NCBI GenBank assembly: GCA_014799325.1
Contig: JAAVIE010000027.1
Location: 1-50,697 of the forward strand
Direction of reading: 5' to 3'
Length of the DNA: 50,697 bases
Origin: Oscillospiraceae bacterium
GTDB lineage: Bacteria > Bacillota > Clostridia > Oscillospirales > Ruminococcaceae
Shown here: piece after piece, positions 1 to 50,697 of the stretch
Layout: each line of letters starts with the position of its first letter
How positions within the stretch are numbered: the stretch's first letter is position 1
Position numbers and translations under genes: made by a program
The notes under the pieces: generated by a model
The model's input: only the letters and a program-made list of their open reading frames with translations
What the model was told of the DNA's origin: nothing
Databases searched by the model: none

Positions 1-344
<344 letters not shown>

Positions 345-473
345 TTGTATTTAAAAGCCTTTCGGCTCTCAAATCTTTTTAGCTCTTTTCAAACGCTAAC
401 TTGCATTTCTGCATTTGTTATTGTCTGTCCAGAATTATTACTTGAATTTTCAGGTTACATAATTCTTATCAAT

Positions 474-495
474 ACTGTTCAATTTTCAAGGAGCA
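474..495 (-). promoter_or_regulatory. rrn leader boxA-like antitermination element
   Basis: Minus strand TGCTCCTTGAAAATTGAACAGT lies just downstream of the proximal promoter and resembles Firmicutes rrn boxA. Confidence 0.6.
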
Positions 496-520
496 GCTTC
501 CCTTTCGGGACAGCTTATAC

Positions 521-549
521 ATTGTAGCACATCTTTTTGGATTTGTCAA
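521..549 (-). promoter_or_regulatory. rrn promoter, proximal (TTGACA-17-TACAAT, extended -10 TG)
   Basis: tgtcaa at 544-549 and attgta at 521-526, 17-bp spacer. Confidence 0.85.
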
Positions 550-651
550 TACCTTTTTGAAACTTTTTTGAATTTTTTTCAAATTTATTTCTCAAGTATT
601 TCTTTTCCTTTTTCCGGGAACTTCTTCGGTTCCTTCGTCGAGTGCCTGATT

Positions 652-680
652 ATTATATCACGCTTGGCTTATTTTGTCAA
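652..680 (-). promoter_or_regulatory. rrn promoter, middle (TTGACA-17-TATAAT)
   Basis: Perfect consensus: tgtcaa 675-680, attata 652-657. Confidence 0.9.
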
Positions 681-772
681 TACCTTTTTTAAAATTTCTC
701 AAAAATCTTTTCAAGTTTTTTCAAAATCTCTTTGGTTCTGACTTTTTTCGCCCCTCGGCTGAGTGCTTATAT

Positions 773-801
773 ATTATATCACCCTCCCAACTCTTTGTCA
801 A
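773..801 (-). promoter_or_regulatory. rrn promoter, distal (TTGACA-17-TATAAT)
   Basis: Perfect consensus: tgtcaa 796-801, attata 773-778. Confidence 0.9.
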
Positions 802-886
802 CAAGTGAATTTGCCAATTTCACAAGGTTATTTTACCCCTCTTTTGGTTAATATATGCAACAGCTCCCTAATTTGCCACTTTTTCA

Positions 887-915
887 TTGACGCATGTTAT
901 ATATTATGATAGTAT
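887..915 (+). promoter_or_regulatory. sigma-A promoter of the decarboxylase gene (TTGACG-17-TAGTAT)
   Basis: Near-consensus hexamers with 17-bp spacing, upstream of the AAGGAG RBS. Confidence 0.65.
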
Positions 916-942
916 ATATATGACATTATTTAAGGAGCATAT

Positions 943-2238
943 ATGAACGACATCAAAACCCCCATTCATGACTTCCTCCTCCGATATGGAGCCAAAAACC
1001 CCGTCCGCTGCCACATGCCCGGCGGCAAAGAAAACCCCAAAGACATAACCGAAATAGACGGCGCCGACAGCCTTTTTGAAAGCTCAGGCATAATAAAAGC
1101 CTCCGAGGATACCGCAGCAGCCCTTTTCGGCTCGGCCAAGACTCTCTACTCCTGCGGCGGCAGCACACTCGCCATACAAACCATGCTGGCTCTTGCAAAA
1201 GCCTACGCTCCAACCAAAAACCGTGTCGCCGCATCAAGATACTGTCACAAAAGCCTTGTCTCCGCCTGCATTCTTCTGAACCTCGACATAGACTGGATCG
1301 AGCCTGATTCCTTCCTTTCCTGCCGGATCACCCCCCGATCTCTGGGATCTGTCATCACAGATCGCACCCTTTGCGTTTTCGCCCAGAGCATCGACTACTA
1401 CGGCGGACAGTGTGACATCGCCGCCCTTTCCCAAGTCTGCAAAGCCCATGCCCTTCCTCTTTTGGTGGATAATGCCCATGGCGCATACCGCGTCTTTACC
1501 CATGACCACCCCCTGCTGCAAGGTGCCGACCTTACCGCCGACAGTGCCCACAAAACCCTTCCCTGCCTGACGGGGGGCGCTTATCTCCACATCAGCGCAG
1601 CTGCCCCCTCATTTTTCACCGAGCGGGCTAAAGAGATGATGAGCATTTTCGGCAGCTCCAGCCCCTCTTATCTTATTTTGGAAAGTCTCGATCTCTGCAA
1701 CAGACATATCGCTCTTGAGAGAGACAAAGCAGAAAACACAATGTATCTTATCGAGCGGCTCAAAGAAAATTTAAGCAGCATAGGAACAGTTCTCTGCCAA
1801 AGCGACCCCATGAGGATAACGGTAGACGCAGAGAAACAAGGCTGCAGCGGTTTCGCCCTCAGCCAAGCCCTTGCAGAAAACAACATAATCTGCGAATACG
1901 CCGACCAAAAATACACCGTCCTGCTTTTCTCCACCGCCCAGCCTCCCGCAGATTTCCCAAAAATTTTAGAGGCATTCAAAAACATTCCAAAAAGAACCCC
2001 CATAGAAACCCCTCTCCCCGCTCTTTCTATCCCCCAAAAAGCAATGTCGCTTTCACAAGCCGTCTTTTCCCCTTCAAAGGAAATTTCTCTGGATAATGCG
2101 AAAGATCAAATCTGCGGAGCGATCATCGCCCCCTGCCCTCCATGCGTTCCCGTAATTATGCCTGGAGAGGTTTTTACCGAAAAAGAAATATCGGCGCTCA
2201 AAATGTGGGGAGTAAAAAAAGTAAGAGTATTAACTTGA
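943..2238 (+). CDS. PLP-dependent Orn/Lys/Arg decarboxylase family protein
   Basis: HMPG, DITEI, VDNAHG, SAHKTLP (PLP lysine), SSSPSY and C-terminal PCPP(C)VP..MPGE motifs; AAGGAG RBS. Confidence 0.9.
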   Translation: MNDIKTPIHDFLLRYGAKNPVRCHMPGGKENPKDITEIDGADSLFESSGIIKASEDTAAALFGSAKTLYSCGGSTLAIQTMLALAKAYAPTKNRVAASRYCHKSLVSACILLNLDIDWIEPDSFLSCRITPRSLGSVITDRTLCVFAQSIDYYGGQCDIAALSQVCKAHALPLLVDNAHGAYRVFTHDHPLLQGADLTADSAHKTLPCLTGGAYLHISAAAPSFFTERAKEMMSIFGSSSPSYLILESLDLCNRHIALERDKAENTMYLIERLKENLSSIGTVLCQSDPMRITVDAEKQGCSGFALSQALAENNIICEYADQKYTVLLFSTAQPPADFPKILEAFKNIPKRTPIETPLPALSIPQKAMSLSQAVFSPSKEISLDNAKDQICGAIIAPCPPCVPVIMPGEVFTEKEISALKMWGVKKVRVLT

Positions 2239-2357
2239 TCTATTTATTTTATGCACCAAAGAAAGCTGCGCCGGTTTGGGTTCTCTCATAAAAATCGTGC
2301 AGGCAGAAGCCCGCTTTTCCCAAAAGCATAAATAAAGGGTATCTTTTTTACACCCTC

Positions 2358-2386
2358 TTGACTTTATCCCACTTTTAAAGTATAAT
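2358..2386 (+). promoter_or_regulatory. sigma-A promoter (TTGACT-17-TATAAT)
   Basis: Near-consensus hexamers upstream of the 2464 ORF. Confidence 0.7.
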
Positions 2387-2463
2387 AAAATGGGTATAAA
2401 GAATTTGTCTTAACACATTCATAATAAACCAATACTAAAGGAAAAGGTTGTGAGCGCAGCGAA

Positions 2464-4095
2464 ATGAAGAACAAACACACCATGCGGCTTATCCCCTTAT
2501 ACATATTGACCTTTGCGCTGTTTTCCCTGACAGCTACGGGGCTTTTCATAATTTTAGCGGTCAACAATATAGATCTGTTCATACTTTGCTGGCTCACCCC
2601 GCTTTTGGCGATCCTTTTCGCTCTCTTCGATTTAGTGGTAGCTCAACTTTTCAAACGCACCAAAAAGCACTATGACGATTCCCTGAATCAGATACTGACA
2701 GCCTTTTCACCCGACAAGGCGGAGGCGCTGATGCAGATAAACGACGGAGAGCCCACCCCCGAACAGATCACACGCTGGGTATGTGAGCAGACCGAAGCTT
2801 CCACGAAAGCCGCCGGTCTGATGTCCGTAGTTTCCGCTCAGCACAAGCTCTCCAACGAGATCTTCTGGCAGATAACGGACGATTCCGCAAAGCTTTTCTA
2901 CGGAAATTACTGGAGCCACACCTACGGCTACAACGATTTAGACAAGACCGACAATATAAGAAACCTGCTTTCCGAGGATACAAAGGCAAATTTCGACCAC
3001 GGTCTGAAAGCTGTCAGAGACGGATCCACAAAAGACTTCAGCATCACAGGCAATCTTAAGCTGAACCCCCAAAAGACAGTTAAAGTCATAATCAAGGGCA
3101 GCCCTGTAGAGGACGAAAACCACCGCATCACAGTAGTAGGCACAGTTCATGATATTCAGGAGGAAATGGAGCTTTCCGACCGTATCCAGGCAGGCAGAGT
3201 AAAGATCCAGTTCCTGCTCAATGACCAGACCGATGTAATATATGATGTAAACGTTCCCGACAACAAGCTCAACTGCCTTACCCCCCAGCCTGCCAAAGAG
3301 CTGTTCGGCTTAGGCAATATGTTTGACTTTGACGGAGAAAGGCGCCCCTTCTGGGAGCGTATCCACCCCGATTACCGCGAGGGCTTTATCGACAGATTTT
3401 TTGACTACAACCACATGATGATAATGCCCGAACATAAAATGACCTATGAATACAAGATCAAAAACGTCAACGGCGATTACATCTGGGTAGAGCATCAGGC
3501 TCAAGTGACCAGCACCCGGCATGGAACGGTAACGGGAGTGGTTGGCAGGATAAAGAGCATCAACGAGCAAAAGAAAGACGAGCTGAGACTACTATACCAA
3601 CCCAACACCGACAGTCTCACAGGCGCTTACGTCCGTTCTGCGGTAGAAGCGGAATTCAACTCCAACCTGGGCGACGGACTGCCGAGAGCGGTAGTGATTT
3701 TCAATATCAACAAATTCCACTTTATAAATAACGAATACGGCTTCAAATTCGGCGACTTGGTTCTCCAATACTTTGTAGGCGCCCTTTGGGAACGTCAAAG
3801 AGGCTTGTGCGCAGTAGGCAGAGTGGATAACGACACCTTTGTTATCGCAATGCACGAAGCAGACAACAGAATGGGCTGGCCTAAAAACCAGATAGAAGCG
3901 CTGTTCAAATCCTTTATACAGCCTGTCAAGATAGAGGGCAGACTGGTAAACATCACCGTCAGCGCAGGCGGCTCCGCGGTATGTGCAGACAAGGATTTCA
4001 ACGAGCTGTACGAACAGGCTGAAAAAGCCCTGAACAAGTGCAGAGAGACCAATGCCAAATTTGAAAACGCTTACGAATTATACAGTGAAGATTAA
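2464..4095 (+). CDS. Membrane-anchored PAS-domain protein with degenerate GGDEF domain
   Basis: Two N-terminal TM helices; PAS_3-like IHPDY...GDYIWV; TDSLTG, FHFINNEYGFKFGD; active-site loop reads RVDNDTF instead of RxGGDEF. Confidence 0.85.
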   Translation: MKNKHTMRLIPLYILTFALFSLTATGLFIILAVNNIDLFILCWLTPLLAILFALFDLVVAQLFKRTKKHYDDSLNQILTAFSPDKAEALMQINDGEPTPEQITRWVCEQTEASTKAAGLMSVVSAQHKLSNEIFWQITDDSAKLFYGNYWSHTYGYNDLDKTDNIRNLLSEDTKANFDHGLKAVRDGSTKDFSITGNLKLNPQKTVKVIIKGSPVEDENHRITVVGTVHDIQEEMELSDRIQAGRVKIQFLLNDQTDVIYDVNVPDNKLNCLTPQPAKELFGLGNMFDFDGERRPFWERIHPDYREGFIDRFFDYNHMMIMPEHKMTYEYKIKNVNGDYIWVEHQAQVTSTRHGTVTGVVGRIKSINEQKKDELRLLYQPNTDSLTGAYVRSAVEAEFNSNLGDGLPRAVVIFNINKFHFINNEYGFKFGDLVLQYFVGALWERQRGLCAVGRVDNDTFVIAMHEADNRMGWPKNQIEALFKSFIQPVKIEGRLVNITVSAGGSAVCADKDFNELYEQAEKALNKCRETNAKFENAYELYSED

Positions 4096-4170
4096 AAAAC
4101 AGCGCAGCGATCCAAGCGGATCACCGCCTGCGCAGCTTTCTTAAGATAACGCAAAATCAGCAGTGAGGGA

Positions 4171-5577
4171 ATGCTTATGAATAACAACTTAGACATGATC
4201 GTCCTGGACGGACAAATAACAGTTATGGTAGATGACGACTACCTGTGGGCAAAGGTCATTGTTACCAAGCCCAACGGAGGAAGAGCCGTTACCTACGACG
4301 ACGTAATGAGAGAACTGAAAAACAACGGAGTTACCGCCCACATAAACGAACAGGCGGTAAGGGAGAGCGTTGACTATGCAGGCGAACACCTTTCGGGCGT
4401 GGTAGTGGCAGAGGCTGTTCCTCCGGCAAACGGACTTGACGGCGAGATAACCTATTTATTTGAAACAAAATCAGAGTTTAGGCCCACCATTGACGAGGAA
4501 ACGGGAATAGTGAACTTCCGCGAGCTGGGCAGAGTGCGCAACATTATGAAAGGCGCTCTTATAGCCAATATAAAGCCCAACACCATGGGCACTCCCGGAA
4601 ATGACATAAGAGGAAAAGATATAAAATGCACCAACGGCACTCCTGCAAGATATACGGTGGGAACAGGCACAGTCCTCAGCAACGACGGAAGCAAGATATT
4701 CGCCGCTACCGACGGCAACCTCCGCTGGGATAAAGACAAATTTGTGGTAGACAATGTTGTCACCATTTCGGGCAACGTAGACGCGTCGGTAGGAAACATC
4801 GACTTTGTAGGTGATGTAATAATCAAGGGCGGCATAAGCGACGGCTTCCGCGTAAAGGGCAAAAAGGTAGACATCAAGCAGAATGTCAACAACGCCACTG
4901 TAGAAGCCTCCGAAGCTATAATCATAAGCGGCGGCGCAGTCTATGCAAAGCTGAACTGCGAAAACAACATAAAAATGTCCTTCAGCGAAAACAGCGTAAT
5001 ATACTGCGGCGGCGATCTGGAAACCAAAGCCCTGATAAACTGCGAAGTCCTCTGCGAGGGCGAAGTGAAAGTAGTATCGGGCAAAGGCGTAATAATCGGC
5101 GGCGAATGTATAGCATACCACAACATAACCGCCAACCAGGTAGGCTCTGAAAGCTACACCAAGACTATCATCAACTTAGGCAACACTGCCGTCCTGATGA
5201 AGAGCCACAAGGAGCTAAAGGACAACTTCAAGACCTTAAGCGAAAACTACAATAAGCTTAAAACTCTCTATGAAAAATTAAACGATCTGAGAAACGTCCA
5301 GGAGCTTACAGACCAGCAGGAACACGCAAGAAAGCAGGCCTTCAAGTTTATCATGAACGAGCGCAACACCATGACGGAAATGACTGCAAAAATCGACCAG
5401 AACGAAAGGATCCTTGCAAAAAGCCGTCTTTTGCAGCTGATAGTTCACAAACGCTGCTTCCCGGGCGTTACCTTAAAGCTGTACAACACGGTTTACGAAA
5501 ACCAGGTAGAAAACGGAGCGTCAGTTTATTACCTTGACTCCGACAACGAAGTAAAATTCAGAGCGGGAACAAGATAA
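4171..5577 (+). CDS. DUF342/FapA family protein
   Basis: VAEAVPPANGLDG, VNFRELG, GNVDASVGNIDFVGDV beta-helix repeats and a C-terminal coiled coil; start may be 4177. Confidence 0.85.
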   Translation: MLMNNNLDMIVLDGQITVMVDDDYLWAKVIVTKPNGGRAVTYDDVMRELKNNGVTAHINEQAVRESVDYAGEHLSGVVVAEAVPPANGLDGEITYLFETKSEFRPTIDEETGIVNFRELGRVRNIMKGALIANIKPNTMGTPGNDIRGKDIKCTNGTPARYTVGTGTVLSNDGSKIFAATDGNLRWDKDKFVVDNVVTISGNVDASVGNIDFVGDVIIKGGISDGFRVKGKKVDIKQNVNNATVEASEAIIISGGAVYAKLNCENNIKMSFSENSVIYCGGDLETKALINCEVLCEGEVKVVSGKGVIIGGECIAYHNITANQVGSESYTKTIINLGNTAVLMKSHKELKDNFKTLSENYNKLKTLYEKLNDLRNVQELTDQQEHARKQAFKFIMNERNTMTEMTAKIDQNERILAKSRLLQLIVHKRCFPGVTLKLYNTVYENQVENGASVYYLDSDNEVKFRAGTR

Positions 5578-5587
5578 AATATTTATA

Positions 5588-5608
5588 GGGGCTGTAAAAA
5601 ACAGCCCC
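5588..5608 (+). terminator. Hairpin GGGGCTGT-AAAAA-ACAGCCCC followed by a T tract
   Basis: Perfect 8-bp stem immediately after the FapA stop. Confidence 0.6.
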
Positions 5609-5670
5609 ATTTTGTACTATTCCCCTTTAAAGAACCAAAATCACCTAAAAAATCACAAGGAGCAATTATT

Positions 5671-6420
5671 TTGAAAAAAACCAACACCGTCCGGCTTCTG
5701 AAAAGCCCGTTTTTCATATTATATTTTGTGATCCTCACTGCCGAAAGGGTCATAAGCCTTTTTTCACAGGTGCCATTCATATTTATAGGCAATCCGTATT
5801 ATGAGGGATTTAAAAGCGGTCTCGTAATTGTCTCCATTGCCGCGGGCTGGGGGTATCTGCTTATCGGGAACAGCGGAATATTCAAATTCAGCGCTCCAAA
5901 AAACGGCAATGATTTTTTGCGCCCCTCGGTCGCAGCGGGAATTTTGCTTGTCAGCGGCATGGTCCACACCCGCGGCACTATCGCGCCAATACAGTTTGTT
6001 TCCTACGGCTTTCTTTTAGCAGCTATGGGAATTTATACCGCAGAGTGTGTTAAAGCCAAAGGGAAAGGCGCTTTAAGGTGTCTCACCTTTGCATACATAA
6101 CGGCATTTTCCATGTCGATCCCCGTTATATACGACACCACCTGCAGCTGTAAATTATGCCAAGCCTTCAGCGTAACGCAGATATGGGTCTCCCTGGGCTT
6201 GATAGCCTGCTTCACTGTTATGTCTTACAGATTCTTTAAAAATGACAGTATATCGGGTTTTCCTGTTTATGAGATCGCCCTTGCCATCATCGGCGACAGC
6301 GCGGTTCTTTTCCTCCGCTGGCACAGCGAGATAAACTTTTTTGTCCTCTTCGCGGTAATAACTGCGGCGATCCTTTGGACAGCAGGAAAAATCATAAGCC
6401 GAACCAAATATATTGAGTAA
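5671..6420 (+). CDS. Hypothetical polytopic membrane protein
   Basis: About 8 hydrophobic segments; AAGGAG RBS before TTG start. Confidence 0.75.
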   Translation: MKKTNTVRLLKSPFFILYFVILTAERVISLFSQVPFIFIGNPYYEGFKSGLVIVSIAAGWGYLLIGNSGIFKFSAPKNGNDFLRPSVAAGILLVSGMVHTRGTIAPIQFVSYGFLLAAMGIYTAECVKAKGKGALRCLTFAYITAFSMSIPVIYDTTCSCKLCQAFSVTQIWVSLGLIACFTVMSYRFFKNDSISGFPVYEIALAIIGDSAVLFLRWHSEINFFVLFAVITAAILWTAGKIISRTKYIE

Positions 6421-6533
6421 TAAAAAAATAAAACGCCCAATATATCCAATATTTTTTAAAAAAATGAAACTTTTTCAGAAAAAAACCTTACTACCAAGTG
6501 TAAGGTCGAAAGCGAGGTGAATACGCTCTGAGC

Positions 6534-7097
6534 TTGATCAACCGAACCAAACGAAAAGAAGAAAGCGCTCCGGAAGCGTATTTCAACACTGTTTACGATC
6601 AGACTGTAAATTCAATTACCAAATTCGTCATCAGCAAGTGCGGAAATATTCTTGACACAGAGGATATTTTGCAGAATATCTACGCCCGATTTTACAAGCG
6701 TATTCTCCAAAAGGGATATAACGACATAGACAACCCCGAAGCGTTCCTTGTGAGCATAGCGAAATTCGAGATCAAGACCTACTACGCTTCAAAGAAAAAA
6801 TCCGGCGTTACCGAGAGCTTTTCAGACTACACCGATGAGCAAATGGTGATGATCGAAAACGAAATGTCAAAAACTCAGAAGAATTTTGACGACGTATTAT
6901 GCAACAAGCTTCTTGCCCGCGAAATATTTGAGGACATTGCCACCGCAGATGAGGTAACGGGAAAGATCTTTTACTTATATTTTGTATGCGATATGAAGCT
7001 TGCAGATATTGCCGAGGAGCTGAACATGAACCTCTCGGCGGTAAAAAACAAGCTGTACCGCACCATTGAACGGCAAAAGAAAAAATTCAGACTATAG
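6534..7097 (+). CDS. ECF RNA polymerase sigma factor (sigma-70 family)
   Basis: Region 2 (DTEDILQNIY...AFLVSIAK) and region 4 (LADIAEELNMNLSAVKNKLYR). Confidence 0.9.
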   Translation: MINRTKRKEESAPEAYFNTVYDQTVNSITKFVISKCGNILDTEDILQNIYARFYKRILQKGYNDIDNPEAFLVSIAKFEIKTYYASKKKSGVTESFSDYTDEQMVMIENEMSKTQKNFDDVLCNKLLAREIFEDIATADEVTGKIFYLYFVCDMKLADIAEELNMNLSAVKNKLYRTIERQKKKFRL

Positions 7098-7118
7098 GAA
7101 AGGGGGCATAGCACTGTC

Positions 7119-8732
7119 ATGAATAAAAAAGAGTTTTATCGAGAGCTGATGCAGACTTACACAGTAGACACGGAAAAAGTAAAATGCGCAGCCAAGCGCA
7201 GAGCGCTGAAAAAGACCTCCTCGCCCCTGAAAATCATCACCTGCACAGCAGCCTGCACCGCGGCGGCTGCAGTAGCGGTAGTTTTCGCAGTCAATATGCT
7301 GCCAGGGCCCGGAGTTGATATTGTAGACAGCGGACTTGATTCAGCCATTGAACGCGTATATGCCGCCCAGCAGCGCTTTGAAGAGCTATCAGCCAAAAAC
7401 GAAGTTATGGATATGTATGTATCCTTTGAGAAAGAACACACTCTCAACGAGATACTTATGTCTTTCTCTGCCATTGACAACAACAATGATATAAAGCTGT
7501 CTTTGCTTTACACCACAGACGGAAAATACTACAAATACAGCGACAAAACAAGCAGCGAGCTTAAATTCAGAGGAGCAAAAATAACCGCTCCCGCCAAGCT
7601 GTTTGAAGAACTGAACCGCCTTAAAATAGTTTCCCTTGCAGAACCGGTAGAGGGCAGCGAATACACCGACAAGAGCTTTGTTCCTTATGTAAGCAAGGAA
7701 CAGCCTGTAACGGACATAACCTTCACCACCACACCCGAGGGTACTGTAGCCGAGATAATCATAACCGACAACACAGGCAGCACATCTTCCGACACACCTC
7801 AGACCTCAGAGACCACAGATATCACACAGACGGAAACAGAACCCACAGATCCCGAGAACCCAACCACCGTAATGATCCCTGTAGCTGACATAAAAACGGC
7901 GCAGTTCATCAGCAATGACAAGCTGATAGTCACCACCTCGGACAGCATAAGACTGTATAAGCTTGCAGAGGGAGAATTACAGCTTGAAACCACATTCTAT
8001 GCTGACGACGCAAAGATAGGCTGCACAGATACACAAAACTCTCTGCTGTACATCACAGCCTGCGACACCAAGGGCAGGAACCGCTTGTTCTGCGCAGACG
8101 GCGCATCGGGAACACTGACTGAGACCGACATCAGCGCCATAACACAGGGCGACAGCGAAATAACCTCCGTTATGTGCAGCGGAAACGGACTTATAATAAA
8201 GACCGTATCCACAGAGAAAGCCAACATCTACTACGCAGACCGCAGCGGCAGCGACATCAACATAGCTTTGATTAAGGAATACGCAAATCCCGTATCGGTA
8301 ATTTCGGGCAGCGCAGGAACGATATACACAGCAGTAATTGACTCTGCAAACGCTGTTACCAAGCTTTATGCAGTAAGCACCGCAGACGGCACCGAGACCG
8401 AGCTTGCCTCCTACCCCTCCGAGGGCGTACACTTTATCAGAAACAACACCTCGGACACAGCCGCAATAGTGATCGAAAACGAGGGCGAAACCACCGTATT
8501 CCTCTTAATGCCCAACGGCGTACTGACAGAGATCTCCGACAGCCCCACATTCTCTGAAACAGACAGCGCCGTATTCAAGGCGGGAGAAAAATACTACCGC
8601 ATCGAAAACGATCAGCCTGTTGAGTTGGAAGAATCCGAAGCGTTACCCTACTTTACCGAACCCGACTACCCCTATGCTTACAGAGTAAGCATTTTCGAGG
8701 ACGGCACAGCGGAGATCATAGGACTTAACTGA
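7119..8732 (+). CDS. Putative anti-sigma factor with single TM helix, Thr/Pro-rich linker and extracellular beta-rich domain
   Basis: Directly follows the ECF sigma; short basic N-terminus, Ala-rich TM, TTTP/TSETTD linker. Confidence 0.65.
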   Translation: MNKKEFYRELMQTYTVDTEKVKCAAKRRALKKTSSPLKIITCTAACTAAAAVAVVFAVNMLPGPGVDIVDSGLDSAIERVYAAQQRFEELSAKNEVMDMYVSFEKEHTLNEILMSFSAIDNNNDIKLSLLYTTDGKYYKYSDKTSSELKFRGAKITAPAKLFEELNRLKIVSLAEPVEGSEYTDKSFVPYVSKEQPVTDITFTTTPEGTVAEIIITDNTGSTSSDTPQTSETTDITQTETEPTDPENPTTVMIPVADIKTAQFISNDKLIVTTSDSIRLYKLAEGELQLETTFYADDAKIGCTDTQNSLLYITACDTKGRNRLFCADGASGTLTETDISAITQGDSEITSVMCSGNGLIIKTVSTEKANIYYADRSGSDINIALIKEYANPVSVISGSAGTIYTAVIDSANAVTKLYAVSTADGTETELASYPSEGVHFIRNNTSDTAAIVIENEGETTVFLLMPNGVLTEISDSPTFSETDSAVFKAGEKYYRIENDQPVELEESEALPYFTEPDYPYAYRVSIFEDGTAEIIGLN

Positions 8733-8770
8733 TACTGATAACAAAAACATTCATTTTTCCTCACCCAATA

Positions 8771-8825
8771 AAAACATCGCTTACCTTTTTACGCAGGAAT
8801 TGCATAAAAGGGTAAGCGATGTTTT
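8771..8825. terminator. Bidirectional intrinsic terminator between the anti-sigma gene and convergent rnpB
   Basis: AAAACATCGCTTACC...GGTAAGCGATGTTTT inverted repeat with A/T tails. Confidence 0.75.
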
Positions 8826-8828
8826 ATA

Positions 8829-8987
8829 TATTGCTCCCACGGCTAAAGCTTGAAAATTTTTGCGCAGGAGCTTTGTCGAAAGACAAGGAATAAAGCCGCA
8901 GGAATATGCGATATTTCAAGGCTTTATGACGAAGTATTTCGGCAAAGAAACAAGCAAAAAATTCAAGATTTAGCCGTGGGAGCAATA
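8829..8987. repeat. Approx. 160-bp palindromic element (MITE-like; resembles the Clostridiales-1 RNA motif)
   Basis: Terminal inverted repeat TATTGCTCCCACGGCTAAA / TTTAGCCGTGGGAGCAATA with nested stems and core CAAGGAATAAAGCCGCAGGAATAT...ATATTTCAAGGCTTTATGACG. Confidence 0.7.
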
Positions 8988-8989
8988 CA

Positions 8990-9340
8990 ATAACCTCATC
9001 TATAAGCCGAGTTCTGTCGTGTACGAACATTTATCTACTCCTGCGGTCGCCCGCAGGATCAAGCCGCCTATATCGGAGTACGCCGAGCAGACGCATTTCT
9101 CTCCGTACCAATCGGCGTTGCATCGGATAGGGTTTACATGGCAGCATAGTTGCCTATGCTCCGGTGAGCTCTTACCTCGCCTTTCCACCCTTACTTTCGG
9201 GAGCAAGCTCCCAAAAGCGGTATATCTCTGTTGCACTTGCCCTAAGGTCGCCCTCGGCTGCCGTTAGCAGTTATCCCGCTCTATGATGCTCGGACTTTCC
9301 TCACGGATCAAAGATCCCCGCGTTCGCACAATGAGGTTAC
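8990..9340 (-). ncRNA. rnpB: RNase P RNA (type A)
   Basis: Minus strand has GAGGAAAGTCCGAGC, AAGTGCAACAGAGA and ACAGAACTCGGCTTAT; P1 helix GUAACCUCAU/AUGAGGUUA. Confidence 0.97.
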
Positions 9341-9346
9341 TTGTTT

Positions 9347-9375
9347 ATTATAATGGAAAAATCGGCAAGTGTCAA
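9347..9375 (-). promoter_or_regulatory. rnpB promoter (TTGACA-17-TATAAT)
   Basis: Perfect consensus about 7 nt upstream of the P1 5' end. Confidence 0.9.
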
Positions 9376-9432
9376 GCCTTATACCGGAGCTTGTTTGAAA
9401 AAAGACGGTGCTTTCGATTTTTCAAACAAGCC

Positions 9433-9511
9433 CCAATACCCATTTTGACAGCAGATAAAATCAACTGTCAAATCCTTCGGCTTTGCCGCTAAAAATGGTG
9501 TCAGCTTGTAG
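9433..9511. repeat. Short member of a modular hairpin MITE/BOX-like family
   Basis: Left end AATACCCATTTTGACAGCAGATAAAATCAACTGTCAAATCCTTCGG is shared with the elements at 13304 and 15331; right end 9478-9511 is 27/34 identical to 15674-15707. Confidence 0.65.
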
Positions 9512-9601
9512 GGGCAGTTTTTTACGGCCCCCCAATTTTTAAAAACAACACAAAACCCGTTATTTTTCGCTCAGCTTTATTACATCACGCCATACAAAAA
9601 A

Positions 9602-9973
9602 TCACTTCAAAAGCTCATCAGTCAACCGAATAATATCAGGCGCCAGCTTCTCTCTTTTCTTCTTTGTAATAAAGGAATAAACCGGATAAGCCGCCACAAT
9701 ACAAGCCATACCCAAAACCCCGATAACTATCCCGGGAATAAACAGTCTGTCCGCCCAAACCATAGTACAGCACATACCAACACCCATAACAAGAGTACCA
9801 AGCACACCAATAATAATACCTGCGATCATTCCCGGCTTAGCCGCGCTCTCGTCCAACCGCCGCAGCCGCTCCATTTTGCTTTCCTCCCTTGGAACATACT
9901 TTTCCCTGATCCTCTTTATCTCAGCCTGCTGAGCTGCAGAATAGCTGTAATTAAAGCTTTCCTTCTTCTCCAT
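9602..9973 (-). CDS. Small two-TM membrane protein (GMC motif)
   Basis: Two TM helices with GVGMCCTMVW; overlaps the upstream gene of the operon. Confidence 0.8.
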   Translation of the reverse strand: MEKKESFNYSYSAAQQAEIKRIREKYVPREESKMERLRRLDESAAKPGMIAGIIIGVLGTLVMGVGMCCTMVWADRLFIPGIVIGVLGMACIVAAYPVYSFITKKKREKLAPDIIRLTDELLK

Positions 9974-10907
9974 CAGAACCTCCTATAACATCAACATTGT
10001 CCGAAGCCTTTGCCCGCCGTCCTCCGTGAACGATCATATAAACCGCCATTCCGAGAATGAACGCGCAAAACACCCCTCCGCTCACCGCCAGCATGGTCTG
10101 CCGGAACACCATGTCATCACCGCTGCCGAATTGGTTCAGCATAGCAGTTTCAAGCGCCAGCATAGAAACCAGCGCCGCAGTAAGATTGACCGCCTTAGCC
10201 GCCGATAAAACAGGACTTGCCTGCTTCCGAAATTTCACAATATTCACAGCCGCGCTGATAACGGAATAAAAAGCATACATCGCCATAACATAGATCAGCA
10301 CCCCCGGATAATCATACCCGCCCTCGCGCCGAATGATAAACAAAATAATACCCGACAGCGCCAGGGTCATAAACACCAGCAGCGCCCCGCACAGCCGATA
10401 ACGCCTATACTCGGCGGCAAGATCCTTTACACCTCTCTTTTTAAGAGTATGAGTAAGCAAAAGCAGCCTCATTGCAGCCAGCAAAATATAATACACCGAC
10501 AGGGAAATAAACCAAACAGAGCCGTACACTATGCCCGAAAACATTTTCAGCCCCGCATAAAGTATGTTTACAGCAAAGCCCGTATACAGTGAGATCTCAG
10601 CCCGAAAGATCTTATCTGTAAGATACCGCCCGCCCAAAGGGTGAGCCAGCACCTTTCTCACAAGGGCAAAACCGTTAACACCCTTACGCACAGCTCTGAC
10701 AATACGGGTAAAGCCCGTAACGGTTATGACTAAGGCGTAAGCGGACAGGATATAAGCAATATAAGAAACCGCGCCCTCAATTTTCATAGAGAGAACATAA
10801 ATACAAAAAGCAAAAGAGGGCAGAGCGATCAGCACCACAGCAAGGGGCGGAAGAAAAAATATCTTTTTTAAAATCTGCTTAAATTTTTCCACAATAGCTC
10901 TCTCCAA
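9951..10907 (-). CDS. Conserved multi-pass membrane protein
   Basis: About 8 TM helices; within the TCS operon. Confidence 0.8.
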   Translation of the reverse strand: MERAIVEKFKQILKKIFFLPPLAVVLIALPSFAFCIYVLSMKIEGAVSYIAYILSAYALVITVTGFTRIVRAVRKGVNGFALVRKVLAHPLGGRYLTDKIFRAEISLYTGFAVNILYAGLKMFSGIVYGSVWFISLSVYYILLAAMRLLLLTHTLKKRGVKDLAAEYRRYRLCGALLVFMTLALSGIILFIIRREGGYDYPGVLIYVMAMYAFYSVISAAVNIVKFRKQASPVLSAAKAVNLTAALVSMLALETAMLNQFGSGDDMVFRQTMLAVSGGVFCAFILGMAVYMIVHGGRRAKASDNVDVIGGSDGEEGKL

Positions 10908-10963
10908 ATCAAAAAGAAATTTTTCTCAAATCTCTGCAAGCCGTTTTCACCCGATCTAAAAAA

Positions 10964-12079
10964 TCACTTTCTCCCGATCCTAACAGTAAACACGCTGCCC
11001 TTGCCAAGCTCGCTTTCAACGGAGATCTCGCCCTTGACTATATCAATGACCCTCTTCACAAGAGCCAGCCCCAAACCGTTCCCCTTAACGGAATGAGAGG
11101 TGTCTCCCTGATAAAACTTCTCAAAAATATGCTCCCCTGTCTCCCTGCTGATGCCGCAGCCTGTATCAAAAACTCTGACCACCGCAAGGTCGCCCTCGGC
11201 TTTCACCGAAAGCCCCACAGTACCGCCCTTTTCAGTGAACTTAAAGGCATTGGAAAAGAGATTGTTCCACACAAGGGAAAGCATCTCCCTGTCGGCGTAA
11301 ACCATAACGCCGTCCTCAATATCCGTTTCGATCTCCAACGCTTTCCGTTCCCATACCTCCTCGTAAGCAAGGAGACATTCGCAAAGCTGTTCTCCCAGAT
11401 CAAATTCCTCCGCAGCGGGGCAGATCTCCTGATTTTCCAGCTTATTGAGCTTCAGAATATTTGTGATAAGCTCGGACAGCCGCCGTGAAGCGTCAGTCAC
11501 TGCCTTGGCATACTCGATCCTCTTTTCGTCGGAAAGCTCCGGCTGCTGCAAAATAGTGCCATAGTTGTTTATAACAGCCAAAGGTGTTTTCAGCTCATGG
11601 GAAACATTGGCGATAAAATCAGTGCGCAGCGTTTCTATCCCCGACAATTCCTCTGCCGCTTTATTGAAATAGGAAATAATTTCATTGAACCCCGTCTCGG
11701 CAGGCTGCCCCTTCAACGGCTCAATGCGGACGGAAAGATCCCCCCGCATCAGCTTTTCGGCAGCGCTTGTGATCCGCTTAACAGGTCTATTCACCATAAA
11801 CTGTCTTCTTATACCGTCGATAACGGTACAGATCAGGCTCAGTAAGATCACATTCAGAAAGGTAGCCTTGGCAGCCAGCTCAATTTCCTCTTTGGTAAGC
11901 TCCTCGCCCCTGACGCCGCTCACGATCTCAAGAAACAGCAGCATGCAGCAGGTAACAACAAAGGACATCAACAGAAAAAACACCGCATACCGCCAAAGGG
12001 AAGAAAAGGCTCTCTTAAATCTGCTTTCCTTGTCTGTGCTTTCTCGGCTATCCCGATCATTTTGCTTATCTCGGATCAT
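10964..12079 (-). CDS. Sensor histidine kinase (HAMP-HisKA-HATPase)
   Basis: FIANVSHELKTPL, NLFSNAFKFT, DTGCG, GNGLGL. Confidence 0.95.
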   Translation of the reverse strand: MIRDKQNDRDSRESTDKESRFKRAFSSLWRYAVFFLLMSFVVTCCMLLFLEIVSGVRGEELTKEEIELAAKATFLNVILLSLICTVIDGIRRQFMVNRPVKRITSAAEKLMRGDLSVRIEPLKGQPAETGFNEIISYFNKAAEELSGIETLRTDFIANVSHELKTPLAVINNYGTILQQPELSDEKRIEYAKAVTDASRRLSELITNILKLNKLENQEICPAAEEFDLGEQLCECLLAYEEVWERKALEIETDIEDGVMVYADREMLSLVWNNLFSNAFKFTEKGGTVGLSVKAEGDLAVVRVFDTGCGISRETGEHIFEKFYQGDTSHSVKGNGLGLALVKRVIDIVKGEISVESELGKGSVFTVRIGRK

Positions 12080-12747
12080 TTCAACACCGCCTTATACCCC
12101 AAGCCATGAACAGTCACTATCTCAAACTCCCCGCACTCCGAAAACTTGTTTCTGAGCTTTGTCATATACACATCGACAGTGCGCAGTCCCGAAGAATCGC
12201 CCTCCCAGAATTCGTCCATAAGCTGAGAACGGGTAAAGGTCTTTTTGGGATAAGAAAGCAGCTTATATATAAGGTTAAATTCTCTGACGGTAAGAGAAAT
12301 TTCCTCACCGCCCAAATAAGCGGTATGCTCCGAAGCGTCCAGAACAAGACTTCCGATCTCGATCTTCTTATCGGCGGCAATGCCTGCCCGGCGAAGGACA
12401 GCCCCCACACGGAGCAGCAGCTCTTCAAGGTCCACAGGCTTCACCATATAATCGTCAATGCCGATCTTAAAGCCTTTCTGCTTGGCTGCAATATCATCTC
12501 TGGCTGTCATAAAGAGAATGGGAATATCGGGGTTTGACTCCCTCACGTTTTTTGCAAATTCAAAGCCGTCAATACCCGGCATCATAATATCCGAAATTAT
12601 CATATCGAAAATAGTTCCGCCGTACATAAAGTCATAAGCTTCATTAACATCGGTACAGCCCTTGGCTTCATATCCGTTCTGATCCAAAAAGGAGCAAACG
12701 GCATGATTCAATTCCTTGTCGTCCTCGACCACCAAAATTCTGAACAT
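12076..12747 (-). CDS. OmpR/PhoB family response regulator
   Basis: VVEDD, DIMMPGIDG, DDYMVKP, winged helix TVDVYMTKLR...TVHGLGY. Confidence 0.95.
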   Translation of the reverse strand: MFRILVVEDDKELNHAVCSFLDQNGYEAKGCTDVNEAYDFMYGGTIFDMIISDIMMPGIDGFEFAKNVRESNPDIPILFMTARDDIAAKQKGFKIGIDDYMVKPVDLEELLLRVGAVLRRAGIAADKKIEIGSLVLDASEHTAYLGGEEISLTVREFNLIYKLLSYPKKTFTRSQLMDEFWEGDSSGLRTVDVYMTKLRNKFSECGEFEIVTVHGLGYKAVLK

Positions 12748-12802
12748 AGATTTAACCGACCTTTTTTATATTTTAAAGCCGACCTTGCCGCAGAACTTGA
12801 TA

Positions 12803-13177
12803 TCAGTCCTTAATACCTCTGCAAAGAGGGATAAGGCAAAGCAGCGCGATAATTCCCGCAATACCCACAGCGATCCCGGGTATCATCAGATCCCATACCA
12901 TAACCATGCACATTCCAACGCCAAGAATCAATGCGCCTGCAACGCTGAGAGCAATAGTTCCGACAGTCTTTCCGCTGAGCTTGACAATAATACGCTTGCC
13001 GCTCATCTTAACACGGACGATAGCCATTATCAACAAAATAACGGCTCCGACAGCCCCTGCGATAATGCCTTGTGAAAAAGCGTTCCATTCAGGCAAAAGG
13101 CACATGCACATTCCAAGAGCAAAGATAAGACCGCCAACGGTTGAAAGGATAAGTGTAACAAAATTTTTCTTTTTCAT
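12803..13177 (-). CDS. Small four-TM membrane protein (two GMC repeats)
   Basis: Start MKKKNF after GGAGG RBS; LGMCMC and VGMCMV repeats. Confidence 0.8.
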   Translation of the reverse strand: MKKKNFVTLILSTVGGLIFALGMCMCLLPEWNAFSQGIIAGAVGAVILLIMAIVRVKMSGKRIIVKLSGKTVGTIALSVAGALILGVGMCMVMVWDLMIPGIAVGIAGIIALLCLIPLCRGIKD

Positions 13178-13224
13178 TTCGATAACCTCCATAAATGTTT
13201 GAATGTTTGTTCTTCTGTGACTAT

Positions 13225-13280
13225 ATTCTACAGAAACCATGTTTTTGAAATGTTTAGGAAATGTTAAAGAAATGTTAAAA
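13225..13280 (-). promoter_or_regulatory. Response-regulator-activated promoter: four ATGTT direct repeats at 11-bp period plus -10 TAGAAT
   Basis: ATGTT at 13239, 13250, 13261 and 13272; attcta at 13225-13230. Confidence 0.7.
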
Positions 13281-13303
13281 AGAAAATTTTTCTAATATTA
13301 TTA

Positions 13304-13484
13304 TACTAATAACCATTTGATTTGTGGATATAATCAACAAATCAAATCCTTCGGTGAAGCCGAAGCTGCGCCGCCAGGCGCAGGTTATGTGCGTTCAATA
13401 CCCGAGGAAGCTATGTTCCCTCGCCCTGCCGCGTGCGGCAAGGCATAAAAAAGCAGTTTATCTGCTTTTTAATGGCTATTAGTA
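13304..13484. mobile_element. MITE-like element with 14-bp terminal inverted repeats and multiple internal hairpins
   Basis: TACTAATAACCATT (13304-13317) versus AATGGCTATTAGTA (13471-13484), 1 mismatch. Confidence 0.7.
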
Positions 13485-13535
13485 TTATATTGTATTTTCT
13501 ATACCAATGTCAAGCAGAAAATCAAAACTTCCCCA

Positions 13536-13555
13536 CAGTTACAAAAAAGTAACTG
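13536..13555. promoter_or_regulatory. Palindromic operator CAGTTAC-A6-GTAACTG upstream of the macrodomain operon
   Basis: Perfect 7-6-7 inverted repeat. Confidence 0.55.
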
Positions 13556-13620
13556 CTTTACAGCCAAAACCAAATATGCTACAATATTATAAAGAGAAAA
13601 GCCGAAAGGTGGGCTGCCAA

Positions 13621-14394
13621 ATGACCCAAGCAGAAAAACGCATTTTCCTGATAAAAGAACTTTTAAAAGAAAGCCCCGAATACAAAGACATAAAGCTCCC
13701 CAAAAACGAACAGGAGCAGAAAACCCTCCTCCGCTCCCTCTTCAACGTCCGAATGCCCAAGCAAACGACCCCCGAATTTTTAAAAATACAAGACGGATAT
13801 CTGCAAGAGGAAACCGCCAAAAAAGGCATTACCGATATAAAAGACCTGACCCCCATACAAGAAAACCTCTGCTTATGGCAAGGCGACATCACCACCCTGA
13901 AATGCGACGCCATAGTCAACGCAGCCAACAGCCAAATGTTAGGCTGCTTCTGCCCCTGTCACGGCTGTATCGACAACGCCATTCACACCTACTCGGGAGT
14001 ACAGCTCCGAGTGGAATGCTATGATCTGATGAAAGCCCAAGGCCGTGAAGAGGAAACAGGCAAAGCCAAGCTCACCAAAGCATACAACCTTCCCTGCAAA
14101 TACGTCCTCCACACGGTAGGACCTATTGTCCGCGGCGCCCTCACCGCCGCACACAAAGAACAGCTTTCCTCCTGCTACCGCTCCTGCCTGGAGCTGGCAG
14201 AGAAAAACGATATAAAAAGCATAGCCTTCTGCTGCATCTCCACGGGAGAATTCCGCTTCCCCAATGACAAAGCCGCCGAGATCGCAATAAACACAGTCAC
14301 AGACTACAAAACCCAAACCAACAGCAATATAGAGGTGATATTCAATGTTTTCAAACAAACAGACCTGGAGATCTACAAAAACCTACTCCGATAA
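13621..14394 (+). CDS. Zn-binding macrodomain protein-ADP-ribose hydrolase
   Basis: WQGDIT, IVNAAN, CFCPCHGCIDNAIH (Zn loop), HTVGP, CCISTGEFRFP; start MTQAEK preferred over 13507. Confidence 0.92.
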   Translation: MTQAEKRIFLIKELLKESPEYKDIKLPKNEQEQKTLLRSLFNVRMPKQTTPEFLKIQDGYLQEETAKKGITDIKDLTPIQENLCLWQGDITTLKCDAIVNAANSQMLGCFCPCHGCIDNAIHTYSGVQLRVECYDLMKAQGREEETGKAKLTKAYNLPCKYVLHTVGPIVRGALTAAHKEQLSSCYRSCLELAEKNDIKSIAFCCISTGEFRFPNDKAAEIAINTVTDYKTQTNSNIEVIFNVFKQTDLEIYKNLLR

Positions 14395-15235
14395 TATAAA
14401 AAAGTTGGCTGAGGAGCTGAAAACCGCCGACGCCGTCCTCATAGGCGCAGGGGCAGGACTTTCAGCCTCCGCGGGCTTTCTCTACAACGGAGAACGCTTT
14501 GAAAAGCATTTCTCCGACTTCCGCAAAAAATACAAGATCACCGATATGTATTCGGGGGGCTTTTACCCCTTTGATACTTTGGAGGAATTTTGGGCGTGGT
14601 GGTCGCGCCAGATCTTCGTGAACCGCTATGATGTTCTGGTTGGCAAGCCTTATGCCGATCTTTTAAAATTAGTTAAGGACAAAGACTACTTCGTACTCAC
14701 CACCAACGTAGACCACCAATTCCAGCTTGCAGGCTTTGATAAAAAACGCCTCTTTTACACCCAGGGTGACTACGGCTTGTGGCAATGCTCAAGAGCCTGT
14801 CACCAAAGCACCTACGACAATGAAGATACTGTCCGCAAAATGGTAAAAGAGCAGCAGGACATGAAGATCCCCGCAGAGCTTATCCCCAAATGCCCCAAAT
14901 GCGGCGCCCCAATGACAATGAATCTGCGCTGTGACGACAGCTTTGTACAAGACGAGGGCTGGTACGCAGCCGCCGACCGCTACGAGAATTTCCTCCGCAG
15001 CCGTGAAAACTGTCATATTCTTTTTTTGGAGCTGGGAGTAGGCATGAACACACCCGTTATCATCAAATATCCTTTCCTGAAAATGACCACAGACAATCCC
15101 AAATCGGTATATTCCTGCATAAATTTCGGAGAAGCCTTTTGTCCTCCCGAAATAAAAAACCGTTCCATATGCCTTGACGAGGATATTGGGAAGGTGTTTG
15201 AGGATCTGCTTGCCGAAAATAATTACAAAGAATAA
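14345..15235 (+). CDS. Class M sirtuin (SirTM-like, Sir2 family mono-ADP-ribosyltransferase)
   Basis: IGAGAGLSAS, TTNVDHQF, YTQGDY (Gln at the canonical His position), CxxxC/CPKC Zn ligands, LELGVG; overlaps the macrodomain gene. Confidence 0.9.
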   Translation: MFSNKQTWRSTKTYSDNIKKLAEELKTADAVLIGAGAGLSASAGFLYNGERFEKHFSDFRKKYKITDMYSGGFYPFDTLEEFWAWWSRQIFVNRYDVLVGKPYADLLKLVKDKDYFVLTTNVDHQFQLAGFDKKRLFYTQGDYGLWQCSRACHQSTYDNEDTVRKMVKEQQDMKIPAELIPKCPKCGAPMTMNLRCDDSFVQDEGWYAAADRYENFLRSRENCHILFLELGVGMNTPVIIKYPFLKMTTDNPKSVYSCINFGEAFCPPEIKNRSICLDEDIGKVFEDLLAENNYKE

Positions 15236-15330
15236 TAAATCAATATCAAGATACTCCAAAAACCAATAATATTGAACAAACTGCCATTACATCTCCCCAA
15301 AACTTCTATAATATCAAGATGCGCAGCTTA

Positions 15331-15707
15331 TACTAATACCAAGTTTGACAGTAGATAAATCTGCTGTCCGACCTATCGAAAAAGTCCAAACTTTTCTTTT
15401 TCGGAATGAAAGGGGTCTTAGGGGGAACTATCAGGGTTTCCTTATATCATATCGCTTTGGGCAGCCGCATCCTTGCGGCTGCTTTGGAGCGACATGTCAC
15501 ACATCCTTGTGTGAAGTGTCGCTCTGGGCAGCCGCGTCCTTGCGGCTGCTTTGGGCGACACCTCACACACCCTTGTGTGACCCTAAATTAAGATCAGAAG
15601 CCTATGATTTTCAGCAAAGCTGAAAATCTAAAAATCGAGGCAGAGCAAGGCTCTGCCCGATTTTTGTTTTTGACGGCAAAGCCGTCAAAAACGGCGTCAG
15701 CTTGTAG
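15331..15707. repeat. Long member of the modular hairpin family, containing a 2x ~67-bp tandem repeat
   Basis: Starts TACTAATACC...TTTGACAGTAGATAAA; tandem units 15452-15518 and 15519-15580; ends CGGCAAAGCCG...TCAGCTTGTAG. Confidence 0.75.
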
Positions 15708-15925
15708 AAAAGCCGACCATTTGCATTGAAGAGCTGTCAGCCCCGAACAACCGCCGCGAAATTCTCATTTGAAATATTTTTATCTTATTGAAAAAAGATT
15801 GCAAATATTGTATAATAATAGTATCAATTTTGACATTTTTTGCAAAAAACAACGCTGCCCGATCCAAAACGATCCAAAAAATGATCAAAAAAATCCCGGA
15901 CGGCAGCAGAAAGACGGTAGCCGAA

Positions 15926-17254
15926 ATGAAATTTATTCATTTATCAGATCTTCACCTGGGGAAAAAGATCAAACAATATTCCATGTTGGAGGATCAGGAG
16001 TATATCCTTAAACAGATCCTCAAAATAATTGATGACGAAAAACCCGACGCCATTATAATAGCAGGGGATATTTACGACAAATCCGTTCCTCCTGCGGAAG
16101 CGGTACAGCTTTTTGACGATTTTATTTTCCAATTGGCGAAGAAAAAGCTGAACGTATTCGCTATCGCAGGCAACCACGATTCTCCCGAAAGACTGTCCTT
16201 CGGCTCGCGCATTATGGACACCAGCGGAATACATTTCTCAAAGACCTATAACGGCAAGGTTGAGGCTATATCCTTGGAGGACGATTTGAAAGACGATTCG
16301 GATGACGATAAAAAGTTTGTGGATATCTTTATGCTGCCCTTTGTAAATCCGGCAATCGTTCGCCGCTTCTACCTTCAGGAAGAAGCCCCGGAAGAAACCG
16401 AAAAAGAAAACGAAAAAGAAAACGAATCAGAAAACGCAGCAGAAACCGAAGTAAAAACCGAACCGGAAACCGAAAAAACAGAGGCGGAAAAGAAGATCAA
16501 AACATATACCGACGCGGTAATATACGCCATTTCAAAAATGAAAACAAATCCAAAAAGGCGAAACATTCTTGTAGCGCATCAGAATCTCCAGTCCGCAGTC
16601 CACTGTGACTCTGAAAATATTTCCGCCAGTCACATCAATTCTGAGGATAATACGGTGGAATACGAGGACGCAGTAGATATTGAGCGTTTTAAGGAAATTC
16701 TTGATGAAAAGGGATTTGATTATGTGGCTCTCGGTCATCTTCATACCTCGCAGAACTTCCGGTCGGATAAGATCAGGTATTCGGGTACTCCTCTGAAATA
16801 TTCCTTGTCCGAAGTAAATAAAGGTCAAAAATCTGTCACAGTGGTAGATATTCCGGTGAAAGGCAAATTATTAGTCCGCACCGTGCCTCTTGTTCCCAAG
16901 TACGATATGGTAGAGATAAAGGGCACATTTGCGCAAATTACCTCAAAGTCATTTTATGAGAAAGAAAACTTGTGGGAAAAATATGTATATATCACCCTGA
17001 CGGACGATGACATGATCCTTGACGCCATGGGCAAGCTGCGCCCCATATACCCCAGGATAATGGAGCTGCCGAAATACGAAAATACACGCACCAATTCAAA
17101 CGCTGTAATAAGCGAAGCTCCCGACCTTGACCGCAAGACCCCTTTTGACATTTTTTCATGCTTTTTTACTGAACAGAACGGTTATGACATGAGCGATGAG
17201 CAGGCGGATTATATGAAAAATCTGATAAAAGAGATCTGGGAGGAGGAAAAGTAA
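15926..17254 (+). CDS. sbcD: Exonuclease SbcCD subunit D
   Basis: Metallophosphoesterase motifs SDLHLG, AGDIYD, AGNHD, AHQ, LGHLH, YSGTPLKYS; start MKFIHLSD. Confidence 0.93.
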   Translation: MKFIHLSDLHLGKKIKQYSMLEDQEYILKQILKIIDDEKPDAIIIAGDIYDKSVPPAEAVQLFDDFIFQLAKKKLNVFAIAGNHDSPERLSFGSRIMDTSGIHFSKTYNGKVEAISLEDDLKDDSDDDKKFVDIFMLPFVNPAIVRRFYLQEEAPEETEKENEKENESENAAETEVKTEPETEKTEAEKKIKTYTDAVIYAISKMKTNPKRRNILVAHQNLQSAVHCDSENISASHINSEDNTVEYEDAVDIERFKEILDEKGFDYVALGHLHTSQNFRSDKIRYSGTPLKYSLSEVNKGQKSVTVVDIPVKGKLLVRTVPLVPKYDMVEIKGTFAQITSKSFYEKENLWEKYVYITLTDDDMILDAMGKLRPIYPRIMELPKYENTRTNSNAVISEAPDLDRKTPFDIFSCFFTEQNGYDMSDEQADYMKNLIKEIWEEEK

Positions 17255-20049
17255 TGAGACCTTTAAAATTAACAATGACGGGATTCGGCTCCTATGCGGG
17301 CAAAACGGTATTGGATCTGAACAAGCTGGGCGAAAAGGGATTGTATCTGATAACCGGAGATACCGGAGCGGGAAAAACAACTATATTTGACGCCATCACC
17401 TACGCCCTGTACGGCGAAGCAAGCGGCGACAACCGAGACGCGTCTATGCTCCGCTCAAAATATGCCTCAAAAGATACGCCTACCGAAGTAGAGCTTGTCT
17501 TTTCCTACCACAATAAGGAGTATACGGTAAAACGCAACCCCGGATATGAGCGTCCCAACATCCGCGGTGACGGCTACACCACACAGAAGCCGGGCGCATC
17601 TCTTATATATCCGAAAGATGAAAACAGACAGCCTGAAACAAGTATATCAAACGTTAACGAAGCCATTAAGGAGATCATGGGGATCGGCCGCGAACAATTT
17701 CTGCAGATAGCTATGATCGCTCAGGGAGACTTCCGCAAGCTGCTTCTTGCCAGCACCAAGGAAAGACAGGAAATTTTCCGCAAGCTATTTAATACCACCC
17801 TATACGAAAAACTGGAAAATAGGCTTGGTGAGGAAAAAAACAGTGCATATAAAAGCCTTGAAAGCGTCGATCAAAGCATAAAACAGTTTATCAAAGATAT
17901 CAAGGCAGACGAAAGCGACCCCGATCTCGGCGCAGAGGTGGAAAAAGCTAAAAGCGACAATCTTCCGCAAGCCGATATACTGCCCCTGATCGAAAAGCTG
18001 ATAGCAAAGGACACAAAGCTTGATAATGAGCTGAAGGAAAAGATCGAAAAAGCTAATAAACAATTAGATGAAGTAAACGGCAGGCTTGCTGTCATAGAAT
18101 CCCACGAGAAAACCAAACAACGCCTTGAGGAATCCGAAAAGGAGCTTTTCGACATAAAGGAAAAACTTCCGGGTCTGAAAGAGAAGTGGGAAAAAGAGCA
18201 AGCAAAAATACCCGAAACAGAAAATGCGCAAAAAGAAATAACAAAGATAGAGACCGAGTTTAAAAAATATGACGATCTTGACGCCCTCAAAAAAGAAATA
18301 GAGCAGCTTACCGAAACGATCAAAAAGAAAAATCAGAAAATAGATGAAAACAGATCCTTAAAAAACGATAGATCCAAGAACATTGACAGTTATAAAAAAG
18401 AGCGTGACAGACTTTCCACAGCAGGGGAAGAAATAGAGAAGCTGTTGGGAGAGCAGTCCACCGCCGAAGCTAAAGAAACAAGGCTAAAAAGCATTAGCGA
18501 TTCTCTCAAAAAATATCACGAAACAGAAAAAAACTTAAAAAAATTACAAGATGAGTATAAAGATATTTCCGAGAGGGCAGAGCTTGCCGATAAAGACTAC
18601 TCCAATAAAAACAAAGCCTTTCTCGACGAGCAGGCGGGAATAATGGCTGAGGAATTGAAGGAGGGAGAGCCTTGTCCCGTTTGCGGATCTCTTACTCACC
18701 CCGCCCCCGCCAATAAATCACAAAATGCCCCCGGCGAAGAAGAACTGAAAAAAGCAAAGTCAACCGCGGACAAGCTCCGGCAGCAAAGTGAAAGCAAATC
18801 TAAGGAATGCGCCTCCGAAAAGTCCAAATTGGATACGCAAAAAGAAACCATTGAAAATCAGATAGAGTCTGACAGTCTGAAAATTCCCTTTAATGAAGCG
18901 GACGGCCGCATCGAAGAAGAGCTTGAAAAGATAAAAGAAACAATAAGCGCTCTCAAATCCAAAATAGAAAAGGCAAACAAGGACAAGCAGCGTAAGTCCG
19001 AATTAGATGAATTGATCCCAAATGCAGAAAAGGAGCTTGAAGAGATCAACAGCCTGATCCAAGAAGGAGAAAAGAAAGTCGGAGAAGCAGAAGCTACGAA
19101 AAAAACAAAGGCTGAACAGTACGGCAAAGATAAACTCGATCTGAGCTTTGGCAGCAAAGCGGAAGCCGAGAAAAAACACAGAGAATTGCAGGAAACCGTC
19201 AAAGTACTGAAAGAGGCTTTAAAGCAAGCGGAAGATAATTACAACAATTCCGAAAAGAAAAAGGGAGAGTTGGAGGCAGCTGTCGCCGCATTGAAAGGAC
19301 AGCTTAACGATGTGACCGATCTTGACAAGGAGAAGGAGAAAGCGGAGAAGATCATAGACGACCTCTCTCTGCAAAGAAACAACGACATCGAACAGTCAAA
19401 GCAGGTACATACACGCATCGTTTCCAACAGATCCGCGCAGCAGAGCATAAAAGAAAAGTCCGACGAGCTTGAAAAATTGGAAAAGCGTTATCTGATGATA
19501 GAAAAGCTTTCAAACACCGCCAACGGAAGCTTAAGAAGTCAAGACAAGTTCAGCCTTGAAACCTATATACAGACCGTCTACCTTGACCGCATCACAGTCA
19601 ATGCCAATAAGCGCCTTATGGAAATGTCGGGAGGTCAGTACGAGCTAAAAAGGTGCACAGAATCCGGAAACAAACGCACCCAAATGGGATTGGATCTGAA
19701 TATCATCGATCATGACGATAACGGTGCCACCACCGAGCGAAACGTCAAGACCCTTTCGGGCGGCGAGTCCTTTATGGCAGCCCTTGCCCTTGCCCTCGGA
19801 CTTTCAGACGAGATACAGCGCTCGGCAGGCGGTATCCGGCTGGATACACTGTTTGTTGATGAGGGCTTCGGAAGCTTGGACAGCGAATCTCTGAACAACG
19901 CCCTTGGCGCATTGATCGAGGCTTCCAACGGCGAACGCCTTGTAGGTATCATTTCCCATGTGGAGGAGCTGAAAAACAGGATAGACAAACAGATCAATAT
20001 TACAAAAGATAAAAACGCAGGCGGCAGCCGTGCGGAAATAATCGTATAA
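17254..20049 (+). CDS. sbcC: SMC-family ATPase SbcC
   Basis: Walker A GDTGAGKTT, Q-loop IAQGDF, long coiled coil with CPVCG Zn hook, LSGGE, FVDEGFGSLD, IISH. Confidence 0.95.
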   Translation: MRPLKLTMTGFGSYAGKTVLDLNKLGEKGLYLITGDTGAGKTTIFDAITYALYGEASGDNRDASMLRSKYASKDTPTEVELVFSYHNKEYTVKRNPGYERPNIRGDGYTTQKPGASLIYPKDENRQPETSISNVNEAIKEIMGIGREQFLQIAMIAQGDFRKLLLASTKERQEIFRKLFNTTLYEKLENRLGEEKNSAYKSLESVDQSIKQFIKDIKADESDPDLGAEVEKAKSDNLPQADILPLIEKLIAKDTKLDNELKEKIEKANKQLDEVNGRLAVIESHEKTKQRLEESEKELFDIKEKLPGLKEKWEKEQAKIPETENAQKEITKIETEFKKYDDLDALKKEIEQLTETIKKKNQKIDENRSLKNDRSKNIDSYKKERDRLSTAGEEIEKLLGEQSTAEAKETRLKSISDSLKKYHETEKNLKKLQDEYKDISERAELADKDYSNKNKAFLDEQAGIMAEELKEGEPCPVCGSLTHPAPANKSQNAPGEEELKKAKSTADKLRQQSESKSKECASEKSKLDTQKETIENQIESDSLKIPFNEADGRIEEELEKIKETISALKSKIEKANKDKQRKSELDELIPNAEKELEEINSLIQEGEKKVGEAEATKKTKAEQYGKDKLDLSFGSKAEAEKKHRELQETVKVLKEALKQAEDNYNNSEKKKGELEAAVAALKGQLNDVTDLDKEKEKAEKIIDDLSLQRNNDIEQSKQVHTRIVSNRSAQQSIKEKSDELEKLEKRYLMIEKLSNTANGSLRSQDKFSLETYIQTVYLDRITVNANKRLMEMSGGQYELKRCTESGNKRTQMGLDLNIIDHDDNGATTERNVKTLSGGESFMAALALALGLSDEIQRSAGGIRLDTLFVDEGFGSLDSESLNNALGALIEASNGERLVGIISHVEELKNRIDKQINITKDKNAGGSRAEIIV

Positions 20050-20143
20050 AACGCGTACCTGAATTTATAAAGGCTCTCCTTTATAAAAACATAAACATAC
20101 CGCATCTTATACTGTGAAAAAGATATATCAAAAGAGGTAAACC

Positions 20144-21067
20144 ATGCAGCTTGATTACAAAGGCGACAAAGGCTTCCGCCTGCTGAACCTGTACGAACGC
20201 CTCAACAAAGGCGAGACCGTATCCAAAGAGACCCTCGCCAACGATTTCGGCGTTTCCCAAAAAACCATACAGAGAGACATTGACGACCTGCGCGCATACC
20301 TTGCTGAGACCCACTTTGACGAATACGGTACTGCCATAAAATACAGCAGGACAAAAGGCGGCTATTATCTGGTAAGACAGGAAAGGGAATGGTTCACCAA
20401 CGAGGAAATTTTAGCGCTGTGTAAAATTCTCCTGGAAAGCAGAGCCTTTTGCAAAAGCGAGATGTCGGCGGTGATCGGCAAGATCCTGATGCAGTCTGCC
20501 CCCAACGACCGAAGGCGGATAGACGATATTATCAGAAACGAATTTCAGTCATACATACCTGTTAAGCACGGGAAGCCGCTCCTTGACTCCCTTTGGAGGA
20601 TCTCGGATATGATACGTTCACGGAAGATCATAAAATTCCGATACGAAAGACAGGACAAAAAGGTCAGACAAAAAGAGGGCAAGCCTGTTGCAATAATGTT
20701 CTCGGAATTCTATTTTTATATGATCGCATTTATGACCGATGATCCTAAAAATATTCCCAATATCCCAATAGTATTTCGGGTAGACAGGATCAGCGAAATT
20801 GAAGAAACAGGGGAGACCTTTGAAATACCCTACAAGGACAGATTCAACGACGGAGAATTCAGAAAACGCGTACAGTTTATGTACTCGGGAGAGCTGAAAA
20901 CCGTCAGATTCAGATACAGCGGAGTTCTGGAAGCGATCCTTGACAGACTTCCCACAGCAAAAATACTGAGCGAGGATAACGGTACCTACACCATATCCGC
21001 AGAAACCTACGGCGACGGAATTTATATGTGGCTGAGAAGCCAGGGCGACAAGGCAGAAATTTTATAA
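20144..21067 (+). CDS. WYL domain-containing transcriptional regulator
   Basis: N-terminal wHTH (LANDFGVSQKTIQRDIDDLR), FSEFYFYMIA, FRVDRI. Confidence 0.9.
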   Translation: MQLDYKGDKGFRLLNLYERLNKGETVSKETLANDFGVSQKTIQRDIDDLRAYLAETHFDEYGTAIKYSRTKGGYYLVRQEREWFTNEEILALCKILLESRAFCKSEMSAVIGKILMQSAPNDRRRIDDIIRNEFQSYIPVKHGKPLLDSLWRISDMIRSRKIIKFRYERQDKKVRQKEGKPVAIMFSEFYFYMIAFMTDDPKNIPNIPIVFRVDRISEIEETGETFEIPYKDRFNDGEFRKRVQFMYSGELKTVRFRYSGVLEAILDRLPTAKILSEDNGTYTISAETYGDGIYMWLRSQGDKAEIL

Positions 21068-21162
21068 GCTATATAATCAGAAATAAGTGCAATATATCAA
21101 AGCAATAACGGCAAAAACCACTGCCGGCACGCAACCGACAATTAACAGCAAAGGAAACAGAA

Positions 21163-21870
21163 ATGAAAATCACAACGGCTCTTTTCGATCTTGACGGAAC
21201 ACTGCTCCCCATGGATAACGATGAATTTACAAAAAGCTACTTCACCCTGATCACACAGACCCTCGCTCCCCACGGATACAAGCCCGAGGAACTAATAAAA
21301 GCAATAATGACAGGGATAACCGCAATGGTGAAAAACGACGGCATACAAAGCAACGAAGCCGCATTCTGGAAAGCCTTTTCCAAAATATATGGAGAAAAAG
21401 TATTTGCCCACAAGCCGATCTTTGACGAGTTTTATAAAACCGCTTTTCAGAACGCAAAAGCCTCCTGCGGATATGACCCCAAAGCCGCCGAAGCTGTAAG
21501 GAAGCTGAAAGAGTCGGGATACCGCGTCATACTCGCCACCAACCCCATTTTCCCGGGCTATGCGGTGGAGAGCCGCCTGCGCTGGGCAGGGCTGTCTCCC
21601 AAGGATTTTGAGTGGTATACGTCTTATGAAAATATCGGCTTCTGCAAACCCAACCCCCGATACTACCAAGAGATCGTCAAAAGACTGAACGTATCTCCCG
21701 AAGAATGTATTATGATAGGCAACGACGTGACGGAGGACATGATCGCGCAAAGCTTGGGAATGAGGGTCTTTCTCCTTACACACTGTCTTATCAACAAGGA
21801 AAACAAGGATATTTCGGCTTTTCCGCATGGCAGCTTTGAGCAGCTGAATGACTACATCGCAAAATTATAA
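21163..21870 (+). CDS. HAD family hydrolase
   Basis: FDLDGTL, LATNP, KPNP, MIGND...D. Confidence 0.92.
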   Translation: MKITTALFDLDGTLLPMDNDEFTKSYFTLITQTLAPHGYKPEELIKAIMTGITAMVKNDGIQSNEAAFWKAFSKIYGEKVFAHKPIFDEFYKTAFQNAKASCGYDPKAAEAVRKLKESGYRVILATNPIFPGYAVESRLRWAGLSPKDFEWYTSYENIGFCKPNPRYYQEIVKRLNVSPEECIMIGNDVTEDMIAQSLGMRVFLLTHCLINKENKDISAFPHGSFEQLNDYIAKL

Positions 21871-21888
21871 AGGATCATAAAAAATAAT

Positions 21889-22014
21889 GGGCTGTAAAAA
21901 AGACAGCCCCTCAGCTTGTAGGAAAACCTCCCGTTGGTCGGTTTTCTTACAAGCTGAAATGCACAGTCTGTGAAAAGAACTGTGCATTTTTATTCTTATG
22001 ATTTTTTACAGCCC
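21889..22014. repeat. Nested inverted-repeat element (IS1182-type MITE-like / terminator complex)
   Basis: Outer GGGCTGTAAAAAA / TTTTTTACAGCCC; inner TCAGCTTGTAGGAAAACC / GGTTTTCTTACAAGCTGA; third hairpin AAATGCACAG / CTGTGCATTT. Confidence 0.65.
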
Positions 22015-22026
22015 AAAATGCAATAA

Positions 22027-22830
22027 TTAATTTCCTGAGCTTTTATAAAACCTGATCCCAAACCTCCAGAAAAGGTATGCCGCAAGATACATCACTATTC
22101 CCACAACAGGCGTTAAGTACATATAAATTTCGGAATAACTCATATCGCTTTTACGCAGCAGAAATTGTGCCGGAAAATAGTTTACAAAAGCAAAGGGCAT
22201 TACATAGATCATAATGATCTGTATCACTTTATTGAAAATGCTTATGGGATAACCCGCAAATTTGCGCATATTCCAGTAAAGAAGCTCTTTAAGACTATTG
22301 GTTTGCAGCATAAAGATATTCAATGCTGCCAGCGTCAGAAATACCGCACCCTGGATCAGGACCCCTCCCGCTATGGTGAAAATGTAATACAGCGCATTGG
22401 TCAAGTTCCAATGTATCCCTACCCTCCACGCGGAAAGCAAAAACAGCGTTATCCCCAATCCGCCGTGACCGAGAGCAGCAAACCAATCGGAGTTTACGAA
22501 AATTATCTGAAACAGCAGTCCCCGGGGGCGCAGAATAAATCTGTCAAAATTGCCGCTGCGGACGGTGTTGCCGAAATCGCGGAGCCCCGTAAAGAAAATT
22601 ATCATGATACCATAAGTGAGAAATAAAAGGCTGAACAGGAAAACCATTTCATAGATGTTCCAACCGTTTATACTGTCGAATTTCATCAGAGTGAACCAGA
22701 TCACAATAATTCCCGTAGCCTCGCGGAGAAATACCGCAAGAGACTTCAGAACCGCGTCAACACGGTATTGAAACCACGCTTTCGCAGTTGTTTTTGTATA
22801 CATACACATCAGGTGAAGAATGTCTTTCAT
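22027..22830 (-). CDS. ABC-2 family transporter permease (DUF990-like)
   Basis: QYRVD, GNFDRFILRP, YPISIF, PFAFVNYFP, YKSSGN C-terminus. Confidence 0.9.
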   Translation of the reverse strand: MKDILHLMCMYTKTTAKAWFQYRVDAVLKSLAVFLREATGIIVIWFTLMKFDSINGWNIYEMVFLFSLLFLTYGIMIIFFTGLRDFGNTVRSGNFDRFILRPRGLLFQIIFVNSDWFAALGHGGLGITLFLLSAWRVGIHWNLTNALYYIFTIAGGVLIQGAVFLTLAALNIFMLQTNSLKELLYWNMRKFAGYPISIFNKVIQIIMIYVMPFAFVNYFPAQFLLRKSDMSYSEIYMYLTPVVGIVMYLAAYLFWRFGIRFYKSSGN

Positions 22831-22831
22831 T

Positions 22832-23626
22832 TTACCCTCCCTGCACTATCAATTTTTTCTGTCCTTTTCTCCATAGAAGGTCGCCAAATAAATAGATCAC
22901 AATTATCCACGCCAACTGAATACCGCATTTCAATATGATCTCCTCAAAGGAAAGCTGTCCCAGATAGATCTGAACAGGCGTAAAATAAACCGACGAAAAG
23001 GGCATAAAATTCAAGACCGCGGTCAGCTCCTTGGGCATAAACCATAACGGTATCATAGACCCGGAAAGCACGTTTATAAACACATTCTTTATAGTGATAA
23101 GGCTCCAGATGTTTATGAGCCAGAACGCCGTCATCTGCACCGCAAAGCTGATCGTCCACAAAACGCCGAAGCCCAGTATGGCGCTTAAAACAAACAGAGC
23201 AAGCATTGCGGGACTTGCAGGGGGATTTACTCCCACCGTAAAAAGGGCGATAACAAGACAGGGCGTGAAACGAAACAGCAGGCTGAACAGCGCGTTCCCC
23301 GCATTTTCCGCGATCATTCTGCCCTTAAAGCTGATAGGGCGGAGAAATTCGGTGGCGATGCTGCCGTCCCAGATCTTGCTTGGGAGAAAGTAATCGTCGG
23401 GAGAGAAAACCGCGCCCAGTCCCATTGACAGAATGAAGTTTGTGGTCACCATAGGCATAGTGATCCCGTCAATATCCGTGCTTGTGCCGTAAAGTGCCTT
23501 GTAAATTTCCCAAAATATAAAAAATTGCAGGCAAGTTGAAATTATTCCCATAATGTTGTCAAAGCGATATGCCGAGCGGTTTAAAAAACTCTTTTTAGCA
23601 TAGGTAAGATAGGGTGAGAGCCTCAT
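22832..23626 (-). CDS. ABC-2 family transporter permease (DUF990-like)
   Basis: AYRFD, DGSIATEFLRP, LSGSMIPLWFMP, IVQGG C-terminus. Confidence 0.9.
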   Translation of the reverse strand: MRLSPYLTYAKKSFLNRSAYRFDNIMGIISTCLQFFIFWEIYKALYGTSTDIDGITMPMVTTNFILSMGLGAVFSPDDYFLPSKIWDGSIATEFLRPISFKGRMIAENAGNALFSLLFRFTPCLVIALFTVGVNPPASPAMLALFVLSAILGFGVLWTISFAVQMTAFWLINIWSLITIKNVFINVLSGSMIPLWFMPKELTAVLNFMPFSSVYFTPVQIYLGQLSFEEIILKCGIQLAWIIVIYLFGDLLWRKGQKKLIVQGG

Positions 23627-24612
23627 ATCTTCGCCCCCTTTTTGGTATAAATATTTTGTATGATTGTTTCAATATCAGGTTCGGATATGTTGATATCCCT
23701 AACATTATACTCGCTTAAAATTCTGTTCATAAGCTCGTTTATCTGCACCTTGGCATTGTCGAAGGTAAAGCGTATTTTGTTGTTTTCAAGATCTTCCGCA
23801 ATAACATTTTCAAAGCTCGGTAAATCGACCTTTTCAGAAAAGGCAACATCAAGGCGGCGTGTGGTGCCGTACATTTCACGCAGCCCGCTTAAAGCGCCAT
23901 CATATATTTTTTCTCCCTCGTTGATTATTATAAGGCGGCGGCAGGTCTTTTCAATATCGCGCATATCGTGGGTGGTAAAAATCATTGTCACATTGTCCTG
24001 TTCGTTCAGCTCGCGGATAAAGGTGCGGATCGTTTCCTTTCCCACAACATCAACGCCTATGGTGGGCTCGTCAAAAAATACTATCTCGGGCGAGTGAAGC
24101 AGCGCAGCCACAATATCCGCCCTCATTCGCTGTCCCAAGGAAAGCTGCCTTACAGGCTGACCTATAAAGCCGCCCATATCCAGCATTTCCGTAAAGCGGT
24201 CAAGGTTTTTCCTGTAGACATCATCGGGTACGCTGTATATGGCTTTCAGCAGCTCAAAGCTGTCTATCACAGGCAGATCCCATTGAAGCTGGGACTTTTG
24301 CCCGAACACAACGCCGATCTTTCCCACATAAGCCTTGCGCTGTTTGTAGGGAATATAACCGCCCACATTTATTTCCCCGCTGTTTGGGTGGAGGATCCCC
24401 GAAAGCATTTTTACGGTTGTGGATTTTCCCGCACCGTTGGGGCCGATAAACCCCACCGCTTCACCTTTTTCGATATTGAAGCTGATATTTTTCACAGCCT
24501 CCTTTTTCTCGTATTTCGGTACAAAAAAATTTGCCGCGGCTCCGATGACTCCCGCTCTGCGGCGGCTTACCTTAAAGGTTTTGCTTACGTTTTTTACTTC
24601 AATAAAATTCAT
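23623..24612 (-). CDS. ABC transporter ATP-binding protein
   Basis: GPNGAGKST, LSLGQRMR, FFDEPT, TTHD. Confidence 0.95.
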   Translation of the reverse strand: MNFIEVKNVSKTFKVSRRRAGVIGAAANFFVPKYEKKEAVKNISFNIEKGEAVGFIGPNGAGKSTTVKMLSGILHPNSGEINVGGYIPYKQRKAYVGKIGVVFGQKSQLQWDLPVIDSFELLKAIYSVPDDVYRKNLDRFTEMLDMGGFIGQPVRQLSLGQRMRADIVAALLHSPEIVFFDEPTIGVDVVGKETIRTFIRELNEQDNVTMIFTTHDMRDIEKTCRRLIIINEGEKIYDGALSGLREMYGTTRRLDVAFSEKVDLPSFENVIAEDLENNKIRFTFDNAKVQINELMNRILSEYNVRDINISEPDIETIIQNIYTKKGAKI

Positions 24613-24613
24613 T

Positions 24614-25501
24614 CTAACTCCCTCTTAATTGCGAAATTACATCTTCAAGATCAGGCTTTTTTATGCTGACCTCGGACAGGTCGGTCTGCCCCGTGACTGT
24701 CCTCAAGATTTCCGCTGCGGTTATATGGTTGGAGTTGTATGATAACAAAATTGCATTATCCCTTACAGAGTATTTCTTCAAGGGCAGATCTTCAAGATCG
24801 GGGATCTTTCCCCCGGTTTTCAATGTCATTGTGTCTATGGGAGTATAGCGGCTTCGCAGATTTTCCATACTGCCGTAAAAAACAAGCTCCCCCTTATCAA
24901 GCATGGCAATTCTGCTGCAGATTTTTGACACGCTTGCCATATCGTGAGAGGACAGAAAGGTCGTCATTCCCGCCTCTCGGCGTTCCGTAAGCAGTTGCCC
25001 GAGAACGGATTTTGCGTTCTCGTCAAGTCCTATATTCGGCTCATCGAGAATAAGCAGCTTAGGCTCATAGATCAGCGCCGCGCCTATCTCTGCACGCATA
25101 CGTTCCCCCAGTGAAAGATTTTTTACAAGCTCACTGTCATACTTCGAGAAGCTCAACCGTGCAGAAAGCGCTTCGTAACGTTTTGCGAATTCGCTTTTTG
25201 ATATTCCGTAAAGGCTTCTGATAATTTCAAAGCCTTGCAAAACGCTGTCATCACGGCAAAGAAGCGGCGTTCCCGCAATAAATACGCTTATTCTTTCCCG
25301 ATATAGATCTCTGTTTTTCACAGGATCTGTACCAAGGGTGAAAACTCTCCCCATTTCGGGCGCCAGCAGTCCGCAGGCGAGTTTTATCAGCGTTGTTTTT
25401 CCTGCTCCCGATTTTCCTATAAGTCCCACTGTTTCACCTTTCGGAATGTTCAGAGAAATACCTTTCAGAATGCGGCAGCTTACATTTTCAAAATTTATCA
25501 T
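24614..25501 (-). CDS. ABC transporter ATP-binding protein (second paralog)
   Basis: GKSGAGKTT, LSLGERMR, ILDEP, SSHD; start MINFEN after GGAGG. Confidence 0.9.
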   Translation of the reverse strand: MINFENVSCRILKGISLNIPKGETVGLIGKSGAGKTTLIKLACGLLAPEMGRVFTLGTDPVKNRDLYRERISVFIAGTPLLCRDDSVLQGFEIIRSLYGISKSEFAKRYEALSARLSFSKYDSELVKNLSLGERMRAEIGAALIYEPKLLILDEPNIGLDENAKSVLGQLLTERREAGMTTFLSSHDMASVSKICSRIAMLDKGELVFYGSMENLRSRYTPIDTMTLKTGGKIPDLEDLPLKKYSVRDNAILLSYNSNHITAAEILRTVTGQTDLSEVSIKKPDLEDVISQLRGS

Positions 25502-25517
25502 AGTTCCTCCTAAAAAA

Positions 25518-25546
25518 ATATACCACTTGCAAACTTGGTTTGCAAG
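25518..25546 (-). promoter_or_regulatory. Promoter TTGCAA-17-TATATT overlapped by palindrome CTTGCAAAC-N3-GTTTGCAAG
   Basis: Perfect 9-bp inverted repeat at 25526-25546 covering the -35 and spacer of the ABC operon promoter. Confidence 0.55.
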
Positions 25547-25566
25547 CGGCTTGGGACAAACAACAC

Positions 25567-26286
25567 TTATATCGGGATAAACACACAGGCGCAGAAAAAA
25601 CCGTCCTCCTCGTAAAAATCGCATAAGCCTTGATATTTTCCCGCAATGGCTTTGATTTGTGAAACGCCCATTCCGTGACGCTCTTTATCGGCTTTTTCGG
25701 TTGCCAGTTCGGGATTTTTTTCGAGAACGGAGTCTGTTATTTTATTTTTTACAAGTATAGTTTCATAGCCTCTGCGCGCCGCAATAATTACGTTTATTTC
25801 GGGCGCGTTTTCATTTTTGCACGCCTCTATGGCGTTGTCGAGAATATTGGAAAGCATTGCGGAAAAATCTATGCTCTCCATTTTGGCAAATGTGAGATTT
25901 TCGATCTCCGCCTTGACAGAAATACCCTTTTCCCGCGCTTTGTTCAGCTTTTCGTTGAGTATGTGGTTCATCAGTGAATTTCCGGTTTCCACATAGCTAT
26001 GGGCTGCGTTTAATTTATCAAGGATCTGCGAGGTGTATATTTTGGCAGAATCGTACTCCGCGGAATTCAGATAGGAAGCGATCACCATAAGATGATTTTT
26101 CATATCGTGCTTTATTCGGCGGACATTTTCGTGCAAAATGCGTATCTCATCATCCTGTTTCATGATCCTCTCGGAGGAGGCTTTTAATTCCGCAAGCTCA
26201 TATTCAAGCTCCGATTTTTTGCTTAAAAGCGCGCTGTATTTTTCTTTAAAAGCCTTTAATTCCTTTTCATATTCTTGCTTTTTCAT
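25567..26286 (-). CDS. GHKL (AgrC/SpoOB-type) histidine kinase lacking a membrane sensor
   Basis: IKHDMKNHL, SNILDNAIEA, HGMG; N-terminus is a charged coiled coil. Confidence 0.85.
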   Translation of the reverse strand: MKKQEYEKELKAFKEKYSALLSKKSELEYELAELKASSERIMKQDDEIRILHENVRRIKHDMKNHLMVIASYLNSAEYDSAKIYTSQILDKLNAAHSYVETGNSLMNHILNEKLNKAREKGISVKAEIENLTFAKMESIDFSAMLSNILDNAIEACKNENAPEINVIIAARRGYETILVKNKITDSVLEKNPELATEKADKERHGMGVSQIKAIAGKYQGLCDFYEEDGFFCACVFIPI

Positions 26287-26978
26287 TTGAGCATATACCT
26301 CATAAGCCGTTTTTTTGCATTTTCTCCGTAGCTTCTGCCGATAGGGAGCATCGTTCCGTCGATAAGCTCCGCCTTGTCAGAGCTTAGTATTTTTACCGCT
26401 GACTGATTTAAGAGAAAACCCTTGTGGACTCTCACAAATCCGCTCTCACACAGCCCGTTTTCCACCGCCGTAATGATGGTTTCGCGAAAGCGGTATTCTC
26501 CGTTTTTCGCAAAGAGCTTAAGATAATTTCCCTCTGCTTCAAAATACAAAATATCATCAAGGGGCAGCTTTATTTCGGAATTGTTGGCGTGAAAACAAAA
26601 ATGCTTTTCGCGGCTGTTTATTTCCTGCATACAATCGGCAAGGAGCTTCGGCAATTCTTTTTCAAGATGCCCTTTTCGCACAAAACCGAAGGGGTGGAAT
26701 TGCAGACTGTCATAAACCAACTCGTCATGGCTTGTTACAAAAATAAGCAGCGGTTTTTCGGAAAGGGATCCAAGCCTTGCGGCAATTTCAAGTCCGTTCA
26801 ATTCGGGCATATCAATATCGAGCAATAAGATATCGCACTTTGCCTCGGACAGTTTTTCAATAAGCCCGACGCCGTTTGAAAATGTTGATATCTCCGCCCC
26901 GTTAAGCTCCGAGCTTACCTTTTCGGCTATATCTGACAGCATTCTTGACTCGTCATCGCAAATAAAAACAGTTGGCAT
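26283..26978 (-). CDS. LytTR family response regulator
   Basis: ICDDE, LDIDMP, FVTSH, ILYFE, FVRVHKGFLLN, LPIGR. Confidence 0.93.
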   Translation of the reverse strand: MPTVFICDDESRMLSDIAEKVSSELNGAEISTFSNGVGLIEKLSEAKCDILLLDIDMPELNGLEIAARLGSLSEKPLLIFVTSHDELVYDSLQFHPFGFVRKGHLEKELPKLLADCMQEINSREKHFCFHANNSEIKLPLDDILYFEAEGNYLKLFAKNGEYRFRETIITAVENGLCESGFVRVHKGFLLNQSAVKILSSDKAELIDGTMLPIGRSYGENAKKRLMRYMLK

Positions 26979-27159
26979 GTTTGCTCCTTTCTGATGTTTT
27001 CTTTTATGCTTATTTTATCATATTTGAAAGGGGCGGTAAAGAGGTTTTGCTGTAAAAACAGTGTTTTTATCAGTTTGCTTTGTTATATTCAGAGAAATTC
27101 TCTTCTATTGTTCGGAAACGGTAAACTTGAAACTCGATAACAAAACGTTATTGGCTGTG

Positions 27160-27190
27160 TCAAAAATTGAGCCGCATAAAACAAAGAATA
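27160..27190 (+). repeat. 31-bp conserved site, copy 1 (TCAAAAATTGAGCCGCATAAAACAAAGAATA)
   Basis: Direct repeat also found at 35639, 36168 and 47464. Confidence 0.9.
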
Positions 27191-27231
27191 GACTAACGTA
27201 TTTTTTGACTATAATATAAATCAATGCTTCT

Positions 27232-28113
27232 CTACTTAAAGGCTCTGTTTTTTCGGTACTCAGTCGGACTCTCCCCAAAACATTTACGAAAAATCTCCGC
27301 ATAGTAGCTCGCACCGCCAAATCCCGCCGATAAAGCGACCTCCGTGATCGACATATCATAACAGCACAACAATTCAAGACTTTTATTTAAACGATATTGA
27401 TTAAGATAAGCATTGGGACTTTGCCCTAAATATTTTGCAAATAATTTACAGCACTTACTTTGTCCCACGGCTCCGGACACGGCGATCTCCTCCAATGATA
27501 TCTTTCGGGAGTAATTCTTCTGAATAAAACCGATCATATCCTTAACAACCGTCAGATCGCTGCCGAAACGCTCTGCGGTATGCTCCTCCAATGGAAGATT
27601 TTCGTATAGCAGCGACCATATCGCCAAAAATGAGGACTGCACTTTAAGAGGCGCAGCGCTATCGTCTTTGCTTTGAACCATAAAGTGAATCTGCTCTAAA
27701 ACAGCGCGCTGCCAACCGATATCGGGATCAAGAAAAACAAACGATTTGGAACTGCGTATAACAGGCAGCACAAAATCACGCTCATAGGCGGGCGCAGCGC
27801 AAAGCAGCATAGGGTGTAGTATGATACAGTTAAAAATACATTCCGTCATAGTTGACGAAAACCCGAAATGCAGCTGCCGTGCGTTTACAAAAATACCCTC
27901 GCCCTTCCGCAGCCTTATAACCTCGCCGTTTACATTATAATCCATCTCGCCCTCTAAAACGGCGATCAGTTCAATATCGTCATGCCAATGACTGGGAGCG
28001 GCATAGTTTGGATAGTTTGAAAGAATCCCATGTCGGATATAGATAGGATAATCCGAGCTGTCATAATGTATCTTTTCGGAGCGGTCATCTTTCAGTTCGA
28101 TCAAGGCACTCAT
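27232..28113 (-). CDS. AraC family transcriptional regulator (cupin sensor)
   Basis: HWHDDIE cupin; C-terminal double HTH ending SITEVALSAGF...SPTEYRK. Confidence 0.93.
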   Translation of the reverse strand: MSALIELKDDRSEKIHYDSSDYPIYIRHGILSNYPNYAAPSHWHDDIELIAVLEGEMDYNVNGEVIRLRKGEGIFVNARQLHFGFSSTMTECIFNCIILHPMLLCAAPAYERDFVLPVIRSSKSFVFLDPDIGWQRAVLEQIHFMVQSKDDSAAPLKVQSSFLAIWSLLYENLPLEEHTAERFGSDLTVVKDMIGFIQKNYSRKISLEEIAVSGAVGQSKCCKLFAKYLGQSPNAYLNQYRLNKSLELLCCYDMSITEVALSAGFGGASYYAEIFRKCFGESPTEYRKNRAFK

Positions 28114-28271
28114 AAACCCTTCTCCTCGCAGGATTGTTATTGAAAAAAGCAGAAATCTGATAGAAATACAACAGATAATGTGATATTATCATATCATATA
28201 AAGAATAAATAATCAATCCGCTTTAATACAAAGAAACGATCGAACCGCAAACGTGATCCGGAGGCGCTTAC

Positions 28272-29462
28272 GTGGAAAATTTATTTCTCGCCTCCGTGAC
28301 GATCGGGCTTTCCATGTTTGCGGCGCAGTATTGGGGCAGTCGGGATATAGATTCAATGGAGAATGTTTTCGGCTATACAATGAAAGTCACACTGATCGTA
28401 TCAACGTTCTTTTTTCTTGTCGGACTGTGTATTCCCGATATACTCATGAGTCTTTTTACCAATGACACAGCTTTAATTGCTCACGGCTCTCTTTATCTGC
28501 GTGCGGTATCGGTATCTTTTCTGCTCACCGGTATTTCACAGATATATCTATGTACGCTGAAGAACAGCGGAAAAGTGTCAATAGCCGGATCGATAAGCTC
28601 TGTCTGTGTTGTTATCAACATTATCCTAAACGCAGTTTTTATTTTCGGGCTTTTGGGTTTCCCGAAAATGGGGATCGCGGGTGCGGCTTTGGCGACTGTG
28701 ATCGCACGTTTAGCGGAAGTAATGTGGTGTATTTTTGTGACCGCGAGGAAAAGTCAGGTAAAGCTGCATCTAAAGAAAATTATTACCTGCAATAAAGAAC
28801 TTCGCTCCGATTTTTGGAAACATACGGCTCCTGTTCTTGGCAATGAAATAGTATGGGGGATAGGATTTACAATGTACTCCGTTATCATGGGTCATTTAGG
28901 CAGTGATGCCGCAGCGGCGAACGCCATTGCCAATATTGCCAAAAACCTTGTTGCCTGCTTTTGCCTGGGACTTGGAAGCGGCAGCGGCATTATAATCGGA
29001 AATGAGTTGGGCGCAGGTCGGCTTGATTCGGCAAGGGAATACGGCAGTAAGCTTTGCAAGCTGTCAATTATATGCGGAGCGGTATCGGGAGTGTTTCTGC
29101 TCCTGCTTATTCCGTTTGTGCTTATGCTGACGGACTTGAGCCCACAGGCAAATACCCTCTTGAAAGGTATGCTTGTTATGTGTTCGTACTATCTGATAGG
29201 CAAGTCCGTTAATTCAACAACTATCGCGGGGATATTCTGCGCGGGCGGCGACAGCAAATTCGGTTTTTTATGCGATACGGTAACAATATGGTGCGTTACC
29301 GTTCCGCTTGGTTTTTTGGCAGCTTTTTTGTTTCATCTGCCCGTGCTTACGGTGTATTTTGTGATCAATCTGGACGAGATCATAAAACTTCCCGCTGTGT
29401 ACAGGCACTATAAAAAATATCTATGGGTTAAAAATCTGACTGTAAAGGAGAAATCAAAATGA
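28272..29462 (+). CDS. MATE family efflux transporter, apparently N-terminally truncated
   Basis: AQYWG, NIILNAVFIFG..G.PKMGIAGAALAT, GNELGAG; 396 aa, lacking the usual first TM segment. Confidence 0.8.
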   Translation: MENLFLASVTIGLSMFAAQYWGSRDIDSMENVFGYTMKVTLIVSTFFFLVGLCIPDILMSLFTNDTALIAHGSLYLRAVSVSFLLTGISQIYLCTLKNSGKVSIAGSISSVCVVINIILNAVFIFGLLGFPKMGIAGAALATVIARLAEVMWCIFVTARKSQVKLHLKKIITCNKELRSDFWKHTAPVLGNEIVWGIGFTMYSVIMGHLGSDAAAANAIANIAKNLVACFCLGLGSGSGIIIGNELGAGRLDSAREYGSKLCKLSIICGAVSGVFLLLLIPFVLMLTDLSPQANTLLKGMLVMCSYYLIGKSVNSTTIAGIFCAGGDSKFGFLCDTVTIWCVTVPLGFLAAFLFHLPVLTVYFVINLDEIIKLPAVYRHYKKYLWVKNLTVKEKSK

Positions 29463-30076
29463 GCAAAATGAAAGACAGACTTCATACGGGCGAGCTTTAT
29501 CTTCCCGGTGACGAAGAAATCATGACCGATCAAACCAAAAGGCTTGACCGGCTTTACGACTTCAATATGACCCGTCCCACAGAGGGCGAAAAACGCACCG
29601 CCATGCTGAAAGAAATGTTCGCCGAGATCGGCGAGGGCTGTTATGTAGAGCCTCCGCTGCACTCAAATTTCGGAGGCGGTCATGTGCATTTCGGAAAAGG
29701 GGTATATGCCAATTTCAACTTAACTCTGGTTGACGATACACACATCTATATCGGAGATTATACCATGCTCGGTCCCAACGTTACCATTGCCACGGCAGGA
29801 CACCCTATCTTGCCGGAGCTGCGTCAACAGGGTTATCAGTATAATATGTCCGTGCGCATAGGCAAAAACTGCTGGCTCGGCGCAGGAGTAATTGTTATGC
29901 CCGGAATTACTATCGGTGACAACGTGGTTATTGGAGCGGGAAGCATTGTGACTAAGGACATTCCCTCAAATGTCGTAGCAGTTGGCAATCCGTGCCGTAT
30001 TCTGCGCGAGGTTGGAGAGCATGACAGGGAGTACTATTTCAAAAACAGAAAGATCGATTATGATGCTTTGAAGTAA
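29459..30076 (+). CDS. Sugar O-acetyltransferase (maltose/galactoside, hexapeptide repeat)
   Basis: YVEPPLHSNFG, NFNLTLVDD, IGKNCWLG, GAGSIVTKDIP..VVAVGNPCR. Confidence 0.93.
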   Translation: MSKMKDRLHTGELYLPGDEEIMTDQTKRLDRLYDFNMTRPTEGEKRTAMLKEMFAEIGEGCYVEPPLHSNFGGGHVHFGKGVYANFNLTLVDDTHIYIGDYTMLGPNVTIATAGHPILPELRQQGYQYNMSVRIGKNCWLGAGVIVMPGITIGDNVVIGAGSIVTKDIPSNVVAVGNPCRILREVGEHDREYYFKNRKIDYDALK

Positions 30077-30081
30077 GACGT

Positions 30082-30618
30082 TTAATTTTTGATATCAAGA
30101 TAAAACAGAATATCGCTTTTGCCCTCCTGTGACGTGCCGGTATACACATGGGTATCCAATCCGCCGATAACAAAGCCGTTTTTCAGGTAGAATAAACAAG
30201 CGCCGAGATTATTGTCCTGTCCCTGCGTATATATTCCGAGGTAGCCCTGTTCAAGGGCTACCTCTTTTGATTTCTCTATCAGCATTGCGCCAATGTGCTT
30301 GTTTCTGTAATCCGAATTGACTTTCAGATCATACAGATACATATACTTAAAAAATGCCTGCTGCAATATCGCAAGTCCGATACATTTTTCATCGTCATAT
30401 GCGCCGACAAAGACGCTGTTTTCTGACAGCTCGGCATAATCGTAGTTTTCATCGGGAAAGCACATTTCCGAGATTTTATCTTCGGAAAAGAGTTCGGTTT
30501 TATAGTCCCATTTTCCGTCATTATAAGAGGGCTGCATCAATCCGAACAGTGAAAACGGCTGATTGGGAATGTTGATATCGGATTTGTGGTCATTATCGAT
30601 TATTTTTACGGTTATCAT
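30082..30618 (-). CDS. GNAT acetyltransferase, streptothricin acetyltransferase (Sat)-like
   Basis: DLKVNSDYRNKHIG, QDNNLGACLFYLKNGFVIGGLD..VY typical of the Sat-like GNAT clade. Confidence 0.75.
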   Translation of the reverse strand: MITVKIIDNDHKSDINIPNQPFSLFGLMQPSYNDGKWDYKTELFSEDKISEMCFPDENYDYAELSENSVFVGAYDDEKCIGLAILQQAFFKYMYLYDLKVNSDYRNKHIGAMLIEKSKEVALEQGYLGIYTQGQDNNLGACLFYLKNGFVIGGLDTHVYTGTSQEGKSDILFYLDIKN

Positions 30619-31126
30619 TATTTATTTGTCCTTTCTCAAAAATGCCGCCTTCAAAAAAGATGTCGTTTCCGTTTTCGTCTTTATGGAATGACAGCGTTTC
30701 CGTACCCGTCAAAACAAATCCCAACCTTTGCAGCAGCCTGCACGACGGTATATTTTTGAGCGCCGTTCCCGAAGAAAAAGCTTTAACGGCTCTTGTCCTT
30801 TCAATATGCTCCATTACTGCACTGCATGCCTCGCTTGCATAGCCCTTGCCTTTATAATCGGAATGAAAACAGTAGCCCAGATCGTAGATTCCATTATCCT
30901 CATGAAAGCATACATAACCTATCATACTTTTTTCAAGCATGACCGCAAAAAATAGGTGAGATTCGGCAAATTGCTTTGTCAGGGTCTTGATCTCCTCATC
31001 TTGTGCGGGCAGGGGCATATCGTACACTGCGTATTCCGACTTTTGAAAATCGGCGGCGATTCTCTGCATATCCTGCCAATCTTCCGAATTAAGCTCTCTT
31101 ATCAGTAATCTGTTTGTGTATATCAT
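30593..31126 (-). CDS. GNAT acetyltransferase (RimJ/RimL type)
   Basis: TNRLLIR, LGYCF...KGKGYASEA, NIPSCRLLQRLGF. Confidence 0.88.
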   Translation of the reverse strand: MIYTNRLLIRELNSEDWQDMQRIAADFQKSEYAVYDMPLPAQDEEIKTLTKQFAESHLFFAVMLEKSMIGYVCFHEDNGIYDLGYCFHSDYKGKGYASEACSAVMEHIERTRAVKAFSSGTALKNIPSCRLLQRLGFVLTGTETLSFHKDENGNDIFFEGGIFEKGQINNDNRKNNR

Positions 31127-31223
31127 ATGAAGTTTCCTTTTATGTATTGAGTCGTATTTTTAATCATTCCGTTAGATAATATCCACAACGCGGCAGCCTT
31201 ATTGCTGCCCTTAAATTTATTGC

Positions 31224-31257
31224 GGGCATTTCATAATATCACACGCGAAATGCCCGC
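31224..31257 (-). terminator. Hairpin downstream of the lipoprotein gene
   Basis: GGGCATTTC...GAAATGCCC inverted repeat. Confidence 0.45.
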
Positions 31258-31268
31258 TTAACACAGCA

Positions 31269-32051
31269 TTATTTCCGGCTCAACTCCACATCATCAATGT
31301 AATATGAAGTAATCGATTCAAATCCCGAATCGGTGCCGATAATAAGATACACTTCTCCGTTTTCATCTGCGGCGGCGCTGACGGTCAGTTCATATACATT
31401 GAAGTCATAGCCGTCGGGATTCATCTCGTCCTGCTTTGCAATAGTGCCTACAACGCTCATATCCTTTCCGCCCTCACCCTGATGACCGCCGTCTATATTG
31501 AGCCTGAAATGCCCATTGTCATCAACCGAATTTTCCGGTTTTACATTGGTGATCCCGCTTTTTACATAGACCGAATCTCCGGGAGAACCGCCGACACCAA
31601 ACATACCTCCGGGCACATTGGTGGCTATTTTGAACTTAATGCTGAATTCATACTTCTGACCGCCGACAAGTCCGTCTATTTTCTTGAAGTATCCCATAAA
31701 TAGATCATCACTGTGATTATTGCCGGAGATAAACAGCCCCTTGCCCGCTCCGGAGATCGGAATTTCTCCGTGTTCGTGCTTCATCTCGTAGAATTCTTCC
31801 ACATCTTCTGAATTTGGGTAATCGGAAAAGATCGGAACAAACCCGCAGTCGCCGTCCTCAAAATCGAATTTTAAAGCCGAGGGTTTGTTGTTATCATCCC
31901 TGCCGCTGTCCTTTTCAGATTCTGCAGGAGCGGAAGCTGCAGGAGTGGAAACTCCGTTTTTGTTGCCCGATTCGTTCTTTTGCTCGGAACACCCTGTAAA
32001 TGAGGCAGTAAGTACCGATGCGATCAAAAATAACAGAAAACCTTTTTTCAT
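31269..32051 (-). CDS. Lipoprotein of unknown function
   Basis: Signal peptide with lipobox FTGC, low-complexity linker, beta-rich domain with NNHSDDLFM. Confidence 0.8.
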   Translation of the reverse strand: MKKGFLLFLIASVLTASFTGCSEQKNESGNKNGVSTPAASAPAESEKDSGRDDNNKPSALKFDFEDGDCGFVPIFSDYPNSEDVEEFYEMKHEHGEIPISGAGKGLFISGNNHSDDLFMGYFKKIDGLVGGQKYEFSIKFKIATNVPGGMFGVGGSPGDSVYVKSGITNVKPENSVDDNGHFRLNIDGGHQGEGGKDMSVVGTIAKQDEMNPDGYDFNVYELTVSAAADENGEVYLIIGTDSGFESITSYYIDDVELSRK

Positions 32052-32098
32052 TTTTTGTTCCTCCTTGTTATAGATGTTTTGTTTTAGGTTTCTGTATA

Positions 32099-32854
32099 TT
32101 AGATGCGGTTACGTTTCCGTTTTGTTGGCAATTTATCGGAAAAATTTAAAAAAATTATGAAAGCGGCGACAGACAGCAGCATCAATGCTCCGAATATAAT
32201 AAGCCACGGTGAAATTACTGCGGGCTCCGGGTCAAATTCCATAGAACCCATTTGACCATCTTCCGGTGCGTTTGAAATATATTTGACAAGGTTATACCCA
32301 AAGCCGGCTCCGAAAAAGAGAATAAAGCATGCAATCGCACCGAGCGCGCGGCGAAGCTTTTTGATAGACGTATTGTATATCCATTGAACCGTGCCGATAG
32401 GAATTGACATAATCTTTGAAATTTCTTTGTGCGTCATACCGCCAAGCATTTTCAACGAAACTATCTGTTTTTGCTTATCATTAAGTGATGCCGTCATAGA
32501 ATCAAACGCGTCAATATCAACAAAATCCTCGATCTCAAGGTCTTGCTCGGGAAGCTCCTGCACTTCATCAAGAGGAACAGTCTTCTTTTCCTTGCGAAGA
32601 TGCATGAGCGCTTCATTTTTTACGACCGTATGAAGCCATGCTATCTCATGATCGTTTGGGAACAGCCGCTCCTCCATTGTATATAGCCTCAGCATTACAT
32701 TTTGGATAACATCATAACAATCGCTCTCGTTATTAAGTACGGAGTAAGCAGTACCGAACATAAAACGAAAATATTTGTTATAAAGAATATCGAAACCCTC
32801 CGATTTGCGCTGTTTTATAAGCAGTAGTGTATTTTTTATTTCATTTTGATTCAT
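32099..32854 (-). CDS. ECF sigma factor with C-terminal two-TM extension
   Basis: Regions 2 and 4 (DVIQNV, AWLHTVVKN, THKEISKIMSIPIGTVQW) followed by two hydrophobic helices; AAGGAGG RBS before MNQNE. Confidence 0.85.
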   Translation of the reverse strand: MNQNEIKNTLLLIKQRKSEGFDILYNKYFRFMFGTAYSVLNNESDCYDVIQNVMLRLYTMEERLFPNDHEIAWLHTVVKNEALMHLRKEKKTVPLDEVQELPEQDLEIEDFVDIDAFDSMTASLNDKQKQIVSLKMLGGMTHKEISKIMSIPIGTVQWIYNTSIKKLRRALGAIACFILFFGAGFGYNLVKYISNAPEDGQMGSMEFDPEPAVISPWLIIFGALMLLSVAAFIIFLNFSDKLPTKRKRNRI

Positions 32855-32946
32855 GTTTATACACCTCCTTCTACTTATAAGATGCAGCAAAGTTTACGAT
32901 TTGTTGGCGAAAATTTGATTTTCAAAAAAAAAAACATTTTAACTGC

Positions 32947-33348
32947 TTAATCGTCCTGAGGCTTATTTTCCGTATCGTAAAAGTCCTTTTCATACTTGTA
33001 GCCCCAATTCATCATAGCATAAAAGATCGGATACAGATCGCGGCCCTTTTCGGTAAAGGAATATTCAACGTGCGGAGGTATCTCGTTGAACTGCTCCCGG
33101 TGAACGATCCCTTTTGCTTCCAGATCCTTAAGTGTAGCGGTAAGCATTGTATTGGTCACACCCGGAAGCTCTTTTTTTAATTCTCCGAAACGAATATGAT
33201 CGTAAATGCACAGAACATAAAGCACCTGATCCGTCCACTTTCCCTGAAACAGCGTCAGCGCAGGTGTGACGGGGCAGTTGCCGGATTCCGTTACGATACC
33301 TTTCTTGACCTGATCCAAAAAATCGTTATAGTTCATCATCTGTTCCAT
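32947..33348 (-). CDS. HxlR family transcriptional regulator
   Basis: CPV, GKW, RFGELKK, MLTATLKDLE, PPHVEYSFTEKG. Confidence 0.92.
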   Translation of the reverse strand: MEQMMNYNDFLDQVKKGIVTESGNCPVTPALTLFQGKWTDQVLYVLCIYDHIRFGELKKELPGVTNTMLTATLKDLEAKGIVHREQFNEIPPHVEYSFTEKGRDLYPIFYAMMNWGYKYEKDFYDTENKPQDD

Positions 33349-33474
33349 AGGTATTCTCCTTATAGTAAGTTTTTTCATACTATATATGATTTTTCTGCGT
33401 ACTTGACACGTTTTTCAGATAAAGTATAATAAATATACCAACAAATGTCAAGCACTTTTCGGGAGGAATTTCAA

Positions 33475-34950
33475 ATGGATAAAAATGTGATATATGAGCT
33501 TTTTAAAGAAAAGGTAAACGAAGCGCCAAACGCGGCCGCCGTATTTGATGAGAAACGAAGTCTTACAAGAAAAGAATTTGATATGCTTATCGACACTATC
33601 GCATCGAAAATACCCGCAGCAGCTCGCAGGGTCGGAATTATTATGGATCACACCGTTGAAATGATCGCTGCCATTTTTGCCGTTCTTAAAGGCGGGAGAG
33701 CATATATTCCCGTTGAGCCGTTCTTTCCTCATGAGAGAATCGATTTTATGATGAATGATGCAAACACAGACCTTATACTTACAAACAGCATTTACAAAGA
33801 AAAGATCAGCGGATTTCCCTGTGTGTTTATCGACCCCGGCATGGAGATCCAAAATGTTTCGGTAGAGCAAACGGCATTGCCGGACGATCTCGCTTACATT
33901 TTATATACATCGGGGTCAACGGGCGCTCCAAAGGGCGTAGCGGTACGGAACCGCAACGTCTGTCACTATGTAAGGGCGTTTCAAAACGAATTTCACCCGA
34001 ATGAAACGGATACAATGCTTCAATATTCTGTCTGTTCATTCGACATTTTTGTTGAAGAAGTATTTACAACACTTCTGTCGGGTGCCGCGCTTGCGATACC
34101 GTCCGCAAAAACAAAAGAAAAAATTCATACTCTTATGGATTTTGTTGAGAAAAACAATGTTACCGAGATCAGCGGTTTTCCCTATCTTCTGCTTGAAATG
34201 AATCATCTGCCGAGTATTCCCGAATGTATTAGACTGCTGATCAGCGGCGGTGATGTGCTTCGCGCAAGCTATGTCACAAATTTGCTTGACAAGGCAGAAA
34301 TTTACAACACCTACGGACCGTCCGAAACAACGGTATGCGCCTCGTATTTTAGATGCAATGATACCATTCCTCTTCAGGACGAAACCTATCCGGTAGGCAA
34401 ACCCGTTTTGGGAACGCAGATAGAGATCTTGAACGAGCATATGGTTCCAGTAAAACCGGGTGAGATCGGGGAAATATGTATTCTCGGAGACGGTGTTTCG
34501 GCGGGATATACAGGCAGCAGAAAAAGGGAAAACGAAGCCTTTGTTACACGTAAGGACGGTTCTGTTGTATACCGCAGCGGCGATCTCGGATATTTTCTCC
34601 CTAACGGAAATATTGCTTTTTTACACCGCAAGGATTCGCAGATCATGATTTTGGGGAAGCGGGTCGAGCCTATTGAAGTCGAAAGTGTACTATGCAAATG
34701 CCCGGAAATTGAAAAGGCAGTCGTCAGACCGTATACAGATGAAAAAAATCTGTCTTATATGGTGGCTTATGTGGTTTTAAAACAGCCCGACACAAATCTT
34801 TCAACGCTGAAAAACGAAATGGCAAGATTTCTGCCCAATTATATGAAACCGGAATTTTTTATCAGAATGACCGATATTCCGTTAAACGCCAACGGTAAAT
34901 TGGACATCAAAGCCCTGCCCGTAATTATGAAGGAAGGGGGCGTTGCTTAA
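33475..34950 (+). CDS. Stand-alone amino acid adenylation (NRPS A) domain protein
   Basis: LAYILYTSGSTGAPKG (A3), FDIF (A4), NTYGPSE (A5), GEICILG, YRSGD, NGKLD (A10); no PCP domain. Confidence 0.9.
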   Translation: MDKNVIYELFKEKVNEAPNAAAVFDEKRSLTRKEFDMLIDTIASKIPAAARRVGIIMDHTVEMIAAIFAVLKGGRAYIPVEPFFPHERIDFMMNDANTDLILTNSIYKEKISGFPCVFIDPGMEIQNVSVEQTALPDDLAYILYTSGSTGAPKGVAVRNRNVCHYVRAFQNEFHPNETDTMLQYSVCSFDIFVEEVFTTLLSGAALAIPSAKTKEKIHTLMDFVEKNNVTEISGFPYLLLEMNHLPSIPECIRLLISGGDVLRASYVTNLLDKAEIYNTYGPSETTVCASYFRCNDTIPLQDETYPVGKPVLGTQIEILNEHMVPVKPGEIGEICILGDGVSAGYTGSRKRENEAFVTRKDGSVVYRSGDLGYFLPNGNIAFLHRKDSQIMILGKRVEPIEVESVLCKCPEIEKAVVRPYTDEKNLSYMVAYVVLKQPDTNLSTLKNEMARFLPNYMKPEFFIRMTDIPLNANGKLDIKALPVIMKEGGVA

Positions 34951-35409
34951 ATGGATATTGCCGTCAAACGGGCTTCCGTCAATGAGATCGATAAGCTGAT
35001 GGAGTGGAGAATGGGGGTGCTGCAAAATGTATTTGATATTTCTGCGGCAAATAATAATTCAAGCCTTTACGCCGCAAATCGGGAGTATTATCTGGAAAAG
35101 ATACTAAGCGGAGAACATATTGCGGTATTTGCCGAGAACGATGGCATGACAATGGGCTGCGGCGGACTTTGCCTATACAGGGAAATGCCCTCGCCTGACA
35201 ATCCGACTGGTCGTTGTGCATATTTGATGAATGTTTATACAAAAAAAGAATACCGTAGACAAGGCATAGGAAAAACTGTTGTAAAATGGCTTGTGGAATA
35301 CGCAAAAGAACAAGGTATTACCAAGATATATCTTGAAACCTCCGAGTGCGGCCGCCCGCTGTATGAAGGGCTTGGCTTTAAGAATATGTGTGATTACATG
35401 AAGATATAG
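34951..35409 (+). CDS. GNAT acetyltransferase
   Basis: YLMNVYT..EYRRQGIG, GRPLYEGLGF; abuts the A-domain stop codon. Confidence 0.88.
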   Translation: MDIAVKRASVNEIDKLMEWRMGVLQNVFDISAANNNSSLYAANREYYLEKILSGEHIAVFAENDGMTMGCGGLCLYREMPSPDNPTGRCAYLMNVYTKKEYRRQGIGKTVVKWLVEYAKEQGITKIYLETSECGRPLYEGLGFKNMCDYMKI

Positions 35410-35638
35410 AGGGAATTTCTATGATAGAACCCATGAAATTTGAAATTGACGAAAAACAGATTACCTTTTTTGCAGATGAAAAGTTGAACTTCAAAACTGT
35501 CGTTTTGGCAGAATAGTATTTACTATCAAAATAGGTACCTCGTGTTTCACGAGATATCACATAGATGTGGATACAGATGCGTACCCCATCTTACAAAAAC
35601 ATAACTGAGTTTTAATGCAGGACACAGTTGATATGGTT

Positions 35639-35669
35639 TCAAAAATTGAGTCGCAGTAAACAAAGAATA
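35639..35669 (+). repeat. 31-bp conserved site, copy 2 (TCAAAAATTGAGTCGCAGTAAACAAAGAATA)
   Basis: Direct repeat family. Confidence 0.9.
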
Positions 35670-35854
35670 CGGCAGAACAAAAACCTCCGCCCTAAAACAG
35701 GGCGTCCTTCAAAAATACCGTTCCAATGCTCAAAAAGCATGTAACAAATCGTTACTGCCTTAAAAAACAAAACCGCATCACACAGCCATTACAAGGCTAT
35801 GTAATGCGGTTTGTGTGATGTCGTTACCAAAAAGATTTTTTGAAAAATAAGCGT

Positions 35855-35887
35855 AAAAATACGCTCCCTGTATGCTGGGAGCGTATT
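35855..35887 (-). terminator. Intrinsic terminator downstream of the tRNA 3' fragment
   Basis: AATACGCTCCC-loop-GGGAGCGTATT followed by a U tract on the minus strand. Confidence 0.7.
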
Positions 35888-35906
35888 GGGTGCAGCGTCA
35901 CGCTGC

Positions 35907-35951
35907 TGGTCGAGGCGACGTGATTTGAACACGCGACTTCTACGTCCCGAA
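35907..35951 (-). pseudogene. 3' fragment of tRNA-Pro(CGG), the attachment-site core of the integrated element
   Basis: Minus strand TTCGGGACGTAGAAGTCGCGTGTTCAAATCACGTCGCCTCGACCA: anticodon loop, T arm and acceptor 3' strand with CCA; the 5' half is absent. Confidence 0.88.
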
Positions 35952-36167
35952 GAGTTACGGAAATGTGGTTTTTATTACAAATGGCTTTTTATAGCGGTTT
36001 CCGCTCCATGGAAAAATCTCTTTGGCGGTCTTGTGTCCGTTGTTTCCGTATGCTCCAAAGCCGTCTATGGTCAGATATGTGGTCAAGAAGGAAATGGAAT
36101 ACAAAAACAAAAATGTACCACAACTGCTCCTGATATTATTATATCATAGCTAACAACGGTTTTTATG

Positions 36168-36198
36168 TCAAAATTTGAGTCGCTGTAAACAAAGAATA
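36168..36198 (+). repeat. 31-bp conserved site, copy 3 (TCAAAATTTGAGTCGCTGTAAACAAAGAATA)
   Basis: Direct repeat family. Confidence 0.9.
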
Positions 36199-36742
36199 GA
36201 CAACTGGTAATCTAATTCATTCGAGTCAATCAAAAAGATCTCAGAAAAATATCAAACCATCATCCAAATATGTTTCTGCGACTACATTATTGTTAAAATA
36301 AATTGACTTTTGTAGAACTTTGATGTATTATAATATTATGGACATTTGTATAGATTACCTTGCCCCGATTTATATTAGAATAAGATAAAATTATTTTTGC
36401 CAAATCTAAAAAAGGGGAAAGCAGAGTGATCTACTTTACAAAGAACATGATTTTTACTATCTAGTTATAAAATACCTTTATTAACAAACTTAATAGTGAG
36501 GTCCAAAATAATCTCACAATAATCGTCAAATTTATTTTCTATTTGTTAGTTGTATCTAAATAACGGTTTGACTTTTTCGCTCAGAATATATAATATTGTC
36601 CATTTTTGTTGGTCCATCGCTTAAATTTGATATTTAGTTTTTGGGTGTTTCAGCGAATATCATTACGGATAATTACGTTTGTACATAACAAAATAGTCAC
36701 AAAATATCAGTATAACACTGTTAGAAAAAGGAGTAAAATATA

Positions 36743-38224
36743 ATGGAACCAAGCAAATTATCTGAACATATTTTTAAAAAAGGTAAGTTCATAACCCCAC
36801 TAAATAACATACCTAACACGAAAGAATGCTCAGATGAAAAATCATGGATATATGGTCGTATGCCAGAATACTTGTGGATTGGACTAATTCTCAAATTTTT
36901 TGGAAGAAAAACAGGATTTGAAAAACTGAATGACATTATTTCTAAATTACATAATCTTGCTCCAACTTTAGAAACAGTAAGATTGTCACAAATTCTAAAA
37001 CTAGATGTTATAACACAAAAACAATTGTATAATTATATTGTTAGTATAGGAGTTAAAGAAGCACTTACTCCGTTAACAGCATTTCTTACAATAAGCTATG
37101 CGCCTGTTTTTGCAGAGATATTTTATTGTGCAGAATTAAGCATTGAAAGTAGATGTAATACACTCACTGACACCATGAAAGAAATCATGGATCATCAATC
37201 AAATGAATCTACAGATATCAGATATGTTGCACTTTATTTTTATCTGTTATCAGGCAAAATGCAAATCCAAGAAAGTCAAGCAGGTATAATTACATTATAT
37301 CCCAATTCATCACACGATAATGAAATTATGCGCTTAGCGAGACCCATGATTCGTTCTATGGAGATGATGATTTTGTCAATTGAGGCTCCAGATAGCAAAT
37401 ACATAAATGATTTTTGGAGGTGCGTAAGCGAAATGACTGATTGTAACATATTATCTTTTAATTTCCCAGAAGAAAATCGAAATGTTACTGCATATATGGA
37501 AAAATTGCGTAATGTTTTTGCTTTCCTTTTAGATCTTTTCTTATCAATCGACCCTTTAGATGATAAAATGAATGTTCTGCTTGGAATTGCAACATATTCA
37601 TACAAACGTTTACAGGAAGTATATGACCACAGCCTTTTTAATACTATCTCAGGAAGAAGCTGCGTTAGAGTTTTAATCGAAGATTATATTATGATGAAAT
37701 ACCTAGTTAAAAACGAATCCTCTCATGAGAATATCTGGCGTGATTATCAAATATACGGAACTGGATTATATAAATTAGTCCTGGCTAGACATCGTCAAGC
37801 TGAGAATGTACAATCAGATGATTGTCATTTTGATGCGGAATACATTGAAATGCTGGTCAATGAATTTAAATATGAGGCATTCATTGATATGGATACCAAA
37901 TACTTTGATAGTCAAGGAATAAGGGAAAAAGCAAAAAGCGTAGGCGAAAAAGATTTGTATGGATTGTATTATGACTATGATTCCTCTTTTGAACATGGAT
38001 TATGGGGTGCGATCAGAGAATCTTCAATGCTAAAGTGTGCTAACCCAGCACATAAATATCACTGTATTCCTGACATTAAAGGTGAAATAAACTTGAAGTC
38101 AGTTTGGTCTGACTGCGTTATGGTAATGAATAAAACATTAATTTATTTAAATGAGCTATATGGTATTCCAGAACAGATATTAAACGAGGTGATAAATTTT
38201 GAATTCAACACTACTAGTGAATAA
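36743..38224 (+). CDS. DUF5677-like domain protein (C-terminal) with unknown N-terminal domain
   Basis: AAGGAG RBS; C-terminal RSCVRVLIEDYIMMKYL and YYDYDSSFEHG motifs resemble DUF5677/HEPN-like helical proteins; AT-rich. Confidence 0.6.
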   Translation: MEPSKLSEHIFKKGKFITPLNNIPNTKECSDEKSWIYGRMPEYLWIGLILKFFGRKTGFEKLNDIISKLHNLAPTLETVRLSQILKLDVITQKQLYNYIVSIGVKEALTPLTAFLTISYAPVFAEIFYCAELSIESRCNTLTDTMKEIMDHQSNESTDIRYVALYFYLLSGKMQIQESQAGIITLYPNSSHDNEIMRLARPMIRSMEMMILSIEAPDSKYINDFWRCVSEMTDCNILSFNFPEENRNVTAYMEKLRNVFAFLLDLFLSIDPLDDKMNVLLGIATYSYKRLQEVYDHSLFNTISGRSCVRVLIEDYIMMKYLVKNESSHENIWRDYQIYGTGLYKLVLARHRQAENVQSDDCHFDAEYIEMLVNEFKYEAFIDMDTKYFDSQGIREKAKSVGEKDLYGLYYDYDSSFEHGLWGAIRESSMLKCANPAHKYHCIPDIKGEINLKSVWSDCVMVMNKTLIYLNELYGIPEQILNEVINFEFNTTSE

Positions 38225-39296
38225 AATATATTCTATTCAAAATCAATATAAGAATTTGCTTTCTTCTTTGCTTCCAAAAATCAAATCTTCCACATTGCTT
38301 CAAGCACTTGATGAGATCAATCTTTTCTGGCTCAGAAATATTCACTCTATTCAGTTGTATCTAAAAAATGTTTTTTCAAGTCAAGATAGTTATGTGTTTA
38401 CTGCGTCAACATTCATTGATTTTGATGATAGTGAGCATATACCATTTTTACTAATCGGCAAACAACATATACTAGATGATCCACTAAGTAAATTCGCTGA
38501 GCTATATAGCACTATGCCAGATGGTAAGGATAAGGAGTGCCTATATGAGCAAATTAAACTAACTGCTGAGGATAACATAAAAATTCTTGATAATTTGAAT
38601 CTAAGAATTCTTATTTTACCTCTGGATTTGCTGTCTCAATCAGATATTCACGATACATCAATTAAATCAAGTGAAAACTTTTTTATCAGTTTGTTCGATG
38701 GGATAGAAACACTTGATGACTATTTCACTAAATGCAACAGTATTGATGACATTGAAAAATATTCAAGTGAAAATATATTGAATAAGATTATGCTAACTGA
38801 CGAAGATAATATGAGCTTGCCGTTCAAACAGCGTTTTAAACTGGCAGTATCCAACTCTAAATTTGTAATAAACTCAGAACAATCGGATGCCTATAACTTT
38901 TTTATAAACGTATTTAGTTATCTGCAGCAAGCTATTCATATTGTGGTTTTGTGTATAGAATATGGCTGTGTCCCATATATTAGAAGCCTTGTTTCTGTAA
39001 ATTATATTCTTATAGTTGCAAACCATTTGACAAATGATTATGATCATGTGAAAAATTTTATGTATAGGATGTGCGTAGGATTTGCTGTGCATAAATCTTG
39101 TGATAAAGAGCAGTTTGATAAAATAGGTATAGACGAGTTCTTAAAGGAAATGCAAACATATGATTTTAATCGCAAATTGTTCGACAAATTGGAATCACAA
39201 GGTATTACTCAGGATACTTTTCTGCAACATTCAATTGGTCAAATCGTTAATAATCAACTTCAAGAATTGTACAATTACATAACTGGAAATCAATGA
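38199..39296 (+). CDS. Hypothetical protein, translationally coupled to the DUF5677-like gene
   Basis: 365-aa ORF, GAGGTG RBS and TTG start, 26-bp overlap; no family recognised. Confidence 0.75.
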   Translation: MNSTLLVNKIYSIQNQYKNLLSSLLPKIKSSTLLQALDEINLFWLRNIHSIQLYLKNVFSSQDSYVFTASTFIDFDDSEHIPFLLIGKQHILDDPLSKFAELYSTMPDGKDKECLYEQIKLTAEDNIKILDNLNLRILILPLDLLSQSDIHDTSIKSSENFFISLFDGIETLDDYFTKCNSIDDIEKYSSENILNKIMLTDEDNMSLPFKQRFKLAVSNSKFVINSEQSDAYNFFINVFSYLQQAIHIVVLCIEYGCVPYIRSLVSVNYILIVANHLTNDYDHVKNFMYRMCVGFAVHKSCDKEQFDKIGIDEFLKEMQTYDFNRKLFDKLESQGITQDTFLQHSIGQIVNNQLQELYNYITGNQ

Positions 39297-39380
39297 AAGT
39301 GTCTAATAATACAATCATTAGTTGGCTGCAAAAATTGTGAAAACAGTAGAAAATCTGTATAATGCATAAAATGAGTAGAC

Positions 39381-39420
39381 CAAAAATGCTGATATGGCAA
39401 AACACCATATCAGCATTTTG
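39381..39420. terminator. Bidirectional terminator
   Basis: AAAATGCTGATATGG-loop-CCATATCAGCATTTT between convergent genes. Confidence 0.75.
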
Positions 39421-39643
39421 CACTTTATCAAAAGAAGATCATATCAACTAAAAACGTTTCGTCAGTTTCTATAGAAAATCCTCAAAAATCTTGATAATTA
39501 TGTTGACACTGGTCTGTTGAGATTGGAGAATTCGGATTTTTGCTATCATCATTTTAGTTTGAACACCAACCTGATGGAATAGAAATGTTAGATAATCAAT
39601 CCTAAAAATGTTAAAATCACTATAAAAACGATATAAATATAAT

Positions 39644-42121
39644 TTATACACATTTAAAGTTCGATTTATTAGTCTCAGCAAATAGCCAAGCACACACCGC
39701 CCCCGCAATCTCAACAAGCACAACACCCCATAGCAAGAATTTAGAAACACCCCCATTCTCACCCAACAAAAGCGGCATACCCTCAACTCCAATGATATAT
39801 GCAAACGGCTTAAGAATTTGAATACCCATATAAGCATACAACAATGAAGGCAGCAGCATTATACCGCAAGCCGCAGCGTATGCAAGCTCCATTCGCTTTA
39901 TAAGAGATGAAATCAGTAACACGACTATTGCTCCGCACATAAGCACCAACAGCCGATACGCATATAAAATTATCAGCCAGCCTCGTATTGAACAATATAT
40001 CGGGAACTCGGACAACATAGACAGATTCTGAACTGCGATATCCCATTCCGAAATATCGAACTTGGTCATTAAAACATACAGTTCCCGTCCGTAAACAACC
40101 ACCCAGACCGCCGCCGATACGATCACCGACAGCAATATTTTCCTAGATAGAAGTACACCGCGTCCTCGAACAGTCGAGCTTGATAAAAATGTTATATTAG
40201 AGCGGCGTTCACACACCATACTGCCCGCAAGCAGCAGAGTCAAAGCAAGAACCGCAATAATCGCGGCACGGTGCTGATTATTTTGTGCCGCTGTTCCGTA
40301 CACACTTTCAAACGGTGTTTCGTCAATCAGCCACGGAGTAAATTCTTTATCCACACCGTTCGTTTTGAGTTCATTGACACGAGTTCTTACCCTGTCAAGA
40401 CCCTCCTTGCTGCTCCTTGCGGCAGCTTCATCACGGGCAAAAAGATTTAGTTGTGACTTGGTGATTTTTCCGTTTTCATAGTCTATCTTCGCTTGTTCAT
40501 ACTCAGATATTGCTTTGTCAAGCTGTTCCATTATGGAATCTATTTTTGAAAAAGATTCATCTGTGATCTCACCGGATAATTCGCCGATATATTTTTGTTC
40601 GGCGACCTCTGCGGCAGAAAATAGCGGAATATTTGCAAAAAATGGAAGTTTGAAAACCACATAGACAAACAAAGCAAAAATTACAATGCCTTTTTGAATC
40701 CACAAAGTTTTATACGTTTCCGTTCCGAGAAGTCCAAAGCGGCACAGCACCTTATCTGTTATACTTCTTATGCAATAAGCTATCTTCCCTAAAATATCTT
40801 TACCGCCGGCAGGCTTTTTCTTACAGTAAATAAAAACACACACGTCAGCCAGACATATACACATAGGGAACAACGCGAATTGCGAAATATTTCGTATTCC
40901 AAACGGAAAACCGAATAAATTGATATTCAAATAATTCGTATACAGATCGGACAGACTTATGTAGGTGAATAAATTAAAATACTTCAATCCATTCCATACG
41001 CTTTGCACGGGCAGAAATGTATACAAGCTGTATTCTACAGCCAACAACATAGCCGCAATAATAATTGAATATTTTACATTGTTGACTGCCGAAAGCAGCA
41101 GCCAAAACAACAAGCCGATAAAGAACGATGCTAATACCCGTAAAATCAGATAGTAAATCATAAAGCTTCCCACGGAACACGGCATAGGCAGCTTGCCGAG
41201 GATTTCAACCGATTGTACTGTACGCGCCAGATCGTCAATTCCGCCGTAAACGGAAAATCCTATTGCAAGATTTGTACCGTAAAGCAGCAGAACACCGCCA
41301 AATGATACACCAAACAAAATAACCGTTCTTTGCAAAGCAAGACTAGCTCGTCCACACGGCGCAGCGTGAATAATCCCTGCAAGACCCGCTTTGCGTTCCT
41401 CGAAAAATGACATAACGATCATCAGCAGAACGGCGATCATAAAATAATCCGTAAGCGAAAAAGACATAAACGAGTTGACCGCTCCGTCCGCACCCAACGA
41501 CAATGAAACACCGCGCATCTTTTCAAATTCATCGGCAGTCTTGACAATGTTTCTGCCCGAAAAACTGTCAGACTCAAACAAAGAAAACATCTGCATATTT
41601 TCTTTATTTCTTTGAATAGAGTTTAGCCAATTGTCATATCCCGTTAAATAATCGGCGTTGATAAGCAAATTATTTACAGCGATATAATCAAGCTCGGCTG
41701 CGGAAATATCAAATTCACCGTTTTCGATCTGCCGTAATAATTCGGGTTGAGTTATTCGGTAATCATCAAGCGAATTGCCGATCCCTACGAAATTATTTTC
41801 GTTTTCTATAAGATCGGCTATCCTTAAAATATCGGTAAGCCTGGATTTTTCCTGGTTCAGCATCGACACCGCATCATTTAACGGCACTTCCTTTGTTTTA
41901 TCAAGCCAACTCAAATAGCTTTTATATGCCGCTTGGGGTTTAATTCCATTATCGGGAATTTCGTTATCAAAAACGGTTATTACCGCATTTGGCAAGGTCA
42001 AGTCCAAGCCGTAATTCTGCGAAATTTGCTCACGAACAAATAAAAATCCGTTTACTAAAATTATCAATAACAACCCGATCAGAAGACGGTGGTTTGATAA
42101 AATGCGTTTCAGTTCCATCAT
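39644..42121 (-). CDS. Large ABC permease-like membrane protein (two fused ABC-2-type halves)
   Basis: Two repeats of TM + extracellular domain + EERKAG/CERRSN...GR motif + 5 TMs; follows the ABC ATPase. Confidence 0.75.
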   Translation of the reverse strand: MMELKRILSNHRLLIGLLLIILVNGFLFVREQISQNYGLDLTLPNAVITVFDNEIPDNGIKPQAAYKSYLSWLDKTKEVPLNDAVSMLNQEKSRLTDILRIADLIENENNFVGIGNSLDDYRITQPELLRQIENGEFDISAAELDYIAVNNLLINADYLTGYDNWLNSIQRNKENMQMFSLFESDSFSGRNIVKTADEFEKMRGVSLSLGADGAVNSFMSFSLTDYFMIAVLLMIVMSFFEERKAGLAGIIHAAPCGRASLALQRTVILFGVSFGGVLLLYGTNLAIGFSVYGGIDDLARTVQSVEILGKLPMPCSVGSFMIYYLILRVLASFFIGLLFWLLLSAVNNVKYSIIIAAMLLAVEYSLYTFLPVQSVWNGLKYFNLFTYISLSDLYTNYLNINLFGFPFGIRNISQFALFPMCICLADVCVFIYCKKKPAGGKDILGKIAYCIRSITDKVLCRFGLLGTETYKTLWIQKGIVIFALFVYVVFKLPFFANIPLFSAAEVAEQKYIGELSGEITDESFSKIDSIMEQLDKAISEYEQAKIDYENGKITKSQLNLFARDEAAARSSKEGLDRVRTRVNELKTNGVDKEFTPWLIDETPFESVYGTAAQNNQHRAAIIAVLALTLLLAGSMVCERRSNITFLSSSTVRGRGVLLSRKILLSVIVSAAVWVVVYGRELYVLMTKFDISEWDIAVQNLSMLSEFPIYCSIRGWLIILYAYRLLVLMCGAIVVLLISSLIKRMELAYAAACGIMLLPSLLYAYMGIQILKPFAYIIGVEGMPLLLGENGGVSKFLLWGVVLVEIAGAVCAWLFAETNKSNFKCV

Positions 42122-42128
42122 AAGCAGC

Positions 42129-42989
42129 TTAATCTCCGAGATAATAAAGATAAACGTCATCAAGCGTTAAGTGTTCGGTTACATATTCTCCGTCCTCCGG
42201 CAGATCATCACCAACTAGCCGCACCCAAACTTGTCCGTTGCGTTTTCGCACATTTCCGACCTTGTAACGCTCTTGCAAAATCGCTGTATCTCCGTCAAAC
42301 GGCAGTTCAATTACTTTTCCTCGAACGTTATCCAACAGATTTTCAGAAGTATCCATACCGACAATATGTCCGCTTTTTATCATTAAAATTTTATCGGATA
42401 TGGATTCAATATCACTTACAATATGAGTAGCAAGCAAAATAATTCGGTCGTTTGATATTTCCGAAATAAAATTTCTTATACGAATTCGTTCTTTTGGATC
42501 AAGACCCGCAGTAGGTTCATCGAGAATAACGACCTTTGGATTGCCAAGCAGTGCCTGCGCTAAAAGTACGCGCTGCTTCATACCGCCGGAAAATCCGCCA
42601 ACCCTCTTGTGACGAACGTTCGCCAAATTTGTAATTGTCAGCAGATTTTCAATTTCGATTTTTGCTTGCTTTTTCGGAACCGCTTTCAGCTCTGCCATAT
42701 AATACAAAAATGTTTGAGCAGTCATATGATTGTAAAATCCTTGCTGCTGCGGCATATAACCAAGCACACGGCGAAAATCCTTGCCGAGCTTCAGAATATC
42801 AACACCATCAAATAAAATTGATCCGTCCGTTCTTGAAATATTATCGGTAAGAAGATTCATCATCGTGCTTTTTCCTGCACCGTTTGCACCGAGAATACCA
42901 TAAATACCCGGAGTGAATTTCACGCTTATATGATCAAGCGCAGTCATTCCGCCGTATTTCTTTGTTAAATCTTTAAGCTCAAGCTGCAT
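42129..42989 (-). CDS. ABC transporter ATP-binding protein
   Basis: GANGAGKST, FSGGMKQR, ILDEPT, ATH. Confidence 0.95.
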   Translation of the reverse strand: MQLELKDLTKKYGGMTALDHISVKFTPGIYGILGANGAGKSTMMNLLTDNISRTDGSILFDGVDILKLGKDFRRVLGYMPQQQGFYNHMTAQTFLYYMAELKAVPKKQAKIEIENLLTITNLANVRHKRVGGFSGGMKQRVLLAQALLGNPKVVILDEPTAGLDPKERIRIRNFISEISNDRIILLATHIVSDIESISDKILMIKSGHIVGMDTSENLLDNVRGKVIELPFDGDTAILQERYKVGNVRKRNGQVWVRLVGDDLPEDGEYVTEHLTLDDVYLYYLGD

Positions 42990-43002
42990 ACTTCCCTCCG
43001 AA

Positions 43003-44364
43003 TTATCCTACCTGTATCCAATACTCGTGATCTTCCGGTTCAAAATTCACAGCGGCACCAGGCCATGTGTCAACCTCTCTGAACCGTCCGTTTACCCAAT
43101 CGATCTGATATAACGCGGAGGACGGGCTCATAAATGTTTTGTGATACGCAAGCAAAAATACGCTGTCTCCATCGGCAAATATCAAATCACTGCCCACTAT
43201 ATCGGAATATGTTTGATAAATTGATGACAGGTCGATATTTGCCTTTTTAGCGCCGCCGAAATCAAAAGTCATGATCTCTCTGCCGTTAGCGCTTAATATA
43301 ATAATGTTTTCATCGGTAAACGCTGCCGTGCCGCCGTTTGTATTTCCCGATAACGAAATTTTTTCGGAATTTCCCGAATTCAGATCAATGTTCCAAAGCT
43401 CATTTCCAGATGCGTAATAGTAAAGCTTGCCATCCATAATATACCACGAGGCGTTATCGGACGTGGAACTAACGATCTGCGACGAACTCCATATTTTTCG
43501 CGTATTTGCCGAGTTTTCACCCAACCAATACAACGAATCGTGCTCATCGCCATTATTGTCCATATAGCGGTTCATTGCATAAGCGTTTTCACCGTCTGCC
43601 CAGAACTTCCACTCGGAAGTTTGGTGCATATCTTCCGGTTCACCGTCAATAAGCTTAACGGCATTTTCCACTTTCTGCCCCAAGCTAACTCGATAAACGC
43701 TGTGATCACGTTCCATAAAATAAATGGTACTGTTCACGAAAACAGGATCGGCACAATTGACGCTCCAACTTGGTTCCGATATCTGAATTACCTGCACGTC
43801 GGTATGATCTGTGCCGTCTAAATTCATTGAACAAAGCGTTTTATAGCTGTTGTGGATTGCGTCGCCGTTTACATAATACAGCTTACCATCATAATAGCTC
43901 AAAAGTTTTGAATTGATCCATGCGTTGCAATCAACATCATTGTGCGAACACTCCGGTTTTCCGCATACAACGATCATTCTTCCGAGTTCGTTGTCAAAGA
44001 AATACAATAAGCCCTCATTCTGCAAATAGTAACCTTTTTCCGTTTTGCAAGCGGTCGGCAGACGTAGCAGAGAATTTATATTCATATTTCTTTGAAATCC
44101 GCTTAAATCCAACTCCGTCTTGTCTTCACCCAAATTATCAACGGACGGGACAGAAGAATTATTTTGATCTATATAGTTGCTTGTGCTATTTTGCAATCCA
44201 TCACCAACAGAAGAACTATTTTGCGAATTGGAACTGTTGTTTGCATTGATCCACCCGTCATTCACGACGGAAGACGTGTCTTCAGTACCGCTGTTTGGAA
44301 CGTTTGTAGCTTGACAGCCTGATAACAATAAAACTGCTACACAAAAAATAAAAATCTTTTTCAT
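43003..44364 (-). CDS. Lipoprotein, probable beta-propeller
   Basis: Lipobox LLSGC, Ser/Asn linker, CGKPECSH..DCNA motif, repeated DGKLYY strands. Confidence 0.8.
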   Translation of the reverse strand: MKKIFIFCVAVLLLSGCQATNVPNSGTEDTSSVVNDGWINANNSSNSQNSSSVGDGLQNSTSNYIDQNNSSVPSVDNLGEDKTELDLSGFQRNMNINSLLRLPTACKTEKGYYLQNEGLLYFFDNELGRMIVVCGKPECSHNDVDCNAWINSKLLSYYDGKLYYVNGDAIHNSYKTLCSMNLDGTDHTDVQVIQISEPSWSVNCADPVFVNSTIYFMERDHSVYRVSLGQKVENAVKLIDGEPEDMHQTSEWKFWADGENAYAMNRYMDNNGDEHDSLYWLGENSANTRKIWSSSQIVSSTSDNASWYIMDGKLYYYASGNELWNIDLNSGNSEKISLSGNTNGGTAAFTDENIIILSANGREIMTFDFGGAKKANIDLSSIYQTYSDIVGSDLIFADGDSVFLLAYHKTFMSPSSALYQIDWVNGRFREVDTWPGAAVNFEPEDHEYWIQVG

Positions 44365-44374
44365 AAAAATCCTC

Positions 44375-45049
44375 CTAAATGGTGTTAGTTTTTTCGTTGA
44401 TACGATACCCTATTGTGAAATATGTTCCTCTATCGGAACAGTTTTCAATTGTAACAACATATTCGCCGTCTGTGTCTGCCTCAAAAAACAATTCACCTTT
44501 GCCTATTATGTGATCCTCCATATATTTTCCTGTTTTCAGGTCGGTGAGGGCTATTTTTATATTGGTAAGCTTTTGCTCACAATCCACATTAAACGTGACG
44601 CAGCTGCCTTCAGTAAGTGTCGCCTTACGGTAATCTATTTTCATGCCCGCTTCTATTTCTCCATGAGCTTGACCGTCGCTTTTAAGTTCGAGAAGTTCGT
44701 CAATAATTTCGACTTCTCCTGCTTCTAAAGCATCATTACCGGGTTTGCTGTTGGAATCGCTCGGATTATTTTTGTCGTTATTGATTGGCAGGAAATTAGT
44801 CTCATTACTTTCGGTATTTGAGGAGGTAGTTGCATTTGTTTGGGAATTATTGCTTTCACTTTCAGCACTAAAATGAATTTTATCCGATGTGCTTCCCATA
44901 ATGATCGGATTATCTTCATTTCTGTTTTCACTTAAAACATCAGAATTAATGTCAGTGCTCCCATTCAATTCGTTATTCGACATTTGACAACCCGAAATCA
45001 TAATGATTGCTGCATATCCAAGCACAATAGGTAAAATCGTTTTTTTCAT
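44375..45049 (-). CDS. Lipoprotein of unknown function
   Basis: Start MKKTILP after GGAGG; lipobox ISGC; low-complexity linker and C-terminal beta domain. Confidence 0.78.
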   Translation of the reverse strand: MKKTILPIVLGYAAIIMISGCQMSNNELNGSTDINSDVLSENRNEDNPIIMGSTSDKIHFSAESESNNSQTNATTSSNTESNETNFLPINNDKNNPSDSNSKPGNDALEAGEVEIIDELLELKSDGQAHGEIEAGMKIDYRKATLTEGSCVTFNVDCEQKLTNIKIALTDLKTGKYMEDHIIGKGELFFEADTDGEYVVTIENCSDRGTYFTIGYRINEKTNTI

Positions 45050-45109
45050 AAAGCCCTCCATAATACAATCGGGATATAGGAAAATCCCTATATCCCGATT
45101 ATAAATTAC

Positions 45110-45131
45110 AAATCTCATATATTTCTCAAAT
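45110..45131 (-). promoter_or_regulatory. Response regulator box (TCTCA x2, 11-bp period) upstream of the lipoprotein-ABC operon
   Basis: AAATCTCATATATTTCTCAAAT, 21/22 identical to 47204-47225; -10 TATAAT at 45098-45103. Confidence 0.75.
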
Positions 45132-46511
45132 TGTGCGAATTTTTATAGAAATTTTTGCACCACCCTTTTCTCCATTGTCCAAGCGAATATTCCCGCCTAG
45201 CTTTTCTGCAAGTAAGCTGCTGATATATAATCCCAATCCAAAGTGAGGTGATGTTCCGCTTCCCGTTTTTTCGCCTCGATAATATGCAAGTGCAGCATTT
45301 TCCAGATCTTTTTCTGTGAATCCTTCTCCATCATCTTCAACAGTGATCATAATATATTTCTGTTCTTGACATATTTGCACAATAATTTTTTCCTTTGCAT
45401 GACGTGCGGCATTGGATAGAACATTTTCACAGATTTGAGCCAATGCCCCTTTATCTAAATTCAGGTTTTGCTCATCCAACTCGGAAATAATCTCTGTTTT
45501 TCCGTTCAGAAACAACATCGCTGCCGTTTCCGATATCATTCCTGTTATTTCGGAAGATGAAACGCTTTTGTAGCAAGGCTCGTAGTCCTCTAACCTCTGT
45601 AATGTTCCCATAGTGTCGGTAAATTTATTAAGACGCACGATTTGATCGGATATTTCATTGACAAAGCCTATAGTCTCTCCACCATTCGCATTATTCCCAA
45701 CATTATCAAGGAGCAAATCAATATATCCTCTTATAACGGTAAGCGGAGTTCTTAAATCGTGGGCAAATGCGGCGTTCAGCCTTTTACGTTCCTCTATCGA
45801 ATTCCACATTTTACAATTGCTTTTAACCAATTCCTGCCGCATAACTTCAAATGCTTGGCACAAGCGCCCAAATTCATCTTGACTCTCATAATTGATTTGG
45901 AAATTCAGATCATTTTCCGATATCTTTTGAACAGCCGCATTCAAAATGCGAAAGGGCCTTTTTATTTTCCATAAATAAAACACCAGTGCGGCTGCGACAA
46001 GGCAAACTGAGTACCACAAAATTGCCGCTATACCGTTGAGCCACGAAAAGAAATCGTATCTTTTCTGATCTTCTTCCAACAAGCTATATCTGACTATATG
46101 CTCGTCCGTGTTTATCGGAACAACCGTTGCAGGAAAATCAATAAATTCGCTTTCATTTAAATTTGTGCCGTATTCAATATTATTTTGTATATTAAAACCG
46201 ATCAAATCACCTGAAGTAAGTTGATCTTCATCGGATGAATTGTTTTCCGGAGGAATATATTCAAATCCAATATCACCATTATTTATATTGTTATCATCAC
46301 CTAAAATTGCAAAAAACTCAGAATTATCCGTTGGTATTATTTTTACTATTTCATCGGATTTATATTTGTCTATAATATCATTAAGCTTTTCTTCCGCTAA
46401 CCATATCGTTGCTTTAGTCGAACCGAATGCGGCAAGAATACAGCAAAGCGCACATATTATAAATGCCGCAGGAAGCGGAATACCACACAGCCATTTCTTT
46501 ATCCTACCCAT
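45126..46511 (-). CDS. Sensor histidine kinase
   Basis: Two TMs, HAMP, FAHDLRTPL, NVLSNAARHA, DDGEGF, HFGLGLY. Confidence 0.95.
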   Translation of the reverse strand: MGRIKKWLCGIPLPAAFIICALCCILAAFGSTKATIWLAEEKLNDIIDKYKSDEIVKIIPTDNSEFFAILGDDNNINNGDIGFEYIPPENNSSDEDQLTSGDLIGFNIQNNIEYGTNLNESEFIDFPATVVPINTDEHIVRYSLLEEDQKRYDFFSWLNGIAAILWYSVCLVAAALVFYLWKIKRPFRILNAAVQKISENDLNFQINYESQDEFGRLCQAFEVMRQELVKSNCKMWNSIEERKRLNAAFAHDLRTPLTVIRGYIDLLLDNVGNNANGGETIGFVNEISDQIVRLNKFTDTMGTLQRLEDYEPCYKSVSSSEITGMISETAAMLFLNGKTEIISELDEQNLNLDKGALAQICENVLSNAARHAKEKIIVQICQEQKYIMITVEDDGEGFTEKDLENAALAYYRGEKTGSGTSPHFGLGLYISSLLAEKLGGNIRLDNGEKGGAKISIKIRTI

Positions 46512-47179
46512 TTATAGCCTACCCCCCAGATCGTTTCTATACAACTTTCTATTCCCGCTTTAGCGAAAGTGAGTCGTATTCTGCGAATATGCTCCATAAT
46601 TACGGTATCGTCGCCCTCACCATCAATTCCCCATACACGGTCGTATATTTTGGCACGTTCAAATACCTGACCACGATTTAATGACAGAAGCTGAATTATA
46701 TCAAAGTCCTTTTTGTTGAAGAATAATGCCTCTCCCCGAACAAATATTTCCCTTGATGAATAATCGATCGTTATATCACCGAAAATCTTCCGCTGAATAT
46801 CCTTGTTGCGTCTTTCACGGCGCAAATGTGCTTTAATTCGTGCGCCAAGCTCTGTAAGCGAAAATGGCTTTACAATGTAATCATCACCACCTGCGCTGAA
46901 GCTTTCAACCTTATCCTCATCGCTGTCTCTAGCAGTCAAAAATATGATAGGACAGGAAACAAATTCTCGAATTGATTTGCAAACCTCGATCCCGTCCATC
47001 TGTGGCATATTGATGTCAAGTAATATCAGATCCGGTTGCTGCCTTGACTTCTGTATAGCGGCTGTTCCGTCTAATGCACAGCTTACTTGATACCCTTCAC
47101 GCTGTAAAAAATTTTGAAGCATTGTTATGACCTTTTTTTCATCATCAACGACTAAAATACGATATGACACTGTAGACAC
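46499..47179 (-). CDS. OmpR/PhoB family response regulator
   Basis: VVDDE, LDINMP, DDYIVKPF, ETIWGVGY; GAGGAG RBS. Confidence 0.95.
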   Translation of the reverse strand: MSTVSYRILVVDDEKKVITMLQNFLQREGYQVSCALDGTAAIQKSRQQPDLILLDINMPQMDGIEVCKSIREFVSCPIIFLTARDSDEDKVESFSAGGDDYIVKPFSLTELGARIKAHLRRERRNKDIQRKIFGDITIDYSSREIFVRGEALFFNKKDFDIIQLLSLNRGQVFERAKIYDRVWGIDGEGDDTVIMEHIRRIRLTFAKAGIESCIETIWGVGYKWVG

Positions 47180-47203
47180 CTCCTCAATTTTATTTTAATG
47201 CGA

Positions 47204-47225
47204 AAATCTCATATTTTTCTCAAAT
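47204..47225 (-). promoter_or_regulatory. Response regulator box upstream of the RR gene (autoregulation)
   Basis: AAATCTCATATTTTTCTCAAAT; -10 TAAAAT at 47192-47197. Confidence 0.75.
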
Positions 47226-47463
47226 ATTATGTTCTTCTGCATAATATAGCATATTTTTTCACATCTTTTTATTAAAATTTTACCAATAAAGGTTCACAAA
47301 TGTTACTTACGTATTGTCTCAAATTCTAAAATAGTTACAGCTACCAAAACGTGTTTTGGAGTTACGTAATTATCTGGTTTATATAATATGGAATGATACA
47401 GTTCTGCATACGTTTCCTCACTTTTTATAATTTGCAACCAATAGTCTGAATAACTCGGTTTTT

Positions 47464-47494
47464 TCAAAAATTGAGCTGCATAAAACAAAGAATA
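47464..47494 (+). repeat. 31-bp conserved site, copy 4 (TCAAAAATTGAGCTGCATAAAACAAAGAATA)
   Basis: Direct repeat family; about 45 bp from the stop of the DUF6076-like gene. Confidence 0.9.
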
Positions 47495-47539
47495 GGCACA
47501 AGGAATTTAATCCGGTGGCAAATCACCACCCCATTGCTT

Positions 47540-48727
47540 TTACTTCCTAATATCTGCATAATATTTATCAAATTCAATTTCCCCAGCCAACGCTCTGTCC
47601 CGAATTTCCGAAGCAAATCTCGACCACTCCTCAAACTCGGAAACAGTCATTTTCTTTTTCATGTACCTCGCATAATGCGCCTTGTATGCCCGATTGTAAG
47701 TCTGCCATACAGGGTCATTTTTGCATTTGTCATCATAACGCCGCTTTGAACCAACGTCACGGCAAGTCTTGCTAGGCTCTTTTCTAAGTTTTCTGTCACA
47801 GTAGGTATAGTACCAGCTACCCTTGATCAAAAAGAATTTGCCGCAGTTTCTGCACCGATTTGGCACATAGTTTTGCTTGATACCGTTGAAGAAATCATAG
47901 TACAAAAATGACCCGAGATTGTTAAACCCAATCTCCTCACACAGGATTAAATTATCATCTTCTCCCTTCAAAACTTTATACCCAAAGGACTCCATTTTAC
48001 ACTTTATCTTTCTGAAATTGCCAGTGTTAGCCCTGTTAAAATCTTCAAAATATTGAGCTGACTCGCTCCCTGTAGGAAAGGCTTCCTTCTGGTGAAAATA
48101 CTTTGTCAAGAACGGTTTGTATATTTCATGCACTTGCATATATGCCGTAACAAGCTTGATATACATATCAAAAAATCCAGAAACCGCCTGATTTAATTCA
48201 TGGAGTGAAAGCCTTGTATCATCGTCTTCCATGTCAATACGTTCGGTAGGTTGAAGCTGAAATTTGAAGAGGCGCATAGTATAATTTCCATATTCGTCTT
48301 TTTCTCCCATACCATATTCGGTGACAGTGTCCTCATCATAATAATATTCATTAAGATCTATTCCGTTCTCGAAAAAATAGTTGTGATTGTTTAAAATATC
48401 ATCGAGTCTTGCAATTTGATCACCGAGGATTTTGTTGTATGGTGGCAGTTTTTTCAGCATTTTGTTTAGTTCGTCTGTAAAACGCATTGACTCGCAAACA
48501 GTGTCATTGTAATTAATGTAGTCCTGATAGTCCATATTACGAGAAACTTGTAAATGCCTTTTAAAATATTTCAAGTTATAGATAAAATCCTTTTCGTAAA
48601 GGTGGTTGTAGTGTTTATCATTCAAATATGCAGTCAGAATTTCGTTGGAATCAAACCTGTATTTTTCATTTATGTAAACGTCATTGTTCCAAAAATAAGC
48701 CTTAAAACTAAGCATTTCGCCCTCCAA
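47540..48727 (-). CDS. DUF6076-like protein with C-terminal CxxC...C...C zinc finger
   Basis: RCRNCGKFF..YCDR..TCR and YNRAYKAHYAR; divergent from the excisionase; start may be 48715. Confidence 0.7.
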   Translation of the reverse strand: MEGEMLSFKAYFWNNDVYINEKYRFDSNEILTAYLNDKHYNHLYEKDFIYNLKYFKRHLQVSRNMDYQDYINYNDTVCESMRFTDELNKMLKKLPPYNKILGDQIARLDDILNNHNYFFENGIDLNEYYYDEDTVTEYGMGEKDEYGNYTMRLFKFQLQPTERIDMEDDDTRLSLHELNQAVSGFFDMYIKLVTAYMQVHEIYKPFLTKYFHQKEAFPTGSESAQYFEDFNRANTGNFRKIKCKMESFGYKVLKGEDDNLILCEEIGFNNLGSFLYYDFFNGIKQNYVPNRCRNCGKFFLIKGSWYYTYCDRKLRKEPSKTCRDVGSKRRYDDKCKNDPVWQTYNRAYKAHYARYMKKKMTVSEFEEWSRFASEIRDRALAGEIEFDKYYADIRK

Positions 48728-48890
48728 ATATTTTTAAAATAATTTTGAAAAATAGATAATGTGAATTGTAGAATTGAGAATATACAATAATTGTAACACA
48801 TCTATTGATTTTTTACAAGCTGTCTGATAAAATAAAACACATCACTCAAAACAAACAGATACAACATAAAAAATTGATGGAGGTTAAAAT

Positions 48891-49094
48891 TTGAAAGAAG
48901 TAGCATACACAAACTATGAGGAACTGCCACTGTTCCTTAACGCAGAAACACTTGCAAAACTGCTTGGCATTTCCATTTCAAGCAGTTATGAATTGATGCA
49001 TGAGAAAGATTTTCCTGCAATCAGAATCGGTTCAAGATTAGTCGTTCCGAAAGATAAATTACAGCATTGGATTGATGTAAAAACAAAAAAGTGA
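48891..49094 (+). CDS. Excisionase-like HTH_17 DNA-binding protein
   Basis: 67 aa; LAKLLGIS..SYELM...FPAIRIGSRLVVPK; GGAGG RBS. Confidence 0.85.
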   Translation: MKEVAYTNYEELPLFLNAETLAKLLGISISSSYELMHEKDFPAIRIGSRLVVPKDKLQHWIDVKTKK

Positions 49095-49101
49095 GGTGTA
49101 A

Positions 49102-49542
49102 ATGAAAAAGAATCACTACCAAAAACGTGACCCAATCAAAGATTATTTTCCCTTACCAAATGAAATTTTTTATCTCAATCTTTCATACGGAGAGATAGCA
49201 GTATATGCTTATCTCCTGCACTGTGAGAACAGAAAATCATTTCAGTGCTACCCAAGCTACAAGACTATTGGTGAGGCTCTGAATATGTCGAGAAATACTG
49301 TGAGCAAATACGTTCGTGCGCTTGAGGAAAAGGAATTAATTATTACCGAGCCGACAAGTGTTTTAACTAAAAAGGGCGAGAAACTCAATGGAAATCTGCT
49401 TTATACGATCCTACCTATCGAGCAAGCCAAGCAGCATTATTATAACCAACAACTCAAAAACATTGACCGTGTTATTGCAGATCGTAAGCATAGAAAACGG
49501 ATTGAAAAGCTCAACTTACAATCAAATAAAGAAGCGAGCTGA
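49102..49542 (+). CDS. Helix-turn-helix protein (HTH_36 / replication-initiator N-terminal-like)
   Basis: PNEIF..LS..EIAVYAYL, CYPSYKTIGEAL.MSRNTVSKYVRALEEKELI, NLLYTI. Confidence 0.75.
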   Translation: MKKNHYQKRDPIKDYFPLPNEIFYLNLSYGEIAVYAYLLHCENRKSFQCYPSYKTIGEALNMSRNTVSKYVRALEEKELIITEPTSVLTKKGEKLNGNLLYTILPIEQAKQHYYNQQLKNIDRVIADRKHRKRIEKLNLQSNKEAS

Positions 49543-49888
49543 CGGGTTTTGGGGGCAAAAACGGCGAATATTATTTATAAGCAGGACAAAGCGAGGGGTC
49601 GGTGAGCACCCCCTCGCAAATCACATCGGACGGCAGAGCCGACCGGTTAGGGATATTATCGAAAAAAGAACACTTACAAAAAGGCGGTCTCTTAGGAAAG
49701 AAACAAAATGAATGAAGAAATGGAGAAAGCTGAATTCCAAAATCGAGTAGAAAAAAACAGCTCCTCGGAATCAAAACCAACCAGTCCTGTCAGAAAAGTA
49801 AAAATTTAAAAACAAAATTCTGCATTTTGAACACTGGATTGGTTAAAAAGTTTGTGGTATGATATGTGGTTACAAAGGAGGTGCTGTT

Positions 49889-50697
49889 ATGGCAAAACGC
49901 AGACCGTCTGGTGACGGAATGGTTCGCAAGCGCGAGGATGGACGATGGGAAGGAAGAATTGTTGTTGGTCACAAAGCTAATGGAAATCCAATTTATCGTT
50001 ACGTGCTTGCTAAAACACAAGCGGAACTTACTCAAAAGCTACATGACAAAATTGAGATGTATCGTAATGCGGATCTTAGTGAAGATTGTAATATGCTATT
50101 AAGCGAATGGCTCGACAAATGGTTAAATGAATATATCACTTGTTATGTAAGACCAAATACATTGTACAGCTATACTGCAATGATTAAAAATCAAATCAAT
50201 CCCTACCTTGGAAAACGTCCACTGTCAGCATTAACTACACAAGAAATTCAAAAATTTTATAACACTATCAAGAAAAAAGGTCGTGTAAAAACAGATACAA
50301 CTAATGGTACAGAACTTGCCGACAGTATGGTCAGAAAGGTTCACATGATGTTACATGAAGCGCTTGATATGGCTGTAAAGCAGAAGTTGATCGTAAGCAA
50401 TCCGACAAACGGAACAACACTTCCAAAAAATAATTATGCTCCAAAGCAAATTTTAAATGATGAACAGCTTAATAGATTTATGGAAGTTATAAAAGGCGAT
50501 GAGCGATGGTACGATTTTTTCTACACCGAAATTACCACAGGACTCCGCAAAGGTGAAATATGCGGACTAAAATGGGAAGATTTTGACGAGCATTGCGGCA
50601 CATTAAAAATCAATCGCAGTGTCGGAAGAACTAAAAGTGGTGCTATACTCATAGGCAAAACCAAAACCGAAACAGGTTCTCGCGAAATTCTTCTACC
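49889..50697 (+). CDS. int: Tyrosine-type integrase (partial, runs off the right edge)
   Basis: Not in the ORF track (no stop in window); AAGGAGG RBS, MAKRRPSGDGMVRKREDGRWEGR arm domain, SAM-like domain, TGLRKGEICGLKWEDFD box I. Confidence 0.95.
   Translation, partial: MAKRRPSGDGMVRKREDGRWEGRIVVGHKANGNPIYRYVLAKTQAELTQKLHDKIEMYRNADLSEDCNMLLSEWLDKWLNEYITCYVRPNTLYSYTAMIKNQINPYLGKRPLSALTTQEIQKFYNTIKKKGRVKTDTTNGTELADSMVRKVHMMLHEALDMAVKQKLIVSNPTNGTTLPKNNYAPKQILNDEQLNRFMEVIKGDERWYDFFYTEITTGLRKGEICGLKWEDFDEHCGTLKINRSVGRTKSGAILIGKTKTETGSREILL

What the first reader, a model, noticed from the sequence alone, without database searches (positions are those of the whole stretch)
27160..47494. Four direct copies of a 31-bp site bracket two cargo blocks: possible site-specific cassette system
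Seen: TCAAAAWTTGAGYYGCWKWAAACAAAGAATA occurs at 27160, 35639, 36168 and 47464, always intergenic and in the same orientation. Copies 1-2 enclose the AraC-to-GNAT block. Copies 3-4 enclose all the cargo of the integrative element, between att and the DUF6076/xis/int core. Flanks pair the left-hand copies (TG before, GAC after: 1 and 3) and the right-hand copies (TT before, (C)GGCA after: 2 and 4). The variable centres pair differently (1 with 4, 2 with 3). Inference: conserved arms around a variable centre, at about the size of a tyrosine-recombinase site, suggest dif-like or integron-like sites through which cargo is captured and swapped independently of att integration. I do not recognise the motif as a described site.
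Basis: partly seen in the sequence, partly recalled or inferred. Interest (0 to 1): 0.85.

Follow-up and report, generated by a model that had tools for sequence, protein, structure and literature searches.

The report
Gene-swapping joints in gut-bacterial islands
A 31-base DNA site recurs, always facing the same way, at the joints between the gene blocks of a family of mobile islands in gut Clostridia, and related islands swap what lies on either side exactly at it, so it is likely a cassette-exchange site of a kind I did not find described, probably cut by the islands' own integrases (untested).

Summary
The four copies are real (0 in 100 shuffles). They belong to a family of 268 distinct sites in gut Clostridia of the window's order, found in 41 of 301 genomes.

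The sites lie in and around islands that split tRNA-Pro at its anticodon loop and usually carry a whole spare tRNA. The island core is xis, HTH_36, an oriT-like motif, optional RHH/MobP3 and DUF6076, and two intact tyrosine integrases.

All 64 multi-site loci have the sites in one orientation. Homology between related islands stops at the site. Filled and single-site (empty) versions exist, and gene-sized defence and transport cassettes end close to the sites. Sites abut gene ends rather than starts, which argues against a regulator-binding site.

The site is not the host dif (a different palindrome sits beside the host's single Xer gene), not an attC hairpin and not the island's oriT. DUF6076 is dispensable and shows no recombinase fold. 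The enzyme is unidentified; the islands' integrase pair is my best guess.

One correction: copies 1-2 are remains of an older nested island, and cargo 1's right end is a deletion scar, not a site. No reads or circles could be examined.

The parts
27126..27159 (+). remnant of the flank that follows the second integrase (IntB) in intact islands; marks an older, core-less island
   Evidence: 88-89% identical to post-IntB flanks of L142 and L018 and to C7 and C22 of the own genome
27160..27190 (+). 31-bp site, copy 1
27191..35481 (.). cargo 1: AraC, MatE, maltose acetyltransferase, 2 GNAT, hypothetical, ECF sigma, HxlR, AMP-binding, GNAT, and a 23-codon ORF start cut off at the right end
   Evidence: Pfam; part of the block is 83-88% identical to G001:C14, where it lies between xis and a site
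35482..35638 (+). tail (positions 34-190) of a hairpin-rich non-coding segment that is site-flanked in 15 other cases; its own left site and first 33 nt are deleted here
35639..35669 (+). 31-bp site, copy 2
35670..35906 (.). module normally downstream of the island-borne tRNA (hairpins, terminator-like stem), plus a 95-bp repeat (35814-35908) also found on C3, C7, C56 and C93
35907..35951 (-). 3' half (33-77) of tRNA-Pro(CGG); att core = 7-nt anticodon loop at 35945-35951
35952..36167 (.). att arm region of the younger island, with a direct arm-type repeat at 36069-36085
   Evidence: the arm-site role is inferred
36168..36198 (+). 31-bp site, copy 3
36199..47463 (.). cargo 2: low-GC DitA-DitB-like defence pair (36743-39296), then ABC transporter, lipoprotein and two-component system; no internal site
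   Evidence: PADLOC E 1e-201 and 1e-93, Pfam, GC
47464..47494 (+). 31-bp site, copy 4
47540..48727 (-). DUF6076 protein (optional in the family; no recombinase fold found)
48891..49094 (+). xis-like HTH (TIGR01764, just under the cut-off)
49102..49542 (+). HTH_36 protein
49579..49591 (-). oriT-like nick motif, single copy; RHH and MobP3 genes are not found here
   Evidence: in 22 of 35 HTH_36-downstream spacers; resembles the MOBP nick consensus given in PMC3772185; function inferred
49889..50697 (+). IntA tyrosine integrase, cut by the contig end; IntB is expected beyond
   Evidence: 83% identical to IntA of L048

Best explanation
The 31-bp motif is a directional joint at which related tRNA-targeting islands of gut Clostridia differ in what lies on either side, and it is likely a site-specific recombination site through which modules are excised and inserted as circles, probably by one or both of the islands' two tandem tyrosine integrases. 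Shown: the site, its single orientation, its fixed places (inside both att ends, on both sides of the core, between cargo blocks), homology breaks at it, filled and empty versions, and two integrases with intact catalytic motifs. Inferred: crossover inside the variable middle (about positions 8-16) with tolerance of mismatches there, as known for IntDOT; excision between two direct copies and insertion of a one-site circle at a resident copy. Islands entering through the tRNA att nest inside earlier ones, which brings many sites together for shuffling. Least certain step: the enzyme (about 0.8 that it is a recombination site; about 0.55 that the island's integrases act on it). How foreign genes first acquire sites is unexplained.
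For: 268 distinct sites; 0 of 64 multi-site loci with mixed orientation; 0 hits in 80 shuffled loci. 321 of 1840 internal alignment ends lie within 10 nt of a site edge in both sequences. With the site masked, 289 of 372 site pairs with a homologous flank are homologous on one side only. One flank at least 80% identical with the other unrelated: 130 of 241 pairs at sites, against 0-21% at seven control landmarks. 33 left-shared and 24 right-shared pairs at 85-100% flank identity switch at the site edge. 100 closed segments of 107 bp to 12.3 kb; a 190-310-bp segment sits between two sites in 15 cases and is absent, leaving one site, in L072, L053 and L001. Gene stops lie within 60 bp of a site in 92 of 246 cases, starts in 18 of 153. 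Cassettes encode AbiE, SEFIR, AbiL-like, GmrSD, Fic, MatE and chromate transporters. Whole cores are site-flanked and occur in tandem (L018/L019, L040). IntA and IntB both keep R...HxxR...H...Y. A site scoring 20 or more lies in 38 of 49 IntB loci across most clades (many of these loci were chosen for having a site). Right-half-only sites are joined to foreign DNA at about position 14/15 (L136, L158, L260, L273).
Against: No enzyme link is shown. The site profile is not significantly similar to the island's att core (570 and 633 of 1000 shuffles score as well). The same site occurs in islands with unrelated single integrases (23-40% identity) at tRNA-Trp, -Thr and -Met, which would need action in trans. 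11 of 49 IntB loci, including both tRNA-Val islands, show no good site. The arms are not inverted repeats and an invariant GC sits mid-centre, unlike most tyrosine-recombinase sites. Linkage does not place the crossover cleanly: position 17 follows the right flank and 3-5 the left, while 13 and 14 disagree. One control landmark, the IntA start, breaks as often as the site (131 of 204). Many junctions are ordinary deletions away from sites, including the right end of cargo 1. No gene cassette was found bounded by sites in a clearly different order, all filled/empty comparisons are between species, and pairs are not independent.
Confidence: 0.55

Rival explanations
1. It is a recombination site, but the enzyme is another trans-acting recombinase (from a helper conjugative element or an unrecognised host protein) shared by islands with different integrases.
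For: The site is shared by islands with unrelated integrases. There is no significant likeness to att. It is largely confined to one host order (41 of 301; 3 of 401 phylum-wide with a stricter pattern).
Against: No such gene is enriched among the commonest protein clusters of the site loci. The site was not found in viral contigs, and plasmid and phage records gave only chance-level hits.
Confidence: 0.15
2. It is a relaxase-type nick site; transfer that starts at one copy and ends at the next makes circles and joins modules.
For: The strict direct orientation, the conserved right half with a laxer left half, and the right-half-only joints near 14/15 fit a single-strand nick. Relaxase recombination between direct oriT cores has precedent (PMC4902927, abstract).
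Against: The islands have a separate single oriT-like motif before RHH/MobP3 (22 of 35 spacers). The site's likeness to it is not significant (214 of 1000). The bases that would precede the nick (17-19) vary, and no conserved hairpin flanks the site.
Confidence: 0.12
3. It is a plasmid-type dif site used by the host's single Xer recombinase (pdif/IMEX-like).
For: Its size is like difSL (31 bp; PMC5357621, passages). A single-copy Xer-like gene is in 59 of 61 genomes of the order, so it would be available to all islands.
Against: A different 30-bp palindrome lies beside xer in 19 of 34 loci (3 of 170 shuffled), and its half-site profile scores the 31-mer at a mean of -10 or less. In one-contig G017 the only two copies are in the island, and none lies in 320 kb around the skew switch and xer.
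Confidence: 0.07
4. It is a protein-binding or structural site kept by selection; the breakpoints come from homology-driven deletion or crossover between 31-bp repeats after islands accrete in tandem.
For: Nested and tandem islands are common, and many deletions fall away from sites.
Against: This does not explain how unrelated cargo genes come to end within 60 bp of a full site on both sides, nor four or five copies per island.
Confidence: 0.08
5. It is a transcription-factor operator.
For: It is intergenic in 219 of 232 cases, and positions 1-11 are a near-palindrome.
Against: It lies near gene stops rather than starts, with no fixed distance to starts. It is absent from most genomes of the genus and order and sharply marks breakpoints.
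Confidence: 0.03

Closest known systems
pdif sites and dif modules of Acinetobacter plasmids (PMC13141974, passages)
   Same: Short asymmetric sites bracket gene-sized accessory modules and also the backbone; the centre varies; modules are lost between directly oriented sites.
   Different: pdif is XerC arm, 6-bp spacer, XerD arm and resembles the host dif; neighbouring sites alternate in orientation. Here no multi-site locus has inverted sites (0 of 64), the site does not match the host dif candidate, and it lives in tRNA-integrated islands.
Integron cassette arrays (attC/IntI)
   Same: Direct, same-orientation sites with compact genes ending next to them, and defence and stress cargo.
   Different: No attC-type hairpin or covariation; no IntI; genes face both ways; the site also flanks the integrase core and the att ends. 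The attC features are recalled.
XerS/difSL and XerH/difH single-recombinase systems (PMC5357621, passages)
   Same: About 31 bp and asymmetric.
   Different: difSL and difH are imperfect inverted repeats, single copy, next to the recombinase gene. That description fits the palindrome beside the host xer gene, not this multicopy island site.
IME accretion and cis-mobilizable elements; 'Tyr duo' IMEs MTnPi1-3 (PMC5704250 and PMC9585547, passages)
   Same: Integrative mobilizable layout, tandem and nested arrays, two tandem tyrosine recombinases.
   Different: In the passages read, the repeats between units are the att sites themselves. A second, att-independent internal site and a carried replacement tRNA were not seen there.
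IntDOT of CTnDOT (PMC2817482, abstract)
   Same: Precedent for an arm-binding tyrosine integrase that tolerates mismatches in the overlap, as the variable centre here would need.
   Different: It acts on element ends with arm sites; no arm repeats were seen at the cargo joints here, and no sequence relationship was tested.

Membership tests
pdif / dif modules | site resembles the host chromosomal dif | tested here: not met
   the candidate host dif is a different palindrome; its half-site profile does not score the 31-mer; the candidate's identity as dif is itself inferred
pdif / dif modules | adjacent sites in inverse orientation (C and D modules alternate) | tested here: not met
   0 of 64 multi-site loci mixed
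pdif / dif modules | accessory modules bounded by sites and shuffled at them | tested here: met
pdif / dif modules | recombination by host Xer | not testable with these tools
   needs an assay
Integron | IntI integrase with the integron-specific insertion | tested here: not met
   IntA and IntB score 37 and 56 bits on TIGR02249 against a cut-off of 265; they carry Phage_int_SAM_3 domains
Integron | attC sites fold into single-strand hairpins | tested here: not met
   8 of 8 strands of the four window sites fold no better than shuffles (z -1.5 to +1.7); no complementary covariation across 268 sites
Integron | direct sites bracketing compact gene cassettes | tested here: met
XerS/difSL-type | single-copy imperfect inverted repeat next to the recombinase gene at the terminus | tested here: not met
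   multicopy, asymmetric, none near xer or the skew switch in G017
MOBP oriT (nic) | (C/T)ATCCTG(C/T) nick core with an adjacent inverted repeat | tested here: not met
   the core is absent from the 31-mer; a nearer match lies in the HTH_36-RHH spacer
Integrative mobilizable element (the carrier) | integrase plus relaxase, no mating-pore genes, att ends | tested here: met
   relatives have IntA/IntB, MobP3 (NF041499) and tRNA att ends; no mating-pore family among the 45 commonest clusters (not searched separately); the window's copy lacks the relaxase
Integrative mobilizable element (the carrier) | excision and transfer shown | not testable with these tools
   no run was listed
Tyrosine-recombinase core site | conserved arms around a 6-8-bp exchangeable centre, crossover inside it | tested here: inconclusive
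   arms and variable centre are present, but the crossover is only bracketed between about positions 5 and 17

The most novel reading that the evidence does not exclude
A third kind of natural gene-cassette platform besides integrons and pdif modules: islands that use one tyrosine integrase system to enter tRNA genes (splitting them and supplying a spare) and a second activity at a short, hairpin-free, arm-independent 31-bp site to swap defence genes, cargo, their own core and even their att ends as interchangeable cassettes across a whole order of gut Clostridia.
Probability: 0.35. Interest if true: 0.9.

Novelty: new variant of a known kind. Interest (0 to 1): 0.74.

Why it matters
Integrons and pdif modules are the textbook cassette systems and are known mostly from Gram-negative bacteria (recalled). 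A short-site cassette system in abundant gut Clostridia would explain how these poorly studied bacteria shuffle phage-defence and stress genes, and why their tRNA-Pro islands are mosaics. It is directly testable with a two-site reporter and three or four candidate proteins. A new 31-bp site and recombinase pair could also serve as a genetic tool for Clostridia. By-products: a candidate dif site for this order and a candidate MobP3 nick motif.

Tried and rejected
Host dif or Xer as actor: no site near xer or the skew switch. A scan for a canonical XerD arm in the G017 terminus gave only scattered weak hits (motif recalled).

DUF6076 as recombinase: model pLDDT 88; no Foldseek match at E 0.001 or below; best VIA Z 8.2 to generic helical bundles; Atlas hits were DUF6076 only. 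A missing match does not exclude a fold. DUF6076 was not found with this query in several site-bearing cores (L122, L046, L077, L153, L157).

Likeness of the site to att core, tRNA or oriT, noticed by eye ('TT-N5-GC'; 'GCAG..ACAAAG'): not significant against column shuffles (one search was a failed first attempt).

attC or RNA structure: searches were negative.

Viral contigs gave 0; plasmid and phage hits were chance-level.

A replacement motif in site-less islands: none found. The IntB tree is the quick tree only.

Literature: ten full-text searches showed no description, and DUF6076 occurs in 0 papers. The 31-mer itself was not searched as text, no supplements were read, and subscription journals are mostly missing.

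Two notebook counts are corrected here: G017 has four stacked 5' halves, not five, and the oriT-like motif is in 22, not 23, of 35 spacers.
Full report
Observation. The pattern occurs four times in the window, on the + strand, intergenic, with 0 matches in 100 shuffles. The repeat finder returns the same family. The genome holds nine copies on five contigs, beside tRNA-Pro, DUF6076 or integrase remnants.

Spread. A degenerate pattern hit 121 loci in the species-genome collection before the scan stopped (about 200 estimated); the record titles are mostly gut Clostridia (Oscillospiraceae, Acutalibacteraceae, Ruminococcus-type). It matched 6 of 41 relatives and 41 of 301 genomes of the order, with 0 for the reversed control. 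A stricter pattern matched 3 of 401 genomes phylum-wide, but it caught only 5 of the own genome's 9 copies. Viral contigs gave 0. An iterated profile over loci L001-L161 and L248-L287 and five own contigs gave 268 distinct sites (197 distinct 31-mers), 0 hits in 80 shuffled loci, and no mixed orientation in 64 multi-site loci. Conservation is sharp at both edges: TCAAAAWTTG, four variable bases, GC, three variable bases, ARACAAAGAWWA. The left part is laxer in distant members.

The carrier. The commonest proteins near sites are two tandem tyrosine integrases (IntA, IntB), DUF6076, HTH_36, xis, an RHH protein and a MobP3 relaxase. Both integrases keep the catalytic motifs. The order is: tRNA 3' half, arm region, site, cargo, site, DUF6076, xis, HTH_36, (RHH, MobP3), IntA, IntB, site, further segments each closed by a site, an intact tRNA, arm region, tRNA 5' half. 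The halves share only the 7-nt anticodon loop (52 5'-half junctions, 26 3'-half junctions, 38 whole tRNA-Pro). The island therefore splits the tRNA and usually brings a whole copy (inferred). Stacked 5' halves (four in G017) record repeated nesting. A single oriT-like motif lies after HTH_36 in 22 of 35 spacers and resembles the MOBP nick consensus (PMC3772185, passages). The window keeps this motif, but RHH and MobP3 are not found there.

The window re-read. Copies 3 and 4 are the att-side and core-side sites of the younger island, enclosing a DitAB-like defence pair and an ABC/two-component block. Copies 1 and 2 lie beyond the tRNA 3' half and belong to an older island. Copy 1 keeps about 35 bp of post-IntB flank. 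Copy 2 has the usual non-coding segment on its left and the tRNA-downstream module on its right. Cargo 1 is joined into that segment at its position 34, so a site and 33 nt appear deleted. Part of cargo 1 is 83-88% identical to a block in G001 that lies between xis and a site, there also trimmed by deletions.

Evidence for exchange at the site. Alignment ends pile up at the site edges. With the 31 bases masked, 215 pairs share only the left flank, 74 only the right and 83 both (156 loci, 239 sites, 15 overlapping loci dropped). Where one flank is at least 80% identical, the other is unrelated in 130 of 241 pairs. At control landmarks the figures are 0/14, 1/14, 2/40, 0/20, 7/33, 4/128 and 37/180, but 131/204 at the IntA start. 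57 pairs at 85-100% flank identity switch at the edge. These pairs are not independent. Of 100 closed segments, 15 are versions of one 190-310-bp hairpin chain that is missing, with one site left, in L072, L053 and L001. Others are one to three genes with stops close to a site. Of 72 proteins scanned with Pfam and 25 with PADLOC (chosen from 114 ORFs of the short segments, plus core and window proteins), many are defence, transport or stress genes. Whole cores are site-flanked and tandem, and intact attP-like stretches lie between two sites in L021, L023, L031 and L048; tandem att integration could also produce those.

What it is not. Not an operator: stops abut it (92 of 246 within 60 bp) far more than starts (18 of 153). 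Not the host dif: a single Xer-like gene is in 59 of 61 genomes. In G017 that gene sits where cumulative GC skew peaks, and a 30-bp palindrome lies beside it in 19 of 34 loci (3 of 170 shuffled), unlike the 31-mer. Not attC: no folding, no covariation, no IntI. Not the island's oriT. DUF6076 is optional and its model matched no recombinase.

Mechanism. I commit to site-specific exchange of circles at a double-stranded core-type site, most likely by IntA and/or IntB. They are the only recombinases that regularly accompany it (38 of 49 IntB loci score 20 or more, biased by selection), two active integrases leave room for a second job, and an asymmetric site suits two different subunits. Mismatch tolerance in the centre has precedent in IntDOT (PMC2817482, abstract). 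Against this stand the lack of significant likeness to att, sites in islands with unrelated integrases, site-less IntA/B islands, and an unmapped crossover. An outside recombinase or a relaxase (precedent PMC4902927, abstract) remain live rivals.

Known systems and papers seen. It works like pdif modules (PMC13141974, passages) and integron cassettes (recalled) but fails their defining tests. Passages were read in PMC5357621, PMC5704250, PMC9585547, PMC8138268, PMC6907783, PMC5313138, PMC3772185, PMC13141974 and bioRxiv 10.64898/2026.01.13.699239; abstracts only for PMC2817482 and PMC4902927; no supplements were read. Ten searches showed no description of the site or of DUF6076; that is weak evidence of absence. 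Earlier AI notes on tRNA-Pro 5'-half stacks in other phyla were not tested and are not support.

Verdict. The feature is real, widespread in one order and very likely a recombination joint (about 0.8). The enzyme and the origin of cassettes are open. New variant of a known kind, possibly a new cassette platform; interest 0.74.

Noticed in passing
G000:C82 (L218 about 959-988); also L171-L174, L224, L227, L228, L234-L238, L240, L243-L247: A 30-bp palindrome with varying inner arm bases lies beside the single-copy Xer-like gene in 19 of 34 loci; in G017 the gene sits at the GC-skew switch. Candidate dif (or autoregulatory site) for this order.
   Followed up: partly
window 35907-35951; C8 366-442 and 613-651; L123 5667-6526: The islands split tRNA-Pro at the anticodon loop and carry a whole replacement tRNA 150-250 bp inside; 5' halves stack up (four in G017). 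Not seen in the papers read.
   Followed up: partly
window 35482-35638; L018, L036, L041, L142 and others (alignment A2): Site-flanked non-coding segment made of a chain of small hairpins with modular presence and some compensatory changes (10 of 33 pairs); longer versions hide a degenerate extra site. Function unexplained (oriT-mimic or terminator array?).
   Followed up: partly
window 49579-49591: Conserved MOBP-like nick motif after HTH_36, kept in islands where RHH and MobP3 are not found: candidate oriT-only hitch-hikers and candidate MobP3 nic.
   Followed up: partly
window 36743-39296: DitA-DitB-like anti-phage pair, GC about 0.31.
   Followed up: partly
window 35814-35908; C3, C7, C56, C93: A 95-bp repeat that also lies next to tRNA genes on C56 and C93, sometimes in tandem.
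   Followed up: no
L007 10327-11748 (-) and relatives: IntB has a C-terminal stretch similar to the N-terminal arm-binding region; many decayed islands keep only this tail next to a site.
   Followed up: partly
G000:C104 13716-15760: A 2-kb decayed core (DUF6076, xis, IntB tail) flanked by two sites with no tRNA found on the contig.
   Followed up: no
L010, L087, L102, L024, L027, L106: Sites in records titled Deferribacteraceae, Bacteroides, Muribaculaceae and Prevotella: mis-binning or transfer across phyla.
   Followed up: no
window 9602-12642 versus L075: A two-component block far from any site in the window has 64-70% identical homologs directly beside a site in L075.
   Followed up: no
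window 531-733, 8771-8987, 15452-15580, 16369-16486: Other repeats: AT-rich 11-bp-period tract, long inverted repeats, paired 36-bp palindromic repeats, and a 12-bp coding repeat in the SbcD-like gene.
   Followed up: no
G000:C7 12483-19912: A separate tRNA-Gln island with another integrase and a resolvase-like gene.
   Followed up: no
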